Assembly (NCBI GenBank): GCA_965229645.1
Contig: OZ245893.1
Location: 770,529-834,528 of the forward strand
Source: Alphaproteobacteria bacterium
GTDB taxonomy: Bacteria; Pseudomonadota; Alphaproteobacteria; UBA7985
DNA length: 64,000 bases
Direction: 5' to 3'
Shown here: positions 1 through 64,000 of the stretch, one piece after another
How the letters are laid out: each line of letters opens with the position of its first letter
How positions within the stretch are numbered: position 1 is the stretch's first letter
Position numbers and translations under genes: made by a program
The notes under the pieces: model-generated
Database searches by the model: none
Told to the model about the DNA's origin: nothing
What the model saw: only the letters and a program-made list of their open reading frames with translations

Positions 1-640
1 AGGCGCCCAAATACGCGTCACTGTGCCCTTCTGACCTACGCGCGCCTCATCCTGAAACCAAACCTCAAGGGTTTTTTCGCGGGCGTAGTCAGGCAAAATA
101 TCCCTTATGATCTTTGAGAAGTTTTTTTTAGCGCCTCCTGGGCCTCTTTGTCGGTTTTGGGGTGTTCGGGCCGCACTGTCATACGCCGAAATCCCAGCTT
201 GTCCAAGTAGTTCCCCACTGTGCGCTCACTCACCTCGATCTTCATTTCTTGTTTGATCCGATCTGCTAAGTCTTTGCGTCGTCAACGTACAACGCATCGC
301 GCTCAACGTCAGGACCAGCCTTTACCCAAGCTGCAAGTTGGTCCATCTCAGATCCTTTGATGCGGGGCTTGGCTCCTGCGCCTTTGCGATCTTCCAAACC
401 CCCAACGCCTTCGTCATTATAGCGATGGATCCAATCACGTAGCGACTGTCGGTCCATGCCGCTACTTTCTGCTGCGTACTTACGAGACGCACCTTCCAAA
501 ACAAGTGCTATGGAAAGCAATCGCCCGCCAACTCGACCGTTCTTCGCCTTGCGTGCCAGCGCCCGCAAATCATCGGCACTCTTGTCAAGACGGGTAATGG
601 GAACCGCTGCACTCATATCAAACTCCTATTCAATGATCCC
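1..640 (-). mobile_element. IS630-family insertion sequence, truncated at the window edge; transposase split over two reading frames
   Basis: ORF 266..616 encodes an HTH-type transposase N-terminus. The reverse complement of 1..265 in another frame continues LADRIKQEMKIEVSERTVGNYLDKLGFRRMTVRPEHPKTDKEAQEALKKNF...WFQDEARVGQKGT, typical of the IS630/Tc1 transposase core. The element end and its IR were not located. Confidence 0.55.
266..616 (-). CDS. IS630-family transposase, N-terminal HTH part (orfA)
   Basis: GRLLSIALVLEGASRKYAAESSGMDRQSLRDWIHRYNDEGVGGLEDRKGAGAKPRI is a typical IS630 orfA; the downstream frame carries the catalytic part. Confidence 0.6.
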   Translation of the reverse strand: MSAAVPITRLDKSADDLRALARKAKNGRVGGRLLSIALVLEGASRKYAAESSGMDRQSLRDWIHRYNDEGVGGLEDRKGAGAKPRIKGSEMDQLAAWVKAGPDVERDALYVDDAKT

Positions 641-699
641 TGCATCGAATCAGAATTGGACCACCTTGGGAATCCCTAAAATTAAGAGTCGCTCATTCT

Positions 700-910
700 T
701 GCCGCTGGTATTATACCAGCGGCGAATGAAAATGACTCTTATGTTCGCTGGTATAAGGGCCGCGACTGCGGCCCCCGTAGCGGCCCCAAGAATAGCGCGA
801 AAGCGCCTCGGGGTATAAGCGAAGGCCCCGTCGGAGGCGAAACGCGAAGCGTTTCTGCCGTGAGACACAAAACGGACAAAAAAGTGTCAACTTTTTTGGC
901 CGTTGGTATT
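700..910 (-). repeat. MITE-like structured repeat, copy A (full length, reverse orientation)
   Basis: Near-identical to 25964..26160 and 52027..52285. Termini are ATACCAGCGGC / GCCGTTGGTAT. Internal hairpins include GAAACGC-ttc-GCGTTTC and GGGCCGC...GCGGCCC, plus a TTGACA hexamer. Confidence 0.75.
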
Positions 911-1107
911 ACCTCCTTCAAGTGTCCGCTCAGTTGAACGGGTGCCTAGCGAGCTAAATCGTCAGCACCAGAGCGCCTACAGCAGACGCTTACGAAAATA
1001 CAGAATTGCAAATTCAGTACTTATAAAGAACTAGTGACCAAGTTGGAGCGCAGCCTGCGTGGCGCCTGAACACCGTAAAAGGCTGATTGCTAATGACCCT
1101 TGGTTTC

Positions 1108-1239
1108 ATACCAGCCGCGGTAGCTTTTGACTCGTAAAAATGCTTGGAAACCTGGAACTTTTTCGCCAATGACAAACAGCGTATCACGTCAATCACACAA
1201 AGAAATTGGATACGCGTCAATTGATCCCGCCGTTGGTAT
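1108..1239. repeat. Divergent miniature copy of the MITE-like element
   Basis: Begins ATACCAGCCGCGG-tagc-TTTTGAC and ends CCGCCGTTGGTAT, i.e. the same inverted termini and TTGAC box as copies A/B/C, with a different interior. Confidence 0.4.
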
Positions 1240-1328
1240 CAGTCACTCTCAAACAGCGGAAAAGCGTCCCCATCTTGGGACCTTTGCGACGATGCCATCC
1301 CCGCCATCGACAGGATCGCCTAGGTCAA

Positions 1329-1418
1329 TGGCGGAGGGACAGGGATTCGAACCCTGGAAGGGCGTTAACCCTTGCCGGTTTTCAAGACCGGTGCATTCAA
1401 CCGCTCTGCCATCCCTCC
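1329..1418 (-). tRNA. tRNA-Ser (anticodon UGA), class II with long variable arm, CCA encoded
   Basis: Reverse complement reads GGAGGGATGGCAGAGCGGTTGAATGCACCGGTCTTGAAAACCGGCAAGGGTTAACGCCCTTCCAGGGTTCGAATCCCTGTCCCTCCGCCA. Anticodon stem CCGGT/ACCGG, loop CTTGAAA, T-loop GGTTCGAATCC. Confidence 0.85.
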
Positions 1419-1495
1419 GACACGCAAGGCGACTACCCCCAAGCCCCCGACCTGACAAGCGAAAAATCTGCTGGTCTTCGCGAGCGCGATGCGGT

Positions 1496-3922
1496 CTAGC
1501 TGCGCATCCGCGCGCCGTTGTGGTCGAACAAGGCGGTGCGTTGCGGGGTTGCGGCGTAGGTTTTGCCCAGAATTTCGACCGACCAACCCGTTTCCCGATC
1601 CGCCATTTCTTTGGGGACGTAGCCCATAGCGACTGAGACGGATGAAGTATGGGCATAACCACCCGATGTGACCCAACCGACGCACACATCGTTGAGCATG
1701 AGGGGCTCGTCGCCGATCACGTCGGCCTTGTTTGCTGCTACCGTGAAGGTCACCAAGCGATAGGCTGTGCCCCCTGCTGCCTTCTGTTCGACTGCGGCTT
1801 GCTTGCCGATAAAATCCGCGGATTTTTTCACGGCGACAAATCGACCAAGTCCGCATTCGTAGGCATCGTAAATCGGGCGGTACTCGCGCGCCCAGCTGCC
1901 GAAGGATTTTTCAAGCCGCAAGGCGTTGAGCGCCCGCAACCCAAAAGGTTTCAGGCCTAAGTCCTGACCCGCGACCATCAGCGCCTCCCATATGTGCAGT
2001 TGATCGTGCGGTTCCATCCATAACTCGTAGCCCAGATCGCCCGTAAAAGAGACACGGCCCACCAACGCCTGAGACAGGCCAAGGGTCATGGGGCGCAAAT
2101 CCATAAACTTCATCGCGTCCGCGCTGACGTCCGCGCGCGTAATTCGTTGCAGCAGATCGCGCGACTTGGGACCCGCAATCGACAAGCCGACCTTGCGCGG
2201 ACCGTAGGCCGTGATCCGCACATCAAAACCCTCGGCCTGCTGGTCGAACCAACGCCGATGATAGTCTTCGGCGACGCCCGACCCGATCAGCAGGTATTGC
2301 CCCGCAACAGGTTGGCCAAGGGAGAAATCCCCAATCACGCGCCCATCGTGTTTCAGCATGGGAGCGAGCGTCATGCGCCCGACGCCAGGGAGGCGGCAGG
2401 CGAGCAAGCGGTCGAGGTAAGCCGCCGCGTCGGGTCCCTCGATCCCGTACTTGGCGAAACCTGAGGTTTCGATCAGCCCGACCTTGTCGCGTACATTCTG
2501 CGCCTCGGCCGCCACATGGTCAAAGTCGGTCGAGCGATACCAGGAAAATTCATCCTGAACGCCTGCGGGGGCGTACCAGAGCGGCACCTCCAACCCATAG
2601 GAGGCCCCCATTTGCGCACCGAGTGCGCGTTGACGGTCATAGACGGGCGTGGTGCGCAAGGGCCGGGCGGCGGGCAGTTCCTCGTTCGGGAAGCGAATGG
2701 AAAAACGGCGCGAATAGTTTTCCCGCACTTTGGCGTTGGTATAGGCCAAGGTGGCAAAGTCGCCAAAGCGCGACACGTCCATGGCGAACACGTCAAATCC
2801 TGGATCGCCCTCGATCATCCAGTTCGCGAGCGCAAGGCCGACGCCGCCGCCCTGGCTAAAGCCCGCCATGACCCCGCACGCCATCCACAAGCCCCGCTTG
2901 CCCCGTATTGGGCCGACCAAGGGATTGCCGTCGGGGGCAAAGGTGAAGGGACCATTGATAATTTGCTTGATCCCCGTGTTCTGAAACGCGGGAAAGTGGG
3001 TGAAGCCGACCTCGAGTTCTTGCGTAATCCGATCCAAGTCGGGCTCGAGAAGTTCCTTCGAGAAGTCCCAACTGGTTTCGTAAGGCATCCAAGGGCGGCA
3101 GTCTTTCTCATAGGTGCCCATCAACATGCCGCCGCGTTCTTGGCGCAGATACAGCTCGCCATCGAAGTCCACCGCGTGCAGCATTTCTTTGCCTGTCTTG
3201 GCATTGAACTCCGCGACCTCGGGCATGTCTTCGGTAATGAGATACATGTGTTCCATGGCCAGAACTGGCAGCTCCAACCCTACCATGCGCCCAACCTCGC
3301 GCGCCCACAGTCCGCCCGCGTTCACGACGTGTTCGGCAATCAAGTCCCCCACGCTCGTATGAATTTTCCAGGTCTGGTCGGGCAATTGCTCAATAGCCTC
3401 GACCTTGGTCTGCTGATAGATTTCGGCGCCGTTCTTGCGCGCCGATTTGGCGTAGGCGTGCGTTGTGCCATAGGGATCGAGGTGTCCCTCAATTTCGTCG
3501 TAGAGCGCACCGACAAACTGATCGGGGTCGAGCAACGGCATGAGATCGTGGGCCTCTTTGGGCGTGATAATATGCGCCTTAAGGCCCAGGTACTTGCCCT
3601 TGCCCGCGATCGACTTGAGCCAATCGAACCGCGCTTCGGTGGCCGCCAGCATGACCCCACCCGTCATATGCAGGCCGATGTCTTGGCCGCTGGCCTCCTT
3701 GATTTCCTGGTAAAGGTCCACCGTATATTTTTGCAGCTTGGCCACATTGGGGTCACCGTTGATGGTGTGCATGCCGCCCGCCGCATGCCAGGTGGACCCT
3801 GCCGTTAGTTCGGCGCGCTCCAGCAAGACCACATCTGTCCAGCCAAACTTGGTCAGGTGGTATAGTACCGAGGCACCGACAACGCCGCCGCCAATGACCG
3901 CGACTTTCGCATGTGACTTCAT
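1496..3922 (-). CDS. dmgdh: Dimethylglycine/sarcosine dehydrogenase family protein (FAD oxidoreductase N-domain plus GcvT-like folate-binding C-domain)
   Basis: 808 aa. N-terminal VAVIGGGVVGASVLYHL dinucleotide fold. Long C-terminal aminomethyltransferase-like domain typical of DMGDH/SarDH. Confidence 0.75.
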   Translation of the reverse strand: MKSHAKVAVIGGGVVGASVLYHLTKFGWTDVVLLERAELTAGSTWHAAGGMHTINGDPNVAKLQKYTVDLYQEIKEASGQDIGLHMTGGVMLAATEARFDWLKSIAGKGKYLGLKAHIITPKEAHDLMPLLDPDQFVGALYDEIEGHLDPYGTTHAYAKSARKNGAEIYQQTKVEAIEQLPDQTWKIHTSVGDLIAEHVVNAGGLWAREVGRMVGLELPVLAMEHMYLITEDMPEVAEFNAKTGKEMLHAVDFDGELYLRQERGGMLMGTYEKDCRPWMPYETSWDFSKELLEPDLDRITQELEVGFTHFPAFQNTGIKQIINGPFTFAPDGNPLVGPIRGKRGLWMACGVMAGFSQGGGVGLALANWMIEGDPGFDVFAMDVSRFGDFATLAYTNAKVRENYSRRFSIRFPNEELPAARPLRTTPVYDRQRALGAQMGASYGLEVPLWYAPAGVQDEFSWYRSTDFDHVAAEAQNVRDKVGLIETSGFAKYGIEGPDAAAYLDRLLACRLPGVGRMTLAPMLKHDGRVIGDFSLGQPVAGQYLLIGSGVAEDYHRRWFDQQAEGFDVRITAYGPRKVGLSIAGPKSRDLLQRITRADVSADAMKFMDLRPMTLGLSQALVGRVSFTGDLGYELWMEPHDQLHIWEALMVAGQDLGLKPFGLRALNALRLEKSFGSWAREYRPIYDAYECGLGRFVAVKKSADFIGKQAAVEQKAAGGTAYRLVTFTVAANKADVIGDEPLMLNDVCVGWVTSGGYAHTSSVSVAMGYVPKEMADRETGWSVEILGKTYAATPQRTALFDHNGARMRS

Positions 3923-4155
3923 TCTTCTCTTCCTTGAGACTTGAGCTGTTGATGATAGGCCGCCGCCTCGGGCATACCTGCCTCAAGGGCGAAGACGTAG
4001 GCGTGGGTTAAATAGAAGGCCGCGCGCTCAGGGTCGCTGCCATAGTGCGCGGCGGCTTGGGCATAGAGCCTGGCGAGTTCCGGGCCTTGCCCATGCTCGT
4101 GGGCGGCCAGTAACCGCGCCTCGAGGTCCTTCACACCATGCGTTCTGCCACCCAT
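3919..4155 (-). CDS. Small hypothetical protein (78 aa) filling the Rieske-DMGDH gap
   Basis: Its stop overlaps the DMGDH start (ATGA at 3919-3922) and its start overlaps the Rieske gene end. No recognisable domain. Could be a spurious high-GC ORF. Confidence 0.3.
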   Translation of the reverse strand: MGGRTHGVKDLEARLLAAHEHGQGPELARLYAQAAAHYGSDPERAAFYLTHAYVFALEAGMPEAAAYHQQLKSQGREE

Positions 4156-5267
4156 TGGTGGAACAGGTGCGTCGGGCCGTCCATGGCCGGAGAAAACTTG
4201 CCCCCGTCGAAGTGAATGCCATAACGGCCCTTCTGCATGCCCTCGACGACAAAAATGTCTTCCTTAAACACCTCTTTCCACATGGCAGCGTTCTTCGCGC
4301 GCAGCTCATCGTAGGCGGTGCTGGTCATGTCGGGGCTGGCATAATAGAGCTCAATGTGCTCACGCGTTTGGTCTTGACCTAAGGGTTCCAAAATGATGGC
4401 GAAGGCATGATCCCGATGAACGCCGAATAGAACATTGGGCGCGACCGTGATATACTCCGCGGCCTTGTCCCAGTGGCCGCTAAGCCCCGCGAAGTCTTGG
4501 AACCGCCTGCCGTCGTCCGACAGCATGGGGCTATAAACCAAAGTACCCTGCCCCGAAAACTTGCCAGGCTGCTCAATGTTGTAGTGATCCTCCAAACGCG
4601 AGTAGGAGTTCAACCCAGGATGCACCCAGGGCAGGTGGTAGGACTCGCAGTAGTTCTCAGCCGCCAATTTCCAATTGCAATCGACGTTGAGCTTAAAAGA
4701 ACTCTCGGCACCGCCGTGGTAAAGCGGTTGCTCGAATTCAGCCCAACGCTGAATCAGGTCCCTATGCATTTGGTCAAATGGTTCCGCGTCGCCGCTCACA
4801 TTAACGAAAATCACATCGCGCCACACATGGGCTCGGATCGACGTTAGGCCGAGTTCCGAGCGGTCCATGTCGGGATGCGTATTCTGGCCAGGGCCGCCGA
4901 CGTGCGGGGTTGTTTTGAGATCGCCTTGCAAGGAATAGCACCAGGAGTGGTAGGGACACCGAATCACCCCGCGCACATTTTTGGGTTCCTCCACCAGAAT
5001 CATCCCCCGATGGCGGCAGGTATTCTGAAACACCCCGATCTCCCCCGCCTGATCGCGCACCGTAAGCAGGGGCATCCCTAGGAGCGAGACGGGTTTTACA
5101 TCGCCCGCCTCGGGAATATCTTTGCCAAAGGCGATGGCGGTCCAGCCCGCAAAGAATATTTTCTCGCGTTCGGCCCCAAACACCGACGGGTCAGTGTAGA
5201 ATTGGTTGGGCAAGCCCTTGGCTTGCGCGACAGGTTGTTGGACGAGAGACAAATCAAGCATAGGCAT
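4131..5267 (-). CDS. Rieske [2Fe-2S] non-heme iron oxygenase alpha subunit (GbcA/CntA/Stc2-like quaternary-amine demethylase family)
   Basis: Rieske motif CRHRG...CPYHSW. C-terminal catalytic domain with conserved His/Asp residues. Sits in an operon with a DMGDH-family gene. Confidence 0.7.
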   Translation of the reverse strand: MPMLDLSLVQQPVAQAKGLPNQFYTDPSVFGAEREKIFFAGWTAIAFGKDIPEAGDVKPVSLLGMPLLTVRDQAGEIGVFQNTCRHRGMILVEEPKNVRGVIRCPYHSWCYSLQGDLKTTPHVGGPGQNTHPDMDRSELGLTSIRAHVWRDVIFVNVSGDAEPFDQMHRDLIQRWAEFEQPLYHGGAESSFKLNVDCNWKLAAENYCESYHLPWVHPGLNSYSRLEDHYNIEQPGKFSGQGTLVYSPMLSDDGRRFQDFAGLSGHWDKAAEYITVAPNVLFGVHRDHAFAIILEPLGQDQTREHIELYYASPDMTSTAYDELRAKNAAMWKEVFKEDIFVVEGMQKGRYGIHFDGGKFSPAMDGPTHLFHQWVAERMV

Positions 5268-5320
5268 GACTTACCGCCTCTCCCCTCAAAAAACAGCCCC
5301 TTTGCGGCATGATTGCAATG

Positions 5321-6340
5321 CTACAGCGACTCCCCCGCGAGTTGCCGCATTCGTTCGAACACGCACAGTCCCTGCACGCTGAGATAGTGGGGGATATCGA
5401 TAAAGACCCAATTTTCCGCCAGCTTGTCGCCCTCGCGGCGATAGACGTCAACAACCCGCATGGGCGCCGCAGTTGGGTTCCCAACCATCCCTAAGAAACC
5501 GCCCGCATTCTTGTTGTTCAGATTTGGCCACCCAAAAAAGGCGCCAAAGGTCCCCTCTGCGATCCGCGCCACATGGCCATTAAATTGCTTGTCATAGAGA
5601 TTAAGGCGAAAGGGGTATTGGTGCTGTTGCTGATAGCGGGGGATGGTTCGTGTCGCGCCGATCCCGCACGGCCCGTACCAGGACATGTGTTCCGCCCAAT
5701 GCTTGCGCAACAAATCGGCTGGAAAAGGCACCGCATCGTCGAGGTTCGCCGCGCCCAAGTGGGTCGTCATCTCGTTGATCAAACGCAAGGTTCGTTGCCC
5801 CTCGGCCACTGGCTGTGCCTGCAACAACCGCCCTGTCCCCCCCTTGGGGCCTGGGTAGGTGAACCAACGTCCCGTCATGGGCGGTAAGGGATAGGCGCCG
5901 CAATCGTGCATCAACCCAATCAAATCAACCCAGAGCGCCGACTCAGCGATCCTGTCCTCTGTTACGCGGTGAAACTCGGCATAGCGCAGAAACGTCAAGC
6001 GACCCGTAGGGGGAATGCCTATGAGTGGCCGATCGTATAGACCTGCAAAATGTCCCATGGAGCAGGTCCAGACTTGCCCCGCTGTGCCCTGTTCACTTTC
6101 ACTTAGGCCCGCAAAGAATAGATCTTCGCGCCGCTCAAAGCCCCCAAAAGACTGCCGCAAAGGCCGCCAGAACGTGGCAACCGCTGCGGACGCGCAAGGG
6201 CATTCATAAAATGGCCGAACACCGCGCCAGCTATAGTGCGTGGACGCAAAGGCATGATGCACATCTTCCAAGTCTGTCGAGGTATCGAGACTTGTGGTGA
6301 AACGTTGAACCAGGTCCTTCGCGCTTTGAAGGTCCGTCAT
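5321..6340 (-). CDS. Tandem SnoaL-like/NTF2-like domain protein (ester-cyclase-like), function unknown
   Basis: 339 aa, two NTF2-like halves. Start ATG overlaps the stop of the upstream low-GC gene (ATGA at 6337-6340). Confidence 0.45.
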   Translation of the reverse strand: MTDLQSAKDLVQRFTTSLDTSTDLEDVHHAFASTHYSWRGVRPFYECPCASAAVATFWRPLRQSFGGFERREDLFFAGLSESEQGTAGQVWTCSMGHFAGLYDRPLIGIPPTGRLTFLRYAEFHRVTEDRIAESALWVDLIGLMHDCGAYPLPPMTGRWFTYPGPKGGTGRLLQAQPVAEGQRTLRLINEMTTHLGAANLDDAVPFPADLLRKHWAEHMSWYGPCGIGATRTIPRYQQQHQYPFRLNLYDKQFNGHVARIAEGTFGAFFGWPNLNNKNAGGFLGMVGNPTAAPMRVVDVYRREGDKLAENWVFIDIPHYLSVQGLCVFERMRQLAGESL

Positions 6341-7902
6341 GGCGAGCGCCCCTGGGACGCCTCGGCAAGAGACACAGTGCTCTGAACGGGTCTCGACTGC
6401 AAATAGTTGCGATACTCTTGTTGCGCAATTTCGATAAACTTGGGCTCAATTCGCAACAAATCGTTCTTAATAAAGGGCATGCCATGCAGCTTGGTATGGA
6501 CAAAGGTCGCCTCCCTCGTCGTGACGGTAAGATTCAAGAACTTCTTGAGCCATCGTCGAATAATCTTTGAATGCTCGTGAACCAATCTTGGGTTGTCCAT
6601 GATGAGTTTTCTTATACTCCAATTCAACTCAAACCAGGGAGTAGATCGAGGAATCATCAGAAGAGATTTTACAATCTCAAAAACCTCATCCGCTTTAGCT
6701 TCATCCAACTTCAACTTTTCTCTATTGAAAAGAGACCTATACGAGAGCCCCGCATTTCTTATCGATTTTGATAGTTCCTTTTCTCCAAGATATATGACTT
6801 CTGATTTTCTGGAATAGTAACCTAATTCCCTCCAGTAGTCTCGGAAGAACTTACTCCCAATTACCTTATCCTTACACAAAACGAGAAATGCACCCAGGTG
6901 AAAATTATCTTGGGTTGGAATATGGGTATTCTCCACAGCACCTGCAAAATCGCAGTCTAGGCTATTCAGTCGATCATACAAGTCGCTTAAAGCGCCTTCG
7001 TAAAGAAAGGTCTGCGAATCATTCGTAAGTAAGATTTTTGCTGGCTTTGCCTTCTGATCCAAAACCATCTCCATTGCGTCCTTATAGGCACCAAAATCAA
7101 TACCCAAATTGGGGCGCACTGCATAGTGAAAACTCTTGCTGCACAGATCGCATGGCAACGAGGGTTTCCGAAAAAGGCTATAGACAAAAGCAGAAAATCC
7201 AACATTGTGGATCAAAACAAACTGAACGTTGCGTTCAGATAAGCGTTTACACTCGGCCAAGAACACGGACTTATTTCCAATATCTCCGTGCAGGACAGCA
7301 ACCGCGATCATACTATCGGGTCCGATCTCATACCCCTTAGGACTAGAAACAACTGTTGACCCAAACAAGCCGAGTGCATATTTTATGATGCTGAATAGCA
7401 TCCCATAAATGAAGATCGACAGCGCGCGCAGATAGTTGGTTGTAAACAACTTTTTAAGGGCGCGCAATACCTCTCTAACAGGCCTATTTCTTTCCGAGAC
7501 ATAGGTGAGCTGTTCTATGATCCATCTCCATCCTGCCAGGGCCTTGGGTTTTTTGTCAAAGTTCCCAAATTCCAATGTCTGTTCTACATATGGTCTGAAC
7601 CGTCGATTTCCTGCCAACCGACTCGGATCATCCCAAAGGGAATTCTCAAAATCACTCTCTTGCATTCCCTTCGCAGTTCGTCCTTTACCGATTCCATCGA
7701 CCTCACCAAATCGCCCGATCTCAGAGCCTTGCATGTTTTCATTTAACCTTTTCTCATCTGCGAGCTCTTCGGAGGCGCCCTTAAGTTCTTCAAAAGTCGA
7801 TACGAACACATCGGAACTGCTCTTTATGGCGTTACGAGTTTGATAAAGACTTCGGTTTACTTTCAACCTCAGTTTATATTTCGCATATAGACCCAAAATC
7901 AT
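6337..7902 (-). CDS. Low-GC hypothetical protein, weak resemblance to RgpF-type (rhamnan synthesis F) polysaccharide biosynthesis proteins
   Basis: 521 aa. AT-rich codon usage in strong contrast to neighbouring genes. No DXD motif or other catalytic motif identified. Confidence 0.35.
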   Translation of the reverse strand: MILGLYAKYKLRLKVNRSLYQTRNAIKSSSDVFVSTFEELKGASEELADEKRLNENMQGSEIGRFGEVDGIGKGRTAKGMQESDFENSLWDDPSRLAGNRRFRPYVEQTLEFGNFDKKPKALAGWRWIIEQLTYVSERNRPVREVLRALKKLFTTNYLRALSIFIYGMLFSIIKYALGLFGSTVVSSPKGYEIGPDSMIAVAVLHGDIGNKSVFLAECKRLSERNVQFVLIHNVGFSAFVYSLFRKPSLPCDLCSKSFHYAVRPNLGIDFGAYKDAMEMVLDQKAKPAKILLTNDSQTFLYEGALSDLYDRLNSLDCDFAGAVENTHIPTQDNFHLGAFLVLCKDKVIGSKFFRDYWRELGYYSRKSEVIYLGEKELSKSIRNAGLSYRSLFNREKLKLDEAKADEVFEIVKSLLMIPRSTPWFELNWSIRKLIMDNPRLVHEHSKIIRRWLKKFLNLTVTTREATFVHTKLHGMPFIKNDLLRIEPKFIEIAQQEYRNYLQSRPVQSTVSLAEASQGRSP

Positions 7903-7984
7903 TTAATTATACCAACGCAAAGATACACTGATTCATTGACCAACCTGCGTCCAAGGACCAAACCTGAGGAGTGATGCCCCCACC

Positions 7985-8100
7985 AGTGTTCATCCTGCGC
8001 ACTGCGAAGCGAAGTCGCAGGATCCAGCACTCATCGGTTTCATGAAGTACAGACGGCATGAACCTTATACCAACGACTAAAAAAGTTGACACTTTTGTGG
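7985..8100. repeat. Junction with fragments of both repeat families (195-bp palindromic family fragment at ~7993-8040; MITE 5' end at 8067-8100)
   Basis: GCGAAGCGAAGTCGCAGGATCCAGCAC matches the inter-core segment of the tandem arrays at 44757-44810. ATACCAACGACTAAAAAAGTTGACACTTTTGTGGCCC matches the MITE 5' end. Confidence 0.5.
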
Positions 8101-8284
8101 CCCTTGGTGTCATGTGTTTACAAGTCCGAAGCACGTCAAAGCAGACCTTATGCGTTCCTCTCATTCTTTTGGTGTTCGTCAACCAAGTTCTATCAACACA
8201 AAGTAAAGAAACCAACGCGATCAAGAGTCAAATCGCATGAAGAGGACAGGAATTTTATTGGGGCGCAAGCAACGTATCGACACG

Positions 8285-9067
8285 CTAAGAACGATAAACC
8301 TGACTCGCGCCCGCGTTACTGGCACGTTTTCTGATGAGATCAAGGACCGCCGCATCCCGCTCTTGACCTTTTGCTGGCGCGAATAGAGCCTTGCCTCGGT
8401 TTTCCTCACCATCGGGAGGAACCGTCAAGTAATAGATCGCGATAGACTTGCGGCATTGACCCTCGGGCCCGTTCACGGGCCCAACAAGACCATGCCAACT
8501 ATTTTGGGTCGTATCAAACAAAACAGCTCGGTTGAACTTTGGAACAATGACTTCAATGAGGTCTTCGGGAGTCTTCTTTTTTGCTTTGGCTGACCAGAAC
8601 CCCAACTCACCTCCCCACGTATCTTGCCATTGGGCGTTCATATAGACAATTAGGTTCAGCTTTCGCTGCAAGCCCAACTTGGGATGGATGTTGTAATCAA
8701 GATGCTGGTTCAGCTTGCCCCCGCGCGCATGAATATGCCATCCACCGCCGTTCAATCCAGGGTCCGGAAATAAGGGAGAAATTCCCGTGAACGTCTCAAG
8801 ACAGGTAAGGAACCCAGGTGAGTTTAAGTAAGCGAATAGGGCATAGGTGAGCGGCGTAAACTCATTGTAATCGTTGCATGTCTTTTTAATTTCAATCGCA
8901 TTCCGATACTCGTGCCAAACTGGAGACTGAAATTCTGGAAATTCCTCACTTAAGGAACTGGCGACTTTAGGGTCGAAGAAATCGTCGAGAACAATGTGAT
9001 CAAAAGGCTTGCGATGCTGAAACTGATCAGGGGTAAAGGCGCGGATACCGTACTTGAGTTCCATCAC
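8285..9067 (-). CDS. 2-oxoglutarate/Fe(II)-dependent oxygenase superfamily protein (low GC)
   Basis: HxD...H facial triad (QHLDYNIH ... SWHGLV) and the basic RKS motif near the C-terminus. AT-rich. Confidence 0.6.
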   Translation of the reverse strand: MMELKYGIRAFTPDQFQHRKPFDHIVLDDFFDPKVASSLSEEFPEFQSPVWHEYRNAIEIKKTCNDYNEFTPLTYALFAYLNSPGFLTCLETFTGISPLFPDPGLNGGGWHIHARGGKLNQHLDYNIHPKLGLQRKLNLIVYMNAQWQDTWGGELGFWSAKAKKKTPEDLIEVIVPKFNRAVLFDTTQNSWHGLVGPVNGPEGQCRKSIAIYYLTVPPDGEENRGKALFAPAKGQERDAAVLDLIRKRASNAGASQVYRS

Positions 9068-9161
9068 AGTGCTCCAATTAAACCTGCGTGTCGTTCCCGT
9101 GTGTTCTTTGGATCAGCAAGGCGTGCGAGGGGTGGTGTTCCCCTTCGCACGACCAAGTTGT

Positions 9162-10235
9162 TTAGTTACCAGCGACAAACTCCGCCCAAATGGCGTCGAC
9201 AAACTCTTGCGTTTCGAAACTGTAAGGGGTGGTTGTGTAGAGTTTTGCTAAGGTTGCCTCGTCGGGGTAAATGGCGGGATCGCTCGTTACCTCTTCGTCG
9301 ATTAAACCGCTGTCGAACGCCGCCTGGTTGGCGTTGGCGTAGAACACATAGTTGGTGGCGGCGGCGATCACCTCTGGACGCAAAATGTAGTTGAGGAACG
9401 TATAGGCCTCGTCAACATTGGTCGCGTCGGCTGGAATCGCCATGAGGTCAAACCACATGAGTGCGCCCTCCTCTGGCACCACGTACTCAACTGTCACCTC
9501 CTCAGCGGCGTCACGCGCAATGAATATATCGCCCGACCAGCCGACGGCAACGCATATCTCACCCGCCGCCAAGGCATCGATATACTCGGAGCTATCGAAC
9601 TTGGTGATATAGGGGCGAATCGGGGTCAGAACCTCCAAGGCCCGCACCAAGTCAGCAGGATCGTTGCTGTCGGGATCGAGCCCCAAGTAATTCAATGCGG
9701 CGGGAATGACTTCGTCGGAGGCGTCGAGCATGTAAAAACCACACTCGGCCATCTTGGCGGCGTTCTCGGGGTCAAAGACCAGGTCCCAACTGTTGAGCGG
9801 CGCGTCGGTTCCCAAAGCGGCTTCCACGTTTTCGGCCACGTAACCAATGCCCGTTGTGCCCCACATGTAAGGAATTGAGTAAGTTTGGCCTGGGTCGAAG
9901 GTCTCCACTTTGTCCAAGACAAAGGCGCTCAAATTATCAAGACCAGTCAAGCGTGCCTTGTCGAGCGCCTGAAAAACGCCCAGTTCCGACTGGCGCTTCA
10001 AGAACGTCCCCGACGGTACGACGAGGTCGTAACCAGAGTTTCCCGCCAGCAGGAGTGCCTCAAGCGTCTCGTTTGAATCAAACGTATCATAGGTCGTATC
10101 GATGCCCGATTCTTCTATGAACTCTGGGATCGACTCCTCGTTGATGTAGTCCGACCAATTGAAGATATTGAGTTGCTGGGCCGAGGCTTGGGTCGCGGCG
10201 GTCAGCGCCAGGGCAGAAACCAAAAAAACGCGCAT
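9162..10235 (-). CDS. Polyamine (spermidine/putrescine) ABC transporter periplasmic substrate-binding protein, PotD/PotF family
   Basis: Start chosen at MRVFLVSALALTAATQASA (signal peptide); the ORF-track N-extension is rejected. Full-length PotD-like fold by composition and motif pattern. Confidence 0.7.
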   Translation of the reverse strand: MRVFLVSALALTAATQASAQQLNIFNWSDYINEESIPEFIEESGIDTTYDTFDSNETLEALLLAGNSGYDLVVPSGTFLKRQSELGVFQALDKARLTGLDNLSAFVLDKVETFDPGQTYSIPYMWGTTGIGYVAENVEAALGTDAPLNSWDLVFDPENAAKMAECGFYMLDASDEVIPAALNYLGLDPDSNDPADLVRALEVLTPIRPYITKFDSSEYIDALAAGEICVAVGWSGDIFIARDAAEEVTVEYVVPEEGALMWFDLMAIPADATNVDEAYTFLNYILRPEVIAAATNYVFYANANQAAFDSGLIDEEVTSDPAIYPDEATLAKLYTTTPYSFETQEFVDAIWAEFVAGN

Positions 10236-10315
10236 GGGGGCTCCTAAATCGATGAGTTGATGAAGGCACCTCAATCGCCGTCGAGGTGACAGCGCCATAA
10301 AGGCATTTGGTGCGT

Positions 10316-10942
10316 TCAAGTCAAGGTCTTGATGAGGGATTCCACGTGCTGGCGGAGCCCGTCCCAGTCTTTGGTCTGCACCAAGCCTGCGGGCGTCGCC
10401 AAGGACCCTCCTACACAAGCGACATTCTTGTTCGCCAAATAGGCACGTGCGTTGGCCACGGAAATACCCCCCGTGGGGCAAAACCGCGTGGTCGGGAACA
10501 CCGAAGCAAAGTCGCCCAACGCCTTGGCGCCGCCCGCCCGCTCGGCGGGAAAGAACTTGAGGTTCGCGTAGCCCAAGGCCTGCGCGCTCATGACCTCCGA
10601 CGCGGTGGCGCACCCAGGCAACAAAGGTATGCTTAGGTCCACCGCCGCCCTATGCAAGTCAGGGGTTAGACCTGGGGAAACGCAAAACTCGGCGCCTGCG
10701 TCCTGCGCGGCGGCCATTTGCGCGCGCGTCAGAACCGTTCCTGCCCCTAAGTGGGCGACGCGTCCCTTAAGACGCGCAATGACCTGCAGCGCGCTGGGCG
10801 TGCGCAAGACAACTTCAAACACCTGGATCCCGCCCGCGACCAGGGCCTCCGCCAAGGGTTCTAAGTCTGGATCGTCGTGCAAGGCCAAGACAGGAATGAC
10901 GGGACCTGCGGCCAGGATCGGGTCCGTCGCGGCAAACCTCAT
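10316..10942 (-). CDS. eda: 2-dehydro-3-deoxyphosphogluconate (KDPG) aldolase
   Basis: 208 aa KHG/KDPG aldolase. Lies directly downstream of edd, with overlap at 10939-10942. Confidence 0.85.
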   Translation of the reverse strand: MRFAATDPILAAGPVIPVLALHDDPDLEPLAEALVAGGIQVFEVVLRTPSALQVIARLKGRVAHLGAGTVLTRAQMAAAQDAGAEFCVSPGLTPDLHRAAVDLSIPLLPGCATASEVMSAQALGYANLKFFPAERAGGAKALGDFASVFPTTRFCPTGGISVANARAYLANKNVACVGGSLATPAGLVQTKDWDGLRQHVESLIKTLT

Positions 10943-12765
10943 GCGACAAAACTCCCGCCTTTGGCCGCCGCGCCCATGAGGCTGCGGACCCCCGCGAACA
11001 ACTCCCGTCCCATGCGCGACTCATCGCTGCGATCGGTCTTTTGAGCGGGGGGTCGGGCGCGCATATCGGCCTCGACATTCAAGGTTCCTGCGTCGGCGTC
11101 AAGATCAATCAGGTCCCCCTCCCGCAGTTGGGCGAGCGGTCCCCCCGTAGCGGCCTCGGGGCTCAAATGAATTGCGGCGGGCACTTTGCCGCTGGCCCCG
11201 GACATGCGCCCGTCCGTGACCAGGGCAACGGCGTACCCCAAACCTTGGAGAACCCCCAAGGCTGGCGTGAGCTTATGCAGTTCGGGCATCCCATTGGACT
11301 GCGGCCCCTGAAACCGCAAAATCGCTATATGGTCGCAGTGCAGGTCCCCCGCTTCAAAGGCCATCAAAAAAGCCGCCTGGCTTTCAAATATTTTGGCAGG
11401 CGCGCGAACGCGGCGGTGCTTGGGATCGACGGCGGAGACCTTGATCACCCCTTGCCCGAGGTTGCCAGACAAGACGTGAATGCCCCCCGTTGGGGCGAAC
11501 GGGTTGGTCGCGGGGCGCAAAATCTGATCGTCGCGCGGCAACTCGGGCGCCCTGGTCGTTTTGAGACCGTCGGCGCGCGTGCCTTGGGTTTTCTCTTGGT
11601 CGTCAAATACGGACTCAAAACCATAGGCGTCCAAACCCTCCCCCATCAAAGTCTTGATCTGCTCGCACAAATACCCTTCGCGCTTCAGCGTATTGATGAG
11701 GAACGGGAGGCCGCCCGCGGCGTCCATATGGTTCACGTCGGCGGGCCCGTTGGGATAGACTCGCGCCAGCAAGGGCACCGCCGCCGATATGTCGGCCATA
11801 TCGTCCAGCGTTAGCAAAATTCCCGCCGCCGCGGCCATGGGCATGAAGTGCAAAATCAAATTGGTTGAGCCGCCGGTGGCCATAAGGCCGACCAGCGCGT
11901 TCAGCACCGAGGCCTCGCTTACCACATCGCACAAGGGCGCGTAGTTTGCCCCCAAATCCGTGCAGCGTAGCACCTGGCGCGTGGTTTCCGCGACCACGGC
12001 GGCGCGATGGTCCGTATAGGGCGGGACGAAGGTTGTGCCTGGCAGCTGCAAGCCCATGAACTCGAGGATCATTTGATTGGTATTGGCCGTTCCGTAGAAC
12101 GTACAGGTGCCAGGAGCGTGGTAGGACTCGGCCTCCGCCTGCATCAGCGCCGCTTGGCCGACCTTACCCGCGGCATAGTCCTGGCGCACCTTGGCCTTGT
12201 CAGGATTGGGCAAGCCCGAGGGCATGGGCCCTGCCGGGAGAAAGGCCATGGGCAAGTGCCCGAAGGACAAGGCGCCGATAAAGAGGCCAGGAACAATTTT
12301 GTCGCAAGTCCCGAGCAGCAAGGCACCATCGAACATGTTGTGCGACAGGGCAATGGCGGTCGATAGGGCGATGACATCGCGACTGGCAAGCGACAAGTCC
12401 ATGCCTGGTTGCCCTTGGGTGACGCCGTCGCACATGGCGGGCACCGCCCCAGCCACTTGCGCGGTGCCGCCCGCCGCGCGGGCTGCTGCCTTGATAAGGT
12501 CAGGAAAGTGCTGCAGCGGTTCGTGCGCCGACAACATGTCGTTGTAGGCGGTAACGATCGCGAGGTTTGGCGTTTCTTGGCCCATGAGCGCGGCCTTGTC
12601 AGCGGCCCCGCAGGCGGCAAAGCCGTGCGCCAAATTCCCGCACGACAAAGCCCCCCGATTCGGTCCCTGGCGACGTTGCGCGGCCATACGGTCCAAATAG
12701 GCCGCGCGCGCCTCGGCGCTGCGATGGCAGATGCGATCAAGGATCCGTTGCAGGTCAGGGCGCAT
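10939..12765 (-). CDS. edd: Phosphogluconate dehydratase (ILVD/EDD family)
   Basis: Start at [19 protein letters not shown] motif typical of Edd. Roughly 608 aa. Confidence 0.85.
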
Positions 12766-13417
12766 AGTAAATATCCACGGGCGTGCTGGCATGACGCAAG
12801 AAGTGGGCGATGGGATGGACCTCTGGTTCGCCGGCCTGCGCCTCGACGAACAGGGTCCACTTGTCCTCGCCATGAAAATGCAGAACGAGCCTATCCGAGG
12901 CCAAGATCGGGGCGGCGGTCAGGGTTAGACGCGGCACCAGCGGCGCCATGGTCGGCGTCGAAACGATAAAGTCAGGCGCCTCAGGGTCCAAACCCCTGGC
13001 AAGGTCAGCACTGCCAGGAAACAGCGAAGCCGTATGTCCGTCTGGACCCAAGCCCAAGACGGTAAAGCGACTTAGTGCCAGCGCCCCTGCCCCAGCGTTG
13101 AGCGCCGCGGCGGAACCCTCTGGGCCAAGGTCCGCGTCGTACAGGGGCCGCAAACCCCGACTCCCCAGGGTTGCCCGAAACATACCGTAGTTGGACCTTG
13201 AATCGTCCACGGCGACGCACCGGTCGTCGACGGGCAGAATCTCCAAACCTGGCGGACGCGACGCTGCCGCCAAGGCGCCGAGCAATTCCCTGGGCGTTGA
13301 TCCCCCTGAGAGCAAGAGTTGGGCGGGAGCGGAGTCCTGTGCCCAACTCACTATGCTTTGACTAAGAACGCTGGCCAGTTCCAAGCGACTGTCGAAGCGG
13401 TGGATCTTCCCAATCAT
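12755..13417 (-). CDS. pgl: 6-phosphogluconolactonase
   Basis: 220 aa in the NagB/Pgl fold family. Sits between zwf and edd. Confidence 0.75.
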   Translation of the reverse strand: MIGKIHRFDSRLELASVLSQSIVSWAQDSAPAQLLLSGGSTPRELLGALAAASRPPGLEILPVDDRCVAVDDSRSNYGMFRATLGSRGLRPLYDADLGPEGSAAALNAGAGALALSRFTVLGLGPDGHTASLFPGSADLARGLDPEAPDFIVSTPTMAPLVPRLTLTAAPILASDRLVLHFHGEDKWTLFVEAQAGEPEVHPIAHFLRHASTPVDIYYAP

Positions 13418-14892
13418 GCGTCAGCGCCGTGCCAGCGATGGCCCTTGAGGCCGAGCAGCAAATCCGCTTGCGCAGGTCCCATGGTGCCCGCCGCGTAGGG
13501 ACTTGGTGGGGCCGCCAAGTCGTTCCAGGCCGCCAAGATCGGGTCGATCCAGGCCCAGGCCGCCTCGACTTCATCATCGCGCATAAACAAGGTGCGATTG
13601 CCGCGCACCACGTCCAAGAGCAGGCGTTCGTAGGCATCGGGAAAGCGACTTAAGTCAAATTGCTCGGCAAAGGACAGATCCAAACCCGCCTGGCGGAGGC
13701 GCATCCCCCCAGGGCCTGGGTCTTTGGTCATAAGGTTGAGCCGCACCCCCTCATCGGGTTGCAAGCGGATCACCAGGCGATTGCCGTAAAGACCCTGTCG
13801 ATTGTCGCCAAAAATGGAGTGCGGAACGCCCCGAAACTGGACCACAATTTCCGTATAGCGCGCACCCAACCGCTTGCCCGTGCGCAAGTAAAACGGCACG
13901 CCAGCCCAGCGCCAGTTGTCGATTTCGGCGCACAAGGCCACATACGTTTCGGTGGCGGAGTCGTTGCCCAGCTCGCTTGTGTAGGCGGGAACTACCTGCC
14001 CCGCCACTGCGCCGCCGCCGTATTGGCCGCGCACGGTCTTTTCCCCCGCGTTGGCCGCCGTGATAGGGCGCAGCGCCTTCAGGACTTTGCGTTTTTCATC
14101 GCGAATGGCGTCGGCCTCAAAGTCGTGCGGCGGCTCCATCGCGGTCAAACACATGAGCTGGAGCAAATGGTTCTGTACCATGTCGCGCAGCGCCCCAGCG
14201 GTATCGTAATAGGTTGCCCGACTGCCCAGGCCTACGGTTTCGGCGGCAGTGATCTGCACATGCTCAATGTTGGCGGCGTTCCAGATGCGTTCAAACAGAA
14301 CATTGCCAAACCGCAAGGCCAGCAGATTTTGCACCGATTCTTTGCCGAGGTAATGGTCGATACGATAAATCTGAGCTTCTTCAAAAAACGCGCCAACTTG
14401 GCGGTTGATGGCCTCGGAAGACCTTAGATCGTGCCCCAGAGGCTTTTCCAGCACCAGCCGCACCTGCGCTCGATTGAGCCCGACCGCCGCCAAATTGCGG
14501 GCCACATCGCCGTAAATCGCGGGCGGAAGCGCGAGATAGATCACTTGCGGGCGGGTCGGATCGTCGGTCGCCAGCGCCTTGACCAACCCCTTATAGTCGG
14601 CGGACTCGGTGACGTTGACACTGACATAGGACAGGCGCGCCAAAAACCGTTCGACAACGTCCTCCATCAAGTGTTCGCCCGCGACAAACTCCTTGAGCGC
14701 GCCATGGATGGCAAGGCGAAACGCCGCATCGTCCTGGGCCCGACGCCCGCACCCGATCAAGCGCGCGCCGTCGGGGAGCTGGCCGTCCAAATCGCGGTAG
14801 TAGAGGGCAGGAAACAGCTTGCGCTTAGCCAGGTCCCCCGAGGCACCAAAGACCACTTGGTCAAAGGGGTCAACAGGAATAATTTGCGCCAC
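13414..14892 (-). CDS. zwf: Glucose-6-phosphate 1-dehydrogenase
   Basis: N-terminal FGASGDLAKRK NADP-binding motif. Active-site RIDHYLGKE. Confidence 0.9.
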   Translation of the reverse strand: MAQIIPVDPFDQVVFGASGDLAKRKLFPALYYRDLDGQLPDGARLIGCGRRAQDDAAFRLAIHGALKEFVAGEHLMEDVVERFLARLSYVSVNVTESADYKGLVKALATDDPTRPQVIYLALPPAIYGDVARNLAAVGLNRAQVRLVLEKPLGHDLRSSEAINRQVGAFFEEAQIYRIDHYLGKESVQNLLALRFGNVLFERIWNAANIEHVQITAAETVGLGSRATYYDTAGALRDMVQNHLLQLMCLTAMEPPHDFEADAIRDEKRKVLKALRPITAANAGEKTVRGQYGGGAVAGQVVPAYTSELGNDSATETYVALCAEIDNWRWAGVPFYLRTGKRLGARYTEIVVQFRGVPHSIFGDNRQGLYGNRLVIRLQPDEGVRLNLMTKDPGPGGMRLRQAGLDLSFAEQFDLSRFPDAYERLLLDVVRGNRTLFMRDDEVEAAWAWIDPILAAWNDLAAPPSPYAAGTMGPAQADLLLGLKGHRWHGADA

Positions 14893-15002
14893 GGGAACTC
14901 CTCACGATATTGGTCGGGTTACAAGTTTTGTTCATATCTGAGCATAAAATTGTTCGCAAGTGAACAGGATCGCTTCGGCCCAAAAAAGTGCAGATTGCAG
15001 GG

Positions 15003-16394
15003 TCAGTGCGGGGAAGGATCAACGCCAGCCTCGCATAACAAATTGAAGAGGCGTTCCTGCAAACGCTCTCGATCCGCCGCGCTACGCGCTTCGACCCGAC
15101 CGACCAAGGCCGCTTCGGTGTTGGAGGGGCGGAGCAGCCACCAGCCTGCTTCGGTAACGCAGCGCACCCCATCCACGTCCACAAGCTGACCTGGATTCCC
15201 CTTGCCCAAGGCGGCCTTAACCGCCGCCATCGCTGGCCCCTTGTGATGGTCCGCGCACGCGAACCGCAATTCGGGCGTGTTGAATACCTGGGGCAAGGAC
15301 TTGCGAAAATCCGATAGCTTTAGGCCGCTGCGCGCGAGATACGACATGATCCGAACCGCCGTATAGAGCCCGTCGTCGTAGCCAAAATAGCGATCGGCAA
15401 AGAATACATGACCCGACATTTCGCCTGCGAGCGGGGCTTTGGTCTCCCGCATCTTCGCCTTGATCAGGGAATGACCCGTCTTCCACATGAGCGCCTCGCC
15501 GCCTGCGGCCCGTACACGATCAAATAGGACTTGGCTGGCCTTAACATCGGCAATGATCGTGGCCCTAGGGAAGCTGGCCAACACCTCTTCGGCCAAAAAA
15601 ATCAAGTACTGGTCGGCCCAAATCACCTCCCCCTCATCGTCGACCAAGCCGCAACGATCGCCATCGCCATCGAACGCGATTCCCATGTCGCAATTTTTGC
15701 GGCGAACGAGTTCTTGCAGTTGGACGAGGTTTTTGCGGACCGTTGGGTCGGGGTGATGGTTGGGAAAGGTGCCATCAACCTCCTCAAACAAGACATGATG
15801 CTGCCCTGGCAGGTGCGATATGACTTGGGCCAAGACCGCGCCTGCAGCGCCGTTGCCGCAGTCCCAGCCGACGCACAACGCTCGGCCCTCCTCGCCAGCA
15901 AACCCCTCCGCGACGCAGCGGGCGTACTCCGCTTGCACATCCAGCTGGTCGACCTCCGCCTGCCCGTCTTCGTAGTCCCCCTGGGCAGCAGTTTTTCCCA
16001 AAGCAATGATGTCGTCGCCGAAGAATGACTGGCCCCCAAGGACCAACTTAAAGCCATTGTAGGCGACGGGATTGTGCGACCCCGTAATCATGATCCCCCC
16101 TGCCAGTTCATGACTGTGGACCGCATAGTAGGTCATAGGCGTGGGGCCAAGGCCAAGATCGGCAACACGGCATCCCGTGGCCGCCAAGCCAGCGATCAGC
16201 GCCTTGCCCAAGTTAGGGCTGGTCAGGCGTCCATCGCGACCAACGGCTATGTGCGGCATGCCCCCCAGCCGCCGCCGCGCGATCGTGCCGAAGCTGCGCC
16301 CGACATGGTAAGCATCCTCGACGAACAGAGTCTGGTCGACCTGCCCGCGAATATCATAGGTCCGCAGAATGGAAGGGTGGAATGCATGGGTCAT
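15003..16394 (-). CDS. Phosphoglucomutase/phosphomannomutase (alpha-D-phosphohexomutase family)
   Basis: Start at MTHAFHPSIL. Phosphoserine loop TGSHNP. Confidence 0.8.
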   Translation of the reverse strand: MTHAFHPSILRTYDIRGQVDQTLFVEDAYHVGRSFGTIARRRLGGMPHIAVGRDGRLTSPNLGKALIAGLAATGCRVADLGLGPTPMTYYAVHSHELAGGIMITGSHNPVAYNGFKLVLGGQSFFGDDIIALGKTAAQGDYEDGQAEVDQLDVQAEYARCVAEGFAGEEGRALCVGWDCGNGAAGAVLAQVISHLPGQHHVLFEEVDGTFPNHHPDPTVRKNLVQLQELVRRKNCDMGIAFDGDGDRCGLVDDEGEVIWADQYLIFLAEEVLASFPRATIIADVKASQVLFDRVRAAGGEALMWKTGHSLIKAKMRETKAPLAGEMSGHVFFADRYFGYDDGLYTAVRIMSYLARSGLKLSDFRKSLPQVFNTPELRFACADHHKGPAMAAVKAALGKGNPGQLVDVDGVRCVTEAGWWLLRPSNTEAALVGRVEARSAADRERLQERLFNLLCEAGVDPSPH

Positions 16395-16556
16395 GGAACG
16401 CCTATAGGCCGCGAATTCAAGATTGGTAGCGGCGGATTTTTGGGGGAACGTCGGCCAAGGCCCGCAAGGGCTGACGAAAAATTTGAGCGGTAAAAAGCTA
16501 TAGAGACTGGACGTTTTCCTGTTTGCGGTGTTTTTTGCCCCCGCTACAGGACGGCG

Positions 16557-17594
16557 GTGACCTATTTTGTTCAGGCGCATCAGAAGCGCGATGGCCGCAC
16601 CCTTTGGCTCTTTAGTCGGGGGCCGCGCACCTACACCTTTACCAACGACCTGCCCCCAATCGATCAGGGGATGCCAACGCGCCGCTGGCATGATCTGCGC
16701 GGCGAATGGGTGTACTACAGCGCCGCCCGCAACACCCGCACCTTCGCGCCCCCTGCCGAGGTCAACCCCCTGGCCCCCGTCGCGCCCGACGGGTACCCTG
16801 GCGAGATCCCCGTCACGGATTTTGAGGTGGCGGTGTTCGACAACCGCTTTCCTGCCCTGCGCGCGCCCGACCCAAATGCCGATCTCAGTTCAGGTGTGCG
16901 CTTGCCCGCGGCGGGGCACTGCGAGGTTGTGGTCTATTCCACGGTCGATCACGGCAGCCTCGCGGATTTTAGCGACGCGCATGTCGCCCTGCTGCTCGAT
17001 GCTTGGGGGCATCGTGTCGATTACTTGCTTGCGCGACCCGAAACCGCTTACGTCATGCCGTTTGAAAATCGTGGGGCGGAAATCGGCGTCACCCTGCCCC
17101 ATCCCCACGGTCAAATCTACGCCTTCGACCAGGTGCCGCCGCAGATCGAACGCCAGGCCCGCAATCAGGCCCAAACCCAGTCGATCGAGCGGCAAAGCGA
17201 CCTACAAACCCATTGCATAGAGGACCATGGCCATGCGCGCGCGTTCGTGCCGACCTACGCTCGATATCCCTACGAGACCTGGATTGTGAGCGCGCACGCG
17301 GGCCCCTCCCCCTCGGCTTGGGGCGCCGCGCGGCTCGATATGGCCCGCGCGCTCAAGGCCGCATTAGCACGGCTCGATGCCTTGTTCGCTCAACCCATGC
17401 CGCTGGTCATGTGGGTTGCCACGGCGCCCAAGGGGTTCGAGCAAACGTGGCCCTGCCATATCCAAATCTACCCCCTGTTGCGCGGCTCGCAACGCCTGAA
17501 GTACTTGGCGGGCGTGGAACAGATCACGGGGCTCATGCTATCGGACGTGCCGCCAGAAACCGCTGCCGCGACCTTAAGAGACCTAAAACCATGA
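16557..17594 (+). CDS. galT: Galactose-1-phosphate uridylyltransferase
   Basis: HPHGQI active-site motif. Followed by galK with an ATGA overlap. Confidence 0.8.
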   Translation: MTYFVQAHQKRDGRTLWLFSRGPRTYTFTNDLPPIDQGMPTRRWHDLRGEWVYYSAARNTRTFAPPAEVNPLAPVAPDGYPGEIPVTDFEVAVFDNRFPALRAPDPNADLSSGVRLPAAGHCEVVVYSTVDHGSLADFSDAHVALLLDAWGHRVDYLLARPETAYVMPFENRGAEIGVTLPHPHGQIYAFDQVPPQIERQARNQAQTQSIERQSDLQTHCIEDHGHARAFVPTYARYPYETWIVSAHAGPSPSAWGAARLDMARALKAALARLDALFAQPMPLVMWVATAPKGFEQTWPCHIQIYPLLRGSQRLKYLAGVEQITGLMLSDVPPETAAATLRDLKP

Positions 17595-18679
17595 CCCCTC
17601 CGCCTCCCCCAACCCACCACGAGGCCCGTATCGCCTTCGACGCCTTGAATACGGGGCAACTTGCCCTTGAGGCGAGTGCCCCCGGGCGCGTCAATTTGAT
17701 CGGCGAACATACGGACACGAGCGGCGGGCTTGTCCTGCCTTTGACCCTGGCGCGGCGAACCTACGTTGCCCTCGCACTCAATGGCGGCCCCAAGGGACGC
17801 ATTCGGGCCAATTCCCGCGAGGAAGGACTGGCGGAGGCCGACCTGGACGCGCCAGCATCGGGCCAGTGGATCGACTATATTTGCGGTGCGGTGCGCCTTA
17901 TGCGGCAGGCGGGCGCTCAAATCGACTCGCTATGCGTCGGCCTCGCGTCCGACCTGCCTTTGGGCGCTGGTGTTTCGTCTTCGGCCGCCCTAGAAATCGC
18001 GCTCTTGCGCGCCCTGCGGCTGGCCACGGGCCTGACCCTGAGCGATTCAGATCTGGCCTACATGGCACAAAAAATCGAGAACAAGCATCTGGGCCTAAAA
18101 ACGGGCATCATGGACCAAATGGCGTCCAGTCTTGGCACCCCTGGCGCGCCCCTGCTGTTCGATACGCACACGGGCCATACCCGCGATCTACCCATGTTGT
18201 CCGACCATAGGTTTTTGACTTTCCATTCGGGAGTGTCGCGCCGCTTGGTCGATGGCGCCTACAATGACCGGCGCGCCGCCATCGACCTTGCCCTCAAAAC
18301 ACTTGGTCGAGTGCGGCTGATGGACGTTCCAGAGCGCGAGTTGGCGCAACTGCCCGCCGCCATCGTCCCGCGCGCGCGCCATGTCGTGAGCGAAAATGCC
18401 CGCGTCCAGGCGGCGGTGCAAGCCCTTATCGACCAAGACGCCGCCGCCCTCGGTCACCTGATGAACCAGGCCCATGCCTCCATGCGCGACGATTTTGCCG
18501 CCAGCCACGCGCGCGTCGACGCCCAGGTCGCCGCCGCAACAGCCGCTGGGGCCTTGGGCGCGCGCATCACGGGTGCTGGCTTTGGGGGATGCTTCGTGGC
18601 CTTGGTGCCCGAGGCGCGCGCCGCGCACATCTGCGCCGACCTGCTATCGCGGTTCCCCGAGGCCCAGCAAGTCGGCTAA
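17591..18679 (+). CDS. galK: Galactokinase (GHMP kinase)
   Basis: Signature GRVNLIGEHTD. GHMP ATP-binding loop PLGAGVSSSAA. Confidence 0.85.
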   Translation: MTPPPPPTHHEARIAFDALNTGQLALEASAPGRVNLIGEHTDTSGGLVLPLTLARRTYVALALNGGPKGRIRANSREEGLAEADLDAPASGQWIDYICGAVRLMRQAGAQIDSLCVGLASDLPLGAGVSSSAALEIALLRALRLATGLTLSDSDLAYMAQKIENKHLGLKTGIMDQMASSLGTPGAPLLFDTHTGHTRDLPMLSDHRFLTFHSGVSRRLVDGAYNDRRAAIDLALKTLGRVRLMDVPERELAQLPAAIVPRARHVVSENARVQAAVQALIDQDAAALGHLMNQAHASMRDDFAASHARVDAQVAAATAAGALGARITGAGFGGCFVALVPEARAAHICADLLSRFPEAQQVG

Positions 18680-18726
18680 GCGCGGTTGCACGGGGCTCAC
18701 CCCTGCTCTATAGCCCGCGCTTTGGC

Positions 18727-18811
18727 GCGGATGTGGTGGAATTGGTAGACACGCTAGATTTAGGTTCTAGTGCCGCAAGGCGTGGGGGTTCGAGTCCCTT
18801 CATCCGTACCA
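18727..18811 (+). tRNA. tRNA-Leu (anticodon UAG), class II, CCA encoded
   Basis: GCGGATGTGGTGGAATTGGTAGACACGCTAGATTTAGGTTCTAGTGCCGCAAGGCGTGGGGGTTCGAGTCCCTTCATCCGTACCA. Anticodon stem CTAGA/TCTAG, loop TTTAGGT. Confidence 0.8.
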
Positions 18812-18852
18812 AGCAAATATTAACCTTCCAGAGACGTGAGAGCCAAGCCCTT

Positions 18853-20175
18853 ATGGACGCCAAATTGATCGCCGAAGACGGCCTGAACCGGAAACTCGCC
18901 ATCCATGTCGCGGCCGCAGATGTGACGGAAAAAACCGATACAAAACTGAAGGATCTGGGCAAGAAGGTAAAAATTCAAGGCTTTAGACCTGGGAAAGTTC
19001 CCCTATCGATCTTGCGGCAACGCTACTTGGACAATGTGCTGACCGAAGTGCTGGCGGACACGATGCAAGCAAGCGTTGCCCAAGCGCTGGAACAGCACGA
19101 CTTGCAACCCGCCATGCAACCCAAGGTAACCAAAAACGACTTTGAAAAAGGCAAAGATCTAGATTTTGAGATCGAATTGGACGTCTTGCCGACGATTGAG
19201 TTGGCCGACTACACAGCATTCGAGATCGTCGCCTACGAGGTCGAGGTCACCGACAAGGAGATCGACGACACGCTGACCCGCCTTGCGGAACAACACAAAG
19301 GCTCAGAAAAAATCGCCGATGACCGCGCCGCTGCAAACGGTGACATCCTTATGATTGACTTCAAGGGCACCGTCGATGGCGAAGCCAAGCCAGGTATGGA
19401 CGCCGAAGACTTTAAGCTCGTCATCGGTTCGGGCCAGTTCATTCCTGGATTTGAGGAGCAGCTGATCGGCGTGAAAGCCAGCGAGCAAACGGCCGTTACC
19501 GTGACCTTCCCGCAAGACTATCAGGCGACCGACCTGGCGGGAAAAGAAGCCGTTTTTGACGTCGTGTTAAAGGAAATTCATCAAGAAAAAGCGGCTGAAA
19601 TCAACGAAGAGCTCGCCAAAAACCTGGGCAAAGATTCTTTAGACGCGCTCAAGGCCGACGTTGCCGCCGACCTCAAGCGGAATTTTCAGAGTTTGGCGCG
19701 CAACGTGACCAAGCGCAAACTGCTCGACCAACTGGACGCAGCGCATAAATTCGACTGCCCTGCCTCCATGATCGAGGCGGAATTTGAAACGGTCTGGCGG
19801 CAGGTCGAGCGCGACAAGGAGATGGACCGTCTGGACCAGGAGGATCGCGACAAGTCGGAGGAGGACCTAAGGGCCGAGTATCGCGCCATCTGCGAGCGCC
19901 GCGTACGCCTTGGCCTCGTGCTTGCGGAAATCGGTAAGGTGGCGAAAATTGAGATCACTGACGAAGAGATGCGCGAGGCCCTACGGCGCGAAGCGCAACG
20001 CTACCCGGGTCAACGCCAACAAGTCGTTGACTTCTATCGACAAAACCCCGCCGCCGTTCAAGCCCTGCGCGCGCCCTTGCTCGAGGAAAAGGCGGTCGAC
20101 GAAATCCTCGCCAAGGCGCAAACGACCCACGAGTCCGTCGATGTGGAGAGTTTACAAAAGCAGTTTGCGGCTTGA
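18853..20175 (+). CDS. tig: Trigger factor (ribosome-associated peptidyl-prolyl isomerase/chaperone)
   Basis: 440 aa. Start after tRNA-Leu at MDAKLIAEDGLNRKL. Central FKBP-like domain (FIPGFEEQLIG). Followed by clpP-clpX. Confidence 0.85.
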   Translation: MDAKLIAEDGLNRKLAIHVAAADVTEKTDTKLKDLGKKVKIQGFRPGKVPLSILRQRYLDNVLTEVLADTMQASVAQALEQHDLQPAMQPKVTKNDFEKGKDLDFEIELDVLPTIELADYTAFEIVAYEVEVTDKEIDDTLTRLAEQHKGSEKIADDRAAANGDILMIDFKGTVDGEAKPGMDAEDFKLVIGSGQFIPGFEEQLIGVKASEQTAVTVTFPQDYQATDLAGKEAVFDVVLKEIHQEKAAEINEELAKNLGKDSLDALKADVAADLKRNFQSLARNVTKRKLLDQLDAAHKFDCPASMIEAEFETVWRQVERDKEMDRLDQEDRDKSEEDLRAEYRAICERRVRLGLVLAEIGKVAKIEITDEEMREALRREAQRYPGQRQQVVDFYRQNPAAVQALRAPLLEEKAVDEILAKAQTTHESVDVESLQKQFAA

Positions 20176-20405
20176 GCGCTCCTTAGAGAGCCGCGTTGGT
20201 GGACGCTCAATCGAGCAAATTGGAGCTTTCACGGACGCGCGACCAGGGGGGAGCCTAGCCCATGTAGCGCTTGAACGCAGTTGAGGCGCTGGTGCAAACG
20301 ACCCCTGGTATTTGCCGTCTCGGCCCTTGTATTTGTCCGAGGGCCAACCCACTTCCCCTTCCAATTCCCTGGGACCCTCCCCCGCGTCCCCTATTTGGAG
20401 AACCT

Positions 20406-21038
20406 ATGACCCAGATCGCGTTTGACTCAAGCCTTCTTTCCCCCACGGCCGCCGTCGTGCCCAATGTCGTTGAGCGTACGAGCAACGGCAAGGAAGGTTA
20501 CGATATTTTCACCCGTTTGCTGATGGAACGGATCATTTTTTTGACGGGCCCGATCAACGATATGGTCTCCACGGCGGTTTGCGCCCAGCTTCTGTACCTG
20601 GAATCGCAAAATCCCAAAAAAGATATTATGCTCTATATCAACTCGCCTGGCGGTTCCGTTTCTGCGGGCCTTGCCATGTACGATACCATGCAGTTGGTGA
20701 AGGCCCCCGTAAATACTTTTTGCGTGGGACTTGCCGCGTCCGCGGGCTCCTTGCTGCTGATGGCGGGCACCAAAGGCAAGCGATTTGCCCTGCCGAACTC
20801 CAAAGTCATGATCCACCAGCCGTCCGCAGGCTTTCAAGGTCAGGCTTCGGACATTGAAATCCATGCCAAGGAAGTGTTGCGCACACGTGCGACCCTGAAC
20901 GAGCTTTATGCCCATCACACGGGGCGCAATTTGGACGAGGTGGAGCGCGGCATGGAACGGGACAACTTCATGACCCCGCAAGAGGCCCTAGACTTCGGAT
21001 TGGTCGATGAAATTTTGTCTTCCCGCGAGGCCCAATAA
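20406..21038 (+). CDS. clpP: ATP-dependent Clp protease proteolytic subunit
   Basis: Start MTQIAFD. Catalytic Ser context GLAASAGS and His context MIHQP. Confidence 0.9.
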
Positions 21039-21054
21039 GGTCTAAGCCGCTCGA

Positions 21055-22299
21055 ATGAGTAAAGAAAAAACTGACGACAAGGGCACCCTTTACTGCTCAT
21101 TTTGTGGCAAGTCGCAGCACGATGTCCGAAAGTTGATTGCGGGACCCAACGTCTTCATTTGCGATGAATGCGTTGAGTTGTGCACTGAAATCATCCGCGA
21201 GGAAATCAAGGAAGCCGCCCTTGCCAGCAAGGATGGCGTCCCGTCCCCGCAAACAATCATGCAGACCTTGGACGATTTTGTCATTGGTCAGGCCCAGGCT
21301 AAGCGCATTCTGTCGGTGGCCGTGCATAACCACTACAAGCGTCTGAACCACGCCAAGGAAACAGGCGACGACGTCGAACTGTCCAAATCCAACATCCTGC
21401 TGGTCGGCCCCACGGGGTGCGGCAAGACCTTGCTGGCGCAAACTCTGGCGCGCATCATCGACGTGCCCTTCACCATGGCCGACGCGACCAGCCTCACCGA
21501 GGCGGGATACGTTGGCGAAGATGTCGAAAACATCATCCTAAAACTGCTGCAAGCCGCCGAGCACAATGTGGAGCGCGCCGAACGCGGTATCGTCTATATC
21601 GACGAGGTCGACAAGATCAGCCGAAAGTCCGACAACCCCTCGCTTACCCGCGATGTGTCAGGCGAAGGGGTACAACAGGCCCTTTTGAAGTTGATGGAGG
21701 GAACCGTCGCCTCGGTGCCCCCCCAAGGCGGCCGCAAACACCCACAACAAGAGTTCATCAACGTCGATACCTCCAACGTTCTGTTTATCTGCGGCGGGGC
21801 CTTTGCGGGGCTCGAAAAAATCATCTCCGACCGAGGTCAGGGCCAGGCTGTTGGCTTTGGCGCTGACGTGCGGGATGTCGATGAGCGCGGCGCGGGCCAG
21901 ATCCTCGCCGATGTTCAGCCCGAGGATTTGCAAAAATTCGGTCTGATCCCTGAATTTATCGGCCGTCTTCCTGTTGTTGCGACCTTGGAAGATCTGGATG
22001 AATCCGCCCTCGTGCGCATTCTGACCGAACCCAAAAACGCCTTGGTCAAACAATATGAGCGTTTGTTTGATATGGACGAAACCAGACTTAAGTTCACCAA
22101 AGAGGCCTTGTCCGCCATTGCCAAACGCGCCATCGCACGCAAAACGGGCGCGCGCGGCCTGCGCTCGATCATGGAGGCCATATTGCTCGATACCATGTTC
22201 GACCTGCCTGGGTACGAAAATGTCGAGGAAGTCGTTGTGAGCGCTGAAGTTGTCGATGGCGACGCTCAGCCACTCCTAGTACATAAGAAAGCTGCCTGA
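21055..22299 (+). CDS. clpX: ATP-dependent Clp protease ATP-binding subunit ClpX
   Basis: N-terminal zinc ribbon CSFCGK...CDEC. Walker A GPTGCGKT. Confidence 0.9.
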
Positions 22300-22400
22300 G
22301 GCCATTCAACCCTCCCCACTCACGCGCCGGGTGGCGTCAAGACAACAAGACAAGATCTAGGCCCCTTGCCTCGCCCCATAAACTCGCCTAGGCTGCGTGC

Positions 22401-23069
22401 ATGACCCGTCTTGTCGCTTGTTTGGTGTTCGCCCTGCTCCCTAGTGCCGCCTTAGCGATCGGTCATGGCGATCCTTTGGGCTCGGGGGAATCTTTTTTCG
22501 CGGGTCTGACCCATACCCTATTGGGGCTCGATCATTTAATTGCCATGATCGCCATTGGCTTGCTGTCGGCCCAAATCGGTCGCGCCGCTGTTATCCAGGT
22601 GCCGCTCGTCTTCGTGATTGCCCTCGTGATCGGCGGCTTTGTAGGCCTCGTTTTGGGCGTCGGCCCCATTCGTGAATGGCTCCTATCCACTTCTGAAGTT
22701 GTGATTATGCTCTCGGACCTCTTGCTGGTCCTAGCCATTATATGGATGGCTCCACACGAGAAGAGCTTCAACGCCGTGTCGCTTGTTGGTCTCTTTGTCG
22801 TGACCTTTGGCCTGTTTCACGGTTTTGCCCACGGCGGGGAAATTCCCGACGGCGCCATCGCCCTATTCTATGTTCTTGGGTTCGCCACCACGTCGCTTTC
22901 AATGCATATCCTGGGCCTGCTGATCGGGGAAATCGGTCAAGTGTTTCGCCAACCCCGCGTCGCACGTGGGGTGTTCGCCGCTGTTTTGCTTGGGGTCTCC
23001 ATCCATCTCCAAGTGGATTTTTGGAACGCGATCATGCCAGATTTCGTCCTCGAAATTTTCGAACTCTGA
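22401..23069 (+). CDS. HupE/UreJ family metal (Ni/Co) transporter
   Basis: 222 aa with about six TM segments. Conserved His motifs (LGLDHL, HGFAHG). Confidence 0.65.
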   Translation: MTRLVACLVFALLPSAALAIGHGDPLGSGESFFAGLTHTLLGLDHLIAMIAIGLLSAQIGRAAVIQVPLVFVIALVIGGFVGLVLGVGPIREWLLSTSEVVIMLSDLLLVLAIIWMAPHEKSFNAVSLVGLFVVTFGLFHGFAHGGEIPDGAIALFYVLGFATTSLSMHILGLLIGEIGQVFRQPRVARGVFAAVLLGVSIHLQVDFWNAIMPDFVLEIFEL

Positions 23070-23271
23070 CCCTGTTTTGACGCCTGTCGATGAGATAAGA
23101 CCAGCGGCCATAGCACACGGCATTGACGCGTCGGAATAGACCTGCTTCGCGATTAGGTGATTTTCTTTGCGGTGGTCCAATTTTCGTGATTTTGCGCTTG
23201 TGATGAAAGCTCTGAAAGTCCGTAAGCGTCCGCTCTGGAAGCCCTCAATTTTGCGGTTTTTAATGACGCTC

Positions 23272-24720
23272 TCAATGCAGTGTTCTGATGGCATGAGACA
23301 AAGATCGGTAGCGCGCCAAAGCGTCTTGATAGGCTGCGGCGAATTCTGCGCGCGGGGAGATGGTCCGAAGGTTTTGCGGCAAGGGGCTGGCCTCGACTAT
23401 GTTCTGTATCGTCGCACCCGCTTCGGCAGCGTAGGCGAGCCGTGCCGCGCCTAAGGCCGCGGCATGGTCCGACAGCGGGTTCAACCTTAGGGGGTGTTGC
23501 AAGACATCGACAAGAGTTTGCACCCAAAACGGGGATCGCGCCCCGCCCCCGACGGCGGTGAGCTGATCCAGGTTCGCCCCAGCCTTCTTTAGCGCATCGG
23601 CGCAATCGGCGAGGCTGTAGGCGACACCTTCCATCACCGCCTGGGTCAGATGACGAAAGCCGTGCGTGCGGCCCAGACCAATGAACGCGCCTGCAGGCAT
23701 GTTCAGGTTATGGGGCGTTCGCTCGCCCAGGAGGTAAGGCAGGTAGATCAAATCGCCTGGCCCACGGCTACGTTGGGGTAAGAGACTTGCCAAGTCAGCG
23801 CTGTCCTTGCCAAGCGCGTCGGCAAGCCATGTCAAACTATCCGTGGCGGCGAGGGTCACACCCATTTGGATAAAGCTGCCGGCAACAGCGTGATTGAAAC
23901 TATGGACCGCCGTTTCCGCCTTGGGCATCCAGGAGTCGTTGACCGCCAAGACAACGCCCGAGGTACCCAAGGAAATCTGGCCCTGACCGTCGCGGACCGC
24001 GCCAATCCCAAGGCTCGCCGCCGCGTTGTCCCCTGCCCCGCCCGCGACCAGACAGGTAGGATTGAGCCCGAATTCCGCAGCAACTGCGGGAGCGACCCGC
24101 CCTCGCACCTCGTCGCTTCGCACCAGGGGAGGCAATAGGCCCTGGGGGAGCGCCGCAGCGTCGCAAAGGGCTGCACTCCAACGCGACGCCGCGCAGTCGA
24201 ATAGGGCGGAGCCCGCGGCGTCCGAAGGTTCGCTATGCTGCAAACCCGTGAGCCAAAAAGCGAGGTAATCCTTTGGAAACAAGACCGAAGCGGCGCGAGA
24301 CCAGGCTTCAGGTTCTTCGTCACGGACCCAGGCCAGCTTGGAGGCTGAGAAACCTGGGAACACCATGGTTCCCGTCGTGCCCCTGAACAGGGGGTTTGCA
24401 TCGAGCTGGGCCGCCTGCACCCTTGCCCGGGTATCGTTCCAAAGCAAGCACGGACGCACGACCTGTCCCTGGCTGTCGAGCAGAACAACCCCGTGCATAT
24501 GCCCCGAGATGGCGAGGGACTTGAGCGATGGGAGGCGTCTCGCGATTTTTTTGAAGACAGCCCGTAGGGCCTGGATCCAATCGACTGGGTTCTGCTCGCA
24601 CCAGCCATCTCGAAGACGCGACACCTTGAGCGGCACCGTTGCCACGTCCAAAATCTCGTGCTGATCGTTGATCAGCAAGGCTTTGAGACCCGAGGTTCCG
24701 AGATCTAAGCCGAGGTACAT
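23272..24720 (-). CDS. FGGY-family carbohydrate kinase (xylulokinase-like)
   Basis: N-terminal LGLDLGTSGLKA, typical of the FGGY N-domain. 482 aa. Confidence 0.7.
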   Translation of the reverse strand: MYLGLDLGTSGLKALLINDQHEILDVATVPLKVSRLRDGWCEQNPVDWIQALRAVFKKIARRLPSLKSLAISGHMHGVVLLDSQGQVVRPCLLWNDTRARVQAAQLDANPLFRGTTGTMVFPGFSASKLAWVRDEEPEAWSRAASVLFPKDYLAFWLTGLQHSEPSDAAGSALFDCAASRWSAALCDAAALPQGLLPPLVRSDEVRGRVAPAVAAEFGLNPTCLVAGGAGDNAAASLGIGAVRDGQGQISLGTSGVVLAVNDSWMPKAETAVHSFNHAVAGSFIQMGVTLAATDSLTWLADALGKDSADLASLLPQRSRGPGDLIYLPYLLGERTPHNLNMPAGAFIGLGRTHGFRHLTQAVMEGVAYSLADCADALKKAGANLDQLTAVGGGARSPFWVQTLVDVLQHPLRLNPLSDHAAALGAARLAYAAEAGATIQNIVEASPLPQNLRTISPRAEFAAAYQDALARYRSLSHAIRTLH

Positions 24721-24765
24721 ACGACCGCCATAGCCCCACCCCGAAGTTTGGGCGCGACGCCCCGA

Positions 24766-25950
24766 TCAAGCCTCGGGCGCGTCATATAGCTCCGCCAAAA
24801 TCTCCGCCTCGTGCTCGCCGAACAGGGGTGGCGGGCAGTCGTAGGTGACGGGGGTTTTGGAGAATTTGAGCGGGTTCCCGATCAACGGGATCTGGCCGCT
24901 GGCGACGTGGGGGCTGGGGACTTGGGGGTGCATGTTGCGGGCGCTGACTTGGTCGCTGGCGAAAACTTGCGCCAGATTGTTGACGGGGCCTGCGGGGACG
25001 CCGATGGCTTCTAGGCTTTCGACCACGGCGTCGGTGGTCAGGCCGCCGACGGTTTTGGCGATGGCGGGGATCAAGTGATCGCGGTGCTTTAGGCGTGCGG
25101 GGTTGGTGGCGAATTGAGGGTCGCTGGCCCAGTCCTCCTGCCCCAGCCAAGTCGCGAAACGGGCGAATTGGCGATCATTGCCAACGGCGATGACCACGTG
25201 CCCGTCGGCGGTGTCAAACACCTCGTAGGGCACGATGCTCGGGTGGGCATTGCCGCGCCGGGGCGGGACTTGGCCCGTGACCAGATGGGCGCTGCCTTGG
25301 TTGATGAGCCAGGCGATTTGGGTATCGACCAGGGCCAGGTCCAGATGCTGCCCCTGCCCTGTCTGGGTGCGATGGTGCAGGGCCGCCAGGATGCCGCTGG
25401 CCGCGTAGAGGCCGCACACCACATCGGCGACCGCGACCCCGACTTTCATGGGTTGGCCCTCAGGGGTTCCTGTCAAGGACATGAGCCCGCCGTAGGCTTG
25501 CGCCATCAGGTCATAACCCGGTTTGGCGGCGTTGGGGCCCGTTTGACCAAAGCCCGTGATGGAACAGTATAGGAGCGCGGGGTTGAGCGCGCTCAGGCTG
25601 TCGTAGTCCAACCCGTAAGCAGCGAGGCCCCCGACCTTGAAATTTTCGACCAAGATGTCGCTGTGCTTTGCCAGTTGGCGCACGATCCGTTGGCCTTCCT
25701 CAGTTGTCAAGTCGAGCGGCAACGAGCGTTTGCCGCGATTGGCGCTGACGAAGTAGGCGCTTAGGTCCTGACCGCCATCGACCTGTTCCAGGAACGGCGG
25801 CCCCCAGGTGCGCGTGTCGTCGCCACGCGTTTTCGGGTTTTCGACCTTGATCACGTCGGCGCCCAGGTCGGCGAGCAGTTGCGTGCAGCTAGGCCCTGCC
25901 AAAATGCGCGAAAGGTCGAGGACGCGCAGCCCCGTCAAAGGTCCTGCCAT
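24766..25950 (-). CDS. CoA-transferase family III protein (CaiB/BaiF-like)
   Basis: N-terminal LTGLRVLDLSRILAGPSCTQLLADLGADVIKVE signature. Confidence 0.75.
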   Translation of the reverse strand: MAGPLTGLRVLDLSRILAGPSCTQLLADLGADVIKVENPKTRGDDTRTWGPPFLEQVDGGQDLSAYFVSANRGKRSLPLDLTTEEGQRIVRQLAKHSDILVENFKVGGLAAYGLDYDSLSALNPALLYCSITGFGQTGPNAAKPGYDLMAQAYGGLMSLTGTPEGQPMKVGVAVADVVCGLYAASGILAALHHRTQTGQGQHLDLALVDTQIAWLINQGSAHLVTGQVPPRRGNAHPSIVPYEVFDTADGHVVIAVGNDRQFARFATWLGQEDWASDPQFATNPARLKHRDHLIPAIAKTVGGLTTDAVVESLEAIGVPAGPVNNLAQVFASDQVSARNMHPQVPSPHVASGQIPLIGNPLKFSKTPVTYDCPPPLFGEHEAEILAELYDAPEA

Positions 25951-25963
25951 CCGTCAATCCCTA

Positions 25964-26160
25964 ATACCAACGGCCAAAAAAGTTGACACTTTTTTGTCCG
26001 TTTTGTGTCTCACGGCAGAAACGCTTCGCGTTTCGCCTCCGACGGGGCCTTCGCTTATACCCCGAGGCGCTTTCGCGCTATTCTCGGGGCCGCTACGGGG
26101 GCCGCAGTCGCGGCCCTTATGCCAGCGACTAAAAGAGTCATTCTCATTCGCCGCTGGTAT
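25964..26160 (+). repeat. MITE-like structured repeat, copy B
   Basis: ATACCAACGGCC...GCCGCTGGTAT with the same internal hairpins as copy A. Begins 14 bp upstream of the CoA-transferase start codon. Confidence 0.75.
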
Positions 26161-26199
26161 ATGAGGTGTTGCCCTGCAATCCAAGCCTTGTCCAAGCCC

Positions 26200-27549
26200 T
26201 CAAAACTCTGCGCCCGCGCGCCGTTCCTTCCACCGCAGAAAGGTATTGGCGCCCAAGTTGGCTAAGGACTTGGGGGGCAAGCGGCGCAGGTCTGTTTGCT
26301 CGACCTGCAGGGCGGCGAGGTCGTCGCTGAGACGGCCTGCGACCCGATCCGCCGCCGCTAGACCTAGCAAGGTGCCCTTGGTGACGCCGATGCCCAGCTG
26401 ACAGCAGGCGGAAACGAGGCCTGGTTCCAACTCGGCGAAGCCTTGCCGATTGTTCCAGGAAAGGCAGAGACGCCCGCCCCAGCGGTGCGCCATCTTGACC
26501 TCGGGCAGCATGGGAAACCGCGCCCGAAACGAGCGATCGTGGGCGGCATAGACCGACCGCAAGGCAGCGCCTGAACTGACCATCGACTGGCGCAGCCGAA
26601 AGGTGTTGCGCACCACCAGGCGATCACCGTTGATCCCCGTGATCCGACGCAAGGTCGAGCCCATGGGGTCGGCGGGGGTACAGCCCCATTTGGGGTGGCC
26701 GCCCAAGCGCGCCTGTTCTGCCGCGCTCAAGGGTCGCGTCATGGAAGCGTAAGTGAAGATGTGCATGAGGCGGCCCGTGAAGTAGCCAAACTTTTCCGCC
26801 ATGCCGTTGACGGCCAGGATCACGTAGCCCGCGCTGACCGCGCCTTGGTCGGTTTCCGCCCGCCATGCTGCGCCTTGGCGCTGCAAGGCTCGCACGGGCG
26901 AGCGTTCGTGGAGCTGCGCCGTCGTCGCGACCGCCTTGCCCAATTCGCGGATGTAGAGCGCGGGCTGCAGCATGACCGCCCCTGGGGTATAGAGGCCCTC
27001 CAGATAAAAATCCGTGCCCGTTAGCGCGCGCATGGCCTCGGCGTCCAGGCGTTCGCTCGCCTCGCCCAAACGGGTCAAGTGCGCCGCGTAGGCGGCGTTG
27101 TGCGCCGCGCCCGTGGGCGTTGCTGCGGCGTTGATTTTGCCGCTCGGGTCAAAGGCCTCGCCGAGGTATCCAAACTCCGCCGCAGTTTCGTAGGCAAAGG
27201 CGATAGCTTGGCGGTTGAGCTTGATTTGGGCCTGGTCGGCCGCCACCTTGCCGCCGTAGTCGCTGGAGCTAAGGTCGTGGGGCAGATCGACCATGAAGCC
27301 CGAGTTGCGCCCAGCGGGTCCCTCGGCCAAGACGCGCGCTTCTAAGACCCGCACCTTAAGGTGCGGCGCTTGCACGGCCAAGCGCCGCGCCGCCGTCAGG
27401 CCCGCGAAGCCCGCGCCGATGATCAGGACATCGCAGGTCGCTTCGCCCGCCAGTTGCGGGTAGGACGGCCCTGGCGGCAGGATGGCGTTCCAAGCGGCAG
27501 GGCCTGGGTCGCCTGCGATGAACTCGATGGGGCGGGCGCTCGCGGTCAC
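26200..27549 (-). CDS. FAD-dependent oxidoreductase (DadA/HypO-like amino-acid or amine dehydrogenase)
   Basis: VLIIGAGFAGLTAARRL dinucleotide-binding motif. 449 aa. Confidence 0.65.
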   Translation of the reverse strand: MTASARPIEFIAGDPGPAAWNAILPPGPSYPQLAGEATCDVLIIGAGFAGLTAARRLAVQAPHLKVRVLEARVLAEGPAGRNSGFMVDLPHDLSSSDYGGKVAADQAQIKLNRQAIAFAYETAAEFGYLGEAFDPSGKINAAATPTGAAHNAAYAAHLTRLGEASERLDAEAMRALTGTDFYLEGLYTPGAVMLQPALYIRELGKAVATTAQLHERSPVRALQRQGAAWRAETDQGAVSAGYVILAVNGMAEKFGYFTGRLMHIFTYASMTRPLSAAEQARLGGHPKWGCTPADPMGSTLRRITGINGDRLVVRNTFRLRQSMVSSGAALRSVYAAHDRSFRARFPMLPEVKMAHRWGGRLCLSWNNRQGFAELEPGLVSACCQLGIGVTKGTLLGLAAADRVAGRLSDDLAALQVEQTDLRRLPPKSLANLGANTFLRWKERRAGAEF

Positions 27550-27553
27550 CGCG

Positions 27554-29053
27554 CTAGGCCACCTCGTCCCCCGTGCGGTCGCTCAGGTCAACCCAAATGG
27601 TCTTGGTTTCGCAATACTGGTCGTGGGCCTGCAGGGACTTGTCCCGTCCCCAGAACCCTGATTGTTTATAGCCGCCGAAGGGCGTTGTGATGTCCCCTTC
27701 GCCGTAGCAATTCACCGTCACTGTCCCCGCCCGCACCGCGCGCGCGGCGCGCAGGGCGGTCTTGATGTTGGCCGAGAATACCGAGGCGGCCAGGCCATAG
27801 TCGGTCTGGTTGGCGATCTGGAGCGCTTCGTCGGTGGACTGAACCTCAATAACCGCCAGGACCGGCCCAAACACTTCGGCCTGGGCCAGCGGATCGTCGG
27901 CCTTGACCCCGTCGATCAGGGTCGGGGTGATAAAGCATCCATCGCGTTCTTCGCCGCACAGGCGCGTGCCCGTGGCCGAGCTAATCGCTGCGGTGACCTT
28001 GGCGAAATGGTCGGCGTCGATCAGGGCACCCAGGGCATTGGCGGGGTCGAGGGGGTCGCCCGTGCGCCAGTCGCGTAAGCGCGCCGCGACGCGATCCAAC
28101 AGGTCTTGCTTGCGCGCGCGGTGGACGATCAGGCGGGACGCCGCCGAACAGTTTTCGCCCATGTTCCAAAAGGCCGCGTTCACCACGTGCTCGGCCACCA
28201 GATCCAATTGCTCGGCGTCTTCCAAAACCAGCAGCGGGTTTTTGCCGCCGCATTCCAGGGCGATGTTCTTTAAGTTGGAGTCGGCGGCGTACCTTAGGAA
28301 CCGACGGCCCGTTTCGGTCGAACCCGTGAAGCCGATCATGTCGATGCCTGGATGCAAGCCCATGGGCTGCCCGACGCTGGGACCATCGCCGACCAGAACA
28401 TTCAAGACGCCTAGGGGAACCCCTGCCTCCATAGCCAACTCGGCGACGCGCAGGGCCGTTAGGCTGGTTTGTTCGGCAGGCTTGACGATCAGGGAATTGC
28501 CCGCCGCCAGCGCTGGCCCCAGCTTCCAGGCCAGCATGAGCAAAGGGAAATTCCAGGGCAGCACGAGGCCTACGACCCCGACGGGCTCGCGGACGATGAA
28601 CGATAAGGCCTCATCCCCCACGGGCGCGGTTTGATCGTAGATCTTGTCGATGGCTTCGGCGTGCCACTTGATCGTCGTGATGGCCTCGGGGATGTCGATG
28701 CGTTCGCAGTCGGCGATGGGCTTGCCCGAATCGAGGCTTTCCATCACGGCCAGTTCGCGGCGGTTGCGCTGCATGAGCTTGGCCAGTTTGATCAGGGTTT
28801 CCTTGCGCTCGGCAGGCGCGCGCAGCGCCCAGCGCCCGTCGTCAAAGGCCTCGCGCGCCTTCTGCACGGCAAAATCAACGTCGCGGGCGTCGGCCGCCGA
28901 CAAGTGGGTAAGTACCTGCCCCGTCGCGGGATTGAGGGTCGGCAGATCGCCGCCCGCGCCTTTGCGGAAGCTGCCGTCGATAAAGGAACAGCGCGGCAGG
29001 GTAAGACCGCCGGCCAGCGCGCCGTATTCTTCGCGTGTTAAGAGATCGGTCAT
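27554..29053 (-). CDS. NAD(P)-dependent aldehyde dehydrogenase
   Basis: 499 aa. ALDH catalytic Cys context (ENCSAASR-like) and Glu motif. Confidence 0.8.
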   Translation of the reverse strand: MTDLLTREEYGALAGGLTLPRCSFIDGSFRKGAGGDLPTLNPATGQVLTHLSAADARDVDFAVQKAREAFDDGRWALRAPAERKETLIKLAKLMQRNRRELAVMESLDSGKPIADCERIDIPEAITTIKWHAEAIDKIYDQTAPVGDEALSFIVREPVGVVGLVLPWNFPLLMLAWKLGPALAAGNSLIVKPAEQTSLTALRVAELAMEAGVPLGVLNVLVGDGPSVGQPMGLHPGIDMIGFTGSTETGRRFLRYAADSNLKNIALECGGKNPLLVLEDAEQLDLVAEHVVNAAFWNMGENCSAASRLIVHRARKQDLLDRVAARLRDWRTGDPLDPANALGALIDADHFAKVTAAISSATGTRLCGEERDGCFITPTLIDGVKADDPLAQAEVFGPVLAVIEVQSTDEALQIANQTDYGLAASVFSANIKTALRAARAVRAGTVTVNCYGEGDITTPFGGYKQSGFWGRDKSLQAHDQYCETKTIWVDLSDRTGDEVA

Positions 29054-29973
29054 GCGCCGCCCCCTCCTCTCTGTTCTGCTGAAATCGTGGCGACGGCCCG
29101 ATCCATGACTTCAAGGGTCATGGCCAGTTCGCGTTTTTCGTCTTTGTTAAGCGGGCGCAAGGGATAGCGCGGCGGTCCGACGGGAAGCCCGCGCAGGGTC
29201 AGCCCGTACTTGATACACTGCACGAACTTGCCGCCCTGCTCCAAGACCCGCATCAGCGGCATCATAGCGGACATGAGGCGCCGCCCGCGGTCAAAATCGC
29301 CCTCAACGACGCAGGCCTGGTAGAGCGCCAGGTGCGCCTCGGGAGCAAAATTGGAACCCGCGCAGACCCAGGAGCGCGCGCCCCAGGCGAAGAATTCCAG
29401 CGCCTGATCGTCCATGCCGCACGACAGTTGGATGTGGTGGTAGTCGCGCGCCAGCAGGTGCACGCGGTTGATGTCGCCGCTCGATTCCTTGATGGCGCAA
29501 AAATTGGGGCTGCGCCCGACCCGATCCAAGTAGGTTTGGTCCATCTCGGCGGCCATGCGGCCTGGATAGTTGTAGAGCATGATCGGCAAGTTGGCGGCCC
29601 GATCGATGGCGAGGGCGTGCAGCGCGTTTTCGCGGCCCGTCGGCACGCCGTAGGGCGGCGTTGCAATCAAAATCGCGTCGGCACCGATCGCCTTGGCCCG
29701 TTCGGCGTAGAGGATCGATTCCTCGGTGCGCATGGCCCCCGTGCCGACGATCAGCGGCAGGCGGCCCTTGATCAGGTCCTTGGCTAGGGCCATGAGCGCC
29801 AGGCGTTCTTCGGGGGTTTGCACATAGTACTCGCCCGTCGTGCCCGCGACGATCAGGCCCTGGACGCCGCGCTCAATCAGATGGTCGATGACGACCGCGA
29901 ACCGATCCTGGTCGATGGAAAAATCCTCCCCGTAGGGGGTCACAACGGGGGTATAGATGCCCTCAAACTTCAT
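29050..29973 (-). CDS. DapA-family (dihydrodipicolinate synthase/N-acetylneuraminate lyase-like) Schiff-base enzyme
   Basis: TPYGEDFSIDQDRF...GLIVAGTTGEY N-terminal signature. 307 aa. Confidence 0.75.
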   Translation of the reverse strand: MKFEGIYTPVVTPYGEDFSIDQDRFAVVIDHLIERGVQGLIVAGTTGEYYVQTPEERLALMALAKDLIKGRLPLIVGTGAMRTEESILYAERAKAIGADAILIATPPYGVPTGRENALHALAIDRAANLPIMLYNYPGRMAAEMDQTYLDRVGRSPNFCAIKESSGDINRVHLLARDYHHIQLSCGMDDQALEFFAWGARSWVCAGSNFAPEAHLALYQACVVEGDFDRGRRLMSAMMPLMRVLEQGGKFVQCIKYGLTLRGLPVGPPRYPLRPLNKDEKRELAMTLEVMDRAVATISAEQRGGGGA

Positions 29974-29985
29974 TGGATCCTCTCC

Positions 29986-31533
29986 CTAATAGGTTTGGTT
30001 CAACCAGTCACCAGCAGGAATTTCCCGCTCCCGCCGCGCGATGTAGTCGCGCAAGGCCTCGTCCGTGGCTGGGTCGAGCTTTGGTTCCTCATAGTCTTGC
30101 AACAGTTTTTTGGCGCGGGCAAGGGCGCGGTCTTTGGTCGTCAACTCCCCTTCGGCGATCCATTGTTCGATGGAATTGTTGTCGAACAGGTCGGGCATGA
30201 AGAAGGCTTGCTGGAACTTCTCCATCGTATGGGGATGGCCCAGGTAGTGCCCGCCAGGGCCGACATCGGCGACGGCCTTGAGCGCCTCGTCAAAATCGGA
30301 CCAATCAATGCCCTGGGCCATGCGATAGCCCATGGCGCACTGTTCGGCATCGACGATAAATTTGGCCATGGAACAGTGCATCCCCGCCTCGTTCCACCCC
30401 GCCGAATGCCAAACGTAGTTGGCGCCAGCCATGAGGACGGCCATGAGCGTCGTCGCGCTCTCGTAGCCTGCCTGGGCATCAAAAACTTTCGCCCCGCCCA
30501 AGGTGTTGGAGGTGCGCCAGGGGACGTCGTAGAACCGCGCCATTTGCCCGATCATGAAGTTCATGAGGCTGATCTCGGGCGTCCCTGCCATGGGCGCGCC
30601 CGATTTCATATTCACCGTCGAGAGATAGTGCCCATAGATGGCGGGCGCGCCCTTGCGGATCACTTGGGTATAGGCGAGCGCGCTCAAGGCCTCGGCGTTC
30701 AGTTGCGCCACCGCGGGGGCCACGCCCGCCGGGGTATTGGCGCCGCCGAGCACGAAGGGTGAGCAGAGGACGGGCTGGTTGCGCTTGCAGAACGCGCGCA
30801 TGGCCCCGAGCATGGTCTCGTCCCAGACCAGCGGGCTGTTGCCGTTGCAGTTGCCCGTGCAGACAGGGTGGGTTTCCAAATAGGCCTCCCCGAACAAGAC
30901 CGCGCACATGGCCATGACATCTTCGGCATTTTTGGGCGAGGTGGTCATGCCCATGAAGGTCTTGTCGGAATACTTCATGGAGGAATAGGTGATGCGCAGG
31001 TGCCGTTGGCTGATCGGGTGGTCGCCCGGTTCGACGATATGGTGGGCGCTGGAATGGAGCGCGGGCAGCATGTGGCTCAATTTGTGAAAATTCGCCAAGT
31101 CGTCCAAGGTCGGTTCGCGCCGCCGATCCTCCAAATCGCGCAAGTAGGGCGCGCCGGTCATGGGGACAAACATGGCCCGATCACCGCCGAACGGCAGGTT
31201 CTTGGCGGGATTGCGTGCATGGTAAGTAAAGCTCGAGGGAATGGTGGCGATCAACTCGCGTACCAATCCGCGGTCCAGATAGACCAACTCCCCCACCACC
31301 TTGGCCCCTGCCTGGCGCCAATCGGCCAGGGCGATGGGATCGCGGAATTGGACGCCGACGTTTTCCAAGATGTCCATGCTGGCCGCATCGAGGCGGGCGA
31401 TCTGCTCGGCGTCCATGGGTTCGGTCAGGGGCAAGCGCCGTTTGAGCGCGGGCAGCATGGCCGTGTCCGTAACCTGGCGCGCGGCCTTGCGTGCCCCACG
31501 CCCGCGTCGTTCTGTTCCCACCGCCTCAACCAT
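29986..31533 (-). CDS. MttB-superfamily methyltransferase (non-pyrrolysine homolog; quaternary amine:corrinoid methyltransferase candidate)
   Basis: 515-aa TIM-barrel family member with no in-frame amber codon. Neighbours suit betaine or methylated amino acid catabolism. Confidence 0.65.
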   Translation of the reverse strand: MVEAVGTERRGRGARKAARQVTDTAMLPALKRRLPLTEPMDAEQIARLDAASMDILENVGVQFRDPIALADWRQAGAKVVGELVYLDRGLVRELIATIPSSFTYHARNPAKNLPFGGDRAMFVPMTGAPYLRDLEDRRREPTLDDLANFHKLSHMLPALHSSAHHIVEPGDHPISQRHLRITYSSMKYSDKTFMGMTTSPKNAEDVMAMCAVLFGEAYLETHPVCTGNCNGNSPLVWDETMLGAMRAFCKRNQPVLCSPFVLGGANTPAGVAPAVAQLNAEALSALAYTQVIRKGAPAIYGHYLSTVNMKSGAPMAGTPEISLMNFMIGQMARFYDVPWRTSNTLGGAKVFDAQAGYESATTLMAVLMAGANYVWHSAGWNEAGMHCSMAKFIVDAEQCAMGYRMAQGIDWSDFDEALKAVADVGPGGHYLGHPHTMEKFQQAFFMPDLFDNNSIEQWIAEGELTTKDRALARAKKLLQDYEEPKLDPATDEALRDYIARREREIPAGDWLNQTY

Positions 31534-31854
31534 GGTGTTGCCTTCAAATATGTTTATTCGCGCCCGTTCTTGGGCTTGTTTCTATGAGCCTTTCATAGGG
31601 CAAATCAAGGCGCATGGTTAGCGAATTCGCGTCAGTTGAATCATGAAGTGCCGTCGCTCAAAAGTCGATAAATTGGCAGCAAAAACCTGGAAACAGGGAA
31701 TTTTGCCAGATTTCGTACAAATCGGGGGATTTTGCGGGGGATTCGGGGGTTTTCACGGGCCCGAAACCCTTATTCTAGGCGGACTTTTGGCAAGTTTCCT
31801 GTTATTCGGAAAAAATCCCTGTTAACTCGGTTTTGCCGCCTGTTTTGGGGCCGT

Positions 31855-32703
31855 TCATTTGGATAAATCCCTATAGAACTCGGGCCGTCGGTCGCGAAAC
31901 AGACCCCAGGCCGCGCGGTCTTGACGGATCGTTTCGAGGTCAAATGTTGCCTGGGTCACCCCTGGTGCCTCGTCGCATTGGGCGACAATCGCGCCCTTGT
32001 GGTCGGCGATGAAGCTGTGCCCGTAAAAGGTCAGGTCCGCGCCGACCGTTTCGCGCCCGACCCGATTGGCCGCCGCGACGATGGACATGTTGGCCGCGGC
32101 GTGCCCCTGCATGGTGCGTTGCCAATGCGCCCGCGAGTGCAGCTGCGGGGCCGCAGGTTCTGACCCGATGGCGGTGGGATAGAGCAAGATGTCCGCGCCT
32201 TGGAGGGCCATGGCGCGCGCGGCCTCGGGAAACCATTGGTCCCAGCAGACGCCGACCCCGATGCGTCCCTTTGCGGTCTGCCAAGTGCGGAACCCCGTGT
32301 TGCCAGGGGTGAAGTAGAATTTTTCCTGATAGCCTGGGCCGTCGGGAATATGGGTCTTGCGATAGAGCCCCAGGACGGTGCCATCGGCGTCGATCATGGC
32401 AAGCGAATTGAAGAACTGCCGCGGCGTGCGCTCAAAAAAACTGATCGGCAGCACCACGCCAAGGTCCTTGGCGAGTTGGGCGAACCGCGCGATCAGCGGA
32501 TGGCCCTCAAAGGGTTTGGCCAAAGCAAAGTGGTCGGGGTTCTGTTCGCTGCAAAAATACGGCGTCTCGAACAGTTCCTGCAGCAAGACCAGGTCGGCGC
32601 CTTCCGACGCCGCCACGCGAACCAGCGCCTCGGCCTTCGCAAGATTGTTCTCCAGGTTCCAAGAACAGGCCATTTGGGTGACCGCCACCGTCACGTGCGT
32701 CAT
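31855..32703 (-). CDS. Carbon-nitrogen hydrolase (N-carbamoylputrescine amidase / beta-ureidopropionase-like)
   Basis: Start MTHVTVAVTQ. Nitrilase-superfamily Glu-Lys-Cys triad context (CWDQWFPE). Confidence 0.7.
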   Translation of the reverse strand: MTHVTVAVTQMACSWNLENNLAKAEALVRVAASEGADLVLLQELFETPYFCSEQNPDHFALAKPFEGHPLIARFAQLAKDLGVVLPISFFERTPRQFFNSLAMIDADGTVLGLYRKTHIPDGPGYQEKFYFTPGNTGFRTWQTAKGRIGVGVCWDQWFPEAARAMALQGADILLYPTAIGSEPAAPQLHSRAHWQRTMQGHAAANMSIVAAANRVGRETVGADLTFYGHSFIADHKGAIVAQCDEAPGVTQATFDLETIRQDRAAWGLFRDRRPEFYRDLSK

Positions 32704-33479
32704 GGCGCGTCCCTGATGTCTGCGAGGATGCCAAAGAGCTCCTGCTGCGAACCGATGTCCAGTTTGCGGTAAAGCGAGCGGCGATGGACCTTGACCGTGT
32801 GCATGGAAATCCCGAGGTTCAAGCCGATGGAGCGGCTGGAATGGCCCTGGACGATGTGCGCCGCGACCTCGGCCTCCCGCGCTGTTACGGGTTTGGACAT
32901 GGCTTGGCAACGATCCTGAAAGCGCTGCTCAAGCGGGGTGGAATGGGCCTTGATGTGCCTCGTTGGTTGGTCCAACATGTCGAACAGTTTGGGAACCAGG
33001 ACCGTCGATAGCTGCGTAAAGGATTTAAGGTCGCGCGCGCTAAAGCGGCGCTGCCCGCGCCCGCGGCCTAGGGACAGGTGCAAGACCGCGCGCTGGTTCA
33101 GGGGACTTAGCAAGCCCATATCATCGACCATGAAAGTAGCGCTGAAATAGGAATCGTAGTAGCGGCTGCTTTCAAACCGATCAGGCGCGATGTCGCGCAG
33201 CAAGAAACACTGGCTGCGGTCGATTTTCCAGGAGTGGAGGTAGAACGGGTCCAGCAAAAAGCCAAAATCGACGTAGGACTTATCGAAGGTTTGGCGCAGG
33301 TCGGGATCGGGGATCCATCGGAACAGAATTTCTGGTTTCATGTCCTGTTCAAAGCGCATGAGCAAGACCGACTGGGCCTGGAAACGATCGCGCAAGTACG
33401 GGACCACCAAGGCCTGAAAGTCGGTCAGATGCCGCGCCGCGACCAACTTGCCGAAGAAGTCGTACTCAGTTGTGTTCAT
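32700..33479 (-). CDS. LuxR-family transcriptional regulator (C-terminal HTH, N-terminal ligand-binding-like domain)
   Basis: C-terminal LTAREAEVAAHIVQGHSSRSIGLNLGISMHTVKVHRRSLYRKLD. Stop overlaps the hydrolase start. Confidence 0.7.
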   Translation of the reverse strand: MNTTEYDFFGKLVAARHLTDFQALVVPYLRDRFQAQSVLLMRFEQDMKPEILFRWIPDPDLRQTFDKSYVDFGFLLDPFYLHSWKIDRSQCFLLRDIAPDRFESSRYYDSYFSATFMVDDMGLLSPLNQRAVLHLSLGRGRGQRRFSARDLKSFTQLSTVLVPKLFDMLDQPTRHIKAHSTPLEQRFQDRCQAMSKPVTAREAEVAAHIVQGHSSRSIGLNLGISMHTVKVHRRSLYRKLDIGSQQELFGILADIRDAP

Positions 33480-33515
33480 TGACCGACGCCCACATGATCT
33501 TCCCCCATCGCAGTG

Positions 33516-33552
33516 CCAGATTTTTGATCTGGCTATACCCCTTTAGGGGTAT
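33516..33552. promoter_or_regulatory. Two adjacent palindromic candidate operator sites in the LuxR / ABC-transporter divergent promoter region
   Basis: CCAGAT-ttttg-ATCTGG (33516-33532) and the near-perfect ATACCCCT-tt-AGGGGTAT (33535-33552). Confidence 0.4.
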
Positions 33553-33646
33553 TGGTTTTTTAATTGAACCCTCTAAGCCCTGAGCGAGGAGCGAAACCTA
33601 TGGAGCAGAGCCAAGACGCCTTGGGCGTTTCTGAACATCGAGTCCC

Positions 33647-34735
33647 ATGACGTCAGGTCAGGCAACCGAGCCTGCCGCGAGGTCGAACGCCACTGCGGCG
33701 GTCGGAATCGAGGACCTGCAAAAGGTCTATCCTGGCCCGCCGCCCGTCGAGGCGCTGGTGCGGGCCAACCTAGAGATCCAGGACAACGAATTTTTTACCC
33801 TGCTCGGCCCCTCGGGCTGCGGCAAAACGACGCTGCTGCGCCTGATCGCGGGGTTTGAGACGCCCACCCGCGGCGCGCTGACTTTGTTCGGGGAGCCGAT
33901 TGTGCATCTGCCGCCCGAGGCGCGGCCCGTGAATACGGTGTTCCAGCATTACGCCCTGTTCCCGCACATGAGCGTGCTGGAAAACATCGCCTTTGGCCTG
34001 CGCCGCCTCGGGCGCACGCGCGCGCACGCCGACAAGACGGCCCAAGACATGCTCGACCTAGTGCAACTGCAGGATTTTGGCGCGCGCAAGCCCGGCCAGC
34101 TGTCGGGCGGTCAGCAGCAACGCGTCGCCCTGGCGCGGGCGCTGGCCCCGCACCCCAAGGTGCTGCTGCTCGACGAGCCCCTATCGGCCCTCGACCTCAA
34201 ATTGCGGCAGTCCATGCGCTCAGAACTAAAGCGCCTGCAGCAAGAAACCGGCATCACCTTCGTGTTCGTGACCCACGATCAGGACGAGGCCCTGGCCATG
34301 TCCGACCGCATCGCCGTCATGTCGGCGGGGGAAATCCAACAAGTCGGCGACCCGAGCCGCGTCTATGAGCATCCCGAAAATCGCTTCGTCGCCGAGTTTA
34401 TCGGGGACGCTAATTTTATAGAGGCTGAGGCCCTGGGCGGGACCGCCTATGCCCTGGCAGGCGGCGCGAAGCTCGAAGGACCCGAGCAAGCCCCTGGTCC
34501 CGTCACGCTGTTTTTCCGCCCCGAGAAGGCCAGCTTTGCCGACCAAGGGTTGGCGGGCGAAGTGCGCGAGATTCTCTACATGGGCGGCAGCACCGACTAT
34601 AGCGTGGCCTTGCAAGCGGGCGAGCGCGTGCGCGTGCGCACCGAAAATCGCGCCGACGGCGCGGCGCGCGCGCAGATCGGCGACCAGGTACAGGTCCGCA
34701 TCGCGCCTGCGGCGGTTCGGGTGCTGGCGCGATGA
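33647..34735 (+). CDS. ABC transporter ATP-binding protein, PotA-like (polyamine/opine type)
   Basis: Walker A GPSGCGKTT, LSGGQQQRV signature, C-terminal TOBE-like domain. Confidence 0.8.
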   Translation: MTSGQATEPAARSNATAAVGIEDLQKVYPGPPPVEALVRANLEIQDNEFFTLLGPSGCGKTTLLRLIAGFETPTRGALTLFGEPIVHLPPEARPVNTVFQHYALFPHMSVLENIAFGLRRLGRTRAHADKTAQDMLDLVQLQDFGARKPGQLSGGQQQRVALARALAPHPKVLLLDEPLSALDLKLRQSMRSELKRLQQETGITFVFVTHDQDEALAMSDRIAVMSAGEIQQVGDPSRVYEHPENRFVAEFIGDANFIEAEALGGTAYALAGGAKLEGPEQAPGPVTLFFRPEKASFADQGLAGEVREILYMGGSTDYSVALQAGERVRVRTENRADGAARAQIGDQVQVRIAPAAVRVLAR

Positions 34736-35622
34736 CGGCGCTGGCCCGCGCCGTGCGCGCCTATGCAGGCGTGATCCCCGCCAGCCTCATGATCGGCCTG
34801 TTCATGATCGTCCCGATCCTGATCATCCTGGTCTATTCGTTTTTGGCACCTGGCGACTACGGCGGGGTCAGGGCCGAATTTTCGCTCGCGGCCTACCAAA
34901 AACTGCTCTACCAACGGAACCTGTTCGACCAGCTGGAGTTTAATCCTGCCTATCTGCAGATCACCTTTCGCTCGCTCTGGGTCGCCACCGTCGCCGTGGT
35001 CGGGTGCCTCCTGATCGGGTTTCCCGTCGCCTACTATATCGCGGGGCAACCCGAACAGCGCCGCAATACGCTGCTGCTGCTGATTACGATTCCGTTTTGG
35101 ACGAATCTTCTGATCCGCACCTACTGCTGGATCCTCGTGCTGCGCGATACGGGATTGATCAACAACGCCCTGATCGGCAGCGGCTTGATCGACGAACCCC
35201 TGACCTTGCTCTATACCGAAGGGGCGATCGCGCTGGGGCTAATCTATACCTACATCCCGTTCATGGTCTTGCCGATCTATGCGGCCTTGGAGCGGGTGGA
35301 CCTGCGCCTGATCGAGGCCTCGCGCGACCTCTATTGCAGCCGATGGAGCGCGCTGCGCTTTGTGGTGATCCCGCTCGCCATGCCAGGCCTGATTGCGGGC
35401 GCGATTCTGGTCTTCATCCCCGCCCTCGGCGCCTTCATCGCGCCCGATATGCTGGGCGGTGGTAAGAATTTGATGCTGGGGTCCTTGGTGCAACTGCAAT
35501 TTTCCAGCGCGCGCAATTGGCCCTTTGGGTCGGCGCTTGCCATGGTGCTGATGGCCGCGGTGCTGCTCTGCCTCCTGGCCTATGCCCGCAATGCCCGACG
35601 CGGCGGGGGCGGACACCCATGA
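34732..35622 (+). CDS. ABC transporter permease, PotB-like
   Basis: About six TM segments and an EAA-like loop. Overlaps its neighbours. Confidence 0.75.
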   Translation: MTALARAVRAYAGVIPASLMIGLFMIVPILIILVYSFLAPGDYGGVRAEFSLAAYQKLLYQRNLFDQLEFNPAYLQITFRSLWVATVAVVGCLLIGFPVAYYIAGQPEQRRNTLLLLITIPFWTNLLIRTYCWILVLRDTGLINNALIGSGLIDEPLTLLYTEGAIALGLIYTYIPFMVLPIYAALERVDLRLIEASRDLYCSRWSALRFVVIPLAMPGLIAGAILVFIPALGAFIAPDMLGGGKNLMLGSLVQLQFSSARNWPFGSALAMVLMAAVLLCLLAYARNARRGGGGHP

Positions 35623-36401
35623 CCCGCGATATGCGCTGGCTGCCTGGGTTCAACTGGATCACCCTCGCCTTCTTCCTGTTTCTCTACCTGCCCCTGATCA
35701 TCTTGGTGGTCTTTTCCTTCAACGACTCGCGCTCGGCAACCGTATGGAGCGGCTTTTCGCTCGACTGGTATGCCAAGGCCTTCGCCAACGACGACATCCA
35801 GCGGGCGACGAAAAACAGCCTGGTGATCGCCCTATGCGCCACCGTGGGTGCCACCCTGATCGCGACCATGGCCGCCCTCGCGCTCGGCCGCAGCCGCCTG
35901 ATCCAGCGCAAAGCCCTATTCTCTGGGGCGCTGATCTTGCCGCTCATGATCCCCGAGATCGTGACGGCGGTGGCGACCTTGACGTTTTTTTCGACCCTTG
36001 GGCTCGCGCTCGGCATCGGCAACATCATCATCGCGCATACGGTGTTTTGCATTCCCTTTGCTTACCTACCGATCCGCGCGCGGCTGGAAGGCATGGACGA
36101 AGGGCTGGAAGTCGCTGCCGCCGATCTTTACGCCAGCAAGTGGCAGACCCTGCGCCGCATTACCCTGCCCTTGCTTGCGCCTGGGATCGTGTCGGGCGCG
36201 ATGCTCGCCTTCATTATTTCCCTTGACGATTTCATCATTACCCTCATGGTGGCCGATGCAGGGTCCACAACGCTGCCGATCTATATCTACAGCCTTGTGC
36301 GCATCGGCATTACACCCGAGGTTAACGCCATCTCGACCGTTCTTTTGGGGGTTTCGATCCTCATTGTCACCGTGTCCTACCTGATTGGAAACAAGAAGTG
36401 A
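35619..36401 (+). CDS. ABC transporter permease, PotC-like
   Basis: Start MTRDMRWL (ATGA overlap with the previous gene). About six TM segments. Confidence 0.75.
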   Translation: MTRDMRWLPGFNWITLAFFLFLYLPLIILVVFSFNDSRSATVWSGFSLDWYAKAFANDDIQRATKNSLVIALCATVGATLIATMAALALGRSRLIQRKALFSGALILPLMIPEIVTAVATLTFFSTLGLALGIGNIIIAHTVFCIPFAYLPIRARLEGMDEGLEVAAADLYASKWQTLRRITLPLLAPGIVSGAMLAFIISLDDFIITLMVADAGSTTLPIYIYSLVRIGITPEVNAISTVLLGVSILIVTVSYLIGNKK

Positions 36402-36433
36402 GGGCACAATCCCAAACCTTAAAGGAGGTATCC

Positions 36434-37456
36434 ATGAAAAACCTATCCATTTCCTTATTGGCCCTATCCTGTGCCAGCGGGGTCGCCGCCGCAGAGGGCG
36501 ACCTGTTCCTTTACAACTGGACCGACTATACGGCACCCGATTTGATCGAGAAGTTTGAGGCCGAAACGGGCATTTCCGTGACGCTCGACACCTACGATTC
36601 CAACGAGACCTTGCTGGCCAAATTGCAAGCGGGCGCGACGGGCTACGACATCGTGGTACCATCGCACAATTTCGTGGAAATCATGGTCGGCGAAGGACTG
36701 CTGCAGCCGATCAACGCCGCTGACCTCGCGGGCTACGACAATCTGAACGCGGACTTCACCAGCCCGTCGTGGGACGAGAACAATGCCTACACCGTTCCCT
36801 GGCAGTGGGGCACCACTTCCTTCACCGTCAATACGGACGTGTTTGGCGGCGATATCAATACCTACGAGGTGCTGTTCCAACCGCCTGAAGAACTGCAAGG
36901 CAAGATCGGCATGTTCAAGTCGCCTGACGAGGTCATATCGATGGCGCTGATTTCGCTCGGTCTGCCGTTGTGCAACGAAAACCCTGAGGACATGCAGCAG
37001 GTGCTGGAGCTGCTCGAAAGCCAAAAGCCCCATGTCAAAACCTACAACTCGGACGGGATTTTGGAGCGGCTGGTGTCGGGCGATACGGCGGTGCATCAGA
37101 ACTGGAACGGCTATTCGATCCGCGCGCGCGATGAGAATGCCGCCATGCAGTACGCCTTCCCCAAGGAAGGGGTAATTGCCTGGGCCGACAATGTTGCGGT
37201 GCCAGTCGGCGCGCCCAACTACGACAACGCGATCAAGTTCATCGAGTTCCTCATGGACCCGCAGAACATCGCCGTGCAGTCCAACTTCGCAGGCTACTCC
37301 AACGGCATCACGGGATCCGAGGCCTATATGGACGAGGCGCTGAAGGCGGCGCACGAGTTGTCTCCGCCCGCAGGCACACCGCTCGTGTTCTCGCAAACTT
37401 GCTCGCCCACTGCGGTTGATTTGCAAAACCGTGTTTGGACGGCTCTGCTTCAGTAG
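36434..37456 (+). CDS. ABC transporter periplasmic substrate-binding protein, PotD/PotF-like
   Basis: Start MKNLSISLLALSCASGVAA, preceded by AAGGAGG. Paralogous to the 9162..10235 product. Confidence 0.75.
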   Translation: MKNLSISLLALSCASGVAAAEGDLFLYNWTDYTAPDLIEKFEAETGISVTLDTYDSNETLLAKLQAGATGYDIVVPSHNFVEIMVGEGLLQPINAADLAGYDNLNADFTSPSWDENNAYTVPWQWGTTSFTVNTDVFGGDINTYEVLFQPPEELQGKIGMFKSPDEVISMALISLGLPLCNENPEDMQQVLELLESQKPHVKTYNSDGILERLVSGDTAVHQNWNGYSIRARDENAAMQYAFPKEGVIAWADNVAVPVGAPNYDNAIKFIEFLMDPQNIAVQSNFAGYSNGITGSEAYMDEALKAAHELSPPAGTPLVFSQTCSPTAVDLQNRVWTALLQ

Positions 37457-37501
37457 CTCCTTAATTTAGGCGGCGGGGCCTGTGCCCCGCCGCTGTACCC
37501 T

Positions 37502-39175
37502 ATGATCTCGCTTGTGATCTTCAATGCCCGCGTCCTAACCATGGCGCGGGACACCCCCGTGGCGCAGGCGGTGGCGATTGCGGGCGACCGTATCGCCGCC
37601 GTCGGCAGCACCGCGGACATGCGGGCGCTCGCGACCCCAGGGACGCGCCAGATCGACGCGGGCGGGCGCACGGTCTTGCCTGGGTTCATCGACAGCCATG
37701 TGCATCTGTTCCAGGGTTCGGCAGAACTGGACTTCCTGCCCGTCGGCGGCCTCAGCAATTTGACCCATGTGGTACCCAAGGTGCAAGCCTATGTCCTTGA
37801 TCGGCCCGACGAGCCGCTGGTGCTCGGCGTCGGCGCGTTCTACGATCTGTTTTTGGGGACCGACGCCGACCCGCGCCACCTCCTGGATCGGATCCTGCCC
37901 GACCGCCCCTTCGCCCTGCTGGCGGCGGATCTCCATACCCTGTGGGCCAATACCCGCGCGCTCGATCGTGCGGGGCTGCTGCACGGGGCGGACATGCCCG
38001 AGGGCTCCACCGTGGTCATGGGCGCCGACGGCTGCGCCACGGGCACCCTGCTCGAAACCGGGGCCTTCGGCCCCGTCTTGGCGCTGTCGCGCACAGGCGG
38101 GCGCGATATGCTCGGCTACGTAACGGGCAAGGACCCCGACCCGCCCGCCACCGCCGCTGAGCGCGCGGCAGACAAGGACATGCTGGTCAAGGGCCTCGGG
38201 CATGTTGCCCAGCACGGCATCACGACGCTGCACAATATGGACGGCAACTTCTACCAGTTGGAATTGCTCAGCGAACTGGAAGCCCAAGGCCGCTTGACGG
38301 CGCGGGTGCAAGTCCCGTTTCACCTCAAGAACTTCGATCCCCTCGACCGCCTGGAGGAGGCCGCCGCCATGCACGCCCAATACCGGGGCGCCAAAGTTTG
38401 GTCGGGCCGAGTCAAGATGTTCATGGACGGGGTCATGGAAAGCCGCACCGCGCTCAAGTCCAAAGCCTATCCCGACGCGCCGACCCGCCAGGGCGAGGCC
38501 CTGTTCGCGCCCGATCACTTCAACGAAGCCTGCCGCCGCGCCGACGCGCTGGGCCTGCAAATCAGCGTCCATGCCGTCGGCGATCTCGCGGTCACGCGCG
38601 TGCTCGACGGCTACGAAGCCGCCCGCACCGCCAACGGCCCGCGCGACGCGCGCCATCGCGTTGAGCACATCGAACTGATCACCGACGCAGATCTGGTACG
38701 GATGCGGCGCTTAGACGTGGTCGCCTCCATGCAGCCGCGCCACGCCGCCTTCGCAGGGTTCTTCGAGCCCCCGCAGCCGAACACGATCTTGTTCGACCAC
38801 GAATGCGCGCGCGCCTACGCCTGGCAAACGATTCGGGAACGGGGCATCACGCTGGCCTTCTCAACCGACTGGCCCGTCGTGCCCGTCCATGTGTTGGCGA
38901 ACATCCAAAGCGCCGTCGCCCCCTTGGACTTGGGGCCTGGATGGCCCGATCAGCGCCAATCGCTCATGGATACCTTGCGCAGCTACACGGCCATGAACGC
39001 CTGGCTCGGCTTTCAGGAAGGCCACACGGGCCAGATTCGGCAGGGCTTGGCGGCGGACCTGGTGGTCTTGGACGGTTCGATTGAGGACACGGCCCCGACG
39101 CAGATCGGCGATCTCGGCGTTGCGTTGACCTTGTGCGATGGTCGGGTGACTTATGATGGGGGTCGGGTGACTTGA
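37502..39175 (+). CDS. Metal-dependent amidohydrolase (Amidohydro_3-like family)
   Basis: GFIDSHVHLF metal-binding start of the barrel. 557 aa. The last ~130 codons are duplicated at 44297-44697. Confidence 0.7.
   Translation: MISLVIFNARVLTMARDTPVAQAVAIAGDRIAAVGSTADMRALATPGTRQIDAGGRTVLPGFIDSHVHLFQGSAELDFLPVGGLSNLTHVVPKVQAYVLDRPDEPLVLGVGAFYDLFLGTDADPRHLLDRILPDRPFALLAADLHTLWANTRALDRAGLLHGADMPEGSTVVMGADGCATGTLLETGAFGPVLALSRTGGRDMLGYVTGKDPDPPATAAERAADKDMLVKGLGHVAQHGITTLHNMDGNFYQLELLSELEAQGRLTARVQVPFHLKNFDPLDRLEEAAAMHAQYRGAKVWSGRVKMFMDGVMESRTALKSKAYPDAPTRQGEALFAPDHFNEACRRADALGLQISVHAVGDLAVTRVLDGYEAARTANGPRDARHRVEHIELITDADLVRMRRLDVVASMQPRHAAFAGFFEPPQPNTILFDHECARAYAWQTIRERGITLAFSTDWPVVPVHVLANIQSAVAPLDLGPGWPDQRQSLMDTLRSYTAMNAWLGFQEGHTGQIRQGLAADLVVLDGSIEDTAPTQIGDLGVALTLCDGRVTYDGGRVT
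38773..39162 (+). repeat. Left copy of a ~390-bp imperfect direct repeat (3' end of the amidohydrolase gene); att-like boundary of the integrase islet
   Basis: About 97% identical to 44297..44687 over the whole length. Identity ends at 39162, followed by a 12-bp local duplication GTCGGGTGACTT (39141-39152 and 39163-39174). Confidence 0.7.
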
Positions 39176-39256
39176 TCTGATATGCGCGGCTGCGTTGATT
39201 TTGACGACGGCGGCTGCTGAAGGTCCAAGCAAGGTTGGGTGAACATTTCATGCTGA

Positions 39257-39469
39257 ATGCTGCGACTGTTCACAGGATGGCGTTTGGCTAGAAGACTGAA
39301 GTCACCCGAAGATACGAGACTCCTTAGATTTCCGCCCTCCGCGCGAGAACTCAACTCTATGGAAAACGTCTGGCCGAATCCACAAGCCAACAACCGCTCG
39401 GCAACCGTTTTCGAACGTTGCGATGACATTCTCCAAAGCGTGCACGTCATGGAGCTTCTCGGCAAATGA
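39257..39469 (+). pseudogene. Remnant of an IS630/Tc1-family transposase C-terminus
   Basis: Translation FPPSARELNSMENVWPNPQANNRSATVFERCDDIL matches the conserved LPPYSP(E/D)LNPIENVW...N...F C-terminal block of IS630 transposases. No catalytic upstream part is present. Confidence 0.5.
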
Positions 39470-39606
39470 CCTGGAGCGCATAGAATCAATAGCCGCGCGT
39501 AGATGAGCAACGGTCGTCTGATTTTTGCACTGGAGTTGCGCACAAGGTGGGTCGCGCATCGACTTCTCGTGCAAGGGAGCGAACACCTACAAAATGGAGT
39601 TCCCCA

Positions 39607-40506
39607 ATGTCAGAATTCACTGAACAAATTACAACCTATCTCACCCATTGTGAAAGATCGCGCAGTCTAAGCCCCCACTCCCTTAGGGCCTATGCGCAAG
39701 ACTTGTTTGATTTTCTCTCCTTCAGAGCTGTGCACGACAAAGAAGATGCAGTAAAACCAGAAACCCTTATCGATTACGTATATCACTTAAGACATGATCG
39801 TAATCTTAAACCAGCTACGGTGCGCAGAAGGCTGACTTGTGTTCGCGCGATGTTGCTTTGGACTTATCAAGACAACTCAGCGCTTTGTTCCAGAATTCGA
39901 GAACAAGACCTTGAACTGCGAGTTCCAAAAACCCTACCCAAGCCCATAGAGCGGCAAGACATACGGCATATTCTGCAAATTGGCGAAACAGTTTTATCCA
40001 AGTCAACCTGGAAACAAACTGCTCTGCTCATACGTCTCATTGTCGCAACAGGACTCAGGATCAGCGAAATTCTCAACATCAAACTCAAAGATGTTAGCAC
40101 CGACGGCAGAACAATCCGCGTGATGGGTAAAGGGAGCCGTGAGCGCACGGTTTACGTGGTCAATATCGATGTTCTCCAAGAGTTTACTGAAATGCTCTGC
40201 GGTAGGCAGAACCACAATCCAAATGATCACGTGTTTCAGAATGCCTGGGGTCGGCCTCTAAGTGCAAGCGCATTTCGAAAACGCCTAAAGGACTTGACAT
40301 CCAGGCCAAATGTGCCGGCGCATCTATCTCCACATAAGCTTCGACACTCCGCGGCAACCCTGCTGATTGAGGAAGGGGTGGATATTCGCTTGATTCAAAG
40401 GTTGCTTGGTCATGCCAGTATCGCGACTACGGAACTCTATACCAAGGTTACCGACACATCTCTCCGCGCAGCGCTTGAGTGTGCGGACACAATTTCAACG
40501 ATTTAG
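39607..40506 (+). CDS. Tyrosine-type site-specific recombinase/integrase (XerC/D-like fold)
   Basis: Start MSEFTEQ. Catalytic residues in GLRISEIL, HKLRHSAAT and LLGHASIATTELYTKV. Intermediate GC. Confidence 0.8.
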   Translation: MSEFTEQITTYLTHCERSRSLSPHSLRAYAQDLFDFLSFRAVHDKEDAVKPETLIDYVYHLRHDRNLKPATVRRRLTCVRAMLLWTYQDNSALCSRIREQDLELRVPKTLPKPIERQDIRHILQIGETVLSKSTWKQTALLIRLIVATGLRISEILNIKLKDVSTDGRTIRVMGKGSRERTVYVVNIDVLQEFTEMLCGRQNHNPNDHVFQNAWGRPLSASAFRKRLKDLTSRPNVPAHLSPHKLRHSAATLLIEEGVDIRLIQRLLGHASIATTELYTKVTDTSLRAALECADTISTI

Positions 40507-40531
40507 AGAGGAGTGGCGATAACAAAGAATT

Positions 40532-41644
40532 ATGGGCAGAGATGACCAGCTAATAGTGATTTCAAAACACTATGACAATTTCAAAAATTACGCCCTGGCT
40601 AGTGACGCCTACAAGTATATCGCTTTTTCTGGAAGTCCTATTCTAACAGAAAAAATTTGGGTTAGGGGAGCTGAAACGGGCAGAAGCAGTAAACAATTTA
40701 TGTCTTCATTGACGATAGGAGACATCGGCATTTACGATAAAGGCAGATTCCAGATATTCTTTAACCAACCGTCGATGTTATCTCAGCAATGGAGTTACTT
40801 GCCGAATGTTACTGTTCTAGCGCCCAACTTACACTCATATCAGCAAGCCGCAGACAAATTTAACTTCTACAGCTGGATAGTCAAGTATGGAAATTCAGCG
40901 ATTAAAGAAGTAATGCTAAATCAAATTTCACAATTTAACATCCATTTCAGAGTAGGTAGACCAAAGCCAAATGACAGAAAAATAAGCTCATCTCAAAAGG
41001 GAGAAGGGGGAAGTTCCTATCAATCAAGTGCTCCTAAAGACTGTGATAGTGTATATAGAACATCAAGTTTCTGCAACTACGAGGTTGGTCTAATAATGCA
41101 ATCAGTAGCATATCAAGATGGATGTATTCATGGACCTGTAGGTAGAGTTTGGAGTGGACATGAAGAAAACCCCTACAGGAATAGCTGCATATATTATGAC
41201 CCGAATGTAGAGAATATGATTGATTTAGATAGAATGTATCAGCTTCAAACCGATGTATTCTGCCTCTTAAGAGAAATGAAGTTCACTGGCGCATTCAGCA
41301 CTGATTGGCTTTATACAACAAACGGAGGAAAATTCTATTTTCTCGAAGTCAATCCAAGATTTTCAAGCGACGTGTGCTTGTTTGATCAAAGCTACAAAAA
41401 CAATGGAATTCAAAATCAAATTGCGGTTAATCATCAAATGTCGACATCTGAGAGTTTCCTAGGGAGGCGTATTGAGATAGTGAGTTTTTGTGAGTTTGGT
41501 GGCAGTGAAGAGTTTCGAGCATACTTTCCGCTGGAGAGGACACATGAAAACCATAATTTTGCACTTAATATGTCTCGGAGAGTTCCAGAGTACCTCCTGG
41601 ATTTTCATACAAACCATATGCTTCTCCATTTATCTGAAACTTGA
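40532..41644 (+). CDS. ATP-grasp-like protein, low GC (function unknown)
   Basis: 370 aa. GKFYFLEVNPRFSSD resembles the ATP-grasp E-x-N motif region. Strongly AT-rich. Starts 26 bp after the integrase stop. Confidence 0.45.
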   Translation: MGRDDQLIVISKHYDNFKNYALASDAYKYIAFSGSPILTEKIWVRGAETGRSSKQFMSSLTIGDIGIYDKGRFQIFFNQPSMLSQQWSYLPNVTVLAPNLHSYQQAADKFNFYSWIVKYGNSAIKEVMLNQISQFNIHFRVGRPKPNDRKISSSQKGEGGSSYQSSAPKDCDSVYRTSSFCNYEVGLIMQSVAYQDGCIHGPVGRVWSGHEENPYRNSCIYYDPNVENMIDLDRMYQLQTDVFCLLREMKFTGAFSTDWLYTTNGGKFYFLEVNPRFSSDVCLFDQSYKNNGIQNQIAVNHQMSTSESFLGRRIEIVSFCEFGGSEEFRAYFPLERTHENHNFALNMSRRVPEYLLDFHTNHMLLHLSET

Positions 41645-42998
41645 TTTGTGAAGTTTCTATCAATTTCATCTCTCTGTTTCTCAAATTATGTATTTCTATC
41701 TGCAGTTGAAGTTCTTCAGCCTGATCTTTCAATTTCTCTAACGTTGAATAGTTAAGTGAATCAACAACTTCTGTTGTCATTTCGCTTAGCTGATCAAGGA
41801 GTTCATTAATGTCTAAGTGAATTGTCGACGCTCCTAACACAGAAGAGGCAACCCAAGCCCAGCGAAGTGCATATGCCAACTTCATGGCTCTTCTGAAGAC
41901 TATGCTTCCTTCATATATTTCAGAACTTTGAATCGATTGATATTTTATACAGCTATCAATTGCACTAATTATTTGTGCACACTTTTTCCAGTCTTCAGGG
42001 GAGGCTAAATTGGCGGAGCCAAACCGTACGTGTAAAATGACCTCTCCCCAATACAGTGCTTCCAATTCAGCGCCTGCACGTTTTGCCCTGGAAAAAATCA
42101 CCCCAGGGATTTTTCCCTCTTGATTGCCACTTATGCTTAAGGAGTCTTTTAATAGAGGAGCGAGAATTTGTTTAGCTTTAACATTATCTCGAAGTGACTT
42201 TATAATATTGATTGATTGATCTAATCGATATAGCAGGTCTTGCGATTGCAGCCTATCCAATAAATCCTTAATCCAAGCAAAATTGATTTCGGATTGCTCA
42301 AGTTCAGAAATTCTAATTGACAAGTTTATTTTTTGGAAAAAATCAAGATTTTCGGAGTTTATAAAATTTTGCAAAACTTCGATTAATTTTTCTTTGGAGT
42401 GTATATTTTGGGAGTCATTTGGTTCATTCAAACTGGAAATCTCAAATGATGAAACGCTTCCTAAAAAATCTCTTGGTCCAATTATATAGGACAAATTTTC
42501 CAATGAGATCTCCAGTGACTCGATCACCGTATTGTCCAAAATCAATGCAGTTGCAGATACAGACCTGAGGTCAAGTTTGTTAAATCTGCAACTCCTAAAC
42601 AAACTATCCTCGAGACCGTTTGATGTCATATCTATGTCATTAAACTTACATCTCTCATATATAGTTTCGCGCATATTGCTATGTTTGTAACGAATCCGAC
42701 CCTCACCTAAGAAGTCACAGTCGCTAAATCGTGCTCCAAAAAAGCTGCAGTCTCTTATTTCTGTATCATCAGTAAAAATGAAATCGCAACTCTCAAATAT
42801 TGAGAAAACAAAGTTGCAGTTAACAAATTTACAATCTATAAACTTGCATTTTATGTATGTAGTAAGGCGTGCCTCAATACGCCGGAAATCGATATTCGGG
42901 AAAGTATATCCGACAAATGATTGATAGGATACTGTTCTGCGAAATAGAGATTCCTTCCAAACCAGATCAGTTTCAGGCACGCTCGTTAGATCATTCAT
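41565..42998 (-). CDS. Pentapeptide-repeat protein with a C-terminal coiled-coil-rich domain of unknown function, low GC
   Basis: N-terminal runs of CKFIDCKFVNCNFVFSIFESCDFIFTDD...CSFFGARFSDCDF...CKFNDIDM...CRFNKLDL (A(D/N)LXX-type pentapeptide repeats). 477 aa. Convergent with the ATP-grasp gene; their 3' ends overlap by 80 bp. Confidence 0.6.
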   Translation of the reverse strand: MNDLTSVPETDLVWKESLFRRTVSYQSFVGYTFPNIDFRRIEARLTTYIKCKFIDCKFVNCNFVFSIFESCDFIFTDDTEIRDCSFFGARFSDCDFLGEGRIRYKHSNMRETIYERCKFNDIDMTSNGLEDSLFRSCRFNKLDLRSVSATALILDNTVIESLEISLENLSYIIGPRDFLGSVSSFEISSLNEPNDSQNIHSKEKLIEVLQNFINSENLDFFQKINLSIRISELEQSEINFAWIKDLLDRLQSQDLLYRLDQSINIIKSLRDNVKAKQILAPLLKDSLSISGNQEGKIPGVIFSRAKRAGAELEALYWGEVILHVRFGSANLASPEDWKKCAQIISAIDSCIKYQSIQSSEIYEGSIVFRRAMKLAYALRWAWVASSVLGASTIHLDINELLDQLSEMTTEVVDSLNYSTLEKLKDQAEELQLQIEIHNLRNREMKLIETSQIKFQINGEAYGLYENPGGTLELSETY

Positions 42999-43242
42999 AA
43001 TTCTTTGTTATCGCTAAATTTCGTTTCGGTTAGCATGGCTGGGTCGACTTTGCAACCTACGAGTGATGACTGATTTTCGCAGTGTACCACCTCTGTTCCT
43101 GAAACGCACAATAGCGCTTCACTGGGGAAGGTCAACATATCCAGTTTAACTGCAAATTTAGAGACCGTGTCCAAGTACAGATCATACTCACGGCTAAGGA
43201 GAGGAGTTCGACTTTGCGGGGTGGAGCCTTCCGTTTTTTTGT

Positions 43243-44010
43243 CTGGTGTTCCGTGATGGATGCTGCGACTGCGCGCAGCATGACATCGGAAGGGGTGTCG
43301 GGGTTTCGGAACACCGTCATCCAGCGCGTTGCGAAGCGATGTCGCAGGGTCCAGCGCCCGCCGTTTTCAGCCTGGGTGGAACTTGGTGACACAGAGCAGA
43401 ACAGGCATCGCGCGGTCGGCACCGTCTGCTCTTGTGGCCTGTGTTCCGTGATGGATGCTGCGACTGCGCGCAGCATGACATCGGAAGGGGTGTCGGGGTT
43501 TCCGAACACCGTCGTCCAGCGCTTCGCGACGCGACTTCGCGGATCCAGCGCCTGCCGTTTTCAGCCTGGGCGGAACTTGGTGACATAAAGCAGAACGGGC
43601 AAGGCGCGGTCGGCACAGTCTGCTCTTGTGGTCGGTGTTCCGTGATCGATGCTGCGACTGCGCGCAGCATGACATCGGAAGGGGTGTCGGGGTTTCCGAA
43701 CACCGTCGTCCAGCGCGTCGCGACGCGATGTCGCGGATCCGGCGCCTGCCGTTTTCAGCCTGGGTTTAACTTGGTGACATAGAGCGGAGCAGGCAAGGCG
43801 CGGTCGGCACCGTCTGCTCTTGTGGCCTGTGTTCCGTGATGGATGCTGCGACTGCGCGCAGCATGACCTCGGAAGGGGTGTCGGGTTTCGGAACACCGTT
43901 ATCCAGCGCGTCGCGACGCGACGTCGCAGGATCCAACGCCTGCCGTTTTCAGCTTGGACAGAACGTGGTGACATATAGCCGAACGGGCAAGGCGCGGTCG
44001 GCACCATCCG
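43243..44010. repeat. Tandem array 1 of a ~192-198-bp high-GC nested-palindrome repeat (4 units)
   Basis: Units start at 43243, 43441, 43633 and 43829. Core is GTGTTCCG-TGATGG-ATGCTGCG-actgcg-CGCAGCAT-...-CGGAACAC, followed by a conserved segment with the CGTCGCGACG / GCGACGTCGC palindromes. Confidence 0.85.
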
Positions 44011-44254
44011 TTCGTAGGGTCAGCGTGCTGGGGTGGATGTGGCGGGGCCAAGCAGCGCTTTGTTATTTGACTTCGACCCTGGGATGGAACAGCAGGGCGA
44101 TGGGAATATCCAACGCCGACGGAGCATTCGATGGACCGACGCGAGCAGGCCGCCTGCGTTCGCCAGTACTTTGAGTATTTGACCGCTTCCAATTAAGCTG
44201 CGATCCTCGACTTGTTCGATCCCGATGGGGATGTCGATTCTCCCTATCTGGACA
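44003..44254 (+). repeat. Copy 1 of a ~255-bp segmental duplication (array terminus plus decayed 5' part of a small SnoaL-like ORF); copy 2 at 47343..47605
   Basis: Collinear near-identity with 47343-47605. The small ORF is interrupted here by TAA (..FEYLTASN*) but is intact in copy 2. Confidence 0.7.
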
Positions 44255-44296
44255 GGATGCGCGCTTGCGAATTCTTCGCCAAACTCGCCGAGGCCT

Positions 44297-44697
44297 CGCA
44301 GCCTAACACGATCCTGTTCGACCACGAATGCGCGCGCGCCTACGCCTGGCAAACGATCCGGGAACGGGGCATCACGCTGGCCTTCTCAACGGACTGGCCC
44401 GTCGTGCCCGTCCATGTACTGGCGAACATCCAAAGCGCGGTCGCCCCCTTGGACTTGGGGCCTGGATGGCCCGATCAGCGCCAATCGCTCATGGATACCT
44501 TGCGCAGCTACACGGCCATGAACGCCTGGCTCGGCTTTCAGGAAGCCCACACGGGCCAGATTCGGCAGGGCTTGGCGGCGGACCTGGTGGTCTTGGACGG
44601 TTCGATTGAAGACACGGCCCCGACGCAGATCGGCGATCTCGGCGTTGCGTTGACCTTATGCGATGGTCAGGTGACTTATGATGGGGGAAGGTTTTGA
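44297..44697 (+). pseudogene. Displaced duplicate of the amidohydrolase 3' end (right att-like repeat), fused in frame to a SnoaL-like leader fragment (chimeric ORF 44212..44697)
   Basis: ..QPNTILFDHECARAYAWQTIRERGITLAFSTDWPVVPVHVLANIQSAVAPLDLGPGWPDQRQSL.. is near-identical to residues encoded at 38773-39175. It lacks the N-terminal ~420 aa. Confidence 0.7.
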
Positions 44698-44756
44698 TAC
44701 TCACGAGAACATGAGTTAGGCTACCCACACCCTCGACGTCCGCCCCCTGCCCGACG

Positions 44757-45690
44757 TCATCCAGCGCGGAGCGAAGCGAAGTCGCAGGATCCATCACCCG
44801 CTGTTTCCCCTGAAACGGAACGCGGCCACAAGGAGAGAAGCACGCAACCCAAGAGTCGGTCCCGTCCGCTTTCGCGACAGACGTTCAGTGATGGATGCTG
44901 CGACTGCGCGCAGCATGACATCGGAAGGGGGTGTTGGGGTTTCGGAACACCGTAATCCAGCGCTTCGCGACGCGACGTCGCAGGATCCAGCGCCTGCCGT
45001 TTTGAGCCTGGGCGGAACGTGGTGACACAGAGCAGAACAGGCATCGCGCGGTCGGCACCGTCTGCTCTTGTGGTCGGTGTTCCGTGATGGATGCTGCGAC
45101 TGCGCGCAGCATGACGTCGGAAGGGGTGTCGGGGTTTTGGAACACCGTCATTCAGCGCGTCGCGACGCGACGTTGCAGGGTCCATGGCCTGCTGTTTCGT
45201 CCTAGGCTGAACGTGGTGACATAGAGCGGAACGGGCAAGGAGTGGTCGGTACCGTTTGCTGTTGTGGTCGGTGTTCCGTGATGGATGCTGCGACTGCGCG
45301 CAGCATGACACCAGGAGGGGCGTCGGGGTTTCGGAACACCGTAATCCAGCGCTTCGCGACGCGACGTCGCAGGATCCAGCGCCTGCTGTTTTGAGCCTGG
45401 GCGGAACGTGGTGACAAAGAGCGGAACAGGCAAGGCGCGGTCGGTACCGTCCGTTCTTGTGGCCTGTGTTCCGTGATGGATGCTGCGACTGCGCGCAGCA
45501 TGACATCGGAAGGGGGTGTTGGGACTCTGAACCAGCGTCATCCGGCGCGGAGCGAAGCGAAGTCGCAGGGTCCATCACCTGCTGTTTTCAGCCTGGGCGG
45601 AACTTGGTGACATAAAGCGGAACGGGCAAGGCGCGGTCGGCACTGTCCGCGCTTGTGGCCAGTGGTCCGTGATGGATGCTGCGATTGTTT
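44757..45690. repeat. Tandem array 2 of the ~195-bp nested-palindrome repeat (~5 units, last truncated)
   Basis: Same core GTGATGGATGCTGCGACTGCGCGCAGCATGAC recurring at ~44888, 45084, 45279, 45473 and 45668. Confidence 0.85.
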
Positions 45691-45797
45691 TGTGATGCGG
45701 ACGTTCCTTGCGCCTTTGGGGATTGGAGCCCGCTTGCAAACCGCAGCCGTGGCCCTACACCAGATCCAACAAGAATTTTTCGCAATAGGGTTTGTCC

Positions 45798-46166
45798 CTA
45801 TCGAGCCATCCAGCCTCTATCGGCGGCCAGAGCCCGCAACCGCTTTGCCCTTATTGTGACTTGATTATTGGTTAGGCCCGAAAAATCAATAAGAAAGTGG
45901 GCAGGATTTTCAGGGACAGGATCCGCCTCAAATGGCAAATCAAGACGACGATATTCCTCCTCACTAAGACTCTGAACGCCGATACTATCGAAACCACGCG
46001 CGAGAAAATTAGCCAAACTGCCTTGAGCAGAAACCAAGGCTTCATGATCTACCGACAAGCATGATTGGTTTTTGAGCATAGGTTTGAACGCAAGGCTCAT
46101 AACCCTTCCATCTTTTTCATGATCGGCGCAAATATTCCTCATAAGACACTTCTTCCCAGCATTCAT
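45798..46166 (-). CDS. Hypothetical protein (122 aa), lower GC, second gene of a two-gene cassette
   Basis: ATGA overlap with the upstream ORF at 46163-46166. No recognisable motif. Confidence 0.4.
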   Translation of the reverse strand: MNAGKKCLMRNICADHEKDGRVMSLAFKPMLKNQSCLSVDHEALVSAQGSLANFLARGFDSIGVQSLSEEEYRRLDLPFEADPVPENPAHFLIDFSGLTNNQVTIRAKRLRALAADRGWMAR

Positions 46167-46654
46167 CGTGAGTTAAAGCGTAAAGGTGAACTACGAATTT
46201 TCTCAACTGAGTGCTTGAGCAGTTGAGCATCTGGATTTTTCAATGATGTTTCTGTTTCATGATTTGAAGATAAGTCGATTCCACACATATCAACATCTCC
46301 AGAATCTAAAAATTCAATCGAGAAATCCCATCCATTTTCCTGAAATTCAAAATGAATATCCCCGTCTGGAGTCGAGGCCACACACAAATTTTGTGGCAGA
46401 GATCGCGCTGTGTAGAGGAAGAACAAACTCTTACTAAGAGTTAACTTCCTCGGCGCTTTTCCAACGCCATTGTGCCAACCCTTGGGCAAGTTACCATAGC
46501 TTTGAATTTTTTTTGTTGGCTCACTCAAAGGATGTTGGGGATCTTGTGATCTTAGCTCTTCAACGACCCACGGATCCATTCTGTTTCGTTGCGCTTGTGT
46601 CGCACGCGAAACGCTTTGTGGGTCATATGTGCTTTGATGGACTTGGGCGTTCAT
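46163..46654 (-). CDS. Hypothetical protein (~163 aa), lower GC, first gene of a two-gene cassette
   Basis: Start taken at MNAQVHQ. The ORF-track N-extension runs into the LysR-fragment scar and is rejected. No recognisable motif. Confidence 0.4.
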   Translation of the reverse strand: MNAQVHQSTYDPQSVSRATQAQRNRMDPWVVEELRSQDPQHPLSEPTKKIQSYGNLPKGWHNGVGKAPRKLTLSKSLFFLYTARSLPQNLCVASTPDGDIHFEFQENGWDFSIEFLDSGDVDMCGIDLSSNHETETSLKNPDAQLLKHSVEKIRSSPLRFNSR

Positions 46655-46702
46655 TGAACTTGTATGGCATATGGGAAGCAAGCGGTCAATTCGGGGGACA
46701 AA

Positions 46703-46758
46703 AGACGTACCTCCACGCCCTTCTCCAGCAAACTTGTGCCGACGCAGGGCGCATCTGA
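46703..46758 (+). pseudogene. Fragment duplicating the last ~17 codons of the LysR gene at 50929..50981
   Basis: ACGTACCTCCACGCCCTTCTCCAGCAAACTTGTGCCGA(C/T)GCA(G/A)GG is shared; it encodes ..TYLHALLQQTCADA.. in both places. Confidence 0.6.
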
Positions 46759-46825
46759 TTGGATGGAGCCATTGCCGCGAGCCGCGGACCACGCTCAAGC
46801 GCCCCGCGTTCAGCTTGACATCTTG

Positions 46826-47345
46826 GGGGGTGTCGGGACTCTAAAACACCGTCATCCAGCGCGTCGCGACGCGACGTCGCGGGATTCAGCGTCTGCCGTT
46901 TTCAGCCTGGGTTGAACTTGGTGACGTAGAGCGGAGCAGGCAAGGCACGGTCGGCGCCGTCCGTTCTTGTGGCCTGTGTTCCGTGATGGATGCTGCGACT
47001 GCGCGCAGCATGACATCGGAAGGAACGTCGGGTTTCGGAACACCGTCGTCCAGCGCGTCGCGACGCGACGTCGCAGGGTCCAGCGCCTGCCGTTTTCAGC
47101 CTGGGCGGAACGTGCTGACATAGAGCCGAACGGGCAAGGCATGGTCGGCGCCGTCCGTTCTTGTGGCCTGTGTTCCGTGATGGATGCTGCGACTGCGCGC
47201 AGCATGACGTCGGGAGGGGTGTCGGGGTTTCGGAACACCGTCGTCTGGCGCGTTGCGACGCGACGTCGCAGGGTCCATCGGCTGCTGTTTCGTCCTGGGC
47301 GGAACGTGGTGACATCGAGCGGAACGGGCAACGCACGCTCAGCAC
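46826..47345. repeat. Tandem array 3 of the ~195-bp nested-palindrome repeat (~2.5 units)
   Basis: Cores at ~46981 and 47175. Array ends in the same terminal segment as array 1 and runs into segmental-duplication copy 2. Confidence 0.85.
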
Positions 47346-47471
47346 CATCCGTTCGTAGGGTCAGCGTGCTGGGGTGGATGTGGCGGGGCCAAGCAGCGCT
47401 TTCTTATTTGACTTCGACCCTTGGATGGAACAGCAGAGCGATGGGACTATCCAACGCCGAAGGAGCAGTCG

Positions 47472-47621
47472 ATGAACCAACGCGATCATGCCGTCTGCGT
47501 TCGCCACTACTTTGAGTATTTGACCGCCTCCAACTACGCTACGATCCTCGACTTGTTCGATCCCGATGGGGAGGTCGATTCTCCCTATCTGGGCAGGATG
47601 CGCGCGCTTACCTTGCCATGA
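47472..47621 (+). CDS. Small SnoaL/NTF2-like fragment protein (49 aa), translationally coupled to the FAD monooxygenase
   Basis: MNQRDHAVCVRHYFEYLTASNYATILDLFDPDGEVDSPYLGRMRALTLP. Stop overlaps the monooxygenase ATG (ATGA at 47618-47621). A degenerate copy is at 44108-44175. Confidence 0.35.
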   Translation: MNQRDHAVCVRHYFEYLTASNYATILDLFDPDGEVDSPYLGRMRALTLP

Positions 47622-48865
47622 CCCTCCTCATCTGCGGGGCGGGAATCGCTGGCTTGACCATGGGACTGACGCTGCATCAGATCGAGGTGCCGTTTCAAAT
47701 CTTTGAAACCGTGTCGCGGCCCAAACCCTTAGGCGTTGGGATCAACTTGCAGCCGCCCGCCGTCCGAGAACTCTATGCACTGGGACTGGAGGAAGCTCTG
47801 GATCGGATCGGCGTGCAGACCCGCGACTATGGGTTTTATACGCGCACCGGCCTTGAGATATGGACCGAACCGCGCGGGCGTCGGGCTGGATACAAATGGC
47901 CGCAATATTCCGTGCATCGAGGGCACTTGCAGATGGCGCTGCTCGCCGCCTTGCGTGCGCGTTGTGGCGAAGACTGCCTTAGGTTCGGCGCGAAAGTGCT
48001 GGGTTACGAAAACACCAGGGACGGCGTCAGGTTGCGCTACGAGATGGGTGGGACGACCTGGTGGGCGACGGGTCCTATGGTGGTCGGTGCTGACGGCATT
48101 CATTCGGCGATACGGGCGCGCATGTATCCGAACGAAGGGCCGCCCGTTTGGGGCGGCGCGCTCATGTGGCGGGGGACGTCGCAGGCCAAGCCGTTTTTGA
48201 GTGGCGCATCGATGATCTTAGCGGGCAACGACAGGCAGCGCTTTGTTTCCTATCCCATTTCCAAACCGGACCCCGAAACCGGCCTCTCGACCCTCAACTG
48301 GATTGCGGAAACAACTCCCAACGCCTCGACGCCCATCGATCGAGGGGATTGGAACCGCCGCGTCGAGTCTTCTCGATTTGCGTCGGATTTTGCCGATTGG
48401 GATTTTGGCTGGATCGACGTTCCAGGCTTGATCGGGTCGGCCGCCGAGGTTTTTGAGTACCCCATGGTGGACCGCGAACCGGTCGAGAGCTGGACCGACG
48501 GTAACGTTACGCTGATCGGCGACGCGGCCCATGCGACCTATCCCGTTGGCTCAAGCGGCGCGAGCCAGGCTATTGTCGATGCGCGGATCCTCGGCGCTGA
48601 GATCAGGACCCATGGCCCTGGGGCCGACGCCGCGCACGCCTATGAGGCCCGCGTGCGCCCCATGGCCAACAAAGTAACCCTCGCCAATCGCGGCACCGGA
48701 GGGCCAGATGCGATCATGCAGCTTGCCGAAGACCGATGCGCAGGCGATTTCAGCCGCCTCGACGCCGCCCTGCCCACGGCGGAGCGCGCGGCCCATGCGG
48801 CTGCCTTCAAGAAAATCGCGGGGCTCAGCGTTGAGGAGACAAATCGCACGAATGGCCTATTGTGA
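47618..48865 (+). CDS. FAD-dependent aromatic-ring monooxygenase (salicylate/3-hydroxybenzoate hydroxylase-like)
   Basis: N-terminal LICGAGIAGLTMGL, a GADGIHSAIR block and a DAAH-containing C-terminal motif (GDAAHATYP). Confidence 0.75.
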   Translation: MTLLICGAGIAGLTMGLTLHQIEVPFQIFETVSRPKPLGVGINLQPPAVRELYALGLEEALDRIGVQTRDYGFYTRTGLEIWTEPRGRRAGYKWPQYSVHRGHLQMALLAALRARCGEDCLRFGAKVLGYENTRDGVRLRYEMGGTTWWATGPMVVGADGIHSAIRARMYPNEGPPVWGGALMWRGTSQAKPFLSGASMILAGNDRQRFVSYPISKPDPETGLSTLNWIAETTPNASTPIDRGDWNRRVESSRFASDFADWDFGWIDVPGLIGSAAEVFEYPMVDREPVESWTDGNVTLIGDAAHATYPVGSSGASQAIVDARILGAEIRTHGPGADAAHAYEARVRPMANKVTLANRGTGGPDAIMQLAEDRCAGDFSRLDAALPTAERAAHAAAFKKIAGLSVEETNRTNGLL

Positions 48866-48973
48866 GTGTCCGTAACCTACGCGATCAGGTCTCAACTTAG
48901 GCCGTATCTGGTTGATCTGGCAGCATGGGGCACTCGGGCGCGTTGGTGGCGGAGGACCACTTGTACGCTTTCC

Positions 48974-49963
48974 TCAGCGTGGCTGGTCCGGTTCGTTGGG
49001 ATTGCGCGTGATGAGTGTCTCAATTTGCTCCATGGTTTCTGCTGGCAAGGGACCCAAGCTCAAAGCATCGGTGATTTCGTTCATTTGTTCTGCTGTTCGC
49101 GCGCCTGGGACTGGAACATGATCTTCGCGCTGCCCCCAAATCCATGCCAGCGCGCCCTGGACAGGCGTTCGGCCCCCTTGGGTCAAAAGATCGCGGACAG
49201 CCGCGAGGGTCTCCAGAAACGCTGGATTGGCCCGCCCATCGCGGTAGTATTCCATCCAATCTTCACGCGACGCGCGAATGTCGTTGGCTGGCAAGGTCGT
49301 TGCGGCGTTGTACTTTCCCGAGAGCAAGCCCATGGCGAGCGGGGATCGGATCAATGACAAGAGCCCCTGATCGCGCGCCACGTTCTGCATGCGCGGGGCG
49401 TCGAAGAATAGGTTCATGGCGTATTCCACCGCGACAAAATTGGGTTGCGAGGCCACCGCCGATGCGCGCTCAGAATAGTCCGTGCTCCACCCATAGGCGC
49501 GCAACTTACCCGCCGCCCGCAAGCCGTCCATCGCATGGAAGATGGTTTGCGCCTCGGCCACGGGCATGTCGTTGATATGGAGCAACACAAGATCAAGACA
49601 CTCGCGGTTCAAGCGACGCAAGCAACCCTCCACGGCTGGCACCACGTCCTCGGGCTTGAAGGGTTGAAACGAAATTTGCTTGCTCTGTTCGTCGATCCCG
49701 ATGCCAATTTTGGTTATGATCAGCGCGTCGGGCCGCCCTTTGAGCGCCTGGGCCAGCAGACGCTCTGAATGGCCCGCCCCGTAAGCTGCCGCCGTATCGT
49801 ATACCCTGATACCCCCGTCCCAGGCTGCATGGATTGTGCGGATTGAGGCCCCGTCGTCCGCCTTAGCGTAGCCCAAGGACTGAGTGCCGTGGTACATGGT
49901 CCCCCCTATGGGCCAGCACCCCATCCCCAAAGCGGGGATTTGTGTGTCAAAAATTCGGATCAT
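48974..49963 (-). CDS. Aldo/keto reductase
   Basis: Start MIRIFDTQIPALGMGCWPIGG. AKR catalytic-tetrad context. Coordinates of the start are +/- 1 because of an indexing ambiguity. Confidence 0.7.
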   Translation of the reverse strand: MIRIFDTQIPALGMGCWPIGGTMYHGTQSLGYAKADDGASIRTIHAAWDGGIRVYDTAAAYGAGHSERLLAQALKGRPDALIITKIGIGIDEQSKQISFQPFKPEDVVPAVEGCLRRLNRECLDLVLLHINDMPVAEAQTIFHAMDGLRAAGKLRAYGWSTDYSERASAVASQPNFVAVEYAMNLFFDAPRMQNVARDQGLLSLIRSPLAMGLLSGKYNAATTLPANDIRASREDWMEYYRDGRANPAFLETLAAVRDLLTQGGRTPVQGALAWIWGQREDHVPVPGARTAEQMNEITDALSLGPLPAETMEQIETLITRNPNEPDQPR

Positions 49964-50144
49964 TGCGGATCTCCCATCGCAGGCCGCAAGTTGAAGGGAA
50001 CACCCAACGTCGAACAGACCCGCCTTAAGTGTGACAACGAAAGTAAAATTAGGAGACAACTGGTCCCCCATGTGCCTTCGCGGAACCTGCTTGAAACAGC
50101 CTTTGGCTCTTTTCATCAACAAAAGAAAATGAAATTATCATTTC

Positions 50145-50981
50145 ATGAATGAACGTTGTTTGGATTGGGACAACCTAAAGTTGTTCCTGGCTGTCGCACG
50201 CGCTGGCGGTTTGGGACCCGCAGCGGCGCGAACGGGCAAGAGCCCACCAACGCTCGGGCGGCGCATGGTTGAGCTGGAACGCGACCTGGGAAGAGACTTA
50301 TTTGTCCGCAAACCTCGCGGTTACAGCCTGACCCAGGAGGGTGAGGGTTTGCTCGTGAAAGCTGAATCGATGGAAGCCCTGGTTCAACCCCTGCTCGCAA
50401 CCAGTCCAGCGGAGGCGCCGCCGCTTGTGAAAATTGCCGCTGGGACTTGGGTAACGCAAGTCTTGCTGCAGGCGGTAGATCAGCTCCTGGCCACTGCCCC
50501 CGTGCGGCTGCGGTTTATTGCCGAAGAAAGCCTGACGGACATCGCCCGACGCGAAGCTGTGATTGGTGTACGCAACCGTGCGCCTGTCCAAGTTGGTTTG
50601 GCGGGTCGCAAAATTGGCGGTGTCCAATTTGCCGTCTACGCCCGCGATCCCAGCGTCACCCCGTGGGCGCGGGTTTTAAACGAGACGCCATCCGCGCTTT
50701 GGGTGAGGCGTATGTCCCAAGGCGCGCCCGCCATCGAGGTCAGCGCGCCGCACCATGCCCTCACCCTGGCAAAGGCTGGCCTCGCACGCGCGGTTCTGCC
50801 AACCTTCATAGGAAACCAGCAAGCAGGCCTTCGACCCGTTTCCGATCCCATCCACGCCTTAAACCACGATCAATGGTTGGTAGCGCACCATGAAGACCGC
50901 TTTCTTCCCGAAATCCGGAAGTTGATGACGTACCTCCACGCCCTTCTCCAGCAAACTTGTGCCGATGCAAGGTACGTGTGA
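50145..50981 (+). CDS. LysR-family transcriptional regulator
   Basis: N-terminal wHTH LKLFLAVARAGGLGPAAARTGKSPPTLGRRMVELERDLGRDLF. Confidence 0.8.
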   Translation: MNERCLDWDNLKLFLAVARAGGLGPAAARTGKSPPTLGRRMVELERDLGRDLFVRKPRGYSLTQEGEGLLVKAESMEALVQPLLATSPAEAPPLVKIAAGTWVTQVLLQAVDQLLATAPVRLRFIAEESLTDIARREAVIGVRNRAPVQVGLAGRKIGGVQFAVYARDPSVTPWARVLNETPSALWVRRMSQGAPAIEVSAPHHALTLAKAGLARAVLPTFIGNQQAGLRPVSDPIHALNHDQWLVAHHEDRFLPEIRKLMTYLHALLQQTCADARYV

Positions 50982-51061
50982 AACCAAGGGTCATAAAATT
51001 TGACTTTTTTATGGCCCTTGTACCAGCGAACATACGAGTCATTCTGGGTCGCCGCTGGTAT
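50981..51061. repeat. Miniature (~80 bp) copy of the MITE-like element exactly filling the gap between two convergent LysR genes
   Basis: AAACCAAGGGTCATAAAATTTGACTTTTTT...TACCAGCGAACATACGAGTCATTCTGGGTCGCCGCTGGTAT retains both termini of the full element but lacks its centre. Confidence 0.6.
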
Positions 51062-52005
51062 CAGTCGGCTTCATCGCGGCCTGCGCCTACGAAATGCCGC
51101 TTTCCGTCCGACGAGGCGAAATAGTCGCGGCAGACGGTTTCAAACAGCGTGACCGCAGGGCTCACGAAACTGTCGGCGCGCCGCATTGTTCCGAAGATCG
51201 GGGCGGGCACGGCGTCGGAGAGGGGGATACTGTGAACAGCGCGTCCTGTGTAGGCAACATCGACGGCAGGTTTCAGATTCAACAAGGCATAGCCCAAGCC
51301 ATAGGACACGAAACTGCGCAGCGTTTGAAACGTTCCTGCGCGGTACACCACATGCGGCGCGATATTGGCAACCCGAAACAGCATGTCGAAGTAAGTGCGC
51401 GATTCTGGCAAGTCCAACAAGATCATGGGGAACGGTGCAAGCTCGGCCAACGTCACGGACTTGCGCGCGGCGAACGGATGCGCGGCGTCGATCAAGGCAT
51501 AGGGTCGCGCAAGCCCGAAGCCCTTGAAATCCGTCCCATCTGGTTTCCCCAAGTCGTAGGTCAGCGACACGTCCACCGCGCCGCTTAGCACTAGATCGGC
51601 GACATAGATCAGGTCGCCCTCGATGACTTTAATTTTCAGTTTCGGGTGTCGTTCGGACATTTTCTGCACCGCGTAGGGCAAAGCCAGCGGCGCGAGAGGG
51701 GCGAAGCAACCAATTGCGAACTCCCCCGTCAGTTCGCTTTGCGCGCTGGCCATATGGTCCTCAAGTTCGCGCGCCTGATCGAGCAGTGCGCGCACCTTGT
51801 TGACCAACCTTTGCCCGTCGGAGGTCAGCAAGATTCCCTTGCTGGGGCGTCGCACGAACAACTGGACATTGAATTGGTCCTCGAACGCGTCGATGGCCGC
51901 CGCAATCGAGGATTTGGAGATCCGTTGGCTGGTCGCAGCAGCAGCGATGGACCCGTGGCTTGCTGCGGCCTCGATATAGATCAGTTGCCTTAGATTTAAT
52001 CGCAT
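51061..52005 (-). CDS. LysR-family transcriptional regulator
   Basis: Start MRLNLRQLIYIEAAASHGSIAAAATSQRISKSSIAAAIDAFEDQFNVQLF (wHTH). Confidence 0.8.
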   Translation of the reverse strand: MRLNLRQLIYIEAAASHGSIAAAATSQRISKSSIAAAIDAFEDQFNVQLFVRRPSKGILLTSDGQRLVNKVRALLDQARELEDHMASAQSELTGEFAIGCFAPLAPLALPYAVQKMSERHPKLKIKVIEGDLIYVADLVLSGAVDVSLTYDLGKPDGTDFKGFGLARPYALIDAAHPFAARKSVTLAELAPFPMILLDLPESRTYFDMLFRVANIAPHVVYRAGTFQTLRSFVSYGLGYALLNLKPAVDVAYTGRAVHSIPLSDAVPAPIFGTMRRADSFVSPAVTLFETVCRDYFASSDGKRHFVGAGRDEAD

Positions 52006-52026
52006 GGGCGCGCGCCTTTCAGAAAC

Positions 52027-52285
52027 AGACGCCTTTATGCCAACGACCAAAAAAGTTGACACTTTTTTGGCCGTTTTGTGTCTCGCGGCAGAAACGCTTC
52101 GCGTTTCGGCTTTTCTGGGTTGCGGTCTCTACTCGCTCGCTATGCTTGCTCAGCCCGACCTCAGGACGGGACCTTCGTTTTACCTCGAGGCGCTTTCCTT
52201 GTTTGTCTCGGGGCCGCTGCGGGGGCCGCAGTCGCGGCCCTTAATACCAGCTATCATTAGAGTCATTCTGGGTCGCCGCTGGTAT
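52027..52285 (+). repeat. MITE-like structured repeat, copy C (longest, with a ~60-bp internal insertion)
   Basis: ATGCCAACGACCAAAAAAGTTGACAC...GCCGCTGGTAT. Starts 22 bp upstream of the LysR start codon. Confidence 0.75.
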
Positions 52286-52383
52286 TAAAGGTCGGAAAAA
52301 CCGTGCATCTTGTCATGAATAAACTATCTTTCCCACTAAGGGACCTCGCCCTAGGCTGCCTTCACAATCGTGTGAAGGGACTT

Positions 52384-53808
52384 ATGGCTGAGCTTGAGAC
52401 CACCGACGCCCACGACCTGACGGCGGCATTCGCATCGGGGGAACTGTCGCCCGTTGAGGTGACCAAGGCTGTGTTGAGTCAGATTGATCAGATCAATGGC
52501 CGTCTCAATGCCTTCACCGAGGTGGGTTACGAGGCGGCGCTGGCGGACGCGAAAGCCTCGGAAACGCGCTGGCAACGCGGCGCCCCCTTGTCGCCTTGGG
52601 ACGGCGTTCCCGCGACGGTCAAGGATTTGATCGCCACCAAGACCTGGCAGCCTGCCTTTGGAAGCCATGTCATTCAGTCCGAGCTTGTCGGTGAAGATGG
52701 ACCGGCGGTCGCGCGGCTGCGCGAAGCGGGCTGTGTCCTGTTGGGCATGACGACGTCGCCCGAATTGGGATGGAAAGGGGTGAACGACAGCCCGCGCTTT
52801 GGGAACACGCGCAATGCTTGGAATTCAGACAAAACGCCTGGCGGCTCAAGCGGCGGGGCGGCAGTTGCCGCCGCACTGAACCTCGGGTGGTTCCATATCG
52901 GCACGGACGGCGGCGGATCGATCCGGATGCCCGCGGCGTTCAGCGGCGTTTTTGGCCTCAAGCCAACATTCGGGCGCGTACCCGCCTACCCTGCCAGCAT
53001 TATGGGAACGCTTGCGCATGTCGGGCCGATCACCCGCAGTGTTCGGGATGCAACCGCCATGTTGAACCTCGTATCGCGCCAGGACCCAAGGGACTGGTAC
53101 GCGGGACCAGAGTTGTCCGAAATCCGACTGCCGCCGCTTGGCGACCTACGCGGTTTCAAGATCGCATTCAGCCCTAACCTTGGACACCTTAAGGTTGATG
53201 CCGAAGTGGCCGCTGCCGTGAAGCGTGCCGCAGAAACCCTAACCGACCTGGGCGTGACGGTGGTCGAGAGTCCCTTTTCGACGATTGGCGCGCAGAAAAC
53301 TTTTGAAACCCTTTGGTTTGGTGCGGCGCGACATCGCCTTGCAAAACTCAGCGACGCCGAACGGGCGCGGGTTGATCCCGACCTGATCGCCGCCGCCGAA
53401 AGCGCCGCGCACCTAAGCGTCGCCGACCACTTGGACGCCAATCTGCATCGCGCAGAATTGGGGCGGAAGGCGGAGGCGCTTTTGAACCAATACGATGCCT
53501 TGATCACACCGACGGTTCCAGTTCCCGCCTTTGACGTAGGGCGTGAAACCCCTTCGGGTCGGGGACGTTGGACCGATTGGGCCGCCTTCAACTATCCATT
53601 TAACCTGACCCAGCAGCCAGCCTGTTCGGTGCCTTGCGGCTTCACGGCGGCGGGCTTGCCAATCGGGCTCCAGGTTATTTCCAGAAAGTACCGGGATGAT
53701 TGTGTGCTCAAAATCGCCGCAGCTTATCAAGCCGCGTCCCCGGTGCCGTGGCCAAGGACCAAGCAGGTCATCGAGCCAGCACAAGACCCAATACTTGAAC
53801 CCGCATAG
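52384..53808 (+). CDS. Amidase-signature family amidase (GatA-like)
   Basis: GGSSGGAAVAAALNLGWFHIGTDGGGSIRMPAAFSGVFGLKPTFGRV Gly/Ser-rich signature. Confidence 0.85.
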   Translation: MAELETTDAHDLTAAFASGELSPVEVTKAVLSQIDQINGRLNAFTEVGYEAALADAKASETRWQRGAPLSPWDGVPATVKDLIATKTWQPAFGSHVIQSELVGEDGPAVARLREAGCVLLGMTTSPELGWKGVNDSPRFGNTRNAWNSDKTPGGSSGGAAVAAALNLGWFHIGTDGGGSIRMPAAFSGVFGLKPTFGRVPAYPASIMGTLAHVGPITRSVRDATAMLNLVSRQDPRDWYAGPELSEIRLPPLGDLRGFKIAFSPNLGHLKVDAEVAAAVKRAAETLTDLGVTVVESPFSTIGAQKTFETLWFGAARHRLAKLSDAERARVDPDLIAAAESAAHLSVADHLDANLHRAELGRKAEALLNQYDALITPTVPVPAFDVGRETPSGRGRWTDWAAFNYPFNLTQQPACSVPCGFTAAGLPIGLQVISRKYRDDCVLKIAAAYQAASPVPWPRTKQVIEPAQDPILEPA

Positions 53809-53878
53809 AGCACCAACCAGCAAGGGAGATGACAACATGAAACAGCTTAGAGCGCACACCAACCAAGGAGACGACGAC

Positions 53879-55195
53879 ATGAACCAATCCAATAAGATGA
53901 GCCGACGCGACATTTTGAAACGCGGTGCGGTGACAGCGACGGGCGCGGGCCTTTTGTCCACGCTGAACGCTGGAACCGCCAGCGCCCAATCGAGCGATCC
54001 CGTGCGTGTTGGCGCGGCCCTGCCCATGTCGGGCCCAGCGGCGGCGGACGGAATCGAGTTTGAGCGGGGTCTGCAACTGGCAGCGAACGAAATCAACGCA
54101 AATGGCGGTGTTTTGGGACGGTCTGTTGAGATCGTCATTGAAGACACGGCGGACATGGGGGCCGACAAGGTTAGCCAAGCCATGCAGCGGCTGGTTGACC
54201 GGTCCGAAGTTTCCGCGATCATCAACGGCTACAATATCGGCACCAATATGATCGAAATGGACGTGGCGGCGGATTCGGATATTATCTTCATCCATTTTAA
54301 CACGCTGATCCTGCACAATACCAAATTCAAAACCGACCCAGACCGCTACTATGGGTGTTTCCAGGGCGACCCTCCTGAGTTCTGGTACGGGCCAGGTTTT
54401 GTAAAATTCCTCGCCACGCTCGAGGCCGAAGGAAAGTGGACACGACCGAACAACAAACTGGCGGTCATTCCGTCAGCCAACGAGTACTCGGTCGTGATCG
54501 CCAACGCGATCCGAGACACAGCTGCCGAGTATGGCTTCGAGATCAGCCTCTATGAAACCGTACCCTACCCCAACAACCAATGGGGTCCGGTGTTGGCCAA
54601 GCTGCGCGACGACCCCCCCGCGGCCATCGCCGTGACGCATTTCCTGCCGCAAGACTTGGCGCAATTCATGATCGAGTTTGTTCCCGATCCGACCAACTCT
54701 TTGGTCTATATGCAGTACGGCCCGTCCTTGCCTGCCTTCCGCGAAATCGGGGGTGAAGCGGTGAATGGCACGCTCTATTCCACCGTCATAGGCGCGCTGC
54801 CCGATGACTATGCTGCCCCGTTTTGGGAGAACTATTATGCGGCCTATGGCGAGAACTCAGCGCCGCTTACGGGGTCGCAGACCTACGACGCCCTTTGGCA
54901 CTGGGCCCTATCGGCGGCCATCGCCGGAGGCCCCGGCGACGCCTACGATCCCGAGCAGAACCGCAAAGTGGCTGGGGCCATGCGCAAGCTCGTCCATCGC
55001 GGCGTAAACGGGACATGCCGTTACATCGAAGGTGAGCAGTCGGCCTACTGCTATCCGACGCAAGAGGGCGACCCGTCGCTCGGCATGCCGCACCAGTTCC
55101 TGCAGCATCAGGACCGTCGACAAGGGCCCAAACTGATCGCGCCCGATCTTTACAAGACGGACGCGTTTGTCGCGCCACCCTGGCTCCAAACCTAG
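53879..55195 (+). CDS. ABC transporter periplasmic substrate-binding protein (LivK/urea/amide type) with twin-arginine signal
   Basis: MNQSNKMSRRDILKRGAVTATGAGLLS. Start chosen for the AAGGAG at -8; an alternative start is at 53837. Confidence 0.7.
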   Translation: MNQSNKMSRRDILKRGAVTATGAGLLSTLNAGTASAQSSDPVRVGAALPMSGPAAADGIEFERGLQLAANEINANGGVLGRSVEIVIEDTADMGADKVSQAMQRLVDRSEVSAIINGYNIGTNMIEMDVAADSDIIFIHFNTLILHNTKFKTDPDRYYGCFQGDPPEFWYGPGFVKFLATLEAEGKWTRPNNKLAVIPSANEYSVVIANAIRDTAAEYGFEISLYETVPYPNNQWGPVLAKLRDDPPAAIAVTHFLPQDLAQFMIEFVPDPTNSLVYMQYGPSLPAFREIGGEAVNGTLYSTVIGALPDDYAAPFWENYYAAYGENSAPLTGSQTYDALWHWALSAAIAGGPGDAYDPEQNRKVAGAMRKLVHRGVNGTCRYIEGEQSAYCYPTQEGDPSLGMPHQFLQHQDRRQGPKLIAPDLYKTDAFVAPPWLQT

Positions 55196-55201
55196 GCGAT
55201 C

Positions 55202-55975
55202 ATGCCGAAACCTGCCGACATTTTGCAGGTTTCAGGTCTGACCAAGACCTATGGCAGCTTGCAAGCTGTCAACGGCCTCAACTTTGCTGTACGCCAGGGA
55301 GAGATCTTTGGCGTCAGCGGGCCCAACGGCGCCGGGAAGACCACCATGTTCGATCTGGTCTCTGGCGCCACGCCCGCGACTTCGGGCGACGTACAATTCA
55401 ACGGACGCAGCCTATTGGGCCAGAGTCCCGACCATATTTGCCACGCTGGATTGGTGCGAACCTTTCAGTTGAATGCCGCGTTCGCGGGCCTCAGCTTGTT
55501 CGAAAGTGTTCTGATCGGCGCGACATTTGGATCGCACAAGATGCGGGCAAGTACCTGGTTCCGCATCGACAAAGCAGCGCGCAAACGCGCGCAGGAAGCC
55601 ATCGACTTCGTCGGCCTTGGGTCGGCGCAAGACACGCGCGCAGGGCAGGCCAACGTCTTTGACCTCAAGCGGACCATGATCGCTTGCGCCCTGGCGACCG
55701 AACCAAAATTGTTGCTCATGGACGAACCCGTCGGCGGACTGGTGCCCGATGAAATTGACATGATCGCGCGACTGGTTGAAAATCTGCGCGATTCGGGCAT
55801 CACCATACTTCTGATCGAACATGTGATGCGTTTCCTAACGTCTTTGTCCGACCGCATCTTGGTCATACATCAGGGCGCGAGCCTGTTTGAAGGCACGCCC
55901 GACGCCATGCTGCGCGACCCGCAAGTGCGCCAAGTCTATTTGGGAACATCCATCCCAGAGGCCGCCAATGCCTGA
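55202..55975 (+). CDS. ABC transporter ATP-binding protein (LivG-like)
   Basis: Walker A GPNGAGKTT and ABC signature. Confidence 0.8.
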   Translation: MPKPADILQVSGLTKTYGSLQAVNGLNFAVRQGEIFGVSGPNGAGKTTMFDLVSGATPATSGDVQFNGRSLLGQSPDHICHAGLVRTFQLNAAFAGLSLFESVLIGATFGSHKMRASTWFRIDKAARKRAQEAIDFVGLGSAQDTRAGQANVFDLKRTMIACALATEPKLLLMDEPVGGLVPDEIDMIARLVENLRDSGITILLIEHVMRFLTSLSDRILVIHQGASLFEGTPDAMLRDPQVRQVYLGTSIPEAANA

Positions 55976-56686
55976 GGCCCTGACCATCCGCGCGCTGACC
56001 GGCGGCTATGGCCCCCACCCTGTCTTGCATGGTTTGGTTCTTGGCCTGGACGAAGGAAGCCTGATGGCCGTCGTCGGACCGAACGGGCATGGCAAGTCCA
56101 CGCTTTTGCGGGCAATCTCTGGCATCTTGCCGAAAGCTGCAGGCCAGATCCGCCTGCACGACATGCGCATTGATGACCTTTGCGCAGACCAACGCGCACG
56201 GGCGGGCTTGGTCCATATTCCCCAGGGCGATCTGCTGTTCAAAGACCTAAGCGTTTGCGAGAATTTGAGCGCGGGAGGGTTCTTTCGTCGGGGGGCGGAT
56301 TTGCAGCAGGGATTTGACGAGGTCTACGCCCTATTCCCAGCGCTGGCCGAGCGGAGGCATCAACGGGCGGCGTCCCTGTCGGGGGGGAGCGACGCATGGT
56401 CGGGATCGGGCGCGGGCTCATGCAAAAGGGGCGCGTCCTGATGATCGACGAACCGTCCTTGGGACTGGCGCCAGCGATCATCGAGCAGATTTATGGGGCG
56501 CTATTGCAAATCAAGTCCAGCGGGCGCGCGATCTTGCTGGTCGAAGAGACGCCCGCACGGATCGAGGCGATCGCCGACACCGTGATGCTGATCGACGACG
56601 GACGGTGCGTCTGGCGCGGAGAGCCGAACGTTTTGATGCAGGATCGGGCCCTATTGGCAACCTATCTGGGAGGGGTCGAGCCGTGA
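55968..56686 (+). pseudogene. LivF-like ABC ATP-binding gene interrupted by a frameshift in a G7 homopolymer (56380-56386)
   Basis: The two ORFs 55968..56441 and 56396..56686 together give a complete LivF-like protein. Restoring one G after LSGG yields E-R-R-M-V-G-I-G-R-G-L-M. Confidence 0.65.
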
Positions 56687-57561
56687 GTGCCATTCCGCAA
56701 ATTCTGGTCACGGGCCTAACCCTCGGCGCGCTCTACGCTGTTGCAACGCTCGGTCTTTCTTTGGTTTGGGCGGCGGTGCGTATGCTCAATCTGGCGCATG
56801 GCGCCTTACTGGCGCTCGGTGGATACGCGGCCTATGCGGGTGCAACGCATCTGGGATTGCCTGGCTTGCTCGCCTTTGGCTTTGCTCTGCTCTTGGGCGG
56901 GCTCATGGGTTGGATCATGTATTGGGGCTTGGTCCGTCCGATTTTGGATGCACCAGGGTTTGAGACCAATATTCTGATCGTTACCGTTGGCCTGGGCATC
57001 ATCATTGAAAACGGGCTCCTGCAGGTTTTTGGCGGCCAACCCTACGGCCAACCCGTCGCCGTCAGCGGCGCGATGGATTTTCTCGGCGTCCGCTTCCCGA
57101 CACAAAATATGGTCACCATCGGAATCTCGGTGCTGCCGGTCGGGGTTGTCGCGCTGATTCTGAACCGCACGCGGATTGGGCTGGCCTTAAGGGCCGCCGC
57201 GCAGGGGCGCGAAGCGGCGCTTTTGATGGGGCTTCCGGTCAACCAGCTGTTTGCGACGACGATGGCAATGGCGGGCATGTTGACGGCGGCGTCGGGCGTT
57301 CTTGTCAGTTCGATCACACAACTGTCACCGCTTCTTGGCACAGACCCCATGCTCAAAGCACTGATCATGTGCATCCTTGCAGGACTCGGCAATGTCAGCG
57401 GCGCGATCATGGCGGCGTTCCTGCTGGCAACGATCGAGGTTGCTGCGCAGTACTACTTTGGCGCACGCTGGGGTTTTCCTGTGCTGCTGATGTTGGTGAT
57501 CGGTGTCCTGATCTGGCGGCCCAGCGGTCTGTTCTCGGCCGCACCGGTGGAGCGCGCATGA
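56683..57561 (+). CDS. Branched-chain-type ABC transporter permease (LivH-like)
   Basis: GTG start overlapping the livF-like stop. About eight TM segments. Confidence 0.7.
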   Translation: MSAIPQILVTGLTLGALYAVATLGLSLVWAAVRMLNLAHGALLALGGYAAYAGATHLGLPGLLAFGFALLLGGLMGWIMYWGLVRPILDAPGFETNILIVTVGLGIIIENGLLQVFGGQPYGQPVAVSGAMDFLGVRFPTQNMVTIGISVLPVGVVALILNRTRIGLALRAAAQGREAALLMGLPVNQLFATTMAMAGMLTAASGVLVSSITQLSPLLGTDPMLKALIMCILAGLGNVSGAIMAAFLLATIEVAAQYYFGARWGFPVLLMLVIGVLIWRPSGLFSAAPVERA

Positions 57562-58583
57562 ACGGGCTCTTCGCCTCCCCCGCGCGCCGTGACCTCGTGA
57601 TCGGGATCGTGTTTCTCGCGGCCCTTGCGCTTGTCCCCACGATGGATGTGAACCGCTATACGCTGGGTCAGATCGTCTTGTTCATGATCTACGGCGCGGT
57701 TGCCATGCACTGGAACCTGCTGTTCGGCTATGCAGGGATCTTTTCGCTGGCGCAGCTGATGCTGTTCGGCATCGGAGCCTATGCCATGGCCATGCTAAAC
57801 TTTTACCTAGGTTTTTCGATTTGGCTGGCGATCCCGTTGGCGGCTGGGGTGGCGATGCTCGCCAGTCTTGTGCTGGGCCTTGCGACCTTGCGTCTGCGCG
57901 GTGTCTATACTGCGCTGTTGACCCTGGCGGTGGCGCAGATGGTCACCGTGTTGATCGTCACCGATACGCAGTGTTTTGTGCAAACCGAAACATCCTGCAG
58001 GATGTTCACAGGAGGTGCGGCTGGATTTTACGGCTTTGACGATTTCGGCACCCGCGCCATCTATCGCGGCCAATGGCTGGTTGCGAACTACTACATCGTG
58101 CTAACCGCCGCCGCGGCAACAGTCATCGCCACGCTGATTGTGATCCACTCAGGCTTGGGCCTCAGTCTGCGCGCTATGCGCGACAATCCAAGCTATGCGC
58201 AGGCACTTGGGGTCAATCGGTTCCGGCTCCACCTTAGGGTATTCGCCGTTACCGCTTTGCTGACCGGATTTATGGGTGCCATCTACGCGGGGCATATCCG
58301 CACCGTATCGCCGAGCGTCATGTCCTTGAACCAGATGCTGTATCTTATCGCCGCCCTTATCATCGGCGGTGCAGGCCGCAGTTGGGGCGCGCCGCTGGGG
58401 TTGGCCGTCCTCATGATCGCTGATGAGATTTTGCGCGACTATGGCAACCTTCGGCAAATTGGGATTGGCCTCATGCTGGTGCTTGTCCCCATCTTCTTCC
58501 GCGACGGACTTTTGGGCCTTACCTTGCCCCGCCTCGCAACCAAAACCCGCAACCCGACCCCACCAAACTCAGAGGAGGAATAA
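57558..58583 (+). CDS. Branched-chain-type ABC transporter permease (LivM-like)
   Basis: Start MNGLFASP with ATGA overlap. Multi-TM. Confidence 0.7.
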   Translation: MNGLFASPARRDLVIGIVFLAALALVPTMDVNRYTLGQIVLFMIYGAVAMHWNLLFGYAGIFSLAQLMLFGIGAYAMAMLNFYLGFSIWLAIPLAAGVAMLASLVLGLATLRLRGVYTALLTLAVAQMVTVLIVTDTQCFVQTETSCRMFTGGAAGFYGFDDFGTRAIYRGQWLVANYYIVLTAAAATVIATLIVIHSGLGLSLRAMRDNPSYAQALGVNRFRLHLRVFAVTALLTGFMGAIYAGHIRTVSPSVMSLNQMLYLIAALIIGGAGRSWGAPLGLAVLMIADEILRDYGNLRQIGIGLMLVLVPIFFRDGLLGLTLPRLATKTRNPTPPNSEEE

Positions 58584-59939
58584 ATGAAACAAGATTGGCT
58601 TGGAAATATCGTAACCGGTGCGAATGACGCGACACTCGCTGGGATCAATGACTTTATCGAAGGATTTTTGGCCTACGAGAACAAGGCCGCAAACATCCTA
58701 AAGGCCGTTGAAGAAGACCCCGACAATTGCCTGGCGAACGCCTACGCTGGGTTGTTTTACATGTTCCTCGAGAGCAAGGACGCGCCAGGATTGGCAAGGC
58801 CCTACGTGGAAAAAGCCGAAGCTGTGGCCAAGGACGCAACACGCCGTGAGCAAATGAACGTGGCCGCCGTCCGCGCTTGGGTCGACAATGATATTCCCCA
58901 GGCAATCAGACTGTCTGAGGAGATTGCGACCGAATTCCCACGCGATCTCGCCATTGTTAAATCAGCCCAATACCACCAGTTCAACCTTGGTAATTGCGCG
59001 GGCATGTTGAAACTGGCTGAGTTGGTTTATGACAAGAACGCCGACGTTCCCTATATGCACGGCTTGGCAGCATTCGGCTACGAGCAATGCCATCTCCTCG
59101 ACGAGGCCGAAGCCTCTGCGCGCAAAGCAATCGAGATCAGGCGTAAGGAACCTTGGGCGCATCATGCCCTTGCGCATGTTATGATCACCCAAGGGCGAAT
59201 TCAGGAGAGCATTCAATTCCTCAACGACGTGAGCGACACATGGGTCGATTTGAACTCGTTCATGCTCACGCATAATTGGTGGCATCTAGGGTTAAATTTG
59301 ATCAGCCGAGGACGCAATGACGAAACCTTGAAGCTCTATGACGAAAAGGTCTGGGGTGTATGGAAGGAATACTCGCAAGACCAAGTCGGGGCGGTATCGC
59401 TGTTGATGCGACTGGAACTGGTTGGCGTCGATGTGGGAGACCGCTGGAAGGACCTCGGGGAGTACTTGAAGGTACGAACCGATGATTTTGTCCAACCGTT
59501 CCTTACCATGCAGTATCTCTACGGCTTGGCCAGGGCAGAACTCGCAGAGGCAGATACGTTGATGGACAATTTGCGAAACTTTGCCGATCAAGCCCCAGAC
59601 TTTGTTCGCGACGCTTGGCAGAATGTCGCCCTGATCGCCTGCGAAGGCCTCTTGGCCCATGCGCGCGGCGATTACTCGACAGCCTTCGCAAAAATGTCGG
59701 TGGCGGGACCACGCTTGCTCGAGATTGGCGGCAGTCATGCGCAACGGGCCCTGTTCGACCAAGTTCTGCTCGACTGCATGATCAAGACCGGTCGCTACGG
59801 GCAGGCTCAGCAAGTCCTCGAATCTGGTCGCGCGCATAACCCGCTCGACCGGCCAACGAACAACAAACTCGTCAACGTTTACACTCAACTGGGTCTGGGA
59901 CGTGAGGCCGCCCAAGCACGCGCACGTTTGGTCGCCTAA
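58584..59939 (+). CDS. TPR-repeat protein, TTC38-like family
   Basis: 451 aa, all-helical. Strong GAGGAGG RBS. Starts 1 nt after the permease stop. Confidence 0.5.
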   Translation: MKQDWLGNIVTGANDATLAGINDFIEGFLAYENKAANILKAVEEDPDNCLANAYAGLFYMFLESKDAPGLARPYVEKAEAVAKDATRREQMNVAAVRAWVDNDIPQAIRLSEEIATEFPRDLAIVKSAQYHQFNLGNCAGMLKLAELVYDKNADVPYMHGLAAFGYEQCHLLDEAEASARKAIEIRRKEPWAHHALAHVMITQGRIQESIQFLNDVSDTWVDLNSFMLTHNWWHLGLNLISRGRNDETLKLYDEKVWGVWKEYSQDQVGAVSLLMRLELVGVDVGDRWKDLGEYLKVRTDDFVQPFLTMQYLYGLARAELAEADTLMDNLRNFADQAPDFVRDAWQNVALIACEGLLAHARGDYSTAFAKMSVAGPRLLEIGGSHAQRALFDQVLLDCMIKTGRYGQAQQVLESGRAHNPLDRPTNNKLVNVYTQLGLGREAAQARARLVA

Positions 59940-59955
59940 ACTAAGACGCGCCAGT

Positions 59956-60000
59956 ATGAAAGATCAGCGCTGCGACGGTTCCGTGATGGATGCTGCGACT
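59956..60000. repeat. Solitary fragment of the nested-palindrome repeat core
   Basis: GGTTCCGTGATGGATGCTGCGACTGCGCGCAGCATGAC matches the array cores. The flanking array-type sequence is absent. Confidence 0.7.
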
Positions 60001-60197
60001 GCGCGCAGCATGACTTCTCGTTGGGGGTCTTCGTTCTTGGGGCTGATGCGTCTTTGCGGGTGGCAAAATCGCAAACCACCCCGTCGGGCGTCACCTCTAC
60101 CCCTTCTGGGAGAGGAAAATTGGAATGCAGGAGGCTGCTGATATTAATGTGATTGCCAGTGATTTTGTTCGCGCCTGGTCTCGTCTTAGAAGGGCCT

Positions 60198-61007
60198 ATG
60201 GTTTCGCGTGCTACTATTCTCGTTTCCCTACTAACCCTCGTTCTGGGACTGGGGGCTGGGGCTTATGGGTTTCGGCTTTACTTGGGCAGTTTGCAGTTCA
60301 CCGATTTGAGTGGCGATCCGCAGAGTCTGTTGACGGTCGATCATGGCCAGTTTCAGGATCTGCTCGACGCGCATCTCAAGACCGACTTTGACGACGGTAT
60401 TCACCGCTTTGACTATCGCGCCGCCCTGGCCGACAAGGCGCAGTTGGCGGCCTATTTGGCTGGGCTGCAAGCCATTGACCCCGCGGCCTTGGGCACCGAC
60501 GAGGCGCTGGCCTACTGGCTCAACTTTTACAATGCGGGCATGATCCACCTGATCTTGACGCGCGGGGAGTTTGGGCGGGTCATCGATCAGCAAGCCTACT
60601 ACTTTTTGACCGACCATTTCACCGTGGCGGACCAGGGCGTGTCGCTCGACAAGATCGAGAATCAGATCATCCGCCAGCAATGGGCCGAACCGCGCATTCA
60701 CTACGGCCTGAATTGCGCGAGCCTGTCGTGCCCCAATTTGCAGCCGCGCGTCTTTATGGGCGCGACGCTTGAGGCGCAACTGGACGCTGCGGCTCGCGCC
60801 TATATCAATCATCCGCGCGGGGTTGAGGGGTTGCAAGGGCGTCGCCTCGTGGTTTCGGAGATTTTTGATTGGTTCGCCGACGACTTCGGCGGCACCGACG
60901 CCGCGACCCTCGCGCACCTAGCGACCTATGCCGAGGCTGACCTGAGCCCCGCGCGGCGCTTGCGGTTTTTACCCTACGACTGGACCTTGAACATCATCCC
61001 AGAATGA
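60198..61007 (+). CDS. DUF547-domain protein with N-terminal membrane anchor
   Basis: YWLNFYNAGMI and GLNCASLSCPNL are the DUF547 hallmark blocks. Confidence 0.6.
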   Translation: MVSRATILVSLLTLVLGLGAGAYGFRLYLGSLQFTDLSGDPQSLLTVDHGQFQDLLDAHLKTDFDDGIHRFDYRAALADKAQLAAYLAGLQAIDPAALGTDEALAYWLNFYNAGMIHLILTRGEFGRVIDQQAYYFLTDHFTVADQGVSLDKIENQIIRQQWAEPRIHYGLNCASLSCPNLQPRVFMGATLEAQLDAAARAYINHPRGVEGLQGRRLVVSEIFDWFADDFGGTDAATLAHLATYAEADLSPARRLRFLPYDWTLNIIPE

Positions 61008-62260
61008 GTCTTCCGCTCGCGCTCTGCGCGCTCGGCGGTCTTTGGTGCCTCTGGCTTTGGCACGTCTCCCGCGCGGCTTGGCGACCCAGCGGCACGGCAA
61101 GCGTTTGGGCTTTGCTTGCCGTGGTACTGGTGGCCGTGGCGCTTCGCGTCCTCGCCGTCGCCCTACCAGCTTATGAGGAGGTCGATTTCTACCGCTATTT
61201 CTGGGACGCCAAGCAGGTGCTGAACGGGTTTAGCCCCTATGCCCATCCCATAAGCGACGCGCTCGGCCCCCTGCCCGCAGATTTGGCGGCCTTGCAAGAC
61301 CAAGAAGCTGCTTTGCTCTCCCACATCCGTCAGGATACCTTGCTGTTTTCAACCCTCTACGCGCCGCTAGCCCTCGGCGTTTTTGCGGGGCTCGACCTGC
61401 TCCCTGGCCCCCTGCCTCTGGCGTTCGTTTGCAGTTTTGTCCTCGCCGAAGCGGCGACACTGCTCCTGCTGCGCCGACACGCCGACAATCCATCGGTCCG
61501 TTGGTTCGGGCTTGGGGCGCTGACGCTCAACCCTCTGCTGATTCTTGTTACCTACAACGGTTTGCACTTTGACATTTGGTTGCTGCCCCTCTTGGTCGGA
61601 TGGGTTTTGACGCTGCGCGCGGGCGCGCCGACGCGGGCGCTGCTGCTGCTCGGGCTGGCCATCGCCCTGCGCCATTGGGCGATCGTGCTGCTGCCCTTAA
61701 GCCTCATGGCCTTGCCAACCTGGCGCGCGCGCGTGGTGAGTGGGCTCGCCATGGGCTGTGTTCTCCTGATCGTGTTTCTCCCCCAAGGTCTGCACTTCTT
61801 TTCCGATCACTCGGGGCTGCGCGTCTATGGACGCCAGTGGGAGATGAACGATGCCTTGTTCCTCTTGCTCGACGCCGCAATGGGTCAGTCCCCCGCCCGT
61901 GCTGTCGCCCTAGGGGTGCCGCTGGTCCTGGCCCTGATCTTGCCCTTCACCAGGCTGCGCGACCCCGCCCTTTTGGGGCTCATCCTCGTCGGTGCCTTGC
62001 TGCTGCTGAGCCCGACGTTCTTTCCCTGGTACTGGCTTTGGCTCGTGCCCTATTGCCTGCTCTCATCGCATCCGCTACGCTGGCCTGGGTTGGCCCTCGG
62101 CGCAAGTCTCCCCCTCTACTACGCGCGGTTTTGGTTTGACGCGCGAGGGCAGAGCGCGCTGTTCGATCAGGTCCTGGTCTGGATCGAGTTTGGGCCGATT
62201 TTGGTCTTGGTAATTTTGGCTTTTTGGAAGGCGCTTGACGCCCCAACCAAGACATCTTAG
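61004..62260 (+). CDS. Polytopic membrane protein, GT-C-fold glycosyltransferase-like (DUF2029-like)
   Basis: 418 aa with more than 10 predicted TM segments. ATGA overlap with the DUF547 gene. Confidence 0.4.
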   Translation: MSLPLALCALGGLWCLWLWHVSRAAWRPSGTASVWALLAVVLVAVALRVLAVALPAYEEVDFYRYFWDAKQVLNGFSPYAHPISDALGPLPADLAALQDQEAALLSHIRQDTLLFSTLYAPLALGVFAGLDLLPGPLPLAFVCSFVLAEAATLLLLRRHADNPSVRWFGLGALTLNPLLILVTYNGLHFDIWLLPLLVGWVLTLRAGAPTRALLLLGLAIALRHWAIVLLPLSLMALPTWRARVVSGLAMGCVLLIVFLPQGLHFFSDHSGLRVYGRQWEMNDALFLLLDAAMGQSPARAVALGVPLVLALILPFTRLRDPALLGLILVGALLLLSPTFFPWYWLWLVPYCLLSSHPLRWPGLALGASLPLYYARFWFDARGQSALFDQVLVWIEFGPILVLVILAFWKALDAPTKTS

Positions 62261-62311
62261 CGCGGTCGAAGGGAAGATAGACTTCCCTAGTCTAAACTGG
62301 AAGAGTTTTAG

Positions 62312-63343
62312 ATGTCTTATCAGTTCGATATAGTGACCTTCATTGGAAGGTTTCAGCCGTTTCACAGCGGTCACAAATCTGTTGTTGATCGGGCGCTCGG
62401 CGTCTCTGAACAAGTGAACCTTGTCGTCGGGTGTTATGGCGAGCCCAGATCTCCGCGCAACCCCTTCACATTCGACGAACGGGTCGAGATGGTTAAGTCC
62501 TGCTACCCTGACCTTGTCAGCGCTGGCAGGCTGCATTTCACCGCGCAAGTTGACCATACCTATAACGACGCGCGCTGGATTTCAGATATCCAAAAATCGG
62601 TCGATACCCTGGCCAAAGCGCGCGAAGACTTGCGGCATCCGCGCGTCGGCCTCATCGGGCATTCCAAAGATCATACCAGCTATTACTTGCGGTCGTTTCC
62701 CAACTGGGAAAGTGTCGAGGTTGAGAACTATCAAGACATCAACGCGACCCAGCTCCGAAGCCACATATTCGGCGGTCGTGTCGAGAAATTGAAGGTTCCA
62801 GACGCTGTCAGCCTTTGGATCCAGAGGTGGGTTCGCGACCAGAGCCAGGTCTTTCAATCCGTCGCTGAAGAGCATCAGTATGTCCGCGCCTATAAAAAAC
62901 AATGGGAAAGCGCGCCCTACCCGCCAACCTTTGTGACGACGGGCGCGCTCGTCGTTCAGTCGGGTCATATCCTGATGGTGCGGCGGCGGTCGAAGCCTGG
63001 AAAGGGATTGCTGGCCCTGCCTGGCGGGTTTCTTACCCAAGACGAGACTCTGATCGACTGTGCCATCGCCCAGCTCAAACAAGAGACCCAGATTGGCATT
63101 CATCCCATCGACCTCAAGCGGTCTATGAACAAAACACGCATATTCGACGATCCGCACCGATCGCAGAGAGGACGGACACTCGCCGTTGCCTTTTTGTTTG
63201 AACTTCAAAATCGCCTCAAACTCCCTAAAGTCAAAGGTTCAGACGAGGCCGAACAGGTCAGTTGGGTACCGCTCGGGCGACTGAAGCGATCCGAGTGCTT
63301 TGAAGACCACTATTGCATCATTGAAGAGATGGTACAGATTTGA
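62312..63343 (+). CDS. nadM: Bifunctional NMN adenylyltransferase / Nudix hydrolase (NadM-type)
   Basis: N-terminal GRFQPFHSGH nucleotidyltransferase motif. C-terminal Nudix-like box (GGFLTQDETLIDCAIAQLKQETQIG). Confidence 0.65.
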   Translation: MSYQFDIVTFIGRFQPFHSGHKSVVDRALGVSEQVNLVVGCYGEPRSPRNPFTFDERVEMVKSCYPDLVSAGRLHFTAQVDHTYNDARWISDIQKSVDTLAKAREDLRHPRVGLIGHSKDHTSYYLRSFPNWESVEVENYQDINATQLRSHIFGGRVEKLKVPDAVSLWIQRWVRDQSQVFQSVAEEHQYVRAYKKQWESAPYPPTFVTTGALVVQSGHILMVRRRSKPGKGLLALPGGFLTQDETLIDCAIAQLKQETQIGIHPIDLKRSMNKTRIFDDPHRSQRGRTLAVAFLFELQNRLKLPKVKGSDEAEQVSWVPLGRLKRSECFEDHYCIIEEMVQI

Positions 63344-63400
63344 CGCCGTTCGCCCGTGCGCTTGTTCCAATCGATCTAGAACTCGCTATAGGGGCCGCTC

Positions 63401-64000
63401 ATGCCCGAGCCCGCATCCTTGCCCGTCAGCCTGATTATTCCTGCCTTGAACGAAGCGCAGAGCCTGCCCTTGCTCGCCCCTCGGATTCCGACCTGGGTCG
63501 ATGAGGTGATCGTGGTGGACAACGCCAGTAGCGATGCCACAGGGCGCGTCGCGACCGACCTGGGGTTTCGCTGCGTTTATGAAGCCCAGCGCGGCTACGG
63601 TGCGGCGGCTTGGGCGGGGGCGCAAGCGGCGACGGGGCAGATCTTTGCCTTCGCCGCTGCCGATGGCAGCGACCCTGTCGATCTGCTCGGGCAGATTCTT
63701 GCCCCTATTCGCGCGGGCCAAGCGGCCTTTGTACTCTCCGCGCGCCAACCAGCCCCTGGCGCGCTGACGTTGGCGCAACGCTGGGGCAATGCCTTGGCCT
63801 GCGCGCTGATCCGCCTGCGCTGGGGCGTCAAGTTCATGGACTTAGGCGCCTTTCGGGCCTTGCGGCGCGACACCTTCGCGGCGCTGGCCATGGCCGATCG
63901 CGGCTTTGGCTGGACTTTCGAGATGCAAGCCAAGGTCGCGGCCCGCGGTGTGCCCTGGCGACACGTCCCCCTGCCCTACGGCGTGCGCCAGGCGGGTGCG
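63401..64000 (+). CDS. Family 2 glycosyltransferase (Dpm1/GtrB-like), 3' end beyond window
   Basis: VSLIIPALNEAQSLP...VIVVDNASSDATG; open to the window end. Confidence 0.65.
   Translation, partial: MPEPASLPVSLIIPALNEAQSLPLLAPRIPTWVDEVIVVDNASSDATGRVATDLGFRCVYEAQRGYGAAAWAGAQAATGQIFAFAAADGSDPVDLLGQILAPIRAGQAAFVLSARQPAPGALTLAQRWGNALACALIRLRWGVKFMDLGAFRALRRDTFAALAMADRGFGWTFEMQAKVAARGVPWRHVPLPYGVRQAGA

Follow-up and report, generated by a model that had tools for sequence, protein, structure and literature searches.

The repeated elements scattered along the window, a 64,000-nt stretch of an alphaproteobacterial genome (contig OZ245893.1, positions 770,529 to 834,528), very probably belong to a lineage-specific, high-copy MITE family that, judged from its sequence, would be mobilised in trans by an IS630-family OrfAB (HTH plus DDE_3) transposase. 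Family copies are 38–290 nt long and have no coding capacity, as a transposase would require about 1.05 kb. Their termini form inverted repeats, TACCA(A/G)CGG ... CCG(C/T)TGGTA. The lack of coding capacity, these termini, the TNA flanks and an empty site in a sister genome (MAG CBDDHH01) together identified the family as a MITE. The elements are small and non-coding, have terminal inverted repeats and target duplications, occur in many copies and at filled and empty sites, and carry the ends of an autonomous partner. An earlier note on this DNA had called the repeats MITE-like mobile elements, a view supported by the IS-matching termini, the TNA duplications and the empty site of copy B. The family extends beyond the window, its terminal inverted repeats are present, and its insertion sites are not conserved in the sister genome. 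Bacterial MITEs of this sort are ordinary selfish DNA.

Searching the window for GCCGCTGGTAT with up to one mismatch gave 12 matches, compared with 1.0 expected from 100 shuffles, none of which reached 12. In all, the window holds seven pieces of a single family, namely three full and two small copies, a solo hairpin and a fragment. All previously claimed copies were present, and their coordinates were corrected by defining the element tips as TACC...GGTA. Copy A (195 nt, 714–908, minus strand) is flanked by TTA at 711–713 and TTA at 909–911 and is 97% identical to copy B, on the opposite strand, over 200 nt. The earlier assignment of 700–910 on the reverse strand captured a full copy, but positions 700–713 lie outside the element. 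They comprise the tip of an IS, which ends at 710, and a TTA at 711–713 that, read from the sequence, this tip shares with the R end of copy A. GGTA-TWA-TACC junctions of the same type join adjacent elements in the sister genome. Copy B (195 nt, 25965–26159, plus strand) lies between the stop of a DAO-oxidoreductase gene and the start of a CoA-transferase gene, both on the minus strand. Its L tip is 14 nt from the CoA-transferase ATG at 25950, the distance given before. Copy C (247 nt, 52038–52284, plus strand, flanks TTA/TTA) occupies a divergent lysR/amidase control region. Its L tip is 32 nt from the lysR ATG at 52005, not 22 bp as had been reported. Copy C corresponds to copy B plus a 54-nt internal module X, which is also present in sister-genome copies.

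The smaller members showed more varied structures. Mini2 (79 nt, 50982–51060, plus strand) consists of an L hairpin followed directly by an R hairpin and bridges the stops of two convergent lysR genes exactly as described, since its flanks, TGA at 50979–50981 and TCA at 51061–51063, are the stop codons themselves. The 130-nt copy at 1109–1238 (minus strand) has the ends TACCAACGGCGGG...GAGTC...GCGGCTGGTA and TCA flanks at 1106–1108 and 1239–1241. This copy, formerly listed as a miniature at 1108–1239, is a genuine family member, but it belongs to a diverged subfamily and is not a product of deletion, with just its two ends in common with the main family. At the L end it is similar to the IRL of a related IS (L045), and a second copy of the subfamily was found in the sister genome (L015 7778–7861). 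A truncated L-hairpin fragment, AACCAAGGGTCAT (1093–1105, minus strand), abuts it, and the 16-mer TGAAACCAAGGGTCAT at this fragment recurs unchanged at the left junction of mini2. The sequence once taken for a 5' fragment at 8067–8100 is a complete solo L hairpin of 42 nt (8068–8109, plus strand) with TTA on one side and TCA on the other. The sister genome also has solo hairpins of this kind (L023 5928–5965 and L013 1269–1304). Finally, a fragment without termini at 45686–45764 (plus strand) is akin to the internal modules, with a BLAST match to the Y module and to module 4 of long copies. Across the family, solo hairpins of 38–42 nt, L+R minis and long mosaic copies of 187–290 nt with optional internal hairpin modules were observed.

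A partner was located at the left edge of the window, where an IS630-family IS (1–710, minus strand) is cut by the window edge. Its IRL tip, TACCAGCGGCAAGAATGAGCGACTC, ends at 710, and an orfA (HTH) remnant spans 266–616, with Pfam matches to HTH_28/29/32/23. Because this orfA is shortened to 116 aa from 170 aa, the window copy is probably defective. Over 708 nt it is 98% identical to an intact 1,172-bp IS (L037 1403–2574) with orfA, an A8 slippery run and orfB with DDE_3; the Pfam domains of the partner transposase are HTH_23/28/29/32/33 and DDE_3. The contig carrying the intact IS is a low-coverage contig of the same sample series and is not from the two genomes, in about 0.4 Mb of which no intact copy was found. 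The same IS terminus also occurs at L008 6502–6604, and a remnant of a related IS630-type DDE region lies at 39273–39482 (plus strand), with 70% identity to IS positions 905–1116.

The two MITE ends match the two ends of this IS over about 25–33 nt, each in an end-specific manner. The L end matches the IRR, with A at position 6, and the R end matches the IRL, with G at position 6 and GACTC. The partner that the earlier note had proposed to check, the IS630-family IS at the left edge, has the same termini as the repeats. C3, C4, A5, G21 and A22 are invariant across the IS and MITE ends. A TTGACA hexamer had been attributed to all copies. It is exact in copies A, B and C and in the solo hairpin, but mini2 reads TTTGACT and the 1109–1238 copy ATTGACG at this position, leaving GAC alone as the invariant part. 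The hexamer corresponds to a conserved (T)GAC at positions 20–23 from every tip, and this block is also found in both IS ends.

Direct TNA triplets, mostly TTA, flank the elements, and the target is a palindromic GnC-TNA-GnC, with a logo of G-6, C-4 / TNA / G+4, C+6. The target-site duplications that the earlier note had suggested looking for are present as TNA flanking duplications. In the first set, flanking triplets were identical at both ends in 20 of 32 copies; a left TTA was paired with a right TTA 15 times and with the inverted TAA never. Identical triplets were found in 24 of 48 copies, compared with 14.8 expected by permutation (p ~5e-4). TCA/TCA and TGA/TGA pairs, which contain no TA, also occurred, and three related IS copies were flanked by TTA/TTA, TAA/TAA and TAA/TAA. 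The family thus shows TNA flanks instead of a strict TA target with TA duplication; in classical IS630/Tc1 elements, TA is duplicated. From the flanks, a 3-bp duplication would be the simplest reading, and a duplication of 1–2 bp with an element-borne T or A is also possible, because T and A are invariant in TNA and leave a length of 1–3 bp ambiguous. For 7 of 48 copies, one of the flanking triplets doubles as the stop codon of an ORF no shorter than 100 codons, compared with 5% of all TNA triplets, which is only suggestive of favoured insertion into stop codons.

The orthologous spacer of copy B provided a direct comparison of filled and empty sites. In the sister genome this spacer is 51 bp long with a single TTA (L039 6351–6401), reading CAACAGGTC-TTA-GGGATTGGCGGATG. 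The window carries a 198-bp insertion at this position and reads CAACACCTC-ATA[195 nt]TTA-GGGATTGACGGATG. Other insertion sites also differ between the two sister genomes. A more distantly related Tara Oceans genome (L041), whose ortholog is 79% identical and too diverged to define a duplication, lacks copy C in the corresponding spacer. Exact-protein look-ups with LysR, the amidase and their neighbours returned no close ortholog carrying the copy C or mini2 sites.

Based on these results, the elements would be non-autonomous MITEs moved in trans by the OrfAB of the IS type at the window edge. Insertion would follow the DDE cut-and-paste route, the target being cleaved in staggered fashion at TNA. 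The terminal hairpins may have arisen as fold-back duplications of the IS ends, and such an origin would account for the coexistence of solo hairpins, L+R minis and long mosaics. Effects on neighbouring genes would be by-products of insertion rather than a designed function. Copy B leaves a 249-nt structured spacer inside the DAO/CoA-transferase gene pair, and copy C separates lysR from its native control region.

The sister genome is rich in members of the family. A scan with the right-end pattern found at least 36 loci, and among the matches listed all were from MAG CBDDHH01. About 100 element regions were found in 288 kb of this genome, and in unselected DNA an element was present about every 8 kb, so that the family made up 1.8% of the sequence. 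Within the 189-nt class, the median pairwise identity was 96%, reaching 100%. MITE copies from the two genomes were 92–95% identical, whereas orthologous genes were 83–89% identical, so recent spread or exchange is needed to explain the greater likeness of the MITE copies. Copy B had no blastn match among 72,556 plasmids, and the internal module was not found in the JGI metagenomes, where the R-end pattern gave a single match, a different MITE with the same end type. An IS110-family IS was also observed to target the MITE specifically, at the site GTTTCGTGT-CT-CACGGCAG.

The R end carries a further conserved motif. In 32/32 full copies, the R hairpin loop contains GAGTC at a distance of exactly 25 nt from the R tip, and GANTC is present in 6/6 IRL-type ends in the window. 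The motif occupies fixed positions 21–25 of the IRL-type end, including that of two of three related IS copies (it is absent in L046), and also occurs in an unrelated MITE found in a different metagenome. Overall, GANTC is rarer than expected (835 observed, 1,136 expected) and yet 2.4-fold denser in the elements. This pattern would be expected if the repeats were CIR-type, CcrM-associated repeats, kept for the GANTC methylation site that their exposed hairpin loop presents and acting in methylation-dependent regulation or chromosome biology instead of being purely selfish. CIR1–4, known from Caulobacter, Brucella and further Alphaproteobacteria (Chen and Shapiro 2003, summarised in PMC2229807), were reported to be about 110 bp long with about 20 copies and to have no terminal inverted repeat, known target duplication, known transposase or known mobility. 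The architecture of the window family fits this description. Both have an alphaproteobacterial host and an intergenic position, both join two independent inverted-repeat arms through a linker, and both show TA-type termini and a conserved GANTC looped out in one of the arms (PMC2229807). However, the window family differs from CIR as so described by its terminal inverted repeats, TNA duplication, empty site and partner IS. Its GANTC is inherited from the IS IRL and may matter for the transposon and not the host, and the related IS L046 lacks it. We therefore consider CIR-type maintenance unlikely. It is conceivable, though doubtful, that within the MITE reading this loop motif does more than serve for binding and that GANTC in the IRL-type end ties the expression of the transposase, or the use of the ends, to the hemimethylated period that follows replication, a part played by Dam sites in IS10 and IS50. 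The long-unexplained CIR repeats could also have originated as IS630-type MITEs inserting at TNA.

The position and folding of the copies had led to the proposal that they supply promoters or terminators or form an sRNA family. More broadly, the element could be recruited by the host, as sRNA genes, portable promoters or terminators, or mRNA-stabilising structures under selection at gene boundaries. The predicted fold of copy B is very stable (-88 to -95 kcal/mol, z -5.4 to -6.0), copies sit tight against gene starts and stops, and convergent spacers are somewhat over-represented (26/80 copies, 43/261 spacers). The L hairpin of copy C is followed by GTTTTRT, which is terminator-like. However, terminator-like hairpins were flagged only inside copy C and in neither copy B nor mini2. 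A promoter scan found no sigma-70-like -35/-10 pair in or around copies B, mini2 and C. TTGACA was considered as a -35 box and rejected for want of a -10 partner; it is the inner conserved block of the transposon end, and its GAC core is just as conserved in the IS ends. At gathering score, Rfam returned two tRNAs only, and at E up to 10 it added three sub-threshold matches to miRNA precursors, judged to be chance. Copies were intergenic in 100 of 104 cases and showed no orientation bias in co-directional spacers (20 sense, 18 antisense), which leaves a designed role as promoter, terminator or sRNA without support. Stem cells without Watson-Crick pairing (L-to-R strand) comprised 9 G-T and 33 A-C, with no enrichment of G-U, although a few inherited positions dominate these counts and make them uninformative as a test for an RNA strand. 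Together with insertion sites that differ between the sister genomes, these observations make recruitment by the host very unlikely, and incidental effects of copies on neighbouring genes are possible.

The stem of the L hairpin shows compensatory variation, with 8 of 15 pairs changed on both sides and 90% of stem cells paired, compared with 41–55% when the strands were slid. This variation is not demanded by the DDE mechanism and hints at an additional constraint, acting on a single-stranded DNA or RNA hairpin, or at repeated fold-back origin. Such strong covariation, basic 38–42-nt hairpins found alone, in pairs or in mosaics with other hairpin modules, and an IS110-family IS inserting at a single fixed position, in the way IS621 uses REP, recall REP/BIME-like units moved as single-stranded hairpins by a RAYT (an IS200/IS605-type Y1 transposase) or maintained by the host, with the likeness to IS ends being secondary. 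In E. coli, REP/BIME receive insertions of IS621-type IS110 elements, and REPs lack target duplications and are tied to RAYT. The window family resembles them in its short imperfect palindromic units forming mosaics and in being a specific IS110-family target with a CT core, but this reading is highly improbable given the DDE-type IS ends matched end-specifically over about 25–33 nt at both termini, the direct TNA duplications and single-TNA empty site, which are not REP/RAYT features, and the finding of no Y1 transposase among the ORFs of the inspected loci, a survey that was not systematic.

Understood as IS630-type MITEs, the elements can be compared with known systems. RUP, for which mobilisation by IS630-Spn1 has been proposed, likewise consists of small, non-coding repeats in intergenic DNA that share their terminal inverted repeats with an IS630-family IS of the same genome, with trans-mobilisation inferred from the end match and target duplications (PMC2229807). 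RUP units are uniformly 107 bp long and duplicate TA, whereas the window family spans 38–290 nt with hairpin modules and is flanked by TNA (TTA, TAA, TCA, TGA). Unlike RUP, the family here has a partner IS with two ORFs and an A8 slippery run, and each element end matches a different IS end. This orfA (HTH) and orfB (DDE) arrangement at a poly-A slippery run resembles that of IS630-family elements with two ORFs, among them ISHsp2, which has a poly-A slippery site and duplicates TTAA instead of TA (PMC3606827). The ISHsp2 duplication is 4 bp, in contrast to the TNA triplet of the window IS, and ISHsp2 transposition was shown in a trap plasmid, whereas the present IS is known from sequence. Correia/NEMIS elements of Neisseria are also high-copy intergenic MITEs inserted near genes, with long and short forms differing by a block of about 50 bp and strongly folded transcripts, matched here by a predicted fold (PMC2229807). 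Correia elements differ in their 24–26-bp terminal inverted repeats and TA duplication, and no partner IS is known for them. They also carry an IHF site and have documented promoters and RNase III processing, functional motifs that were not found in the window family.

For annotation, our findings mean that about 2% of the genome is one MITE family, which places structured spacers within operons and in control regions, is a marker of rearrangement breakpoints and will mislead the prediction of sRNAs, promoters and terminators. The family provides an unusually complete in silico case, with a partner IS, end-specific homology of the terminal inverted repeats, a target logo, an empty site and a 38–290-nt size series. 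For transposon biology, it presents an IS630-family element with a TNA flanking repeat instead of TA. If the GANTC link were true, it would tie cell-cycle DNA methylation to transposition in Alphaproteobacteria and would explain the CIR repeats.

The copies proposed in the earlier note belong to one repeat family, as direct reading of the claimed coordinates and repeat finders run over the window indicated. Copy A (714–908, minus strand) and copy B (25965–26159, 195 nt) are 97% identical over 200 nt, and copy C (52038–52284) is copy B plus a 54-nt internal block. The mini copy, mini2 (50982–51060), consists of the left hairpin followed directly by the right hairpin. Some boundaries required correction. 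Copy A had been drawn at 700–910, but positions 700–713 hold the tip of an insertion sequence (IS), ending at 710, and a shared TTA. The element drawn at 1108–1239 is a family member, but of a diverged subfamily (1109–1238, minus strand) that has only its ends in common with the main family. A second copy of this subfamily lies in the sister genome (L015), and the left end of the window element is similar to the left end (IRL) seen in another IS, a related one (L045). The supposed 5′ fragment at 8067–8100 is instead a complete solo left hairpin at 8068–8109. With one mismatch allowed, the window contains 12 occurrences of the terminal 11-mer, where 1.0 would be expected.

Full copies measure 186–189, 195–196, 236–238, 244, or 290 nt, size classes that reflect the presence or absence of internal blocks (7, 48, and 54 nt). 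Every copy opens with a left hairpin (TACCAACGG-stem-TGAC-stem) and closes with a right hairpin (TACCAGCG...GAGTC...CGCTGGTA) that follows a TTA or TA. Left and right hairpins are also found solo, as 38–46-nt units, and back to back, as minis of ~80 nt. With all end types aligned, only two blocks were conserved, the tip TACCA(A/G)CGG and GAC at positions 21–23; the TTGACA hexamer seen earlier is this second end block. In some copies (L017 73–322 and 1473–2182; L022 5988–6288), one internal module of 48 nt, Y (..GCGCGGGCGTTCCCTGCGCCC..GGGCTTGGAGCCC..), has multiplied locally as short tandem runs, so that composite elements reach up to ~700 nt.

A candidate partner was present at the left window edge, where an IS630-family IS (1–710, minus strand) is clipped. 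Its ORF at 266–616 (minus strand) carries HTH domains typical of IS630 OrfA, and homologs of this ORF are OrfA proteins of ~170 aa. One homolog, 96% identical, lies on contig L037 within an intact 1,172-bp IS at 1403–2574 (orfA, an A8 run, and orfB with DDE_3); window 1–710 is 98% identical to the first 708 nt of this IS. With its flanks, the L037 IS reads TTA-TACCAGCGGCAAGAATGGGCGACTC ... CCGTTGGTA-TTA. Over ~30 nt, the MITE right end matches the IRL of this IS, which has G at position 6 and GACTC at 21–25. The left hairpin, above all in its GGTCAT variant, matches the right end of the IS (IRR), which has A at position 6 and TGACC at 20–24. That each MITE end corresponds to a particular IS end is the chief reason for regarding the IS as the transposase source. 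Derivation of the MITE family from an IS630-family IS is well supported, and such an IS probably moved it. The partner-IS terminus is also present in the sister genome (L008). At window 39273–39482, a remnant with 70% identity to the partner-IS DDE region points to a second, older IS630-type relic. Separately, an 81-nt segment (CCTCCTTCAAGTGTCCGCTCAGTTGA..GACGC) at window 912–992 is 88% identical to L037 1322–1402 in unrelated contexts. It ends at TTA in both places, the IS being inserted there in L037 and the TTA being unoccupied in the window, and may be another small dispersed element.

Flanking triplets pointed to target-site duplication. In a first set of 32 full copies, the outer left and right triplets were identical in 20. 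A left TTA was paired with a right TTA 15 times and with an inverted TAA never, so the flank is a direct repeat rather than an extension of the terminal inverted repeat. When the set was widened to 48 copies with two ends, the triplets agreed in 24, with an expectation of 14.8 from permutation (p ~5e-4). TCA/TCA and TGA/TGA pairs were also found (L019; window 1109–1238), and three related IS copies were flanked by TTA/TTA, TAA/TAA, and TAA/TAA. The flanking logo was palindromic, with G at −6 and C at −4 before TNA and G at +4 and C at +6 after it, and neighbouring elements have one triplet in common (GGTA-TWA-TACC). The simplest model is a duplication of 3 bp; since T and A are invariant, it is indistinguishable by sequence from a shorter duplication with an element-borne T or A. 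This TNA model departs from the TA rule of IS630/Tc1; for ISHsp2, a two-ORF IS630 member, a TTAA duplication is reported (PMC3606827).

An empty site was found for copy B. The sister-genome spacer between the DAO-oxidoreductase and CoA-transferase genes is 51 bp long and reads ...CAACAGGTC-TTA-GGGATTGGCGGATG, and the orthologous window spacer reads ...CAACACCTC-ATA-(195-nt copy B)-TTA-GGGATTGACGGATG. By this alignment, copy B entered at a single TTA, adding 198 bp, after the two lineages had split. Copy C is absent from a Tara Oceans relative whose LysR is 79% identical. IS-matching ends, TNA direct repeats, and the empty site together bear out the mobile-element reading of the earlier note. 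Elsewhere, window 5340–9120 (3.8 kb; an RgpF-like glycosyltransferase, a 2OG-Fe(II) oxygenase, and one more gene) corresponds to 418 bp in L040 (3165–3583), which hold a 181-nt MITE; in each of the two genomes, pieces of the MITE family are found at the breakpoint. Downstream of a common tRNA gene (window 1332–1418, minus strand) is a hotspot (window 880–1500; L040 7420–8100), where the window carries the IS and a full copy besides two MITE pieces, and where the sister genome has MITE copies of its own, different from these, with restriction-modification-type genes after them.

The family is dispersed and of high copy number. A right-end pattern scan of one genome per species gave at least 36 loci, among the matches listed all from one MAG, "Alphaproteobacteria bacterium" CBDDHH01. 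This is the sister genome, with orthologous DNA 83–89% identical to the window, and ~100 element regions lie in its 288 kb of retrieved loci. In unselected DNA (the window and two orthologous loci), there was one element per ~8 kb, or 1.8% of sequence. Within the MAG, the 189-nt class had a median pairwise identity of 96% and a maximum of 100%. The internal module had no match in 241 million JGI metagenome records, and no match to the family was found among PLSDB plasmids. The right-end pattern found only one element in the JGI metagenomes, a different one of ~137 nt (L043 8150–8250 / L044 2200–2340; TTA-TACCACCGGCC...GAGTCATTTTTTATGGCCGCTGGTA-TTA). Its end type, GAGTC position, and TTA/TTA flanks are all as in the window family, so this IS/MITE end type reaches beyond the studied lineage.

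The MITE is itself a target. An IS110-family IS of 1,190–1,191 bp (DEDD_Tnp_IS110 and Transposase_20) sits inside it at one fixed position and in constant orientation (..GTTTCGTGT-CT, IS, CT-CACGGCAGAAACGC..). The 288 kb of sister genome held four complete copies (L001 2253–3443; also L006, L016, and L022) and five one-sided junctions (in L002, L004, L022, and L028), and a variant occurs in L005; the window held none. This specificity resembles that of IS621 for REP, and the non-coding leader of the IS, ~240 nt long, could specify a guide RNA. The window also contains tandem arrays of a 194–196-nt unit at 43245–44005, 44883–45684, and 46845–47354 (2.6–4.1 copies each, 85–90% matches), with conserved palindromes such as ATGCTGCGACTGCGCGCAGCAT. 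Related single units lie at 39246–39283 and 59950–60025, and a tyrosine recombinase gene (39547–40506) lies upstream of the arrays. A hairpin motif of this unit (..CTGCGCACTGCGAAGCGAAGTCGCAGGATCC..) occurs at 7988–8039, 28 nt from the solo MITE hairpin.

The left-hairpin stem occurs in three versions (GGCGAAAAAAGT, CTCCGCTAAAAAT, and GGTCATAAAAAG) around an identical TGAC loop. Eight of its 15 pairs have changed on both sides, and 90% of stem cells are paired versus 41–55% in slid controls; G-U pairs are not enriched. The right hairpin has two analogous versions (CAGCG/CAGTTC). Such paired variation is not needed by the DDE mechanism. Its likeliest source is repeated fold-back duplication of IS ends, which would make the independent events few; a hairpin under selection as DNA or RNA may also lie behind it.

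A built-in promoter, terminator, or sRNA role, also proposed earlier, found no support. Copies were intergenic in 100 of 104 cases, the four exceptions overlapping weak short ORFs. In co-directional spacers, the two orientations were represented by 20 and 18 copies, without bias; convergent spacers held 26 and divergent ones 16. Consensus scans of copy B, mini2, and copy C gave no promoter-like site in or near them and terminator-like hairpins only inside copy C, and no Rfam family matched the repeats. Individual copies must matter locally. Copy B expands an intercistronic spacer from 51 to 249 bp, with strong folding predicted, and copy C stands between lysR and a conserved control region common to lysR and the amidase gene. 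As noted earlier, mini2 bridges two convergent LysR genes, and its flanking triplets are the stop codons of both. On either strand, a TNA target can happen to be a TAA or TGA codon, in which case duplication would regenerate the stop. A stop codon adjoins the element as flanking triplet in 7 of 48 copies, which is suggestive, not significant.

One end carries a site for the methyltransferase CcrM, GANTC. In 32 of 32 full copies, the distance from GAGTC to the right tip is exactly 25 nt, and GAGTC occurs in every IRL-type end in the window, the IS included (686, 734, 1129, 26135, 51036, and 52260). Of three related IS copies, two have GANTC in their IRL; the unrelated JGI MITE has it too, and IRR-type ends never do. 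Overall, it is rarer than expected (835 versus 1,136 in 376 kb of window and loci L001–L040; 120 versus 185 in the window), consistent with a CcrM-bearing alphaproteobacterium, and it is 2.4 times denser in elements. CcrM-associated intergenic repeats (CIR) of Alphaproteobacteria are described as having two inverted-repeat arms, one with GANTC in its loop, as well as TA termini and unknown mobility (PMC2229807, review). Compared by this published description, the architecture is the same; the link to CIR is a lead rather than a claim of membership. The repeats are well supported as a MITE family. Its TNA flanks, hairpin-modular build, and fixed CcrM site in one end are mildly unusual traits.

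Follow-up and report, generated by a model that had tools for sequence, protein, structure and literature searches.

How does a small AT-rich patch carrying two genes come to end on the start codon of the GC-rich operon beside it, and does the four-base overlap that joins them reflect an evolved translational coupling? The window considered here (the whole stretch of DNA analysed, 64,000 nt) carries the genes concerned in the following arrangement:

1496-5267, minus strand: remainder of the recipient operon (Pfam matches)
1496-3922, minus strand: dimethylglycine-dehydrogenase-like gene, 808 aa (match to dimethylglycine dehydrogenase, DMGDH, E 1e-174)
3919-4155, minus strand: 78-aa ORF within the recipient operon
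4131-5267, minus strand: Rieske oxygenase gene (closest solved proteins by PDB sequence match, CntA and Stc2)
5321-6340, minus strand: SnoaL-like (NTF2-fold) gene, 339 aa, first gene of the recipient operon, GC3 0.66
6337-7902, minus strand: 521-aa divergent RgpF-family GT-A-fold glycosyltransferase (Pfam, AF2, Foldseek)
8285-9064, minus strand: 2OG-Fe(II) oxygenase, prolyl-hydroxylase-like, 259 aa from its ATG (Pfam, alignment, AF2)

In 400-nt windows, GC is 0.57-0.60 at 5400-6400, 0.40-0.47 at 6401-8200 and 0.48-0.50 over the oxygenase gene, and beyond 9100 it is back to 0.54-0.58; the low-GC islet covers ~6401-9119, 2.7 kb, with a GC of 0.40-0.50, down from 0.57-0.62. The GC3 values of the 521-aa ORF (0.48) and the oxygenase gene (0.53) lie 2-2.6 robust sd under the window median of 0.68 (robust sd 0.078, 52 long ORFs). 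Composition is thus not uniform, and both measures bear out the low-GC islet claimed in the earlier note. The abrupt drop that it placed at 6340 is also real, but the maximum-likelihood GC change-point is a sharp one at 6401, inside the 521-aa ORF and ~60 nt from its end, and the bases 6337-6400 are ~67% GC. Elsewhere in the window, similarly low GC is confined to 39.5-43 kb and 45.8-46.8 kb. The upstream edge of the islet, at ~9119-9120, is marked by two features:

9068-9119, minus strand: upstream islet edge and oxygenase-gene leader, where GC drops and similarity to the congener L083 is not significant
9123-9150, minus strand: GC-rich hairpin, gtgcgaagggg...cccctcgcac, just 3′ of a potF-like substrate-binding-protein gene

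The islet starts directly after this hairpin, which is kept in L083. Homology between L083 and the window stops at ~9120, past which similarity is not significant (163 of 500 shuffles score equally well), and the hairpin is the final native sequence ahead of the islet. The islet has the atypical composition with sharp borders that marks a genomic island, and we infer a horizontal origin for it. In marine bacteria, small islets or 'flexible genomic islands' carry glycosyltransferases and glycan-modifying genes. Like these, the islet is low in GC, holds accessory genes of glycan type, has repeats nearby and concentrates its strain-level allelic diversity in the glycosyltransferase. Unlike these, it consists of only two genes in 2.7 kb, lies outside any larger glycan cluster and is fused by a frame overlap to a catabolic operon; no integrase, IS, tRNA or flanking direct repeats were found in or beside 6401-9119, and its repeat fragments are confined to mid-islet, with none at the borders.

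The operon on the receiving side is of the N-methylamine or betaine type, as first proposed: the Rieske protein resembles CntA and Stc2, and the 808-aa protein resembles dimethylglycine dehydrogenase. The relative L001 keeps the SnoaL-like/Rieske/DMGDH order at amino-acid identities of 71%, 73% and 89%, and gene order in the rest of the operon is equal in L082, L083 and L174. In L001 and L175, the SnoaL-like gene is preceded by a TPP enzyme gene that was found in neither the window nor L082 nor L083. Because of its GC3, the gene order in L001 and a remnant of its 3′ end in L083, the SnoaL-like gene is, by sequence criteria, native. The joint between this gene and the islet comprises two overlapping features:

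6337-6340, minus strand: ATGA, glycosyltransferase stop over SnoaL-like start (the ORFs at 6337-7902 and 5321-6340 share these four bases)
6337-6400, minus strand: 21-codon ORF tail of native composition, bounded by the change-point at 6401 and containing AGGGG

The overlap, reported in the earlier note, is present in the window and common to four strains (L081, L082 and L174 being the others), and a Shine-Dalgarno-like AGGGG stands 8 nt 5′ of the SnoaL-like ATG, inside the upstream ORF. The SnoaL-like genes of L001 and L175 also begin ATGA, without an overlapping upstream gene; they follow intergenic regions of 187 nt and 398 nt, respectively, and are likewise preceded by a Shine-Dalgarno-like AGGG(G)C. 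The bases right before the window's SnoaL-like ATG resemble the leaders in these two relatives. On the protein side, the closest glycosyltransferase homologue (P0010) ends opposite window residue ~503, the last helix in the AF2 model ends at 503, and pLDDT drops after about residue 500. From these comparisons the ATGA appears to be the ancestral SnoaL-like start, the tail at 6337-6400 seems to be the former SnoaL-like leader, and the most satisfactory reading of the weld is loss of the incoming gene's own stop, followed by read-through. The earlier view of the two genes as translationally welded has to be modified on two points: the ATGA also occurs in L001 and L175, and the junction lies ~60 nt inside the ORF. 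A lost stop thus seems a better description of the weld than an evolved coupling. The locus does share with ATGA-coupled gene pairs the stop/start overlap and an AGGGG 8 nt upstream within the preceding ORF, but its partners differ in composition and function, and its overlap looks like the outcome of a frame running into an ATGA that was already there, not of operon co-evolution.

The 521-aa protein is a glycosyltransferase of GT-A fold and a very divergent member of the RgpF family. Pfam matches agree with both protein identities proposed from the sequence, RgpF-like (PF05045) and 2OG-Fe(II) oxygenase (PF13640). The RgpF match has an E-value of 1.3e-13 and 50.9 bits against a gathering cut-off of 25, and covers residues 262-415 only, at profile positions 26-184 of 503. 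A word search returned the protein itself as sole match, and an exhaustive search of 1.8 billion representatives gave a best non-self match of 28% identity (E 6e-30), with no match to residues 1-130; neither search found a donor lineage. Most homologues align from about residue 190 onward. All six residues invariant across 41 family sequences are kept (G267, D269, N294, D295, W357 and E374), as are the near-invariant R263, N265, F270, G271, Y273, S296 and K479, and the family-invariant N294-D295-S296 ('NDS') stands at the expected DxD metal-binding position. The AF2 model has a core at residues 190-500 with a pLDDT of ~90, preceded by a long helix (1-61), a disordered stretch (62-118) and a hydrophobic helix (~160-186). 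The top 50 PDB matches in Foldseek are all GT-A (PcManGT, WrtF, SpsA and hyaluronan synthase among them; E 4e-6 to 1e-3, target-normalised TM 0.18-0.49). The N-terminal extension is unique and possibly membrane-associated.

In streptococci and lactococci, RgpF is the enzyme that extends the polyrhamnose chain (PMC9574508), and capsule clusters of marine Gram-negative bacteria include glycosyltransferases annotated as RgpF (PMC11641403). The window protein is like the rest of the family in its RPNxGxDFGxY, NDS and GE motifs, its GT-A core and the sugar-nucleotide enzymes adjoining its homologues (sugar epimerases in the case of P0010). It is unlike them in being at most 28% identical to any other known protein and among the most isolated of the family, in an N-terminal extension without counterpart, and in that its gene stands alone: no rml genes, ABC or Wzx/Wzy exporter genes or priming-transferase gene were found within the flanking ~10 kb, nor any other polysaccharide-synthesis genes near the islet.

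The second islet protein (260 aa if counted from a GTG at 9067) matches 2OG-FeII_Oxy_3 (PF13640; E 3.6e-16, 60.4 bits against a cut-off of 27) and also PF13661. In its alignment H121, D123, H191 and R205 are invariant, giving the HxD...H iron triad and the 2OG-binding Arg, and the AF2 model is a double-stranded beta-helix (pLDDT 94.9). Its best PDB matches are OGFOD1, Tpa1, PolD/PasI, PHD2 and P4H, with 4nhx (OGFOD1) and 3kt4 (Tpa1) the best in Foldseek at E 1e-11. With OGFOD1/Tpa1, PHD2, bacterial P4H and the sugar-nucleoside enzymes PolD/PasI it shares the fold and the HxD...H-plus-Arg site; it differs from the solved prolyl-hydroxylase-like enzymes in being a single domain of 259 aa, at 16-20% identity to them, whose close family (55-72%) is uncharacterised and often found in polysaccharide clusters. 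The homologues (n = 2849, mostly 55-72% identical) make it a member of a large marine prolyl-hydroxylase-like family often within surface-polysaccharide clusters, including ones that hold rml, glycosyltransferase, epimerase and sulfotransferase genes.

The earlier note likened the pairing of these two genes to surface-polysaccharide islands. Homologues of each do occur singly in such clusters, but the pair was together in none of seven homologue contexts and was never adjacent. An allelic tract at 5978-7956 in L082 gives 5.9% divergence in the glycosyltransferase gene, and the oxygenase gene has one difference from that strain. In a congener, a 69% identical oxygenase homologue lies alone in an IS-rich low-GC patch. 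Given their differing histories in L082, this lone homologue and the lack of co-occurrence in seven contexts, the two genes behave as independent modules, not as a conserved pair. Locally, variation among strains peaks in the glycosyltransferase gene, as would be anticipated under selection by phages or grazers, and the sharing of the weld between alleles ~6% divergent shows that it is old enough to be held in common by diverged lineages.

On balance, the probable reading of ~6401-9119 is a foreign patch of two independent modules, of which the glycosyltransferase joined the native operon without its own stop. The patch would sit where synteny breaks, with a zwf-pgl-edd-eda-potF block on one side and the operon of SnoaL-like, Rieske, 78-aa and dimethylglycine-dehydrogenase genes on the other, and would consist of two single-gene modules with degenerate native repeats forming the spacer between them. 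The glycosyltransferase segment would have joined native DNA ~60 nt 5′ of the SnoaL-like start, and because its own stop was missing, the frame would continue through 21 codons of native leader to the TGA of the ancestral SnoaL-like ATGA. This may leave scant room for a native promoter upstream of the SnoaL-like gene; promoter and terminator scans gave nothing above chance. Transcripts of the catabolic operon would then begin inside the foreign gene or before it and read through, and translation of the SnoaL-like gene could start by re-initiation of ribosomes that have just completed the glycosyltransferase. Family, fold and homologue contexts suggest that both islet genes are probably expressed and functional, as accessory modifiers of cell-surface glycans. 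The locus would be a clean small example of foreign DNA wired into a resident operon by borrowing the TGA within the next ATGA, and should transcripts in fact cross the joint, the catabolic operon relies on an accessory gene for surface glycans. As genome patchwork it is tidy and ordinary; it leaves current understanding unchanged, and its value is that of an annotated example.

A foreign patch joined in this way has to be weighed against long residence, an unlikely but serious alternative in which the islet already stood at the potF/SnoaL junction in the ancestor shared by this species and that of L083, a single deletion in L083 removed three genes, and low GC reflects how AT-rich variable surface-glycan genes usually are, rather than a recent transfer. 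Polysaccharide genes are commonly low in GC even after long residence, and oxygenase homologues elsewhere also lie in polysaccharide regions of locally low GC. In L083 the islet is missing together with the SnoaL-like gene: the indel corresponds to window 5341-9119, running from just past the potF hairpin to within ~45 nt of the SnoaL-like stop, and takes out exactly three genes while a SnoaL-like 3′ remnant and a family-B repeat element are left behind. In the remnant, 26 of 42 bases match in register with the SnoaL-like stop; none of ~6400 random offsets does as well. The junction in L083 is, as its sequence reads, a deletion scar rather than an empty site, and with L083 a deletion derivative, no clean empty site exists. 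The sharing of the weld across ~6% divergence also suits an old resident. Against long residence, L083 retains no trace of either islet gene, in L001 and L175 a different neighbour, and not the islet, precedes the SnoaL-like gene, and the GC3 deficit and sharp change-point set the patch apart. Even on this account the DNA would still be ultimately foreign, with only the timing changed.

It is improbable that the 521-aa ORF is decaying or function-less, with an accidental overlap and an operon promoter inside the AT-rich ORF. Promoter-like sequences are frequent in AT-rich foreign DNA, 4-nt overlaps are common in the window (at least six other cases), and no homologues turned up for residues 1-130. 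Compared with L082, the ORF has 39 synonymous and 46 non-synonymous codon differences, a fairly high non-synonymous share that rises to 17 against 6 synonymous in residues 60-200. Yet there are no indels, the reading frame is unbroken in L082 and in the 3′ portions that can be read in L174 and L081, none of the six family-invariant residues is lost and the core fold is modelled confidently. Differences by codon position number 48 at third positions against 24 and 21 at the others, and this bias indicates purifying selection on the ORF, residues 1-60 included (9 synonymous, 4 non-synonymous).

Import of the oxygenase, glycosyltransferase and SnoaL-like genes as one unit would fit an indel that takes in the SnoaL-like gene and the absence of that gene upstream in all 80 metagenomic Rieske-gene loci, but it is very improbable, given the native GC3 of the SnoaL-like gene, the composition break at 6401, the matching divergence of the three operon genes in L001 and the SnoaL-like remnant in L083 that indicates deletion there.

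More speculative still, and in our view extremely unlikely, is joint action of the oxygenase and the glycosyltransferase on a protein, in which proline would be hydroxylated and the hydroxyproline glycosylated. Such a sequence of steps would have parallels in the Skp1 and plant hydroxyproline-glycosylation pathways. In a milder variant, foreign DNA would have gained control of an N-methylamine catabolic operon. The protein modification, if true, would be an unusual bacterial post-translational one, and foreign control of the operon, if the insertion brought it about, would link the breakdown of osmolytes with the modification of surface glycans.

Between the two low-GC genes lies a spacer with remains of repeats:

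7903-8284, minus strand: spacer between the two low-GC genes, 382 nt, no conserved fold
7907-7917, minus strand: exact match to the family-B terminal motif CGTTGGTATAA, the second in the spacer, ending 4 nt 5′ of the 521-aa start codon
7988-8039, no strand assigned: fragment of family A (194-nt repeat), 40 of 52 bases equal to the reference copy (77%)
8063-8105, no strand assigned: terminal hairpin of family B (~200-nt repeat), 39 nt, 87% complementary to 871-909

The spacer has no Rfam match and an RNA-fold z-score of 0.04, and its terminator-like hairpin at 8238-8215 is of a kind that occurs at chance frequency. The two repeat matches, at 77% and 87%, confirm that fragments of both families lie between the low-GC genes, as had been noticed from the sequence. 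Arrays of family A stand at 43.2-47.4 kb; family B has full copies at 712-911 and 25962-26161 and further sequence at 50977-51063 and 52032-52287. The other exact copy of CGTTGGTATAA in the spacer is at 8065-8075, and across the window the motif occurs nine times with at most one mismatch, against 0.36 expected.

Every gene between 1.5 and 13 kb of the window lies on the minus strand, in the transcription order edd, eda, a gene for a potF-like binding protein, a 259/260-aa ORF, a spacer, a 521-aa ORF and then the SnoaL-like, Rieske, 78-aa and DMGDH-like genes. The features that concern us here are as follows.

8285-9064/9067, minus strand: 259/260-aa ORF, 2OG-Fe(II) oxygenase
382 nt: spacer between the two islet genes
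6337-7902, minus strand: 521-aa ORF, glycosyltransferase
5321-6340, minus strand: SnoaL-like gene, 339 aa
4131-5267, minus strand: Rieske oxygenase
1496-3922, minus strand: DMGDH-like gene, 808 aa

In 400-nt windows, GC of 0.57-0.60 gives way to 0.40-0.47 across the 521-aa ORF and the spacer; it stands at 0.48-0.50 over the 259-aa gene and recovers past 9100. GC3 is 0.48 and 0.53 in the two islet genes and 0.66 in the SnoaL-like gene, against a window median of 0.68 (robust sd 0.078, n=52 long ORFs). The low-GC patch described in an earlier note is thus borne out, ORFs 6337-7902 and 5321-6340 do share the four bases of the ATGA overlap it reported, and the fragments of both repeat families that it placed in the islet are genuine. 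The observation as a whole is confirmed, and its first interpretation was partly right. Since 4-nt overlaps are common in the window (at least six others), the ATGA overlap is unremarkable except for crossing a compositional boundary.

That boundary is not at 6340, where the earlier note had put it: in a likelihood search for change-points the GC break falls at 6401, and the final 64 nt of the 521-aa ORF are ~67% GC. Three observations agree on a junction inside this ORF. The closest glycosyltransferase homologue, P0010, stops where window residue ~503 aligns; the last helix of the AlphaFold model ends at 503, with confidence falling past ~residue 500; and the SnoaL-like orthologues of two relatives, L001 and L175, start with ATGA and a similar AGGG(C/G) Shine-Dalgarno stretch, downstream of a long intergenic region. 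Because those orthologues begin with ATGA and have no overlapping gene, the TGA of the overlap already belonged to the SnoaL-like start. On the simplest reading, the stop codon of the incoming glycosyltransferase gene would have been lost at the junction, leaving the frame to continue through 21 native-leader codons to the first in-frame stop. The best-supported account is that of a foreign two-module patch whose glycosyltransferase ORF probably runs on through native leader sequence as far as the SnoaL-like start codon, where it ends. The upstream edge of the islet, ~9119-9120, directly follows a GC-rich hairpin (9123-9150) that is kept in the congener L083.

The suggested RgpF (PF05045) identity of the 521-aa protein holds: the Pfam threshold is passed, though only over residues 262-415 (profile positions 26-184 of 503). 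In Gram-positive cocci, RgpF is a transferase that elongates polyrhamnose (PMC9574508), and marine Gram-negative capsule clusters also hold RgpF-annotated genes (PMC11641403). The window's glycosyltransferase is very isolated. A word-indexed search of 5.8 billion proteins matched it to nothing but itself, and when 1.8 billion representatives were searched exhaustively with HMMER, the best non-self match had an E-value of 6e-30 at 28% identity, the majority of matches starting only at ~residues 190-260. NCBIfam and PDB sequence searches returned no match for it or for the SnoaL-like protein. All invariant residues of its nearest relatives are kept, and the core (residues 190-500) is modelled with a pLDDT of ~90, its PDB matches being GT-A glycosyltransferases. 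In the model, residues 1-61 form one long helix and 62-118 are disordered; a hydrophobic helix lies at ~160-186. Its closest homologues adjoin sugar epimerases (locus L167) or a methyltransferase (L168-L170).

The 259-aa protein is modelled as a confident double-stranded beta-helix (pLDDT 94.9) with the invariant HxD...H and Arg, and is structurally closest to OGFOD1/Tpa1, followed by PolD/PasI, PHD2 and bacterial P4H. Its relatives are numerous (n=2849), the majority at 55-72% identity. PHROGs and PADLOC gave only generic 2OG-domain matches. DNA modification of the TET/JBP type, by oxygenase plus glycosyltransferase, was rejected, since the oxygenase belongs to the prolyl-hydroxylase class and not to TET/JBP. 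Homologues of the oxygenase gene lie beside heptose, epimerase and glycosyltransferase genes (L165, L166), within an rml/GT2/sulfotransferase cluster (L172) and in a hypervariable small-ORF patch (L171); the congener's own copy (L164 10001-10792, 69% identical) stands alone in an IS-rich patch of GC 0.44, with several transposase genes of the IS3 and DDE types around it and, following it, 1.2 kb with no called gene. In none of the homologue loci examined (L164-L172) are the oxygenase and glycosyltransferase families adjacent. Each gene may plausibly act on surface glycans, but a conserved pairing of 2OG oxygenase and glycosyltransferase is not supported.

Three near-identical strains, L081, L082 and L174, share 98.9-99.7% nucleotide identity with the window, and all carry the same weld of the two ORFs. 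Over ~15 kb the window and L082 show 161 differences, of which 93 fall inside the 521-aa gene and ~112 in a tract, 5978-7956, that ends just before the repeat fragments. The glycosyltransferase gene is 5.9% different, against at most ~1.6% for other genes and at most 0.3% for the four most conserved, and there are no indels; the oxygenase gene has one difference. The allele in L081 and L174 is of the window type, with small mosaic patches. The pattern fits the replacement of one allele by another through recombination at a variable, surface-related gene, and it shows the weld to be present in lineages ~6% diverged. Codon differences in the 521-aa gene (39 synonymous, 46 non-synonymous) have a third-position excess. 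In residues 1-60 there are 9 synonymous and 4 non-synonymous differences, so this unusual N-terminal part is translated and under constraint; over residues 60-200 the protein is relaxed or diversifying. A second short mosaic tract lies in the Rieske gene (4681-4848), with 16 differences from L082 in ~170 nt; at 15 of those sites L081 departs from the window too, and L174 equals the window in this tract. This indicates frequent homologous recombination among these strains.

Relatives for the synteny comparison were reached only through cluster members. In L083 (~83% nucleotide identity), potF and the hairpin are followed by 117 nt, a complete family-B element, another ~100 nt and the Rieske gene, with no 2OG, glycosyltransferase or SnoaL-like gene. 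The 3' end of the SnoaL-like gene is kept in register with the stop codon (20/30 and 26/42 bases), a level reached by 0 of ~6400 random offsets. A first local-alignment test for this remnant was weak (32/500 shuffles); the stop-codon-anchored test was clear. The in-register remnant marks L083 as a deletion derivative and not an empty site. A MAFFT alignment hinted that L083 also keeps remains of the 2OG gene or its leader, but local alignment found no significant trace of the gene (163/500 shuffles), and this remnant was rejected. At L083 8166-8602 the SnoaL-like gene is lost, with ~40 nt of its 3' end left; in that species the Rieske/DMGDH operon evidently functions, or has at least been retained, in its absence.

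L001, with identities of 71% (SnoaL-like), 73% (Rieske) and 89% (DMGDH), shows the three-gene operon to be ancestral. In both L001 and L175 a TPP enzyme gene lies upstream of the SnoaL-like gene; no copy of it turned up in the window, in L082 or in L083, and the islet therefore sits at a synteny breakpoint predating the L083 split. The islet is absent from L083, L001 and L175, but because L083 is a deletion derivative, it may have been gained either before or after the split.

The label "betaine-type" for the recipient operon is fair: the closest solved structures to the Rieske protein are carnitine monooxygenase CntA and stachydrine demethylase Stc2, and for the 808-aa protein the match is dimethylglycine dehydrogenase (E 1e-174), though the Rieske protein scores far under the GbcA equivalog cut-off. 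A scan of genome contigs with the SnoaL-like protein gave a best match of 71% identity. The Rieske protein found 80 loci in a metagenome scan, none above 73% identity; a SnoaL-like gene lay upstream in 0 of 80, so they added no closer synteny. Between the Rieske and DMGDH genes, the 78-aa ORF (3919-4155, minus strand) shares 4 nt with the start of the DMGDH gene and falls in no Pfam family; gene calls include it in L082, L174 and L081 (78 aa) and, at 71 aa, in L083.

With only ~60 nt of native leader left, transcripts of the operon probably begin within or upstream of the foreign gene, and translation of the operon may be coupled to that of the glycosyltransferase gene. Scans for promoters and terminators did no better than chance, the spacer RNA fold was nothing special (z = 0.04), and Rfam found nothing in the islet and only two tRNAs outside it. 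A perfect TGgTATAAT lies 4 nt before the ATG at 7902 but was rejected as the promoter: transcription would start beyond this ATG, changes in residues 1-60 are mostly synonymous, and Met57 is not conserved in L082. The motif is more likely part of a family-B repeat terminus: the family-B terminal motif occurs twice in the spacer, the second copy ending 4 nt before this ATG.

The feature is thus a small low-GC accessory islet with glycan-type genes, of a kind already known, with a neat, probable read-through fusion to a catabolic operon and a very isolated glycosyltransferase.

Family B is a structured intergenic repeat of ~200 nt with inverted CGYTGGTATWA termini and several internal hairpins (window 712-911 and 25962-26161; L083 8283-8480), with further family-B sequence at 50977-51063 and 52032-52287. 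Because a copy sits exactly at the L083 deletion scar, the family is suggested to be a mobile (MITE-like) or recombinogenic element. Family A comprises three head-to-tail blocks of 194-nt repeats (43200-47400), each unit with two palindromes, and a partial copy at 59950-60025; the blocks are 1-1.5 kb apart, and the gaps include two low-GC ORFs lacking Pfam matches (45798-46798). Neither family has an Rfam match.

A second, stronger low-GC island (39547-44573, GC 0.37-0.48) begins with a tyrosine recombinase (Phage_integrase and SAM-like N-terminal domain, 39547-40506) and contains a pentapeptide-repeat protein (41565-42998). The last 300 nt of the amidohydrolase gene 37502-39175 are duplicated at 44274-44573 with 94% identity, and the island appears to have inserted into the 3' end of this gene. 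Beyond the operon, window 700-1420 holds a tRNA gene (1332-1418) and a family-B repeat. The zone past the DMGDH gene is strain-variable, since L081, L082 and L174 carry differing sets of IS110, DDE and rve transposases there.

Follow-up and report, generated by a model that had tools for sequence, protein, structure and literature searches.

This locus raises the question of whether a tyrosine recombinase gene found between two copies of the 3' end of an amidohydrolase gene marks an integrative element, with the two copies as its attachment sites. An "integrase" together with a duplicated gene end is easily taken for an integrative island, and the analysis presented here corrects what we regard as a natural misreading. 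The window is the whole stretch of DNA that was analysed (64,000 nucleotides). The features relevant to the repeat (copies L and R) and to the recombinase are the following:

37502-39175, + strand: intact amidohydrolase gene (557 aa; Amidohydro_3 Pfam E 1.5e-78).
38773-39162, + strand: L copy of the 390-bp direct repeat, 379/390 identical to 44298-44687.
39140-39173, + strand: 13-nt duplication GGTCGGGTGACTT where L/R identity stops (sequence read and alignment); the junction is common to the relative L003.
39257-39469, + strand: probable C-terminal remnant of an IS630-family transposase (DDE_3 positions 105-138 of 146, E 0.02).
39607-40506, + strand: Xer-like tyrosine recombinase (299 aa; PF00589, PF02899).
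44298-44687, + strand: R copy of the 390-bp repeat, within ORF 44212-44697; ends in YDGGRF*, which is ancestral-type.

The repeat of about 390 bp reported in the initial annotation was confirmed. The 3' end of the target gene is directly repeated at both ends of the intervening DNA (38773-39162 and 44298-44687), with 379 of 390 positions identical (97.2%) in an ungapped alignment at an offset of 5525. Outside the repeat, identity is 28% in the left 65 nt and 26% in the right 100 nt. ORF 44212-44697 matches the C-terminus of Amidohydro_3 (profile positions 350-472, E 8e-19), and amidohydrolase homologues in Rhodobacterales are 70-75% identical. The junction placed at 39162 is real as well (39162/39163): the intact gene ends in YDGGRVT*, and the codons at its end (GRVT*) are chimeric from 39163 on, with a templated duplication. 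This duplication had been described as 12 nt long, but it comprises 13 nt (GGTCGGGTGACTT at 39140-39152 and 39161-39173), and it is a junction scar. The length and pattern of the R terminus (YDGGRF*) are those of the YDxGxL* end of homologues (e.g., YDAGRL* in P0008); therefore, R keeps an ancestral-type terminus.

A repeated gene end with an ancestral-type terminus in R and a chimeric one in L is what one would expect if a site-specific integrative element, spanning approximately 39163-44297, brought along a surrogate 3' end for the amidohydrolase gene, and if the 390-bp copies were attL and attR sites used by the adjacent integrase. The position of the recombinase gene, which starts 445 bp from the L copy, also favors this interpretation.

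The gene annotated as a tyrosine integrase beside the left repeat does encode a tyrosine recombinase (PF00589 E 7e-41), and its catalytic residues (R151, K175, H243, R246, H269 and Y278) are all conserved, being invariant in the alignment. The enzyme is a member of the Xer family but is neither XerC nor XerD. Its scores against the XerC model (198 bits, cutoff 335) and the XerD model (187 bits, cutoff 330) are both below the equivalog cutoffs, and its identification as a XerC/XerD dimer resolvase was rejected on these grounds. An IntI-type integrase was rejected too, because the scores against the integron integrase models TIGR02249 (98 bits, cutoff 265) and PRK15417 (61 bits, cutoff 435) are far below the cutoffs. 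Among solved structures, XerA and XerD are the closest, and one protein (P0121) is 100% identical over 299 aa. The IS630 remnant is less clear: the C-terminal 34 profile positions of DDE_3 are indeed matched, but the match is weak and falls below the cutoff.

Beyond the recombinase gene, the following features make up a cassette and its distal flank:

40516-40534, + strand: site 1, GCGATAACAAAGAATTATG, 10 nt past the recombinase stop; its final ATG is the start of ORF 40532-41644.
40532-41644, + strand: cassette gene A, ATP-grasp-like (370 aa; weak CPSase_L_D2 and PRK06849 matches); first possible start inside site 1.
41565-42998, - strand: cassette gene B, pentapeptide-repeat (477 aa; Pentapeptide_4 E 1e-8); ATG inside site 2.
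42996-43014, - strand: site 2, exact reverse complement of site 1 (19/19).
43015-43222, no strand assigned: distal outer cassette flank, 70-83% identical to L003 (chromosome approximately 97%).

The inverted pair of 19-nt sites around the cargo had been overlooked in the initial annotation. The pattern GATAA-N7-TTAT has two matches in 64 kb, sites 1 and 2, versus 0.08 expected. The sites bracket exactly two AT-rich convergent genes (with 40535-42995 between the sites), and the ATG of each gene lies inside a site; that of gene A is 25 nt behind the recombinase gene. In each site, a conserved outer arm (..GCGATAAC) faces outward, the centre is made of four variable nucleotides (AAAG in the window), and the inner arm, AATTATG, holds the start codon of the inward gene. 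Strong conservation is limited to the outer arm (GTRAYGATAAC). The ATAA..TTAT core is dif-like, with a gap of 7 nt.

The cargo is as AT-rich as had been noticed (cassette GC 0.378 versus 0.55-0.60 in the flanks), and both ORFs agree with their earlier description, the ATP-grasp-like match being weak (E 0.006). Gene B, which is convergent with gene A, shows a weak HalA-like match (41 bits, cutoff 250). No record of these two proteins was found elsewhere. In the distal flank, the sole promoter-like match is weak and leftward (43135-43108), and it is not conserved in L003.

The sites of the window belong to a wider pattern. A motif ATAAC-N4-AATTAT is found at or overlapping the stop codon of recombinases that are 35-60% identical: it is kept after the recombinase stop in relatives of 59-60% (L006-L008) and of 35-45% identity (L009-L035). 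Altogether, 44 of the 96 fetched loci carry the motif, and about 1.3 chance matches are expected in 908 kb. More than 15 diverse loci have the recombinase gene adjoining the site. Convergent site pairs with identical centres were detected 14 times in the family, while no direct pair with the same centre was found in the site-bearing relatives examined; where a locus has two site pairs, these have two different centres. The centres thus covary within pairs. Cassettes almost always consist of two convergent genes that start from the inner arms and fill the cassette. Their content is diverse, and frequent pairings are a STAND/AAA_16 NTPase or a membrane protein facing a modifying enzyme such as an ATP-grasp ligase, a glycosyltransferase or a methyltransferase. 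Members of the family lie on both chromosomes and plasmids in marine Alphaproteobacteria; in human-gut metagenome contigs, distant relatives have a similar motif beside them.

Inversion of the site-bracketed segment is observed at homologous loci. In one pair of sibling metagenome contigs, L016 1416-3518 equals L017 7056-4954 in inverted orientation with 100% identity and collinear flanks. In another, L019 1-3039 equals L020 6163-3125, also inverted and with 100% identity, and the remainder is collinear. Points against are that the cassette of the window was seen in one orientation only, L003 having a different cassette, and that the three Phaeobacter inhibens plasmids with a site pair all show one orientation. 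Other relatives of 41-42% identity (Sulfitobacter L097-L101 and R. denitrificans pTB1) lack such a site and lie beside island-like DNA; the clade therefore includes probable integrases too, and the position of these members at island borders is a point in favor of an attL/attR element. For the recombinase of the window, however, the comparison of sequences indicates that the cognate sites are most likely the inverted 19-nt pair (40516-40534/43014-42996).

The relative L003 is about 97% identical to the window over 33000-40534, and the junction, the IS remnant and the recombinase are the same. Its cassette is unrelated (a methyltransferase and unknowns) and lies between its own inverted pair, GCGATAACTGAGAATTATG, both with the centre TGAG. 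Hence, strains with 97% identity have had one whole cassette swapped for another, and the break lies at site 1. One may then ask whether the inverted sites are mainly a platform for cassette exchange, akin to dif modules or to recombinase-mediated cassette exchange, with inversion as a by-product. Besides the full replacement just described, the cassette GC far under that of the host and the diverse cassette content across the family speak for this view, and dif module replacement is documented. On the other hand, the AAAG and TGAG centres differ, so that site exchange would have occurred without spacer identity. On the right, the swapped DNA runs on beyond site 2 into flanking sequence of 70-83% identity, as would be expected if homologous recombination had taken place in the flanks. 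Furthermore, a switch of expression context best accounts for the start codons that the two inner arms hold. A mainly exchange-driven platform, although compatible with an invertible cassette, seems to us doubtful.

The origin of the 390-bp repeat is a separate matter, and the DNA around R provides relevant information:

39246-39283, + strand: degenerate piece of a 194-nt unit (hairpin part), 3' of L; repeat family D8, 71-76% to array units.
43223-43995, + strand: array 1, four units of a 194-nt structured repeat (TRF; nhmmer unit profile).
43996-44264, + strand: D9-1, SnoaL-like remnant, a copy of DNA upstream of an FAD-monooxygenase gene.
44755-45687, + strand: array 2, a partial unit, four full units and unit positions 1-52 (nhmmer unit profile).
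45688-46805, - strand: AT-rich 1.1-kb block inserted at unit position 52 (hairpin loop).
46806-47336, + strand: array 3, unit positions 52-194 and two full units (nhmmer unit profile).
47337-47605, + strand: D9-2, resident SnoaL-like remnant (SnoaL_2 E 0.009), which abuts the FAD-monooxygenase gene (47618-48865).

The three arrays of 194-nt repeats, which flank R on both sides, were absent from the initial annotation, as was the D9 direct repeat (43996-44264 versus 47337-47605) that directly precedes R. In the 1.1-kb block, ORFs 46163-46798 and 45798-46166 resemble PADLOC candidate PDC-M32 A (31 bits) and B (88 bits), respectively; the block splits the repeat unit (1-52 | 52-194) in the window and in L003 alike.

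The normal location of D9-1 is about 3 kb downstream, where D9-2 lies. Behind D9-1 come 25-33 nt of unique sequence that are in frame with the fragment of the amidohydrolase gene, and D9-1 runs some 25-33 nt further than D9-2 before R starts. The interpretation of R as the end of an element, to the right of the islet, is not supported: D9-1, directly 5' of R, forms with it the B|A join that a segmental duplication or a circular intermediate would leave.

These observations bear on the attL/attR interpretation, as its supposed right end is a copy of nearby chromosomal DNA. In addition, the borders of the 390-bp repeat show no copy of the site motif with up to two mismatches, and neither 390-bp copy contains a core site for the recombinase: the site conserved in the family has just two occurrences, at 40516 and 42996, in inverted orientation. 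In the comparison in search of an empty site, L003 has the islet, with junction and integrase, but has neither the R copy nor D9-1, while the 75% orthologues L004 and L005 are without the islet and too diverged for boundary mapping. L003 is most simply viewed as a deletion derivative that arose by unit-to-unit recombination. Taken alone, L003 leaves room for an older integration event.

Lastly, at least eight derived bases are common to L and R when compared with L003 and with the outgroup L004, and yet L and L003 have the junction in common. Such conflicting patterns imply that L and R have undergone gene conversion, and the shared derived substitutions, which run against attL and attR copies, indicate homologous recombination between them. 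What stands from the attL/attR proposal is that a foreign, AT-rich recombinase and cargo adjoin the amidohydrolase gene at its 3' end and that R has an ancestral-type terminus; the assignment of the 390-bp repeat to attL and attR is not supported, as the recombinase is associated with other sites, the inverted 19-nt pair around the cargo. We thus consider a site-specific element of this kind very improbable.

Another possibility is a Campbell-type insertion. A circle from a related strain, made of the amidohydrolase 3' end, the IS remnant, the recombinase, the cassette, an array and the SnoaL remnant, would have entered by a RecA-dependent crossover in the 390-bp homology, and the resident 3' end (R) would have been displaced. 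Such an event would account for the chimeric L, for the ancestral-type terminus of R and its unique 62-nt downstream stretch, and for both the 8% divergence between D9-1 and D9-2 and the longer reach of D9-1 before R. However, a prior illegitimate SnoaL|amidohydrolase join would be required in the donor, and gene conversion would still be needed because L and R have window-specific derived bases in common. Moreover, no circle of the donor type and no alternative arrangement was found in any collection searched. We regard this scenario, which addresses only how the repeat arose and can coexist with cassette inversion, as unlikely.

The explanation that we favor, and consider fairly probable, combines an invertible two-gene cassette with a repeat that derives from segmental duplication and is not a substrate of the recombinase. 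The comparisons favor an invertase that has sites of its own, and they favor ordinary duplication and recombination as the source of the repeat. Recombination between sites 1 and 2, which would require matching 4-nt centres, may invert the 2.5-kb cassette. Inversion would then swap the gene located 25 nt behind the recombinase gene and the gene facing the distal flank (ATP-grasp-like or pentapeptide-repeat), and the outcome would be a whole-gene toggle. Cassettes are additionally exchanged wholesale between strains. As for the repeat, it may be one end of a duplicated segment reaching from the amidohydrolase 3' end to the SnoaL-like remnant, in an intergenic region crowded with 194-nt repeats. 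Next, the recombinase module would have joined the end of the L copy, leaving the scar at 39162; later, array units would have recombined with each other, and gene conversion would have acted on L and R. Because D9-1 is longer than D9-2 and about 8% diverged from it, versus 2.8% between L and R, a simple recent tandem duplication needs extra steps; these might be a later truncation of D9-2 and the L/R gene conversion.

A more general proposal is tentative, and we hold it to be possible rather than probable: recombinases of this family would flip one or two cassettes at 18-21-nt dif-like sites, with the 4-nt centre as an address and the start codon in the inner arm alternating two whole unrelated genes, and the sites would also make cassettes exchangeable between strains. 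The family is widespread, and we found no description of it. If it behaves as the metagenome pairs indicate, it constitutes a compact whole-gene switch in which the recombination site also serves as the translation start, and the 4-nt centre would insulate multiple cassettes from one another. Such a switch would be relevant to phase variation, of which few descriptions exist for marine bacteria, to the way in which small, low-GC pairs of "conflict" genes are carried and exchanged, and to the rules by which orthogonal recombinase sites are designed. Cultured carriers exist (Phaeobacter inhibens P66, P80 and P83, on plasmid d), so that the proposed switch is directly testable.

Several known systems resemble this locus in part. 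In E. coli, e14 and phage 21 supply icd, a protein gene, with a surrogate 3' end. As in icd, a protein gene has its 3' end duplicated here, and the displaced native fragment lies beyond foreign DNA with a tyrosine recombinase; unlike in icd, the recombinase sites lie outside the repeat, the far end is a local D9 copy and the copies are in concerted evolution. Integrons share with this locus a tyrosine recombinase beside variable low-GC cassettes and a region with structured repeats. However, the enzyme is not IntI, the cassette sites are inverted and not direct, and the 194-nt repeats are not at cassette-site positions.

A closer likeness is found in the dif modules of Acinetobacter Rep_3 plasmids (pdif, XerC/XerD), where short inverse dif-like sites (..ATAA-spacer-TTAT..) bracket small gene modules, whole modules are swapped between related replicons, and inversion occurs only with identical spacers (PMC13141974; PMC6449649). 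Both inversion and module replacement have been described between inversely oriented Xer sites with identical spacers (PMC13141974); inverse sites with identical spacers and module replacement between relatives are likewise found in the window and its family. The differences are several. Host XerC/XerD act alone on dif modules, while here a dedicated, single Xer-like recombinase gene, whose product is the predicted catalyst, abuts the site, with its stop codon beside or inside the outer arm. A pdif site has 28 bp (an 11-bp XerC arm, a 6-bp spacer and an 11-bp XerD arm), while here the ATAA-TTAT gap is 7 nt, only the outer arm is strongly conserved and the inner arm contains the start codon of a gene. 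The loci, furthermore, are chromosomal and plasmid-borne in marine Alphaproteobacteria, with a similar motif in gut metagenome contigs.

In Rci and sfx, only one arm of the site is conserved, a likely parallel to the sites described here. The R64 shufflon with Rci, the hsdS "epigenetic invertons" and the gene shufflons of Bacteroides have in common with the present family a tyrosine recombinase encoded beside inverted repeats, reversible inversion seen as an orientation polymorphism in otherwise identical DNA, and alternative coding capacity moved into one expression context (PMC9881135, PMC7672463). In the window, a tyrosine recombinase with an intact catalytic set is adjacent to an inverted pair of identical core that surrounds a discrete segment. 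A 2023 survey of such systems required repeats of at least 22 bp, at least one of them inside a CDS, and cassettes with 18-21-nt sites would therefore go unreported there. Unlike in the known inversion systems, the 18-21-nt repeats include only the ATG, whole unrelated genes alternate instead of segments or promoters, and one recombinase can serve two cassettes separated by different 4-nt centres.

The more interesting object in this interval is the cassette that lies between the two copies of the amidohydrolase 3' end, rather than the copies themselves. The window probably holds an invertible, exchangeable two-gene cassette run by an Xer-like recombinase, and sequence comparison places this cassette in a broad family for which there is direct evidence of natural inversion. 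The relevant features are as follows:

Features of the interval and related pieces in the window
38773-39162, left copy (L) of the 390-bp repeat, at the amidohydrolase gene 3' end
39607-40506, recombinase gene
40516-40534, site 1, dif-like, GCGATAACAAAGAATTATG
40532-41644, ATP-grasp-like gene of the cassette
41565-42998, pentapeptide-repeat gene of the cassette, convergent with the former
42996-43014, site 2, exact reverse complement of site 1, at the far end of the cargo
43996-44264 and 47337-47605, direct repeat D9 (copies D9-1 and D9-2), a SnoaL-like remnant; the second copy lies just upstream of an FAD-monooxygenase gene
44298-44687, right copy (R) of the 390-bp repeat
43223-43995, 44755-45687 and 46806-47336, arrays of a 194-nt structured repeat, on both sides of R
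45688-46805, AT-rich block of 1.1 kb that splits one 194-nt unit exactly at position 52, in the loop of its main hairpin
7990-8043, 39246-39283 and 59978-60017, solitary intergenic pieces of the 194-nt unit

The duplication of the amidohydrolase 3' end was confirmed by alignment: L and R are identical at 379 of 390 bases (97.2%) with a fixed offset of 5525 nt, and beyond the repeat identity drops to 28% over the 65 nt preceding it and 26% over the 100 nt following it. R lies inside an ORF (44212-44697) that aligns to the C-terminal third of Amidohydro_3. Identity between L and R stops at 39162, and the local duplication described there as 12 bp is present with a length of 13 nt (GGTCGGGTGACTT, at 39140-39152 and 39161-39173). 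Homologous amidohydrolases end in ...YDxGxL*, the R fragment in YDGGRF*, and the intact gene, with the 13-nt duplication, in YDGGRVT*. This comparison marks 39162/39163 as a true junction, at which the recombinase module was joined to the amidohydrolase gene, and R as the copy with the older terminus.

The initial annotation placed a tyrosine integrase, an ATP-grasp-like ORF and a pentapeptide-repeat ORF between the copies, and all three are there; the cargo is indeed strongly AT-rich (37.8% GC in the cassette, 55-60% around it), and the reported IS630-transposase remnant corresponds to a weak match (DDE_3, E 0.02). The reading of the region as an integrative element keeps its foreign DNA and a real junction scar, but loses its attachment sites. 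A search at the borders of the 390-bp repeat detected no recombinase site, and the conserved sites lie elsewhere, in inverted orientation. An origin of the repeat as integrase-made attL and attR is, on this evidence, highly improbable.

The window, its close relative L003 and the locus L008, whose recombinase is 60% identical, mutually diverge at the same base, 28 nt past the recombinase stop codon, and their alignment reveals a conserved dif-like motif at that point. In the 64 kb, the relaxed pattern GATAA-N7-TTAT matches sites 1 and 2 and nothing else, when 0.08 matches are expected. L003 carries a different cargo, bounded at both ends by its own inverted pair, GCGATAACTGAGAATTATG. Four central bases therefore vary between the two genomes and match within each. 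In both, the ATG at the inner end of the site opens an inward-facing ORF at each site, and in the window the two convergent ORFs cannot start earlier than at 40532 and 42998. A conserved three-gene module common to the window and L008 was ruled out, their cargoes being without similarity. Exact-sequence look-ups were empty for the 319-aa recombinase ORF, for P0121, which is 100% identical to the recombinase over 299 aa, for the amidohydrolase and both cassette proteins, and PADLOC gave no match for the two cassette proteins or the recombinase.

L003 is one ENA contig that encodes relatives of both the amidohydrolase (P0001, 97%) and the recombinase (P0122, 95%; protein level in both cases). 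Window positions 33000-40534 are collinear with it at about 97% identity, and the 39162 junction, the IS remnant and the recombinase gene are common to both. The cargo after the recombinase is unrelated to that of the window (a methyltransferase, a 322-aa ORF and a 67-aa ORF). This pair of loci shows that the cargo beside the recombinase can be exchanged while the recombinase stays in place. As a side observation, a G-run in the L003 recombinase gene (10117-10140; about 40240-40262 in the window) contains an additional G, and the resulting 232-aa product ends ahead of the catalytic His, Arg and Tyr. Either the switch is locked or the frameshift is a homopolymer error; given the G-run and a contig coverage of 4.25x, it was left out of the evidence.

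The motif ATAAC-N4-AATTAT adjoins or overlaps the recombinase stop codon in relatives with 35-45% identity (L009-L012, L014, L015, L019, L020, L025-L028, L030, L031, L034 and L035). It is carried by 44 of the 96 fetched loci; chance alone would give about 1.3 matches in 908 kb. Among the 96 loci, 14 convergent site pairs with identical centres were found, spaced 1.6-4.6 kb, and no direct pair with the same centre. Where a locus has two site pairs, which then flank the recombinase, two different centres are used (for example, CGAG and TAGG), as if the 4-nt centre insulated the two switches.

Site pairs in relatives
L017, two cassettes, 1093-3737 and 4955-7055
L020, two cassettes, 3132-7770 and 8933-11577
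L024, two cassettes, 5093-7777 and 9003-10618
L038, 9086-14630, gut contig with inward arms
L042, 3416-7903, gut contig with inward arms
L050, L077 and L085, gut contigs with inward arms
L102, Phaeobacter inhibens P66 plasmid pP66_d (NZ_CP010709.1), 1874-6787, centre TGAG, just upstream of the recombinase

In two pairs of sibling metagenome contigs, the sole difference is an inversion of the bracketed segment. L016 1416-3518 equals L017 7056-4954, inverted and 100% identical, between collinear flanks (110-1433 = 3648-4971; 3501-8039 = 7039-11577); L019 1-3039 equals L020 6163-3125, inverted, and the remainder is collinear. Both pairs are natural orientation variants, because repeats of 18 nt are too short for assembly flips.

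Nearly all cassettes are pairs of convergent genes, which begin 13-20 nt inside the site and jointly fill the cassette. Recurring pairs include an ATP-grasp/Ddl-like protein with a partner of about 531 aa, an AAA_16 STAND-type NTPase with an ATP-grasp protein or a glycosyltransferase, a membrane protein with a CMAS methyltransferase, and a CDP-alcohol phosphatidyltransferase with a membrane protein. Human-gut metagenome contigs harbor inverted pairs of the core motif beside 28-33%-identical recombinases, with the ATAAC arms facing the opposite way, inward; these pairs enclose a large AAA_16/STAND protein convergent with a glycosyltransferase, and one of these proteins has Mrr_cat and TPR. Among cultured strains, plasmid d of P. 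inhibens P66, P80 and P83 carries a pair with centre TGAG near record positions 8950 and 13860. An AAA ATPase and a HAD hydrolase lie inside it and point towards two glycosyltransferases; in P80 the glycosyltransferase is annotated as starting at the site's own ATG. All three plasmids have the same orientation.

A 59%-identical paralogous recombinase is also found in the sample series of L003, in L006 and L007. It has only one site, TTGATAACAGGAAATTATCG (L006 7210-7229; L007 3194-3213), which is more palindromic and lacks a partner in the fetched DNA. The DNA becomes variable 39 bp upstream of the start codon of this recombinase, with a PIN toxin or an IS3 element there. Such a single site could represent an unoccupied or platform state.

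The recombinase of the window belongs to the Xer family of tyrosine recombinases, with XerA and XerD as nearest solved structures and all catalytic residues conserved. Its scores miss the equivalog cutoffs for XerC and XerD and fall far short of the one for integron integrases. Variable AT-rich cassettes, structured repeats and a tyrosine recombinase suggested an integron; this reading was rejected because the IntI scores are far below cutoffs, the cassettes are bounded by inverted sites and the 194-nt units do not occupy cassette-site positions. The recombinase clade is not uniform, since relatives in Sulfitobacter (P0240) and on R. denitrificans pTB1 have no site and adjoin island-like DNA. 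Viral contigs yielded only distant relatives (27% identity at most).

With its three arrays and D9, the region is considerably more repetitive than the initial annotation indicates. The 194-nt unit contains a hairpin (ATGCTGCG-N6-CGCAGCAT) and GC-rich palindromes, and its period is not a multiple of 3. It looks REP-like. A known RNA family was considered and dropped, as the arrays gave no Rfam match at the gathering threshold and fold z-scores are only -2.0 and -2.75. The repeat also occurs in an Alphaproteobacteria MAG (L001, L002), and fragments of it lie 5' of the paralogous recombinase in L006. The AT-rich block has two ORFs similar to PDC-M32 A (31 bits) and B (88 bits), a candidate defence pair in PADLOC. 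The exact position of this block in the hairpin loop, with the identical break in L003, suggests that the hairpin is an insertion target. Two further intergenic stretches, 1108-1243 (89.7%; near a tRNA gene at 1332-1418) and 7908-8065 (75%), resemble L002 and apparently represent further dispersed repeat families common to the lineage.

The SnoaL-like copies (43996-44297 and 47337-47621) are about 92% identical; D9-1 has an internal stop, and D9-2 is truncated where the FAD-monooxygenase gene begins. D9-1 runs in frame directly into the R fragment, so that sequence of the far end of the region stands directly before sequence of its near end. This is the junction that would be expected from a tandem segmental duplication (approximately 38773-47605) or from a circular intermediate re-entering by homologous recombination. 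At least 8 derived bases are common to L and R when compared with L003 and the outgroup L004, and private changes within the block number 10 in R and 1 in L. Gene conversion between L and R is required, because they share derived bases while L and L003 share the structural junction; L and R thus behave as substrates of homologous recombination. In L003, the second amidohydrolase fragment and D9-1 are both absent, and past the cargo come, in this order, one repeat unit, the AT-rich block in its split unit, another unit, D9 and the FAD-monooxygenase gene. One recombination event between repeat units is enough to turn a window-like arrangement into this order; hence, L003 alone does not disprove an old integration. 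A Campbell-type insertion is an unlikely origin of the repeat. For duplication first and insertion second, we consider the chances about even. The roughly 8% divergence of D9-1 from D9-2, and its extension 25-33 nt further, imply additional steps.

The following mechanism is the most probable one for the cassette. Each site comprises a constant outer arm (family GTRAYGATAAC; GCGATAAC here), which is fused to the recombinase gene at its end, a 4-nt centre inside the stretch of about 7 nt that separates ATAA from TTAT, and the inner arm AATTATG. The centre would have to match between partner sites. As the inner arm is part of the cassette and supplies the start codon, inversion would exchange the positions of the two genes: the one 25 nt behind the recombinase, probably carried on the recombinase transcript, and the one facing the distal flank (43015-43222), where the sole promoter-like match is weak and not conserved. 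For the window's own locus, we infer both the inversion and its effect on expression.

Comparison with known systems is pertinent. [quoted passage not shown] A 2023 survey of programmed inversions that alter genes considered only repeats of 22 bp or more, with one or more of them within a CDS (PMC9881135); sites like these would therefore have gone unreported. No account of this architecture turned up in our literature searches, although this does not prove it novel. With its presumed inversion, the locus resembles both programmed inversion systems and Acinetobacter dif modules. It differs from them, however, in having a dedicated recombinase fused to the site, and in a very short repeat that contains only the start codon, so that whole unrelated genes would alternate. 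In addition, multiple cassettes are seemingly kept apart by their centres, and cassettes are replaced between strains.

Follow-up and report, generated by a model that had tools for sequence, protein, structure and literature searches.

A Xer-like tyrosine recombinase and two convergent, unrelated genes as a probable site-specific inversion switch

We describe a three-gene locus, made up of a Xer-like tyrosine recombinase gene and two further genes termed ORF-A and ORF-B, that probably forms a site-specific inversion switch, placing one or the other of two unrelated genes in the operon of the recombinase. Twelve lineages carry the trio, and ORF-A identity among them falls as low as 15%. The trio is rare and apparently undescribed, and no description of it was found in the searchable literature. 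To our knowledge, the programmed inversions described so far either turn a promoter around or exchange variant forms of a single protein; the switch, if true, would represent a new class of programmed inversion, namely a whole-gene toggle between unrelated cytoplasmic proteins.

The locus was analysed within a 64-kb stretch of DNA, which is referred to as the window throughout. Recombinase gene, ORF-A and ORF-B are contiguous, and the AT-rich pair lies directly 3' of the recombinase (Table 1). The preliminary description had reported two convergent, low-GC ORFs with overlapping 3' ends, and their coordinates, their arrangement and the foreign composition of the locus were all confirmed (GC of 0.39 for ORF-A and 0.37 for ORF-B versus 0.60 in the flanks). 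It had also proposed that the pair is an uncharacterised module, and this was supported: the pair co-occurs in 12 of the 12 lineages examined, where full-length homologues of both ORFs are conserved and their overlap is preserved at 17-101 nt. Because there is no intergenic terminator, the ORF-A and ORF-B transcripts must be mutually antisense in the overlap. The true start of the recombinase gene at 39607 agrees with the public gene call.

Table 1. Positions of the features of the recombinase/ORF-A/ORF-B locus in the window
Feature	Position	Strand	Basis or remark
Xer-like tyrosine recombinase gene, 299 aa; probable invertase, conserved third member	39607..40506	+	Pfam, orthologues
Left inverted-repeat arm; core ATAACAAAGAATTAT at 40519-40533	40516..40534	+	19 nt, 100% complementary to 42996-43014
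ORF-A, ATP-grasp carboxylate-amine ligase of orphan clade, 370 aa	40532..41644	+	Fold and catalytic residues
3' overlap of ORF-A and ORF-B, convergent, 80 nt	41565..41644		ORF coordinates; kept in 12 lineages
ORF-B, pentapeptide beta-helix and ~300-aa C-terminal region, 477 aa, soluble	41565..42998	-	Pfam, profile matches
Right inverted-repeat arm; core ATAACAAAGAATTAT at 42997-43011 (-)	42996..43014	-	Directly 5' of ORF-B ATG
Far-side spacer, right arm to first 194-bp repeat array	43015..43244		Non-coding; possible second promoter region

A perfect 19-nt inverted repeat encloses the pair, each arm abutting one of the two start codons. Between the stop codon of the recombinase and the ATG of ORF-A is the left arm, which includes a Shine-Dalgarno-like AAGA. 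Within the repeat is a 15-bp core with the consensus ATAAC-TNNG-AATTAT, also readable as ATAA-N7-TTAT. The inverted cores are 2.46 kb apart in the window and bound an A-B segment of about 2.5 kb. The core recurs in 20 of 20 related loci, and every complete locus carries exactly two copies in inverted orientation, so that inverted repeats bound the segment in the window and in all related loci. The core is shared although protein identities fall to 15-25%, a divergence at which neutral DNA would be saturated. Within one locus the arms are identical well past the core, for up to 46 nt, and in L006, L012, L015, L020 and L021 this identity reaches into the first 2-6 codons, such that A and B start with the same residues. 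Such identity between the arms amounts to concerted evolution, the pattern to be anticipated for sites that recombine. Short repeats are generally common in AT-rich DNA, but the core pattern occurs exactly twice in the window, at the two start codons, against a chance expectation of 0.00; with its presence in 20/20 loci and the full-length conservation of both proteins, it is exceedingly improbable that the repeats are coincidental or that the ORFs are not genes. Against a switch, 15 bp is little for a full tyrosine-recombinase site.

Comparison between lineages shows the segment in both orientations, and the junction geometry is identical in the two. ORF-A comes after the recombinase in four lineages (window, L001 group, L008 and L022) and ORF-B in three (L015/L016, L019/L020 and L021), and the gap between recombinase and proximal arm is 5-25 nt in all seven lineages with flank. 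Lineages sampled repeatedly (L001-L004, L015/L016 and L019/L020) have the same consensus orientation within each, and orientation follows clade in the two best-sampled clades; on orientation alone, the difference may reflect one old inversion per clade. Logan contigs L006, L007, L017 and L018, which stem from separate runs, contain nothing but the segment, and both of their ends coincide exactly with the outer edge of the repeat. Contig L005 stops at the B-side outer repeat edge, and its A-side end runs approximately 8 nt into the recombinase-side flank. The repeats of these contigs measure 15-28 nt, which is below k-1 = 30 for the Logan assembly k, which we take to be 31. With one orientation only, the assembly graph would run on through the repeat edges, whereas two outer contexts would break it there. 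These break points thus suggest that both orientations are present in the samples of L005-L007, L017 and L018, and that inversion is active within populations.

The recombinase belongs to the tyrosine recombinase superfamily, with an R-K-H-R-H/W-Y catalytic domain that matches Pfam Phage_integrase (PF00589) at 7e-41 (140 bits against a cut-off of 27) and an N-terminal SAM-like domain. Residues R151, K175, H243, R246, H269 and Y278 are invariant across five orthologues and were assigned a catalytic role by motif. XerC/XerD is the best-scoring family, although both equivalog cut-offs are missed (198 bits against 335 for XerC; 187 against 330 for XerD). The centre of a dif site, with the inner arms on either side, reads ATAA-TGTATA-TTAT, and the ATAA-N7-TTAT core resembles it. 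Unlike XerC/XerD-dif, the trio has a single recombinase gene, inverted sites 2.5 kb apart, no chromosome-dimer context and scores beneath the cut-offs. An integron was rejected as an identity for the locus, given an integrase-model score of 98 bits against a cut-off of 265 and nearby repeats that are dispersed and are not attC sites. Orthologues of the recombinase (33-53% identity) adjoin the A-B segment in all seven lineages with enough flank. Given its conservation as a third partner, the conserved inverted sites of recombination type and the existence of both orientations, the recombinase is most likely the invertase of the segment.

The preliminary description had instead taken the pair for cargo of an integrase-borne islet, which is not supported, in view of the conserved recombinase partner, the inverted sites and the two orientations. 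A fuller form of that explanation is in our judgement unlikely. In it, an ordinary integrase serves a small mobile islet, and A and B are joint cargo, working either as a pair in defence or anti-defence or as a DNA-mimic protein partnered by a ligase of peptides or amides; the identical sequences before the two genes would be an operator or 5'-UTR common to both and serve their co-regulation. This explanation draws on the foreign composition of the locus, on a weak IS630-like remnant that adjoins it, on a PADLOC candidate defence pair (PDC-M32) 3 kb away and on a weak match of ORF-B to HalA in the pentapeptide part only. In addition, the 3' end of an amidohydrolase gene is directly duplicated around the locus (425 bp, 94% identical), bracketing the islet and one repeat array in the window. 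In principle, a protein might bind the conserved core as an operator, but an operator leaves unexplained both segment orientations with the same 5-25 nt recombinase junction and the assemblies that break exactly at the repeats. Direct repeats were sought in the window, L001 and L008, and the remaining loci were scanned for inverted repeats only; L001 and L008 had no direct repeats comparable to the 425-bp duplication, and no direct-repeat att sites were common to the three loci compared. Recombinase GC also always differs from segment GC, and the neighbours of related loci elsewhere are housekeeping or metabolic genes. An 'integrase' next to AT-rich genes need not, as a caution for annotation, mean a mobile islet with cargo.

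A role in defence, anti-defence or peptide modification, which had been suggested for the pair, likewise found no support. PADLOC 2.0 gave no match for the recombinase, ORF-A or ORF-B at E-values up to 0.1, and PHROGs gave none for ORF-A or ORF-B, which also weighs against the islet. Outside the window, a consistent defence-island context was not found for the module, and the A-B segment has no room for a precursor peptide.

Composition and identity do raise the question of exchange between loci. In every locus, the segment lies 10-18 GC points below its own recombinase gene, and the identity matrices are incongruent: L001 and L008 have the closest ORF-A (48%) and ORF-B (41%), yet their recombinases are 43% identical, and the recombinases of L001 and L015 are 53% identical with ORF-A at 31% and ORF-B at 24%. 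The core is the same across lineages, which implies cross-compatible sites. These observations would fit an A-B segment that is a mobile cassette with terminal inverted repeats, inserted or exchanged beside a resident recombinase gene in a natural counterpart of recombinase-mediated cassette exchange, with the two orientations being independent insertions. We regard this as quite unlikely, since inversion is the default reaction of two inverted sites and one recombinase, free or relocated cassettes were not found, and every contig with flank has the recombinase beside the segment. The incongruence could also reflect unequal evolutionary rates among seven taxa only, and a cassette adds to inversion rather than excluding it. 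A broader reading, in our view rather unlikely, makes the trio a bistable toggle that is self-contained and can be transferred horizontally, and that combines A-B cassette exchange, mutual exclusivity via the antisense overlap and antagonistic proteins. With a core identical in all lineages, whole A-B segments would be exchanged between loci, which would explain the constant GC step between recombinase and segment as well as the incongruent identities. Each cell would make one of two products, an orphan ATP-grasp ligase or a pentapeptide protein of the DNA-mimic type; the two would act antagonistically on one target (e.g. modification versus protection of gyrase or another DNA-binding enzyme), and the outcome would be bet-hedging against phage or toxins. 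Defence or gyrase modulation by the trio is speculation.

The inversion switch that we favour would operate as follows. The Xer-like recombinase would bind the two inverted 15-bp cores and flip the segment between them, which consists only of two convergent, 3'-overlapping genes. Each core lies just 5' of a start codon and carries a Shine-Dalgarno-like GGA, and the recombinase stop codon is only 5-25 nt from the proximal core. Given the position of the cores and the short gap to the recombinase, inversion would exchange the gene that is co-transcribed with the recombinase. The proximal gene would share a transcript with the recombinase, and its translation may be coupled to that of the recombinase as well, while the other gene would face an unconserved spacer of approximately 200 bp. 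Antisense overlap may sharpen the contrast between A-high/B-low cells and B-high/A-low cells. Selection would keep ORF-A and ORF-B as alternatives, whatever their function.

The far side of every locus is a non-coding spacer of 185-270 bp with unconserved sequence, and it is possibly a promoter region for whichever gene faces it. In the window, this spacer contains a single sigma-70-like match (43135-43108, minus strand) and a terminator-like hairpin (43216-43234, plus strand). In a promoter scan of the region, sigma-70-like matches were no commoner than in shuffles, and a shared-k-mer search of the far-side spacers returned nothing common to at least three loci. With scans no better than shuffles and spacers that share nothing, the expression logic of the switch, covering its promoters and the mutual exclusivity of the A and B states, is an inference. 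An Rfam search of 38500-48000 gave no match. The 194-bp repeats near the spacer are a dispersed repeat family, and they were rejected as part of the module, being absent from all other loci.

The closest parallels in layout are the G segment of phage Mu and the C segment of P1, in which the serine invertases Gin and Cin require Fis and an enhancer. In Mu, the tail-fibre genes keep a constant N-terminal part, and inversion exchanges the homologous, variable C-terminal parts that follow it. As in the trio, a recombinase gene adjoins, without being part of, an invertible stretch of roughly 3 kb with short inverted repeats and two convergent alternative coding sets, and expression goes to the set turned towards the fixed transcription unit outside, as proposed for the switch here. 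The trio differs in having a Xer-like tyrosine recombinase and, compared with Mu, in swapping two complete, unrelated cytoplasmic genes that share only a ribosome-binding site. Switches run by tyrosine recombinases include FimB/FimE at fimS, the R64 Rci shufflon, RecV of Clostridioides difficile, Type I hsdS shufflons and the Tsr shufflons of Bacteroides. Like the trio, they encode a tyrosine recombinase beside its own inverted repeats and are likely to generate population heterogeneity; unlike the trio with its two whole genes of different families, they flip a promoter or recombine one gene family, mostly of surface or specificity proteins. The recombinase, of approximately 300 aa, and the 15-bp core that very distant lineages have in common are compact parts that might serve as a genetic tool. 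The switch would also give initial access to the function of an orphan ATP-grasp clade and of a pentapeptide protein with a new C-terminal domain. Pentapeptide-repeat proteins were under-represented among predicted programmed inversions in one survey (PMC9881135).

ORF-A encodes an entire ATP-grasp carboxylate-amine ligase that belongs to an orphan clade, and the earlier reading of it as ATP-grasp-like was borne out by its ATP-grasp fold and catalytic residues. A structure model from four sequences was unusable (pLDDT 50), and one from 28 sequences was good. Its direct match to ATP-grasp models is confined to the YFLEVNPRFSS block at residues 269-279 (CPSase_L_D2, E = 0.006, below cut-off), and it misses the Pfam gathering score (16.6 versus 19.8); family members L021 (23.6) and L022 (24.1) clear the cut-off, and 15 of 28 relatives match ATP-grasp_3. 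All 28 relatives keep residues K109, D258, E272, N274 and R276 unchanged, and a GEGG sequence occupies residues 157-160. The conserved Lys, the Gly-rich loop and the D...E-x-N-x-R residues are, by motif, the putative ATP and Mg ligands. Word-index searches returned only three relatives of ORF-A and one of ORF-B, and a full HMM search was needed, which found only 54 matches to the ORF-A clade among 1.84 billion representative proteins. No relatives of ORF-A were found in plasmids (tblastn, with ORF-A and the ORF-B C-terminal region as queries), viral contigs or GTDB species representatives. Relative to the PurK/PurT/PylC/BesA/PGM1/L-amino-acid-ligase group, ORF-A is 8-13% identical to any solved structure, scores below Pfam cut-offs and is without biosynthetic gene context. 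A RimK or cyanophycin synthetase paralogue was rejected, as neither its closest sequence nor its closest fold match is of that type; the possibility raised earlier, that ORF-A is such a housekeeping paralogue in a pair that does not co-occur, fails against the orphan clade and the 12/12 lineages. A graspetide (RiPP) macrocyclase was also rejected, as there is no adjacent precursor and such enzymes are not the closest fold.

ORF-B belongs to the pentapeptide-repeat family, matching Pfam Pentapeptide (PF00805) at 21.6 bits against a cut-off of 20.2 and Pentapeptide_4 at 35.6 bits, and all 10 of the homologues in its alignment match 3-4 pentapeptide models. It had been described as a repeat protein with a C-terminal domain of unknown function. 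Both parts were upheld, with the count of about 12 repeats corrected to approximately 30 pentads in three registers (about residues 11-171); in profile searches, the C-terminal ~300 residues had no known-domain match. Profile matches to solved MfpA, McbG-like and Qnr pentapeptide proteins range from 3e-10 to 1e-7. The gyrase protectors Qnr, MfpA, McbG and AlbG, and HalA, share with ORF-B a right-handed pentapeptide beta-helix of about 30 pentads, but ORF-B has the additional conserved C-terminal region of ~300 aa. Membership of the Qnr/MfpA gyrase-protection group was rejected, as ORF-B scores 16-25 against NCBIfam Qnr/MfpA models with cut-offs of 240-500 (Qnr, 23 versus 240; MfpA, 20 versus 360) and is 477 aa with an extra domain, versus ~180-220 aa of beta-helix only. 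Hailong HalA was rejected as well (41 bits versus 250, repeat region only, no membrane segment); the trio and its conserved neighbourhood have no HalB-like gene, and the trio has no nucleotidyltransferase gene. No transmembrane segment was found in ORF-B, which led us to reject a membrane protein. In the C-terminal domain, described earlier as coiled-coil-rich, a coiled-coil-like look is confined to the final 40-60 residues.

The tyrosine recombinase gene, ORF-A and ORF-B form a genuine three-gene unit, rare but conserved, that is most likely an inversion module: the recombinase most likely flips the 2.46-kb segment comprising the two ORFs. ORF-A (ATP-grasp-like) and ORF-B (pentapeptide-repeat) are convergent, with a 3' overlap of 80 nt, and have GC contents of 0.39 and 0.37 vs 0.60 in the surrounding genome region. 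The recombinase matches Pfam Phage_integrase (7e-41), and its stop codon is separated from the ORF-A start codon by 25 nt. The preliminary description placed both ORFs correctly as a convergent, overlapping pair, and its proposal of an uncharacterised module holds, the pair co-occurring at every readable related locus. Its view of the pair as integrase cargo is most likely mistaken.

Coordinates of features in the window and, where a locus is named, at related loci
Feature	Coordinates	Strand	Remarks
Tyrosine recombinase gene	starts 39607 (public gene call)		299 aa; directly upstream of ORF-A
ORF-A	40532-41644	+	370 aa
ORF-B	41565-42998	-	477 aa
Inverted repeat, perfect 19-nt, GCGATAACAAAGAATTATG	40516-40534 and 42996-43014		ends in both ATGs
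L020 repeat	6746-6791 / 9275-9320		runs into coding regions
L012 repeat	1-30 / 2601-2630		runs into coding regions
L021 repeat	7987-8016 / 10902-10931		runs into coding regions
194-196 bp repeat arrays	43245-44005, 44755-45700, 46845-47354
194-196 bp repeat, single copies	near 1108-1243, 7908-8065, 59978-60020
194-196 bp repeat, degenerate core	39246-39283
Second low-GC islet, two genes	45798-46166 and 46163-46798	-	between two repeat arrays

A four-sequence ORF-A profile, run as a full HMM search against 1.84 billion representative proteins, had only 54 hits with E of 0.001 or less. An ORF-B homologue lies beside every ORF-A relative with a readable contig (related loci L001-L005 group, L006, L007, L008, L012, L015/L016, L017, L018, L019/L020, L021 and L022), always convergent and overlapping by 17-101 nt; the most distant ORF-A identities are 18% (L021) and 15% (L022). 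An orthologous recombinase gene (33-53% identity) is located 5-25 nt from the segment in seven lineages, these being all those with flanking sequence, and the residues assigned as catalytic are invariant across five aligned orthologues. No gene beyond these three is common to the loci, and neighbors vary (rpsF-rplI-dnaB at L008, a TPP enzyme and aromatic lyase at L015, glnE and two-component genes at L020, a chemoreceptor at L021). At L019 (12118-13784), the ORF-B homologue is interrupted by an IS3-family insertion (HTH_Tnp_1 plus rve); the locus keeps its recombinase, ORF-A and both 15-bp repeat cores, and the sister contig L020 is intact.

Every related locus carries an equivalent of the inverted repeat that bounds the segment. 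The core common to all loci, ATAAC-T-N-N-G-AATTAT, has been retained even though protein identities are down to 15-35%. The pattern ATAAYNNNRAATTAT has exactly two copies in the 64-kb window vs 0.00 expected, and each complete related locus has exactly two copies of the core pattern, one per strand. Inside one locus, arm-to-arm identity extends up to 46 nt; at L006, L012, L015, L020 and L021 it takes in the first two to six codons, and the unrelated A and B proteins start with the same residues (among L020, L012 and L021: MAEIGD, MTIE, MSSLI). Identical arms within each locus are the pattern that sites held alike by recombination would leave. Read as ATAA-N7-TTAT, the core presumably resembles the center of a dif-type Xer site. 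Its asymmetric center would make each site directional, and inversion would thus be the expected outcome of two such sites in inverted arrangement.

Both orientations are represented among the loci. A comes next after the recombinase gene in the window, the L001 group, L008 and L022; B takes that place in L015/L016, L019/L020 and L021, and the recombinase-segment junction is equally tight whichever gene is proximal. Each lineage sampled more than once displays a single consensus orientation. Logan contigs L006, L007, L017 and L018 contain nothing beyond the segment and terminate precisely at the outer repeat boundary on both sides, while L005 stops at the repeat edge on the B side only, its A-side end lying ~8 nt into the recombinase-side flank. 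The repeats on these five contigs are 15-28 nt long, and the Logan assembly presumably used k = 31; a graph break at a repeat shorter than 30 nt would therefore imply two outer contexts joined to one inner sequence. Such contig ends are indirect evidence, being what a mixed-orientation population gives. The L012 repeat is 30 nt and hence uninformative on graph breaks.

With a Shine-Dalgarno-like GGA inside it, the core immediately precedes each ATG and comes just past the recombinase stop codon, because of which the proximal gene would be transcribed in one operon with the recombinase. On the other side, a 185-270 bp spacer of non-conserved sequence faces the distal gene. Promoter scans of the locus were uninformative, so we infer only that the distal gene would be silent or just differently driven. 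The conserved convergent overlap leaves no space for a terminator between A and B, and the stronger transcript would continue antisense into the opposite gene.

In architecture the trio is like the G segment of Mu and the C segment of P1, where the recombinase gene also lies outside, the alternative genes converge and the outside transcription unit is fixed. Those systems use serine invertases to exchange parts of homologous genes, whereas the trio has a tyrosine recombinase. This enzyme class is common to the trio and to the fim, Rci, RecV and hsdS switches, but those invert promoters or reshuffle members of a single gene family. Pentapeptide-repeat proteins were under-represented in a survey of programmed inversions (PMC9881135). 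No description of the trio was found in the literature searched.

Segment GC is always 10-18 points, and GC3 10-30 points, under that of the locus's own recombinase gene (window, L001, L008, L015, L020), and recombinase identities are incongruent with those of A and B. This suggests partly separate histories for segment and recombinase gene; segments were possibly swapped between loci via the common core.

Matches of the window's ORF-A alone to ATP-grasp models are confined to the surroundings of YFLEVNPRFSS, all below cut-offs, and ATP-grasp_3 is matched by 15 of 28 aligned relatives. This alignment shows no variation at K109, G253, D258, E272, N274 and R276 and conserves a Gly-rich loop, GEGG; by motif comparison with biotin carboxylase, they are read as ATP and Mg ligands. 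An AlphaFold model from the same alignment reached pLDDT 84 and pTM 0.88. ORF-A is therefore a carboxylate-amine ligase from an orphan clade, complete and probably active. ORF-B residues 11-171 form ~30 pentads in three registers, and as a profile these match pentapeptide proteins of solved structure, MfpA, McbG-like proteins and Qnr, at 3e-10 to 1e-7. Identity as Qnr, MfpA or HalA was rejected, every curated cut-off being missed by a wide margin. The last ~300 residues gave no match in profile/domain comparison, and no membrane segment was found there. A role for the pair in defence/anti-defence or peptide modification, as first proposed, has no support so far beyond the fact that cytoplasmic phase-variable loci generally tend to be defence-related.

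In the window, the trio is located in a rearranged part, whose 194-bp arrays, amidohydrolase duplicate and PDC-M32-like islet do not recur at other trio loci and are local context outside the module. The 194-196 bp repeat family forms three tandem arrays (2.6-4 copies each, 85-90% identity) that flank low-GC islets, with further copies in an alphaproteobacterial MAG (CBDDHH010000004). Each unit contains a hairpin, ATGCTGCG-ACTGCG-CGCAGCAT; a single unit folded no better than shuffles (z -1.3) and had no match in Rfam. Foreign DNA may insert preferentially at these arrays. The second islet matches the PADLOC candidate defence pair PDC-M32, with PDC-M32B matched over its full length (1.8e-25) and PDC-M32A over its C-terminal third only (2e-8), so the latter gene is probably truncated. 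The 3'-terminal 425 bp of the amidohydrolase gene (38749-39175) are duplicated 5.5 kb downstream (44274-44697, 94% identity), and 300 bp after array 1 (43947-44246) recur after array 3 (47288-47587, 90% identity). The arrangement suggests that gene end, array and spacer were duplicated in tandem long ago and that the two islets were inserted later. A short ORF (39257-39469, +) upstream of the recombinase gene has a weak match (E 0.02) to the C-terminal portion of an IS630-type (DDE_3) transposase and is probably a transposase remnant.
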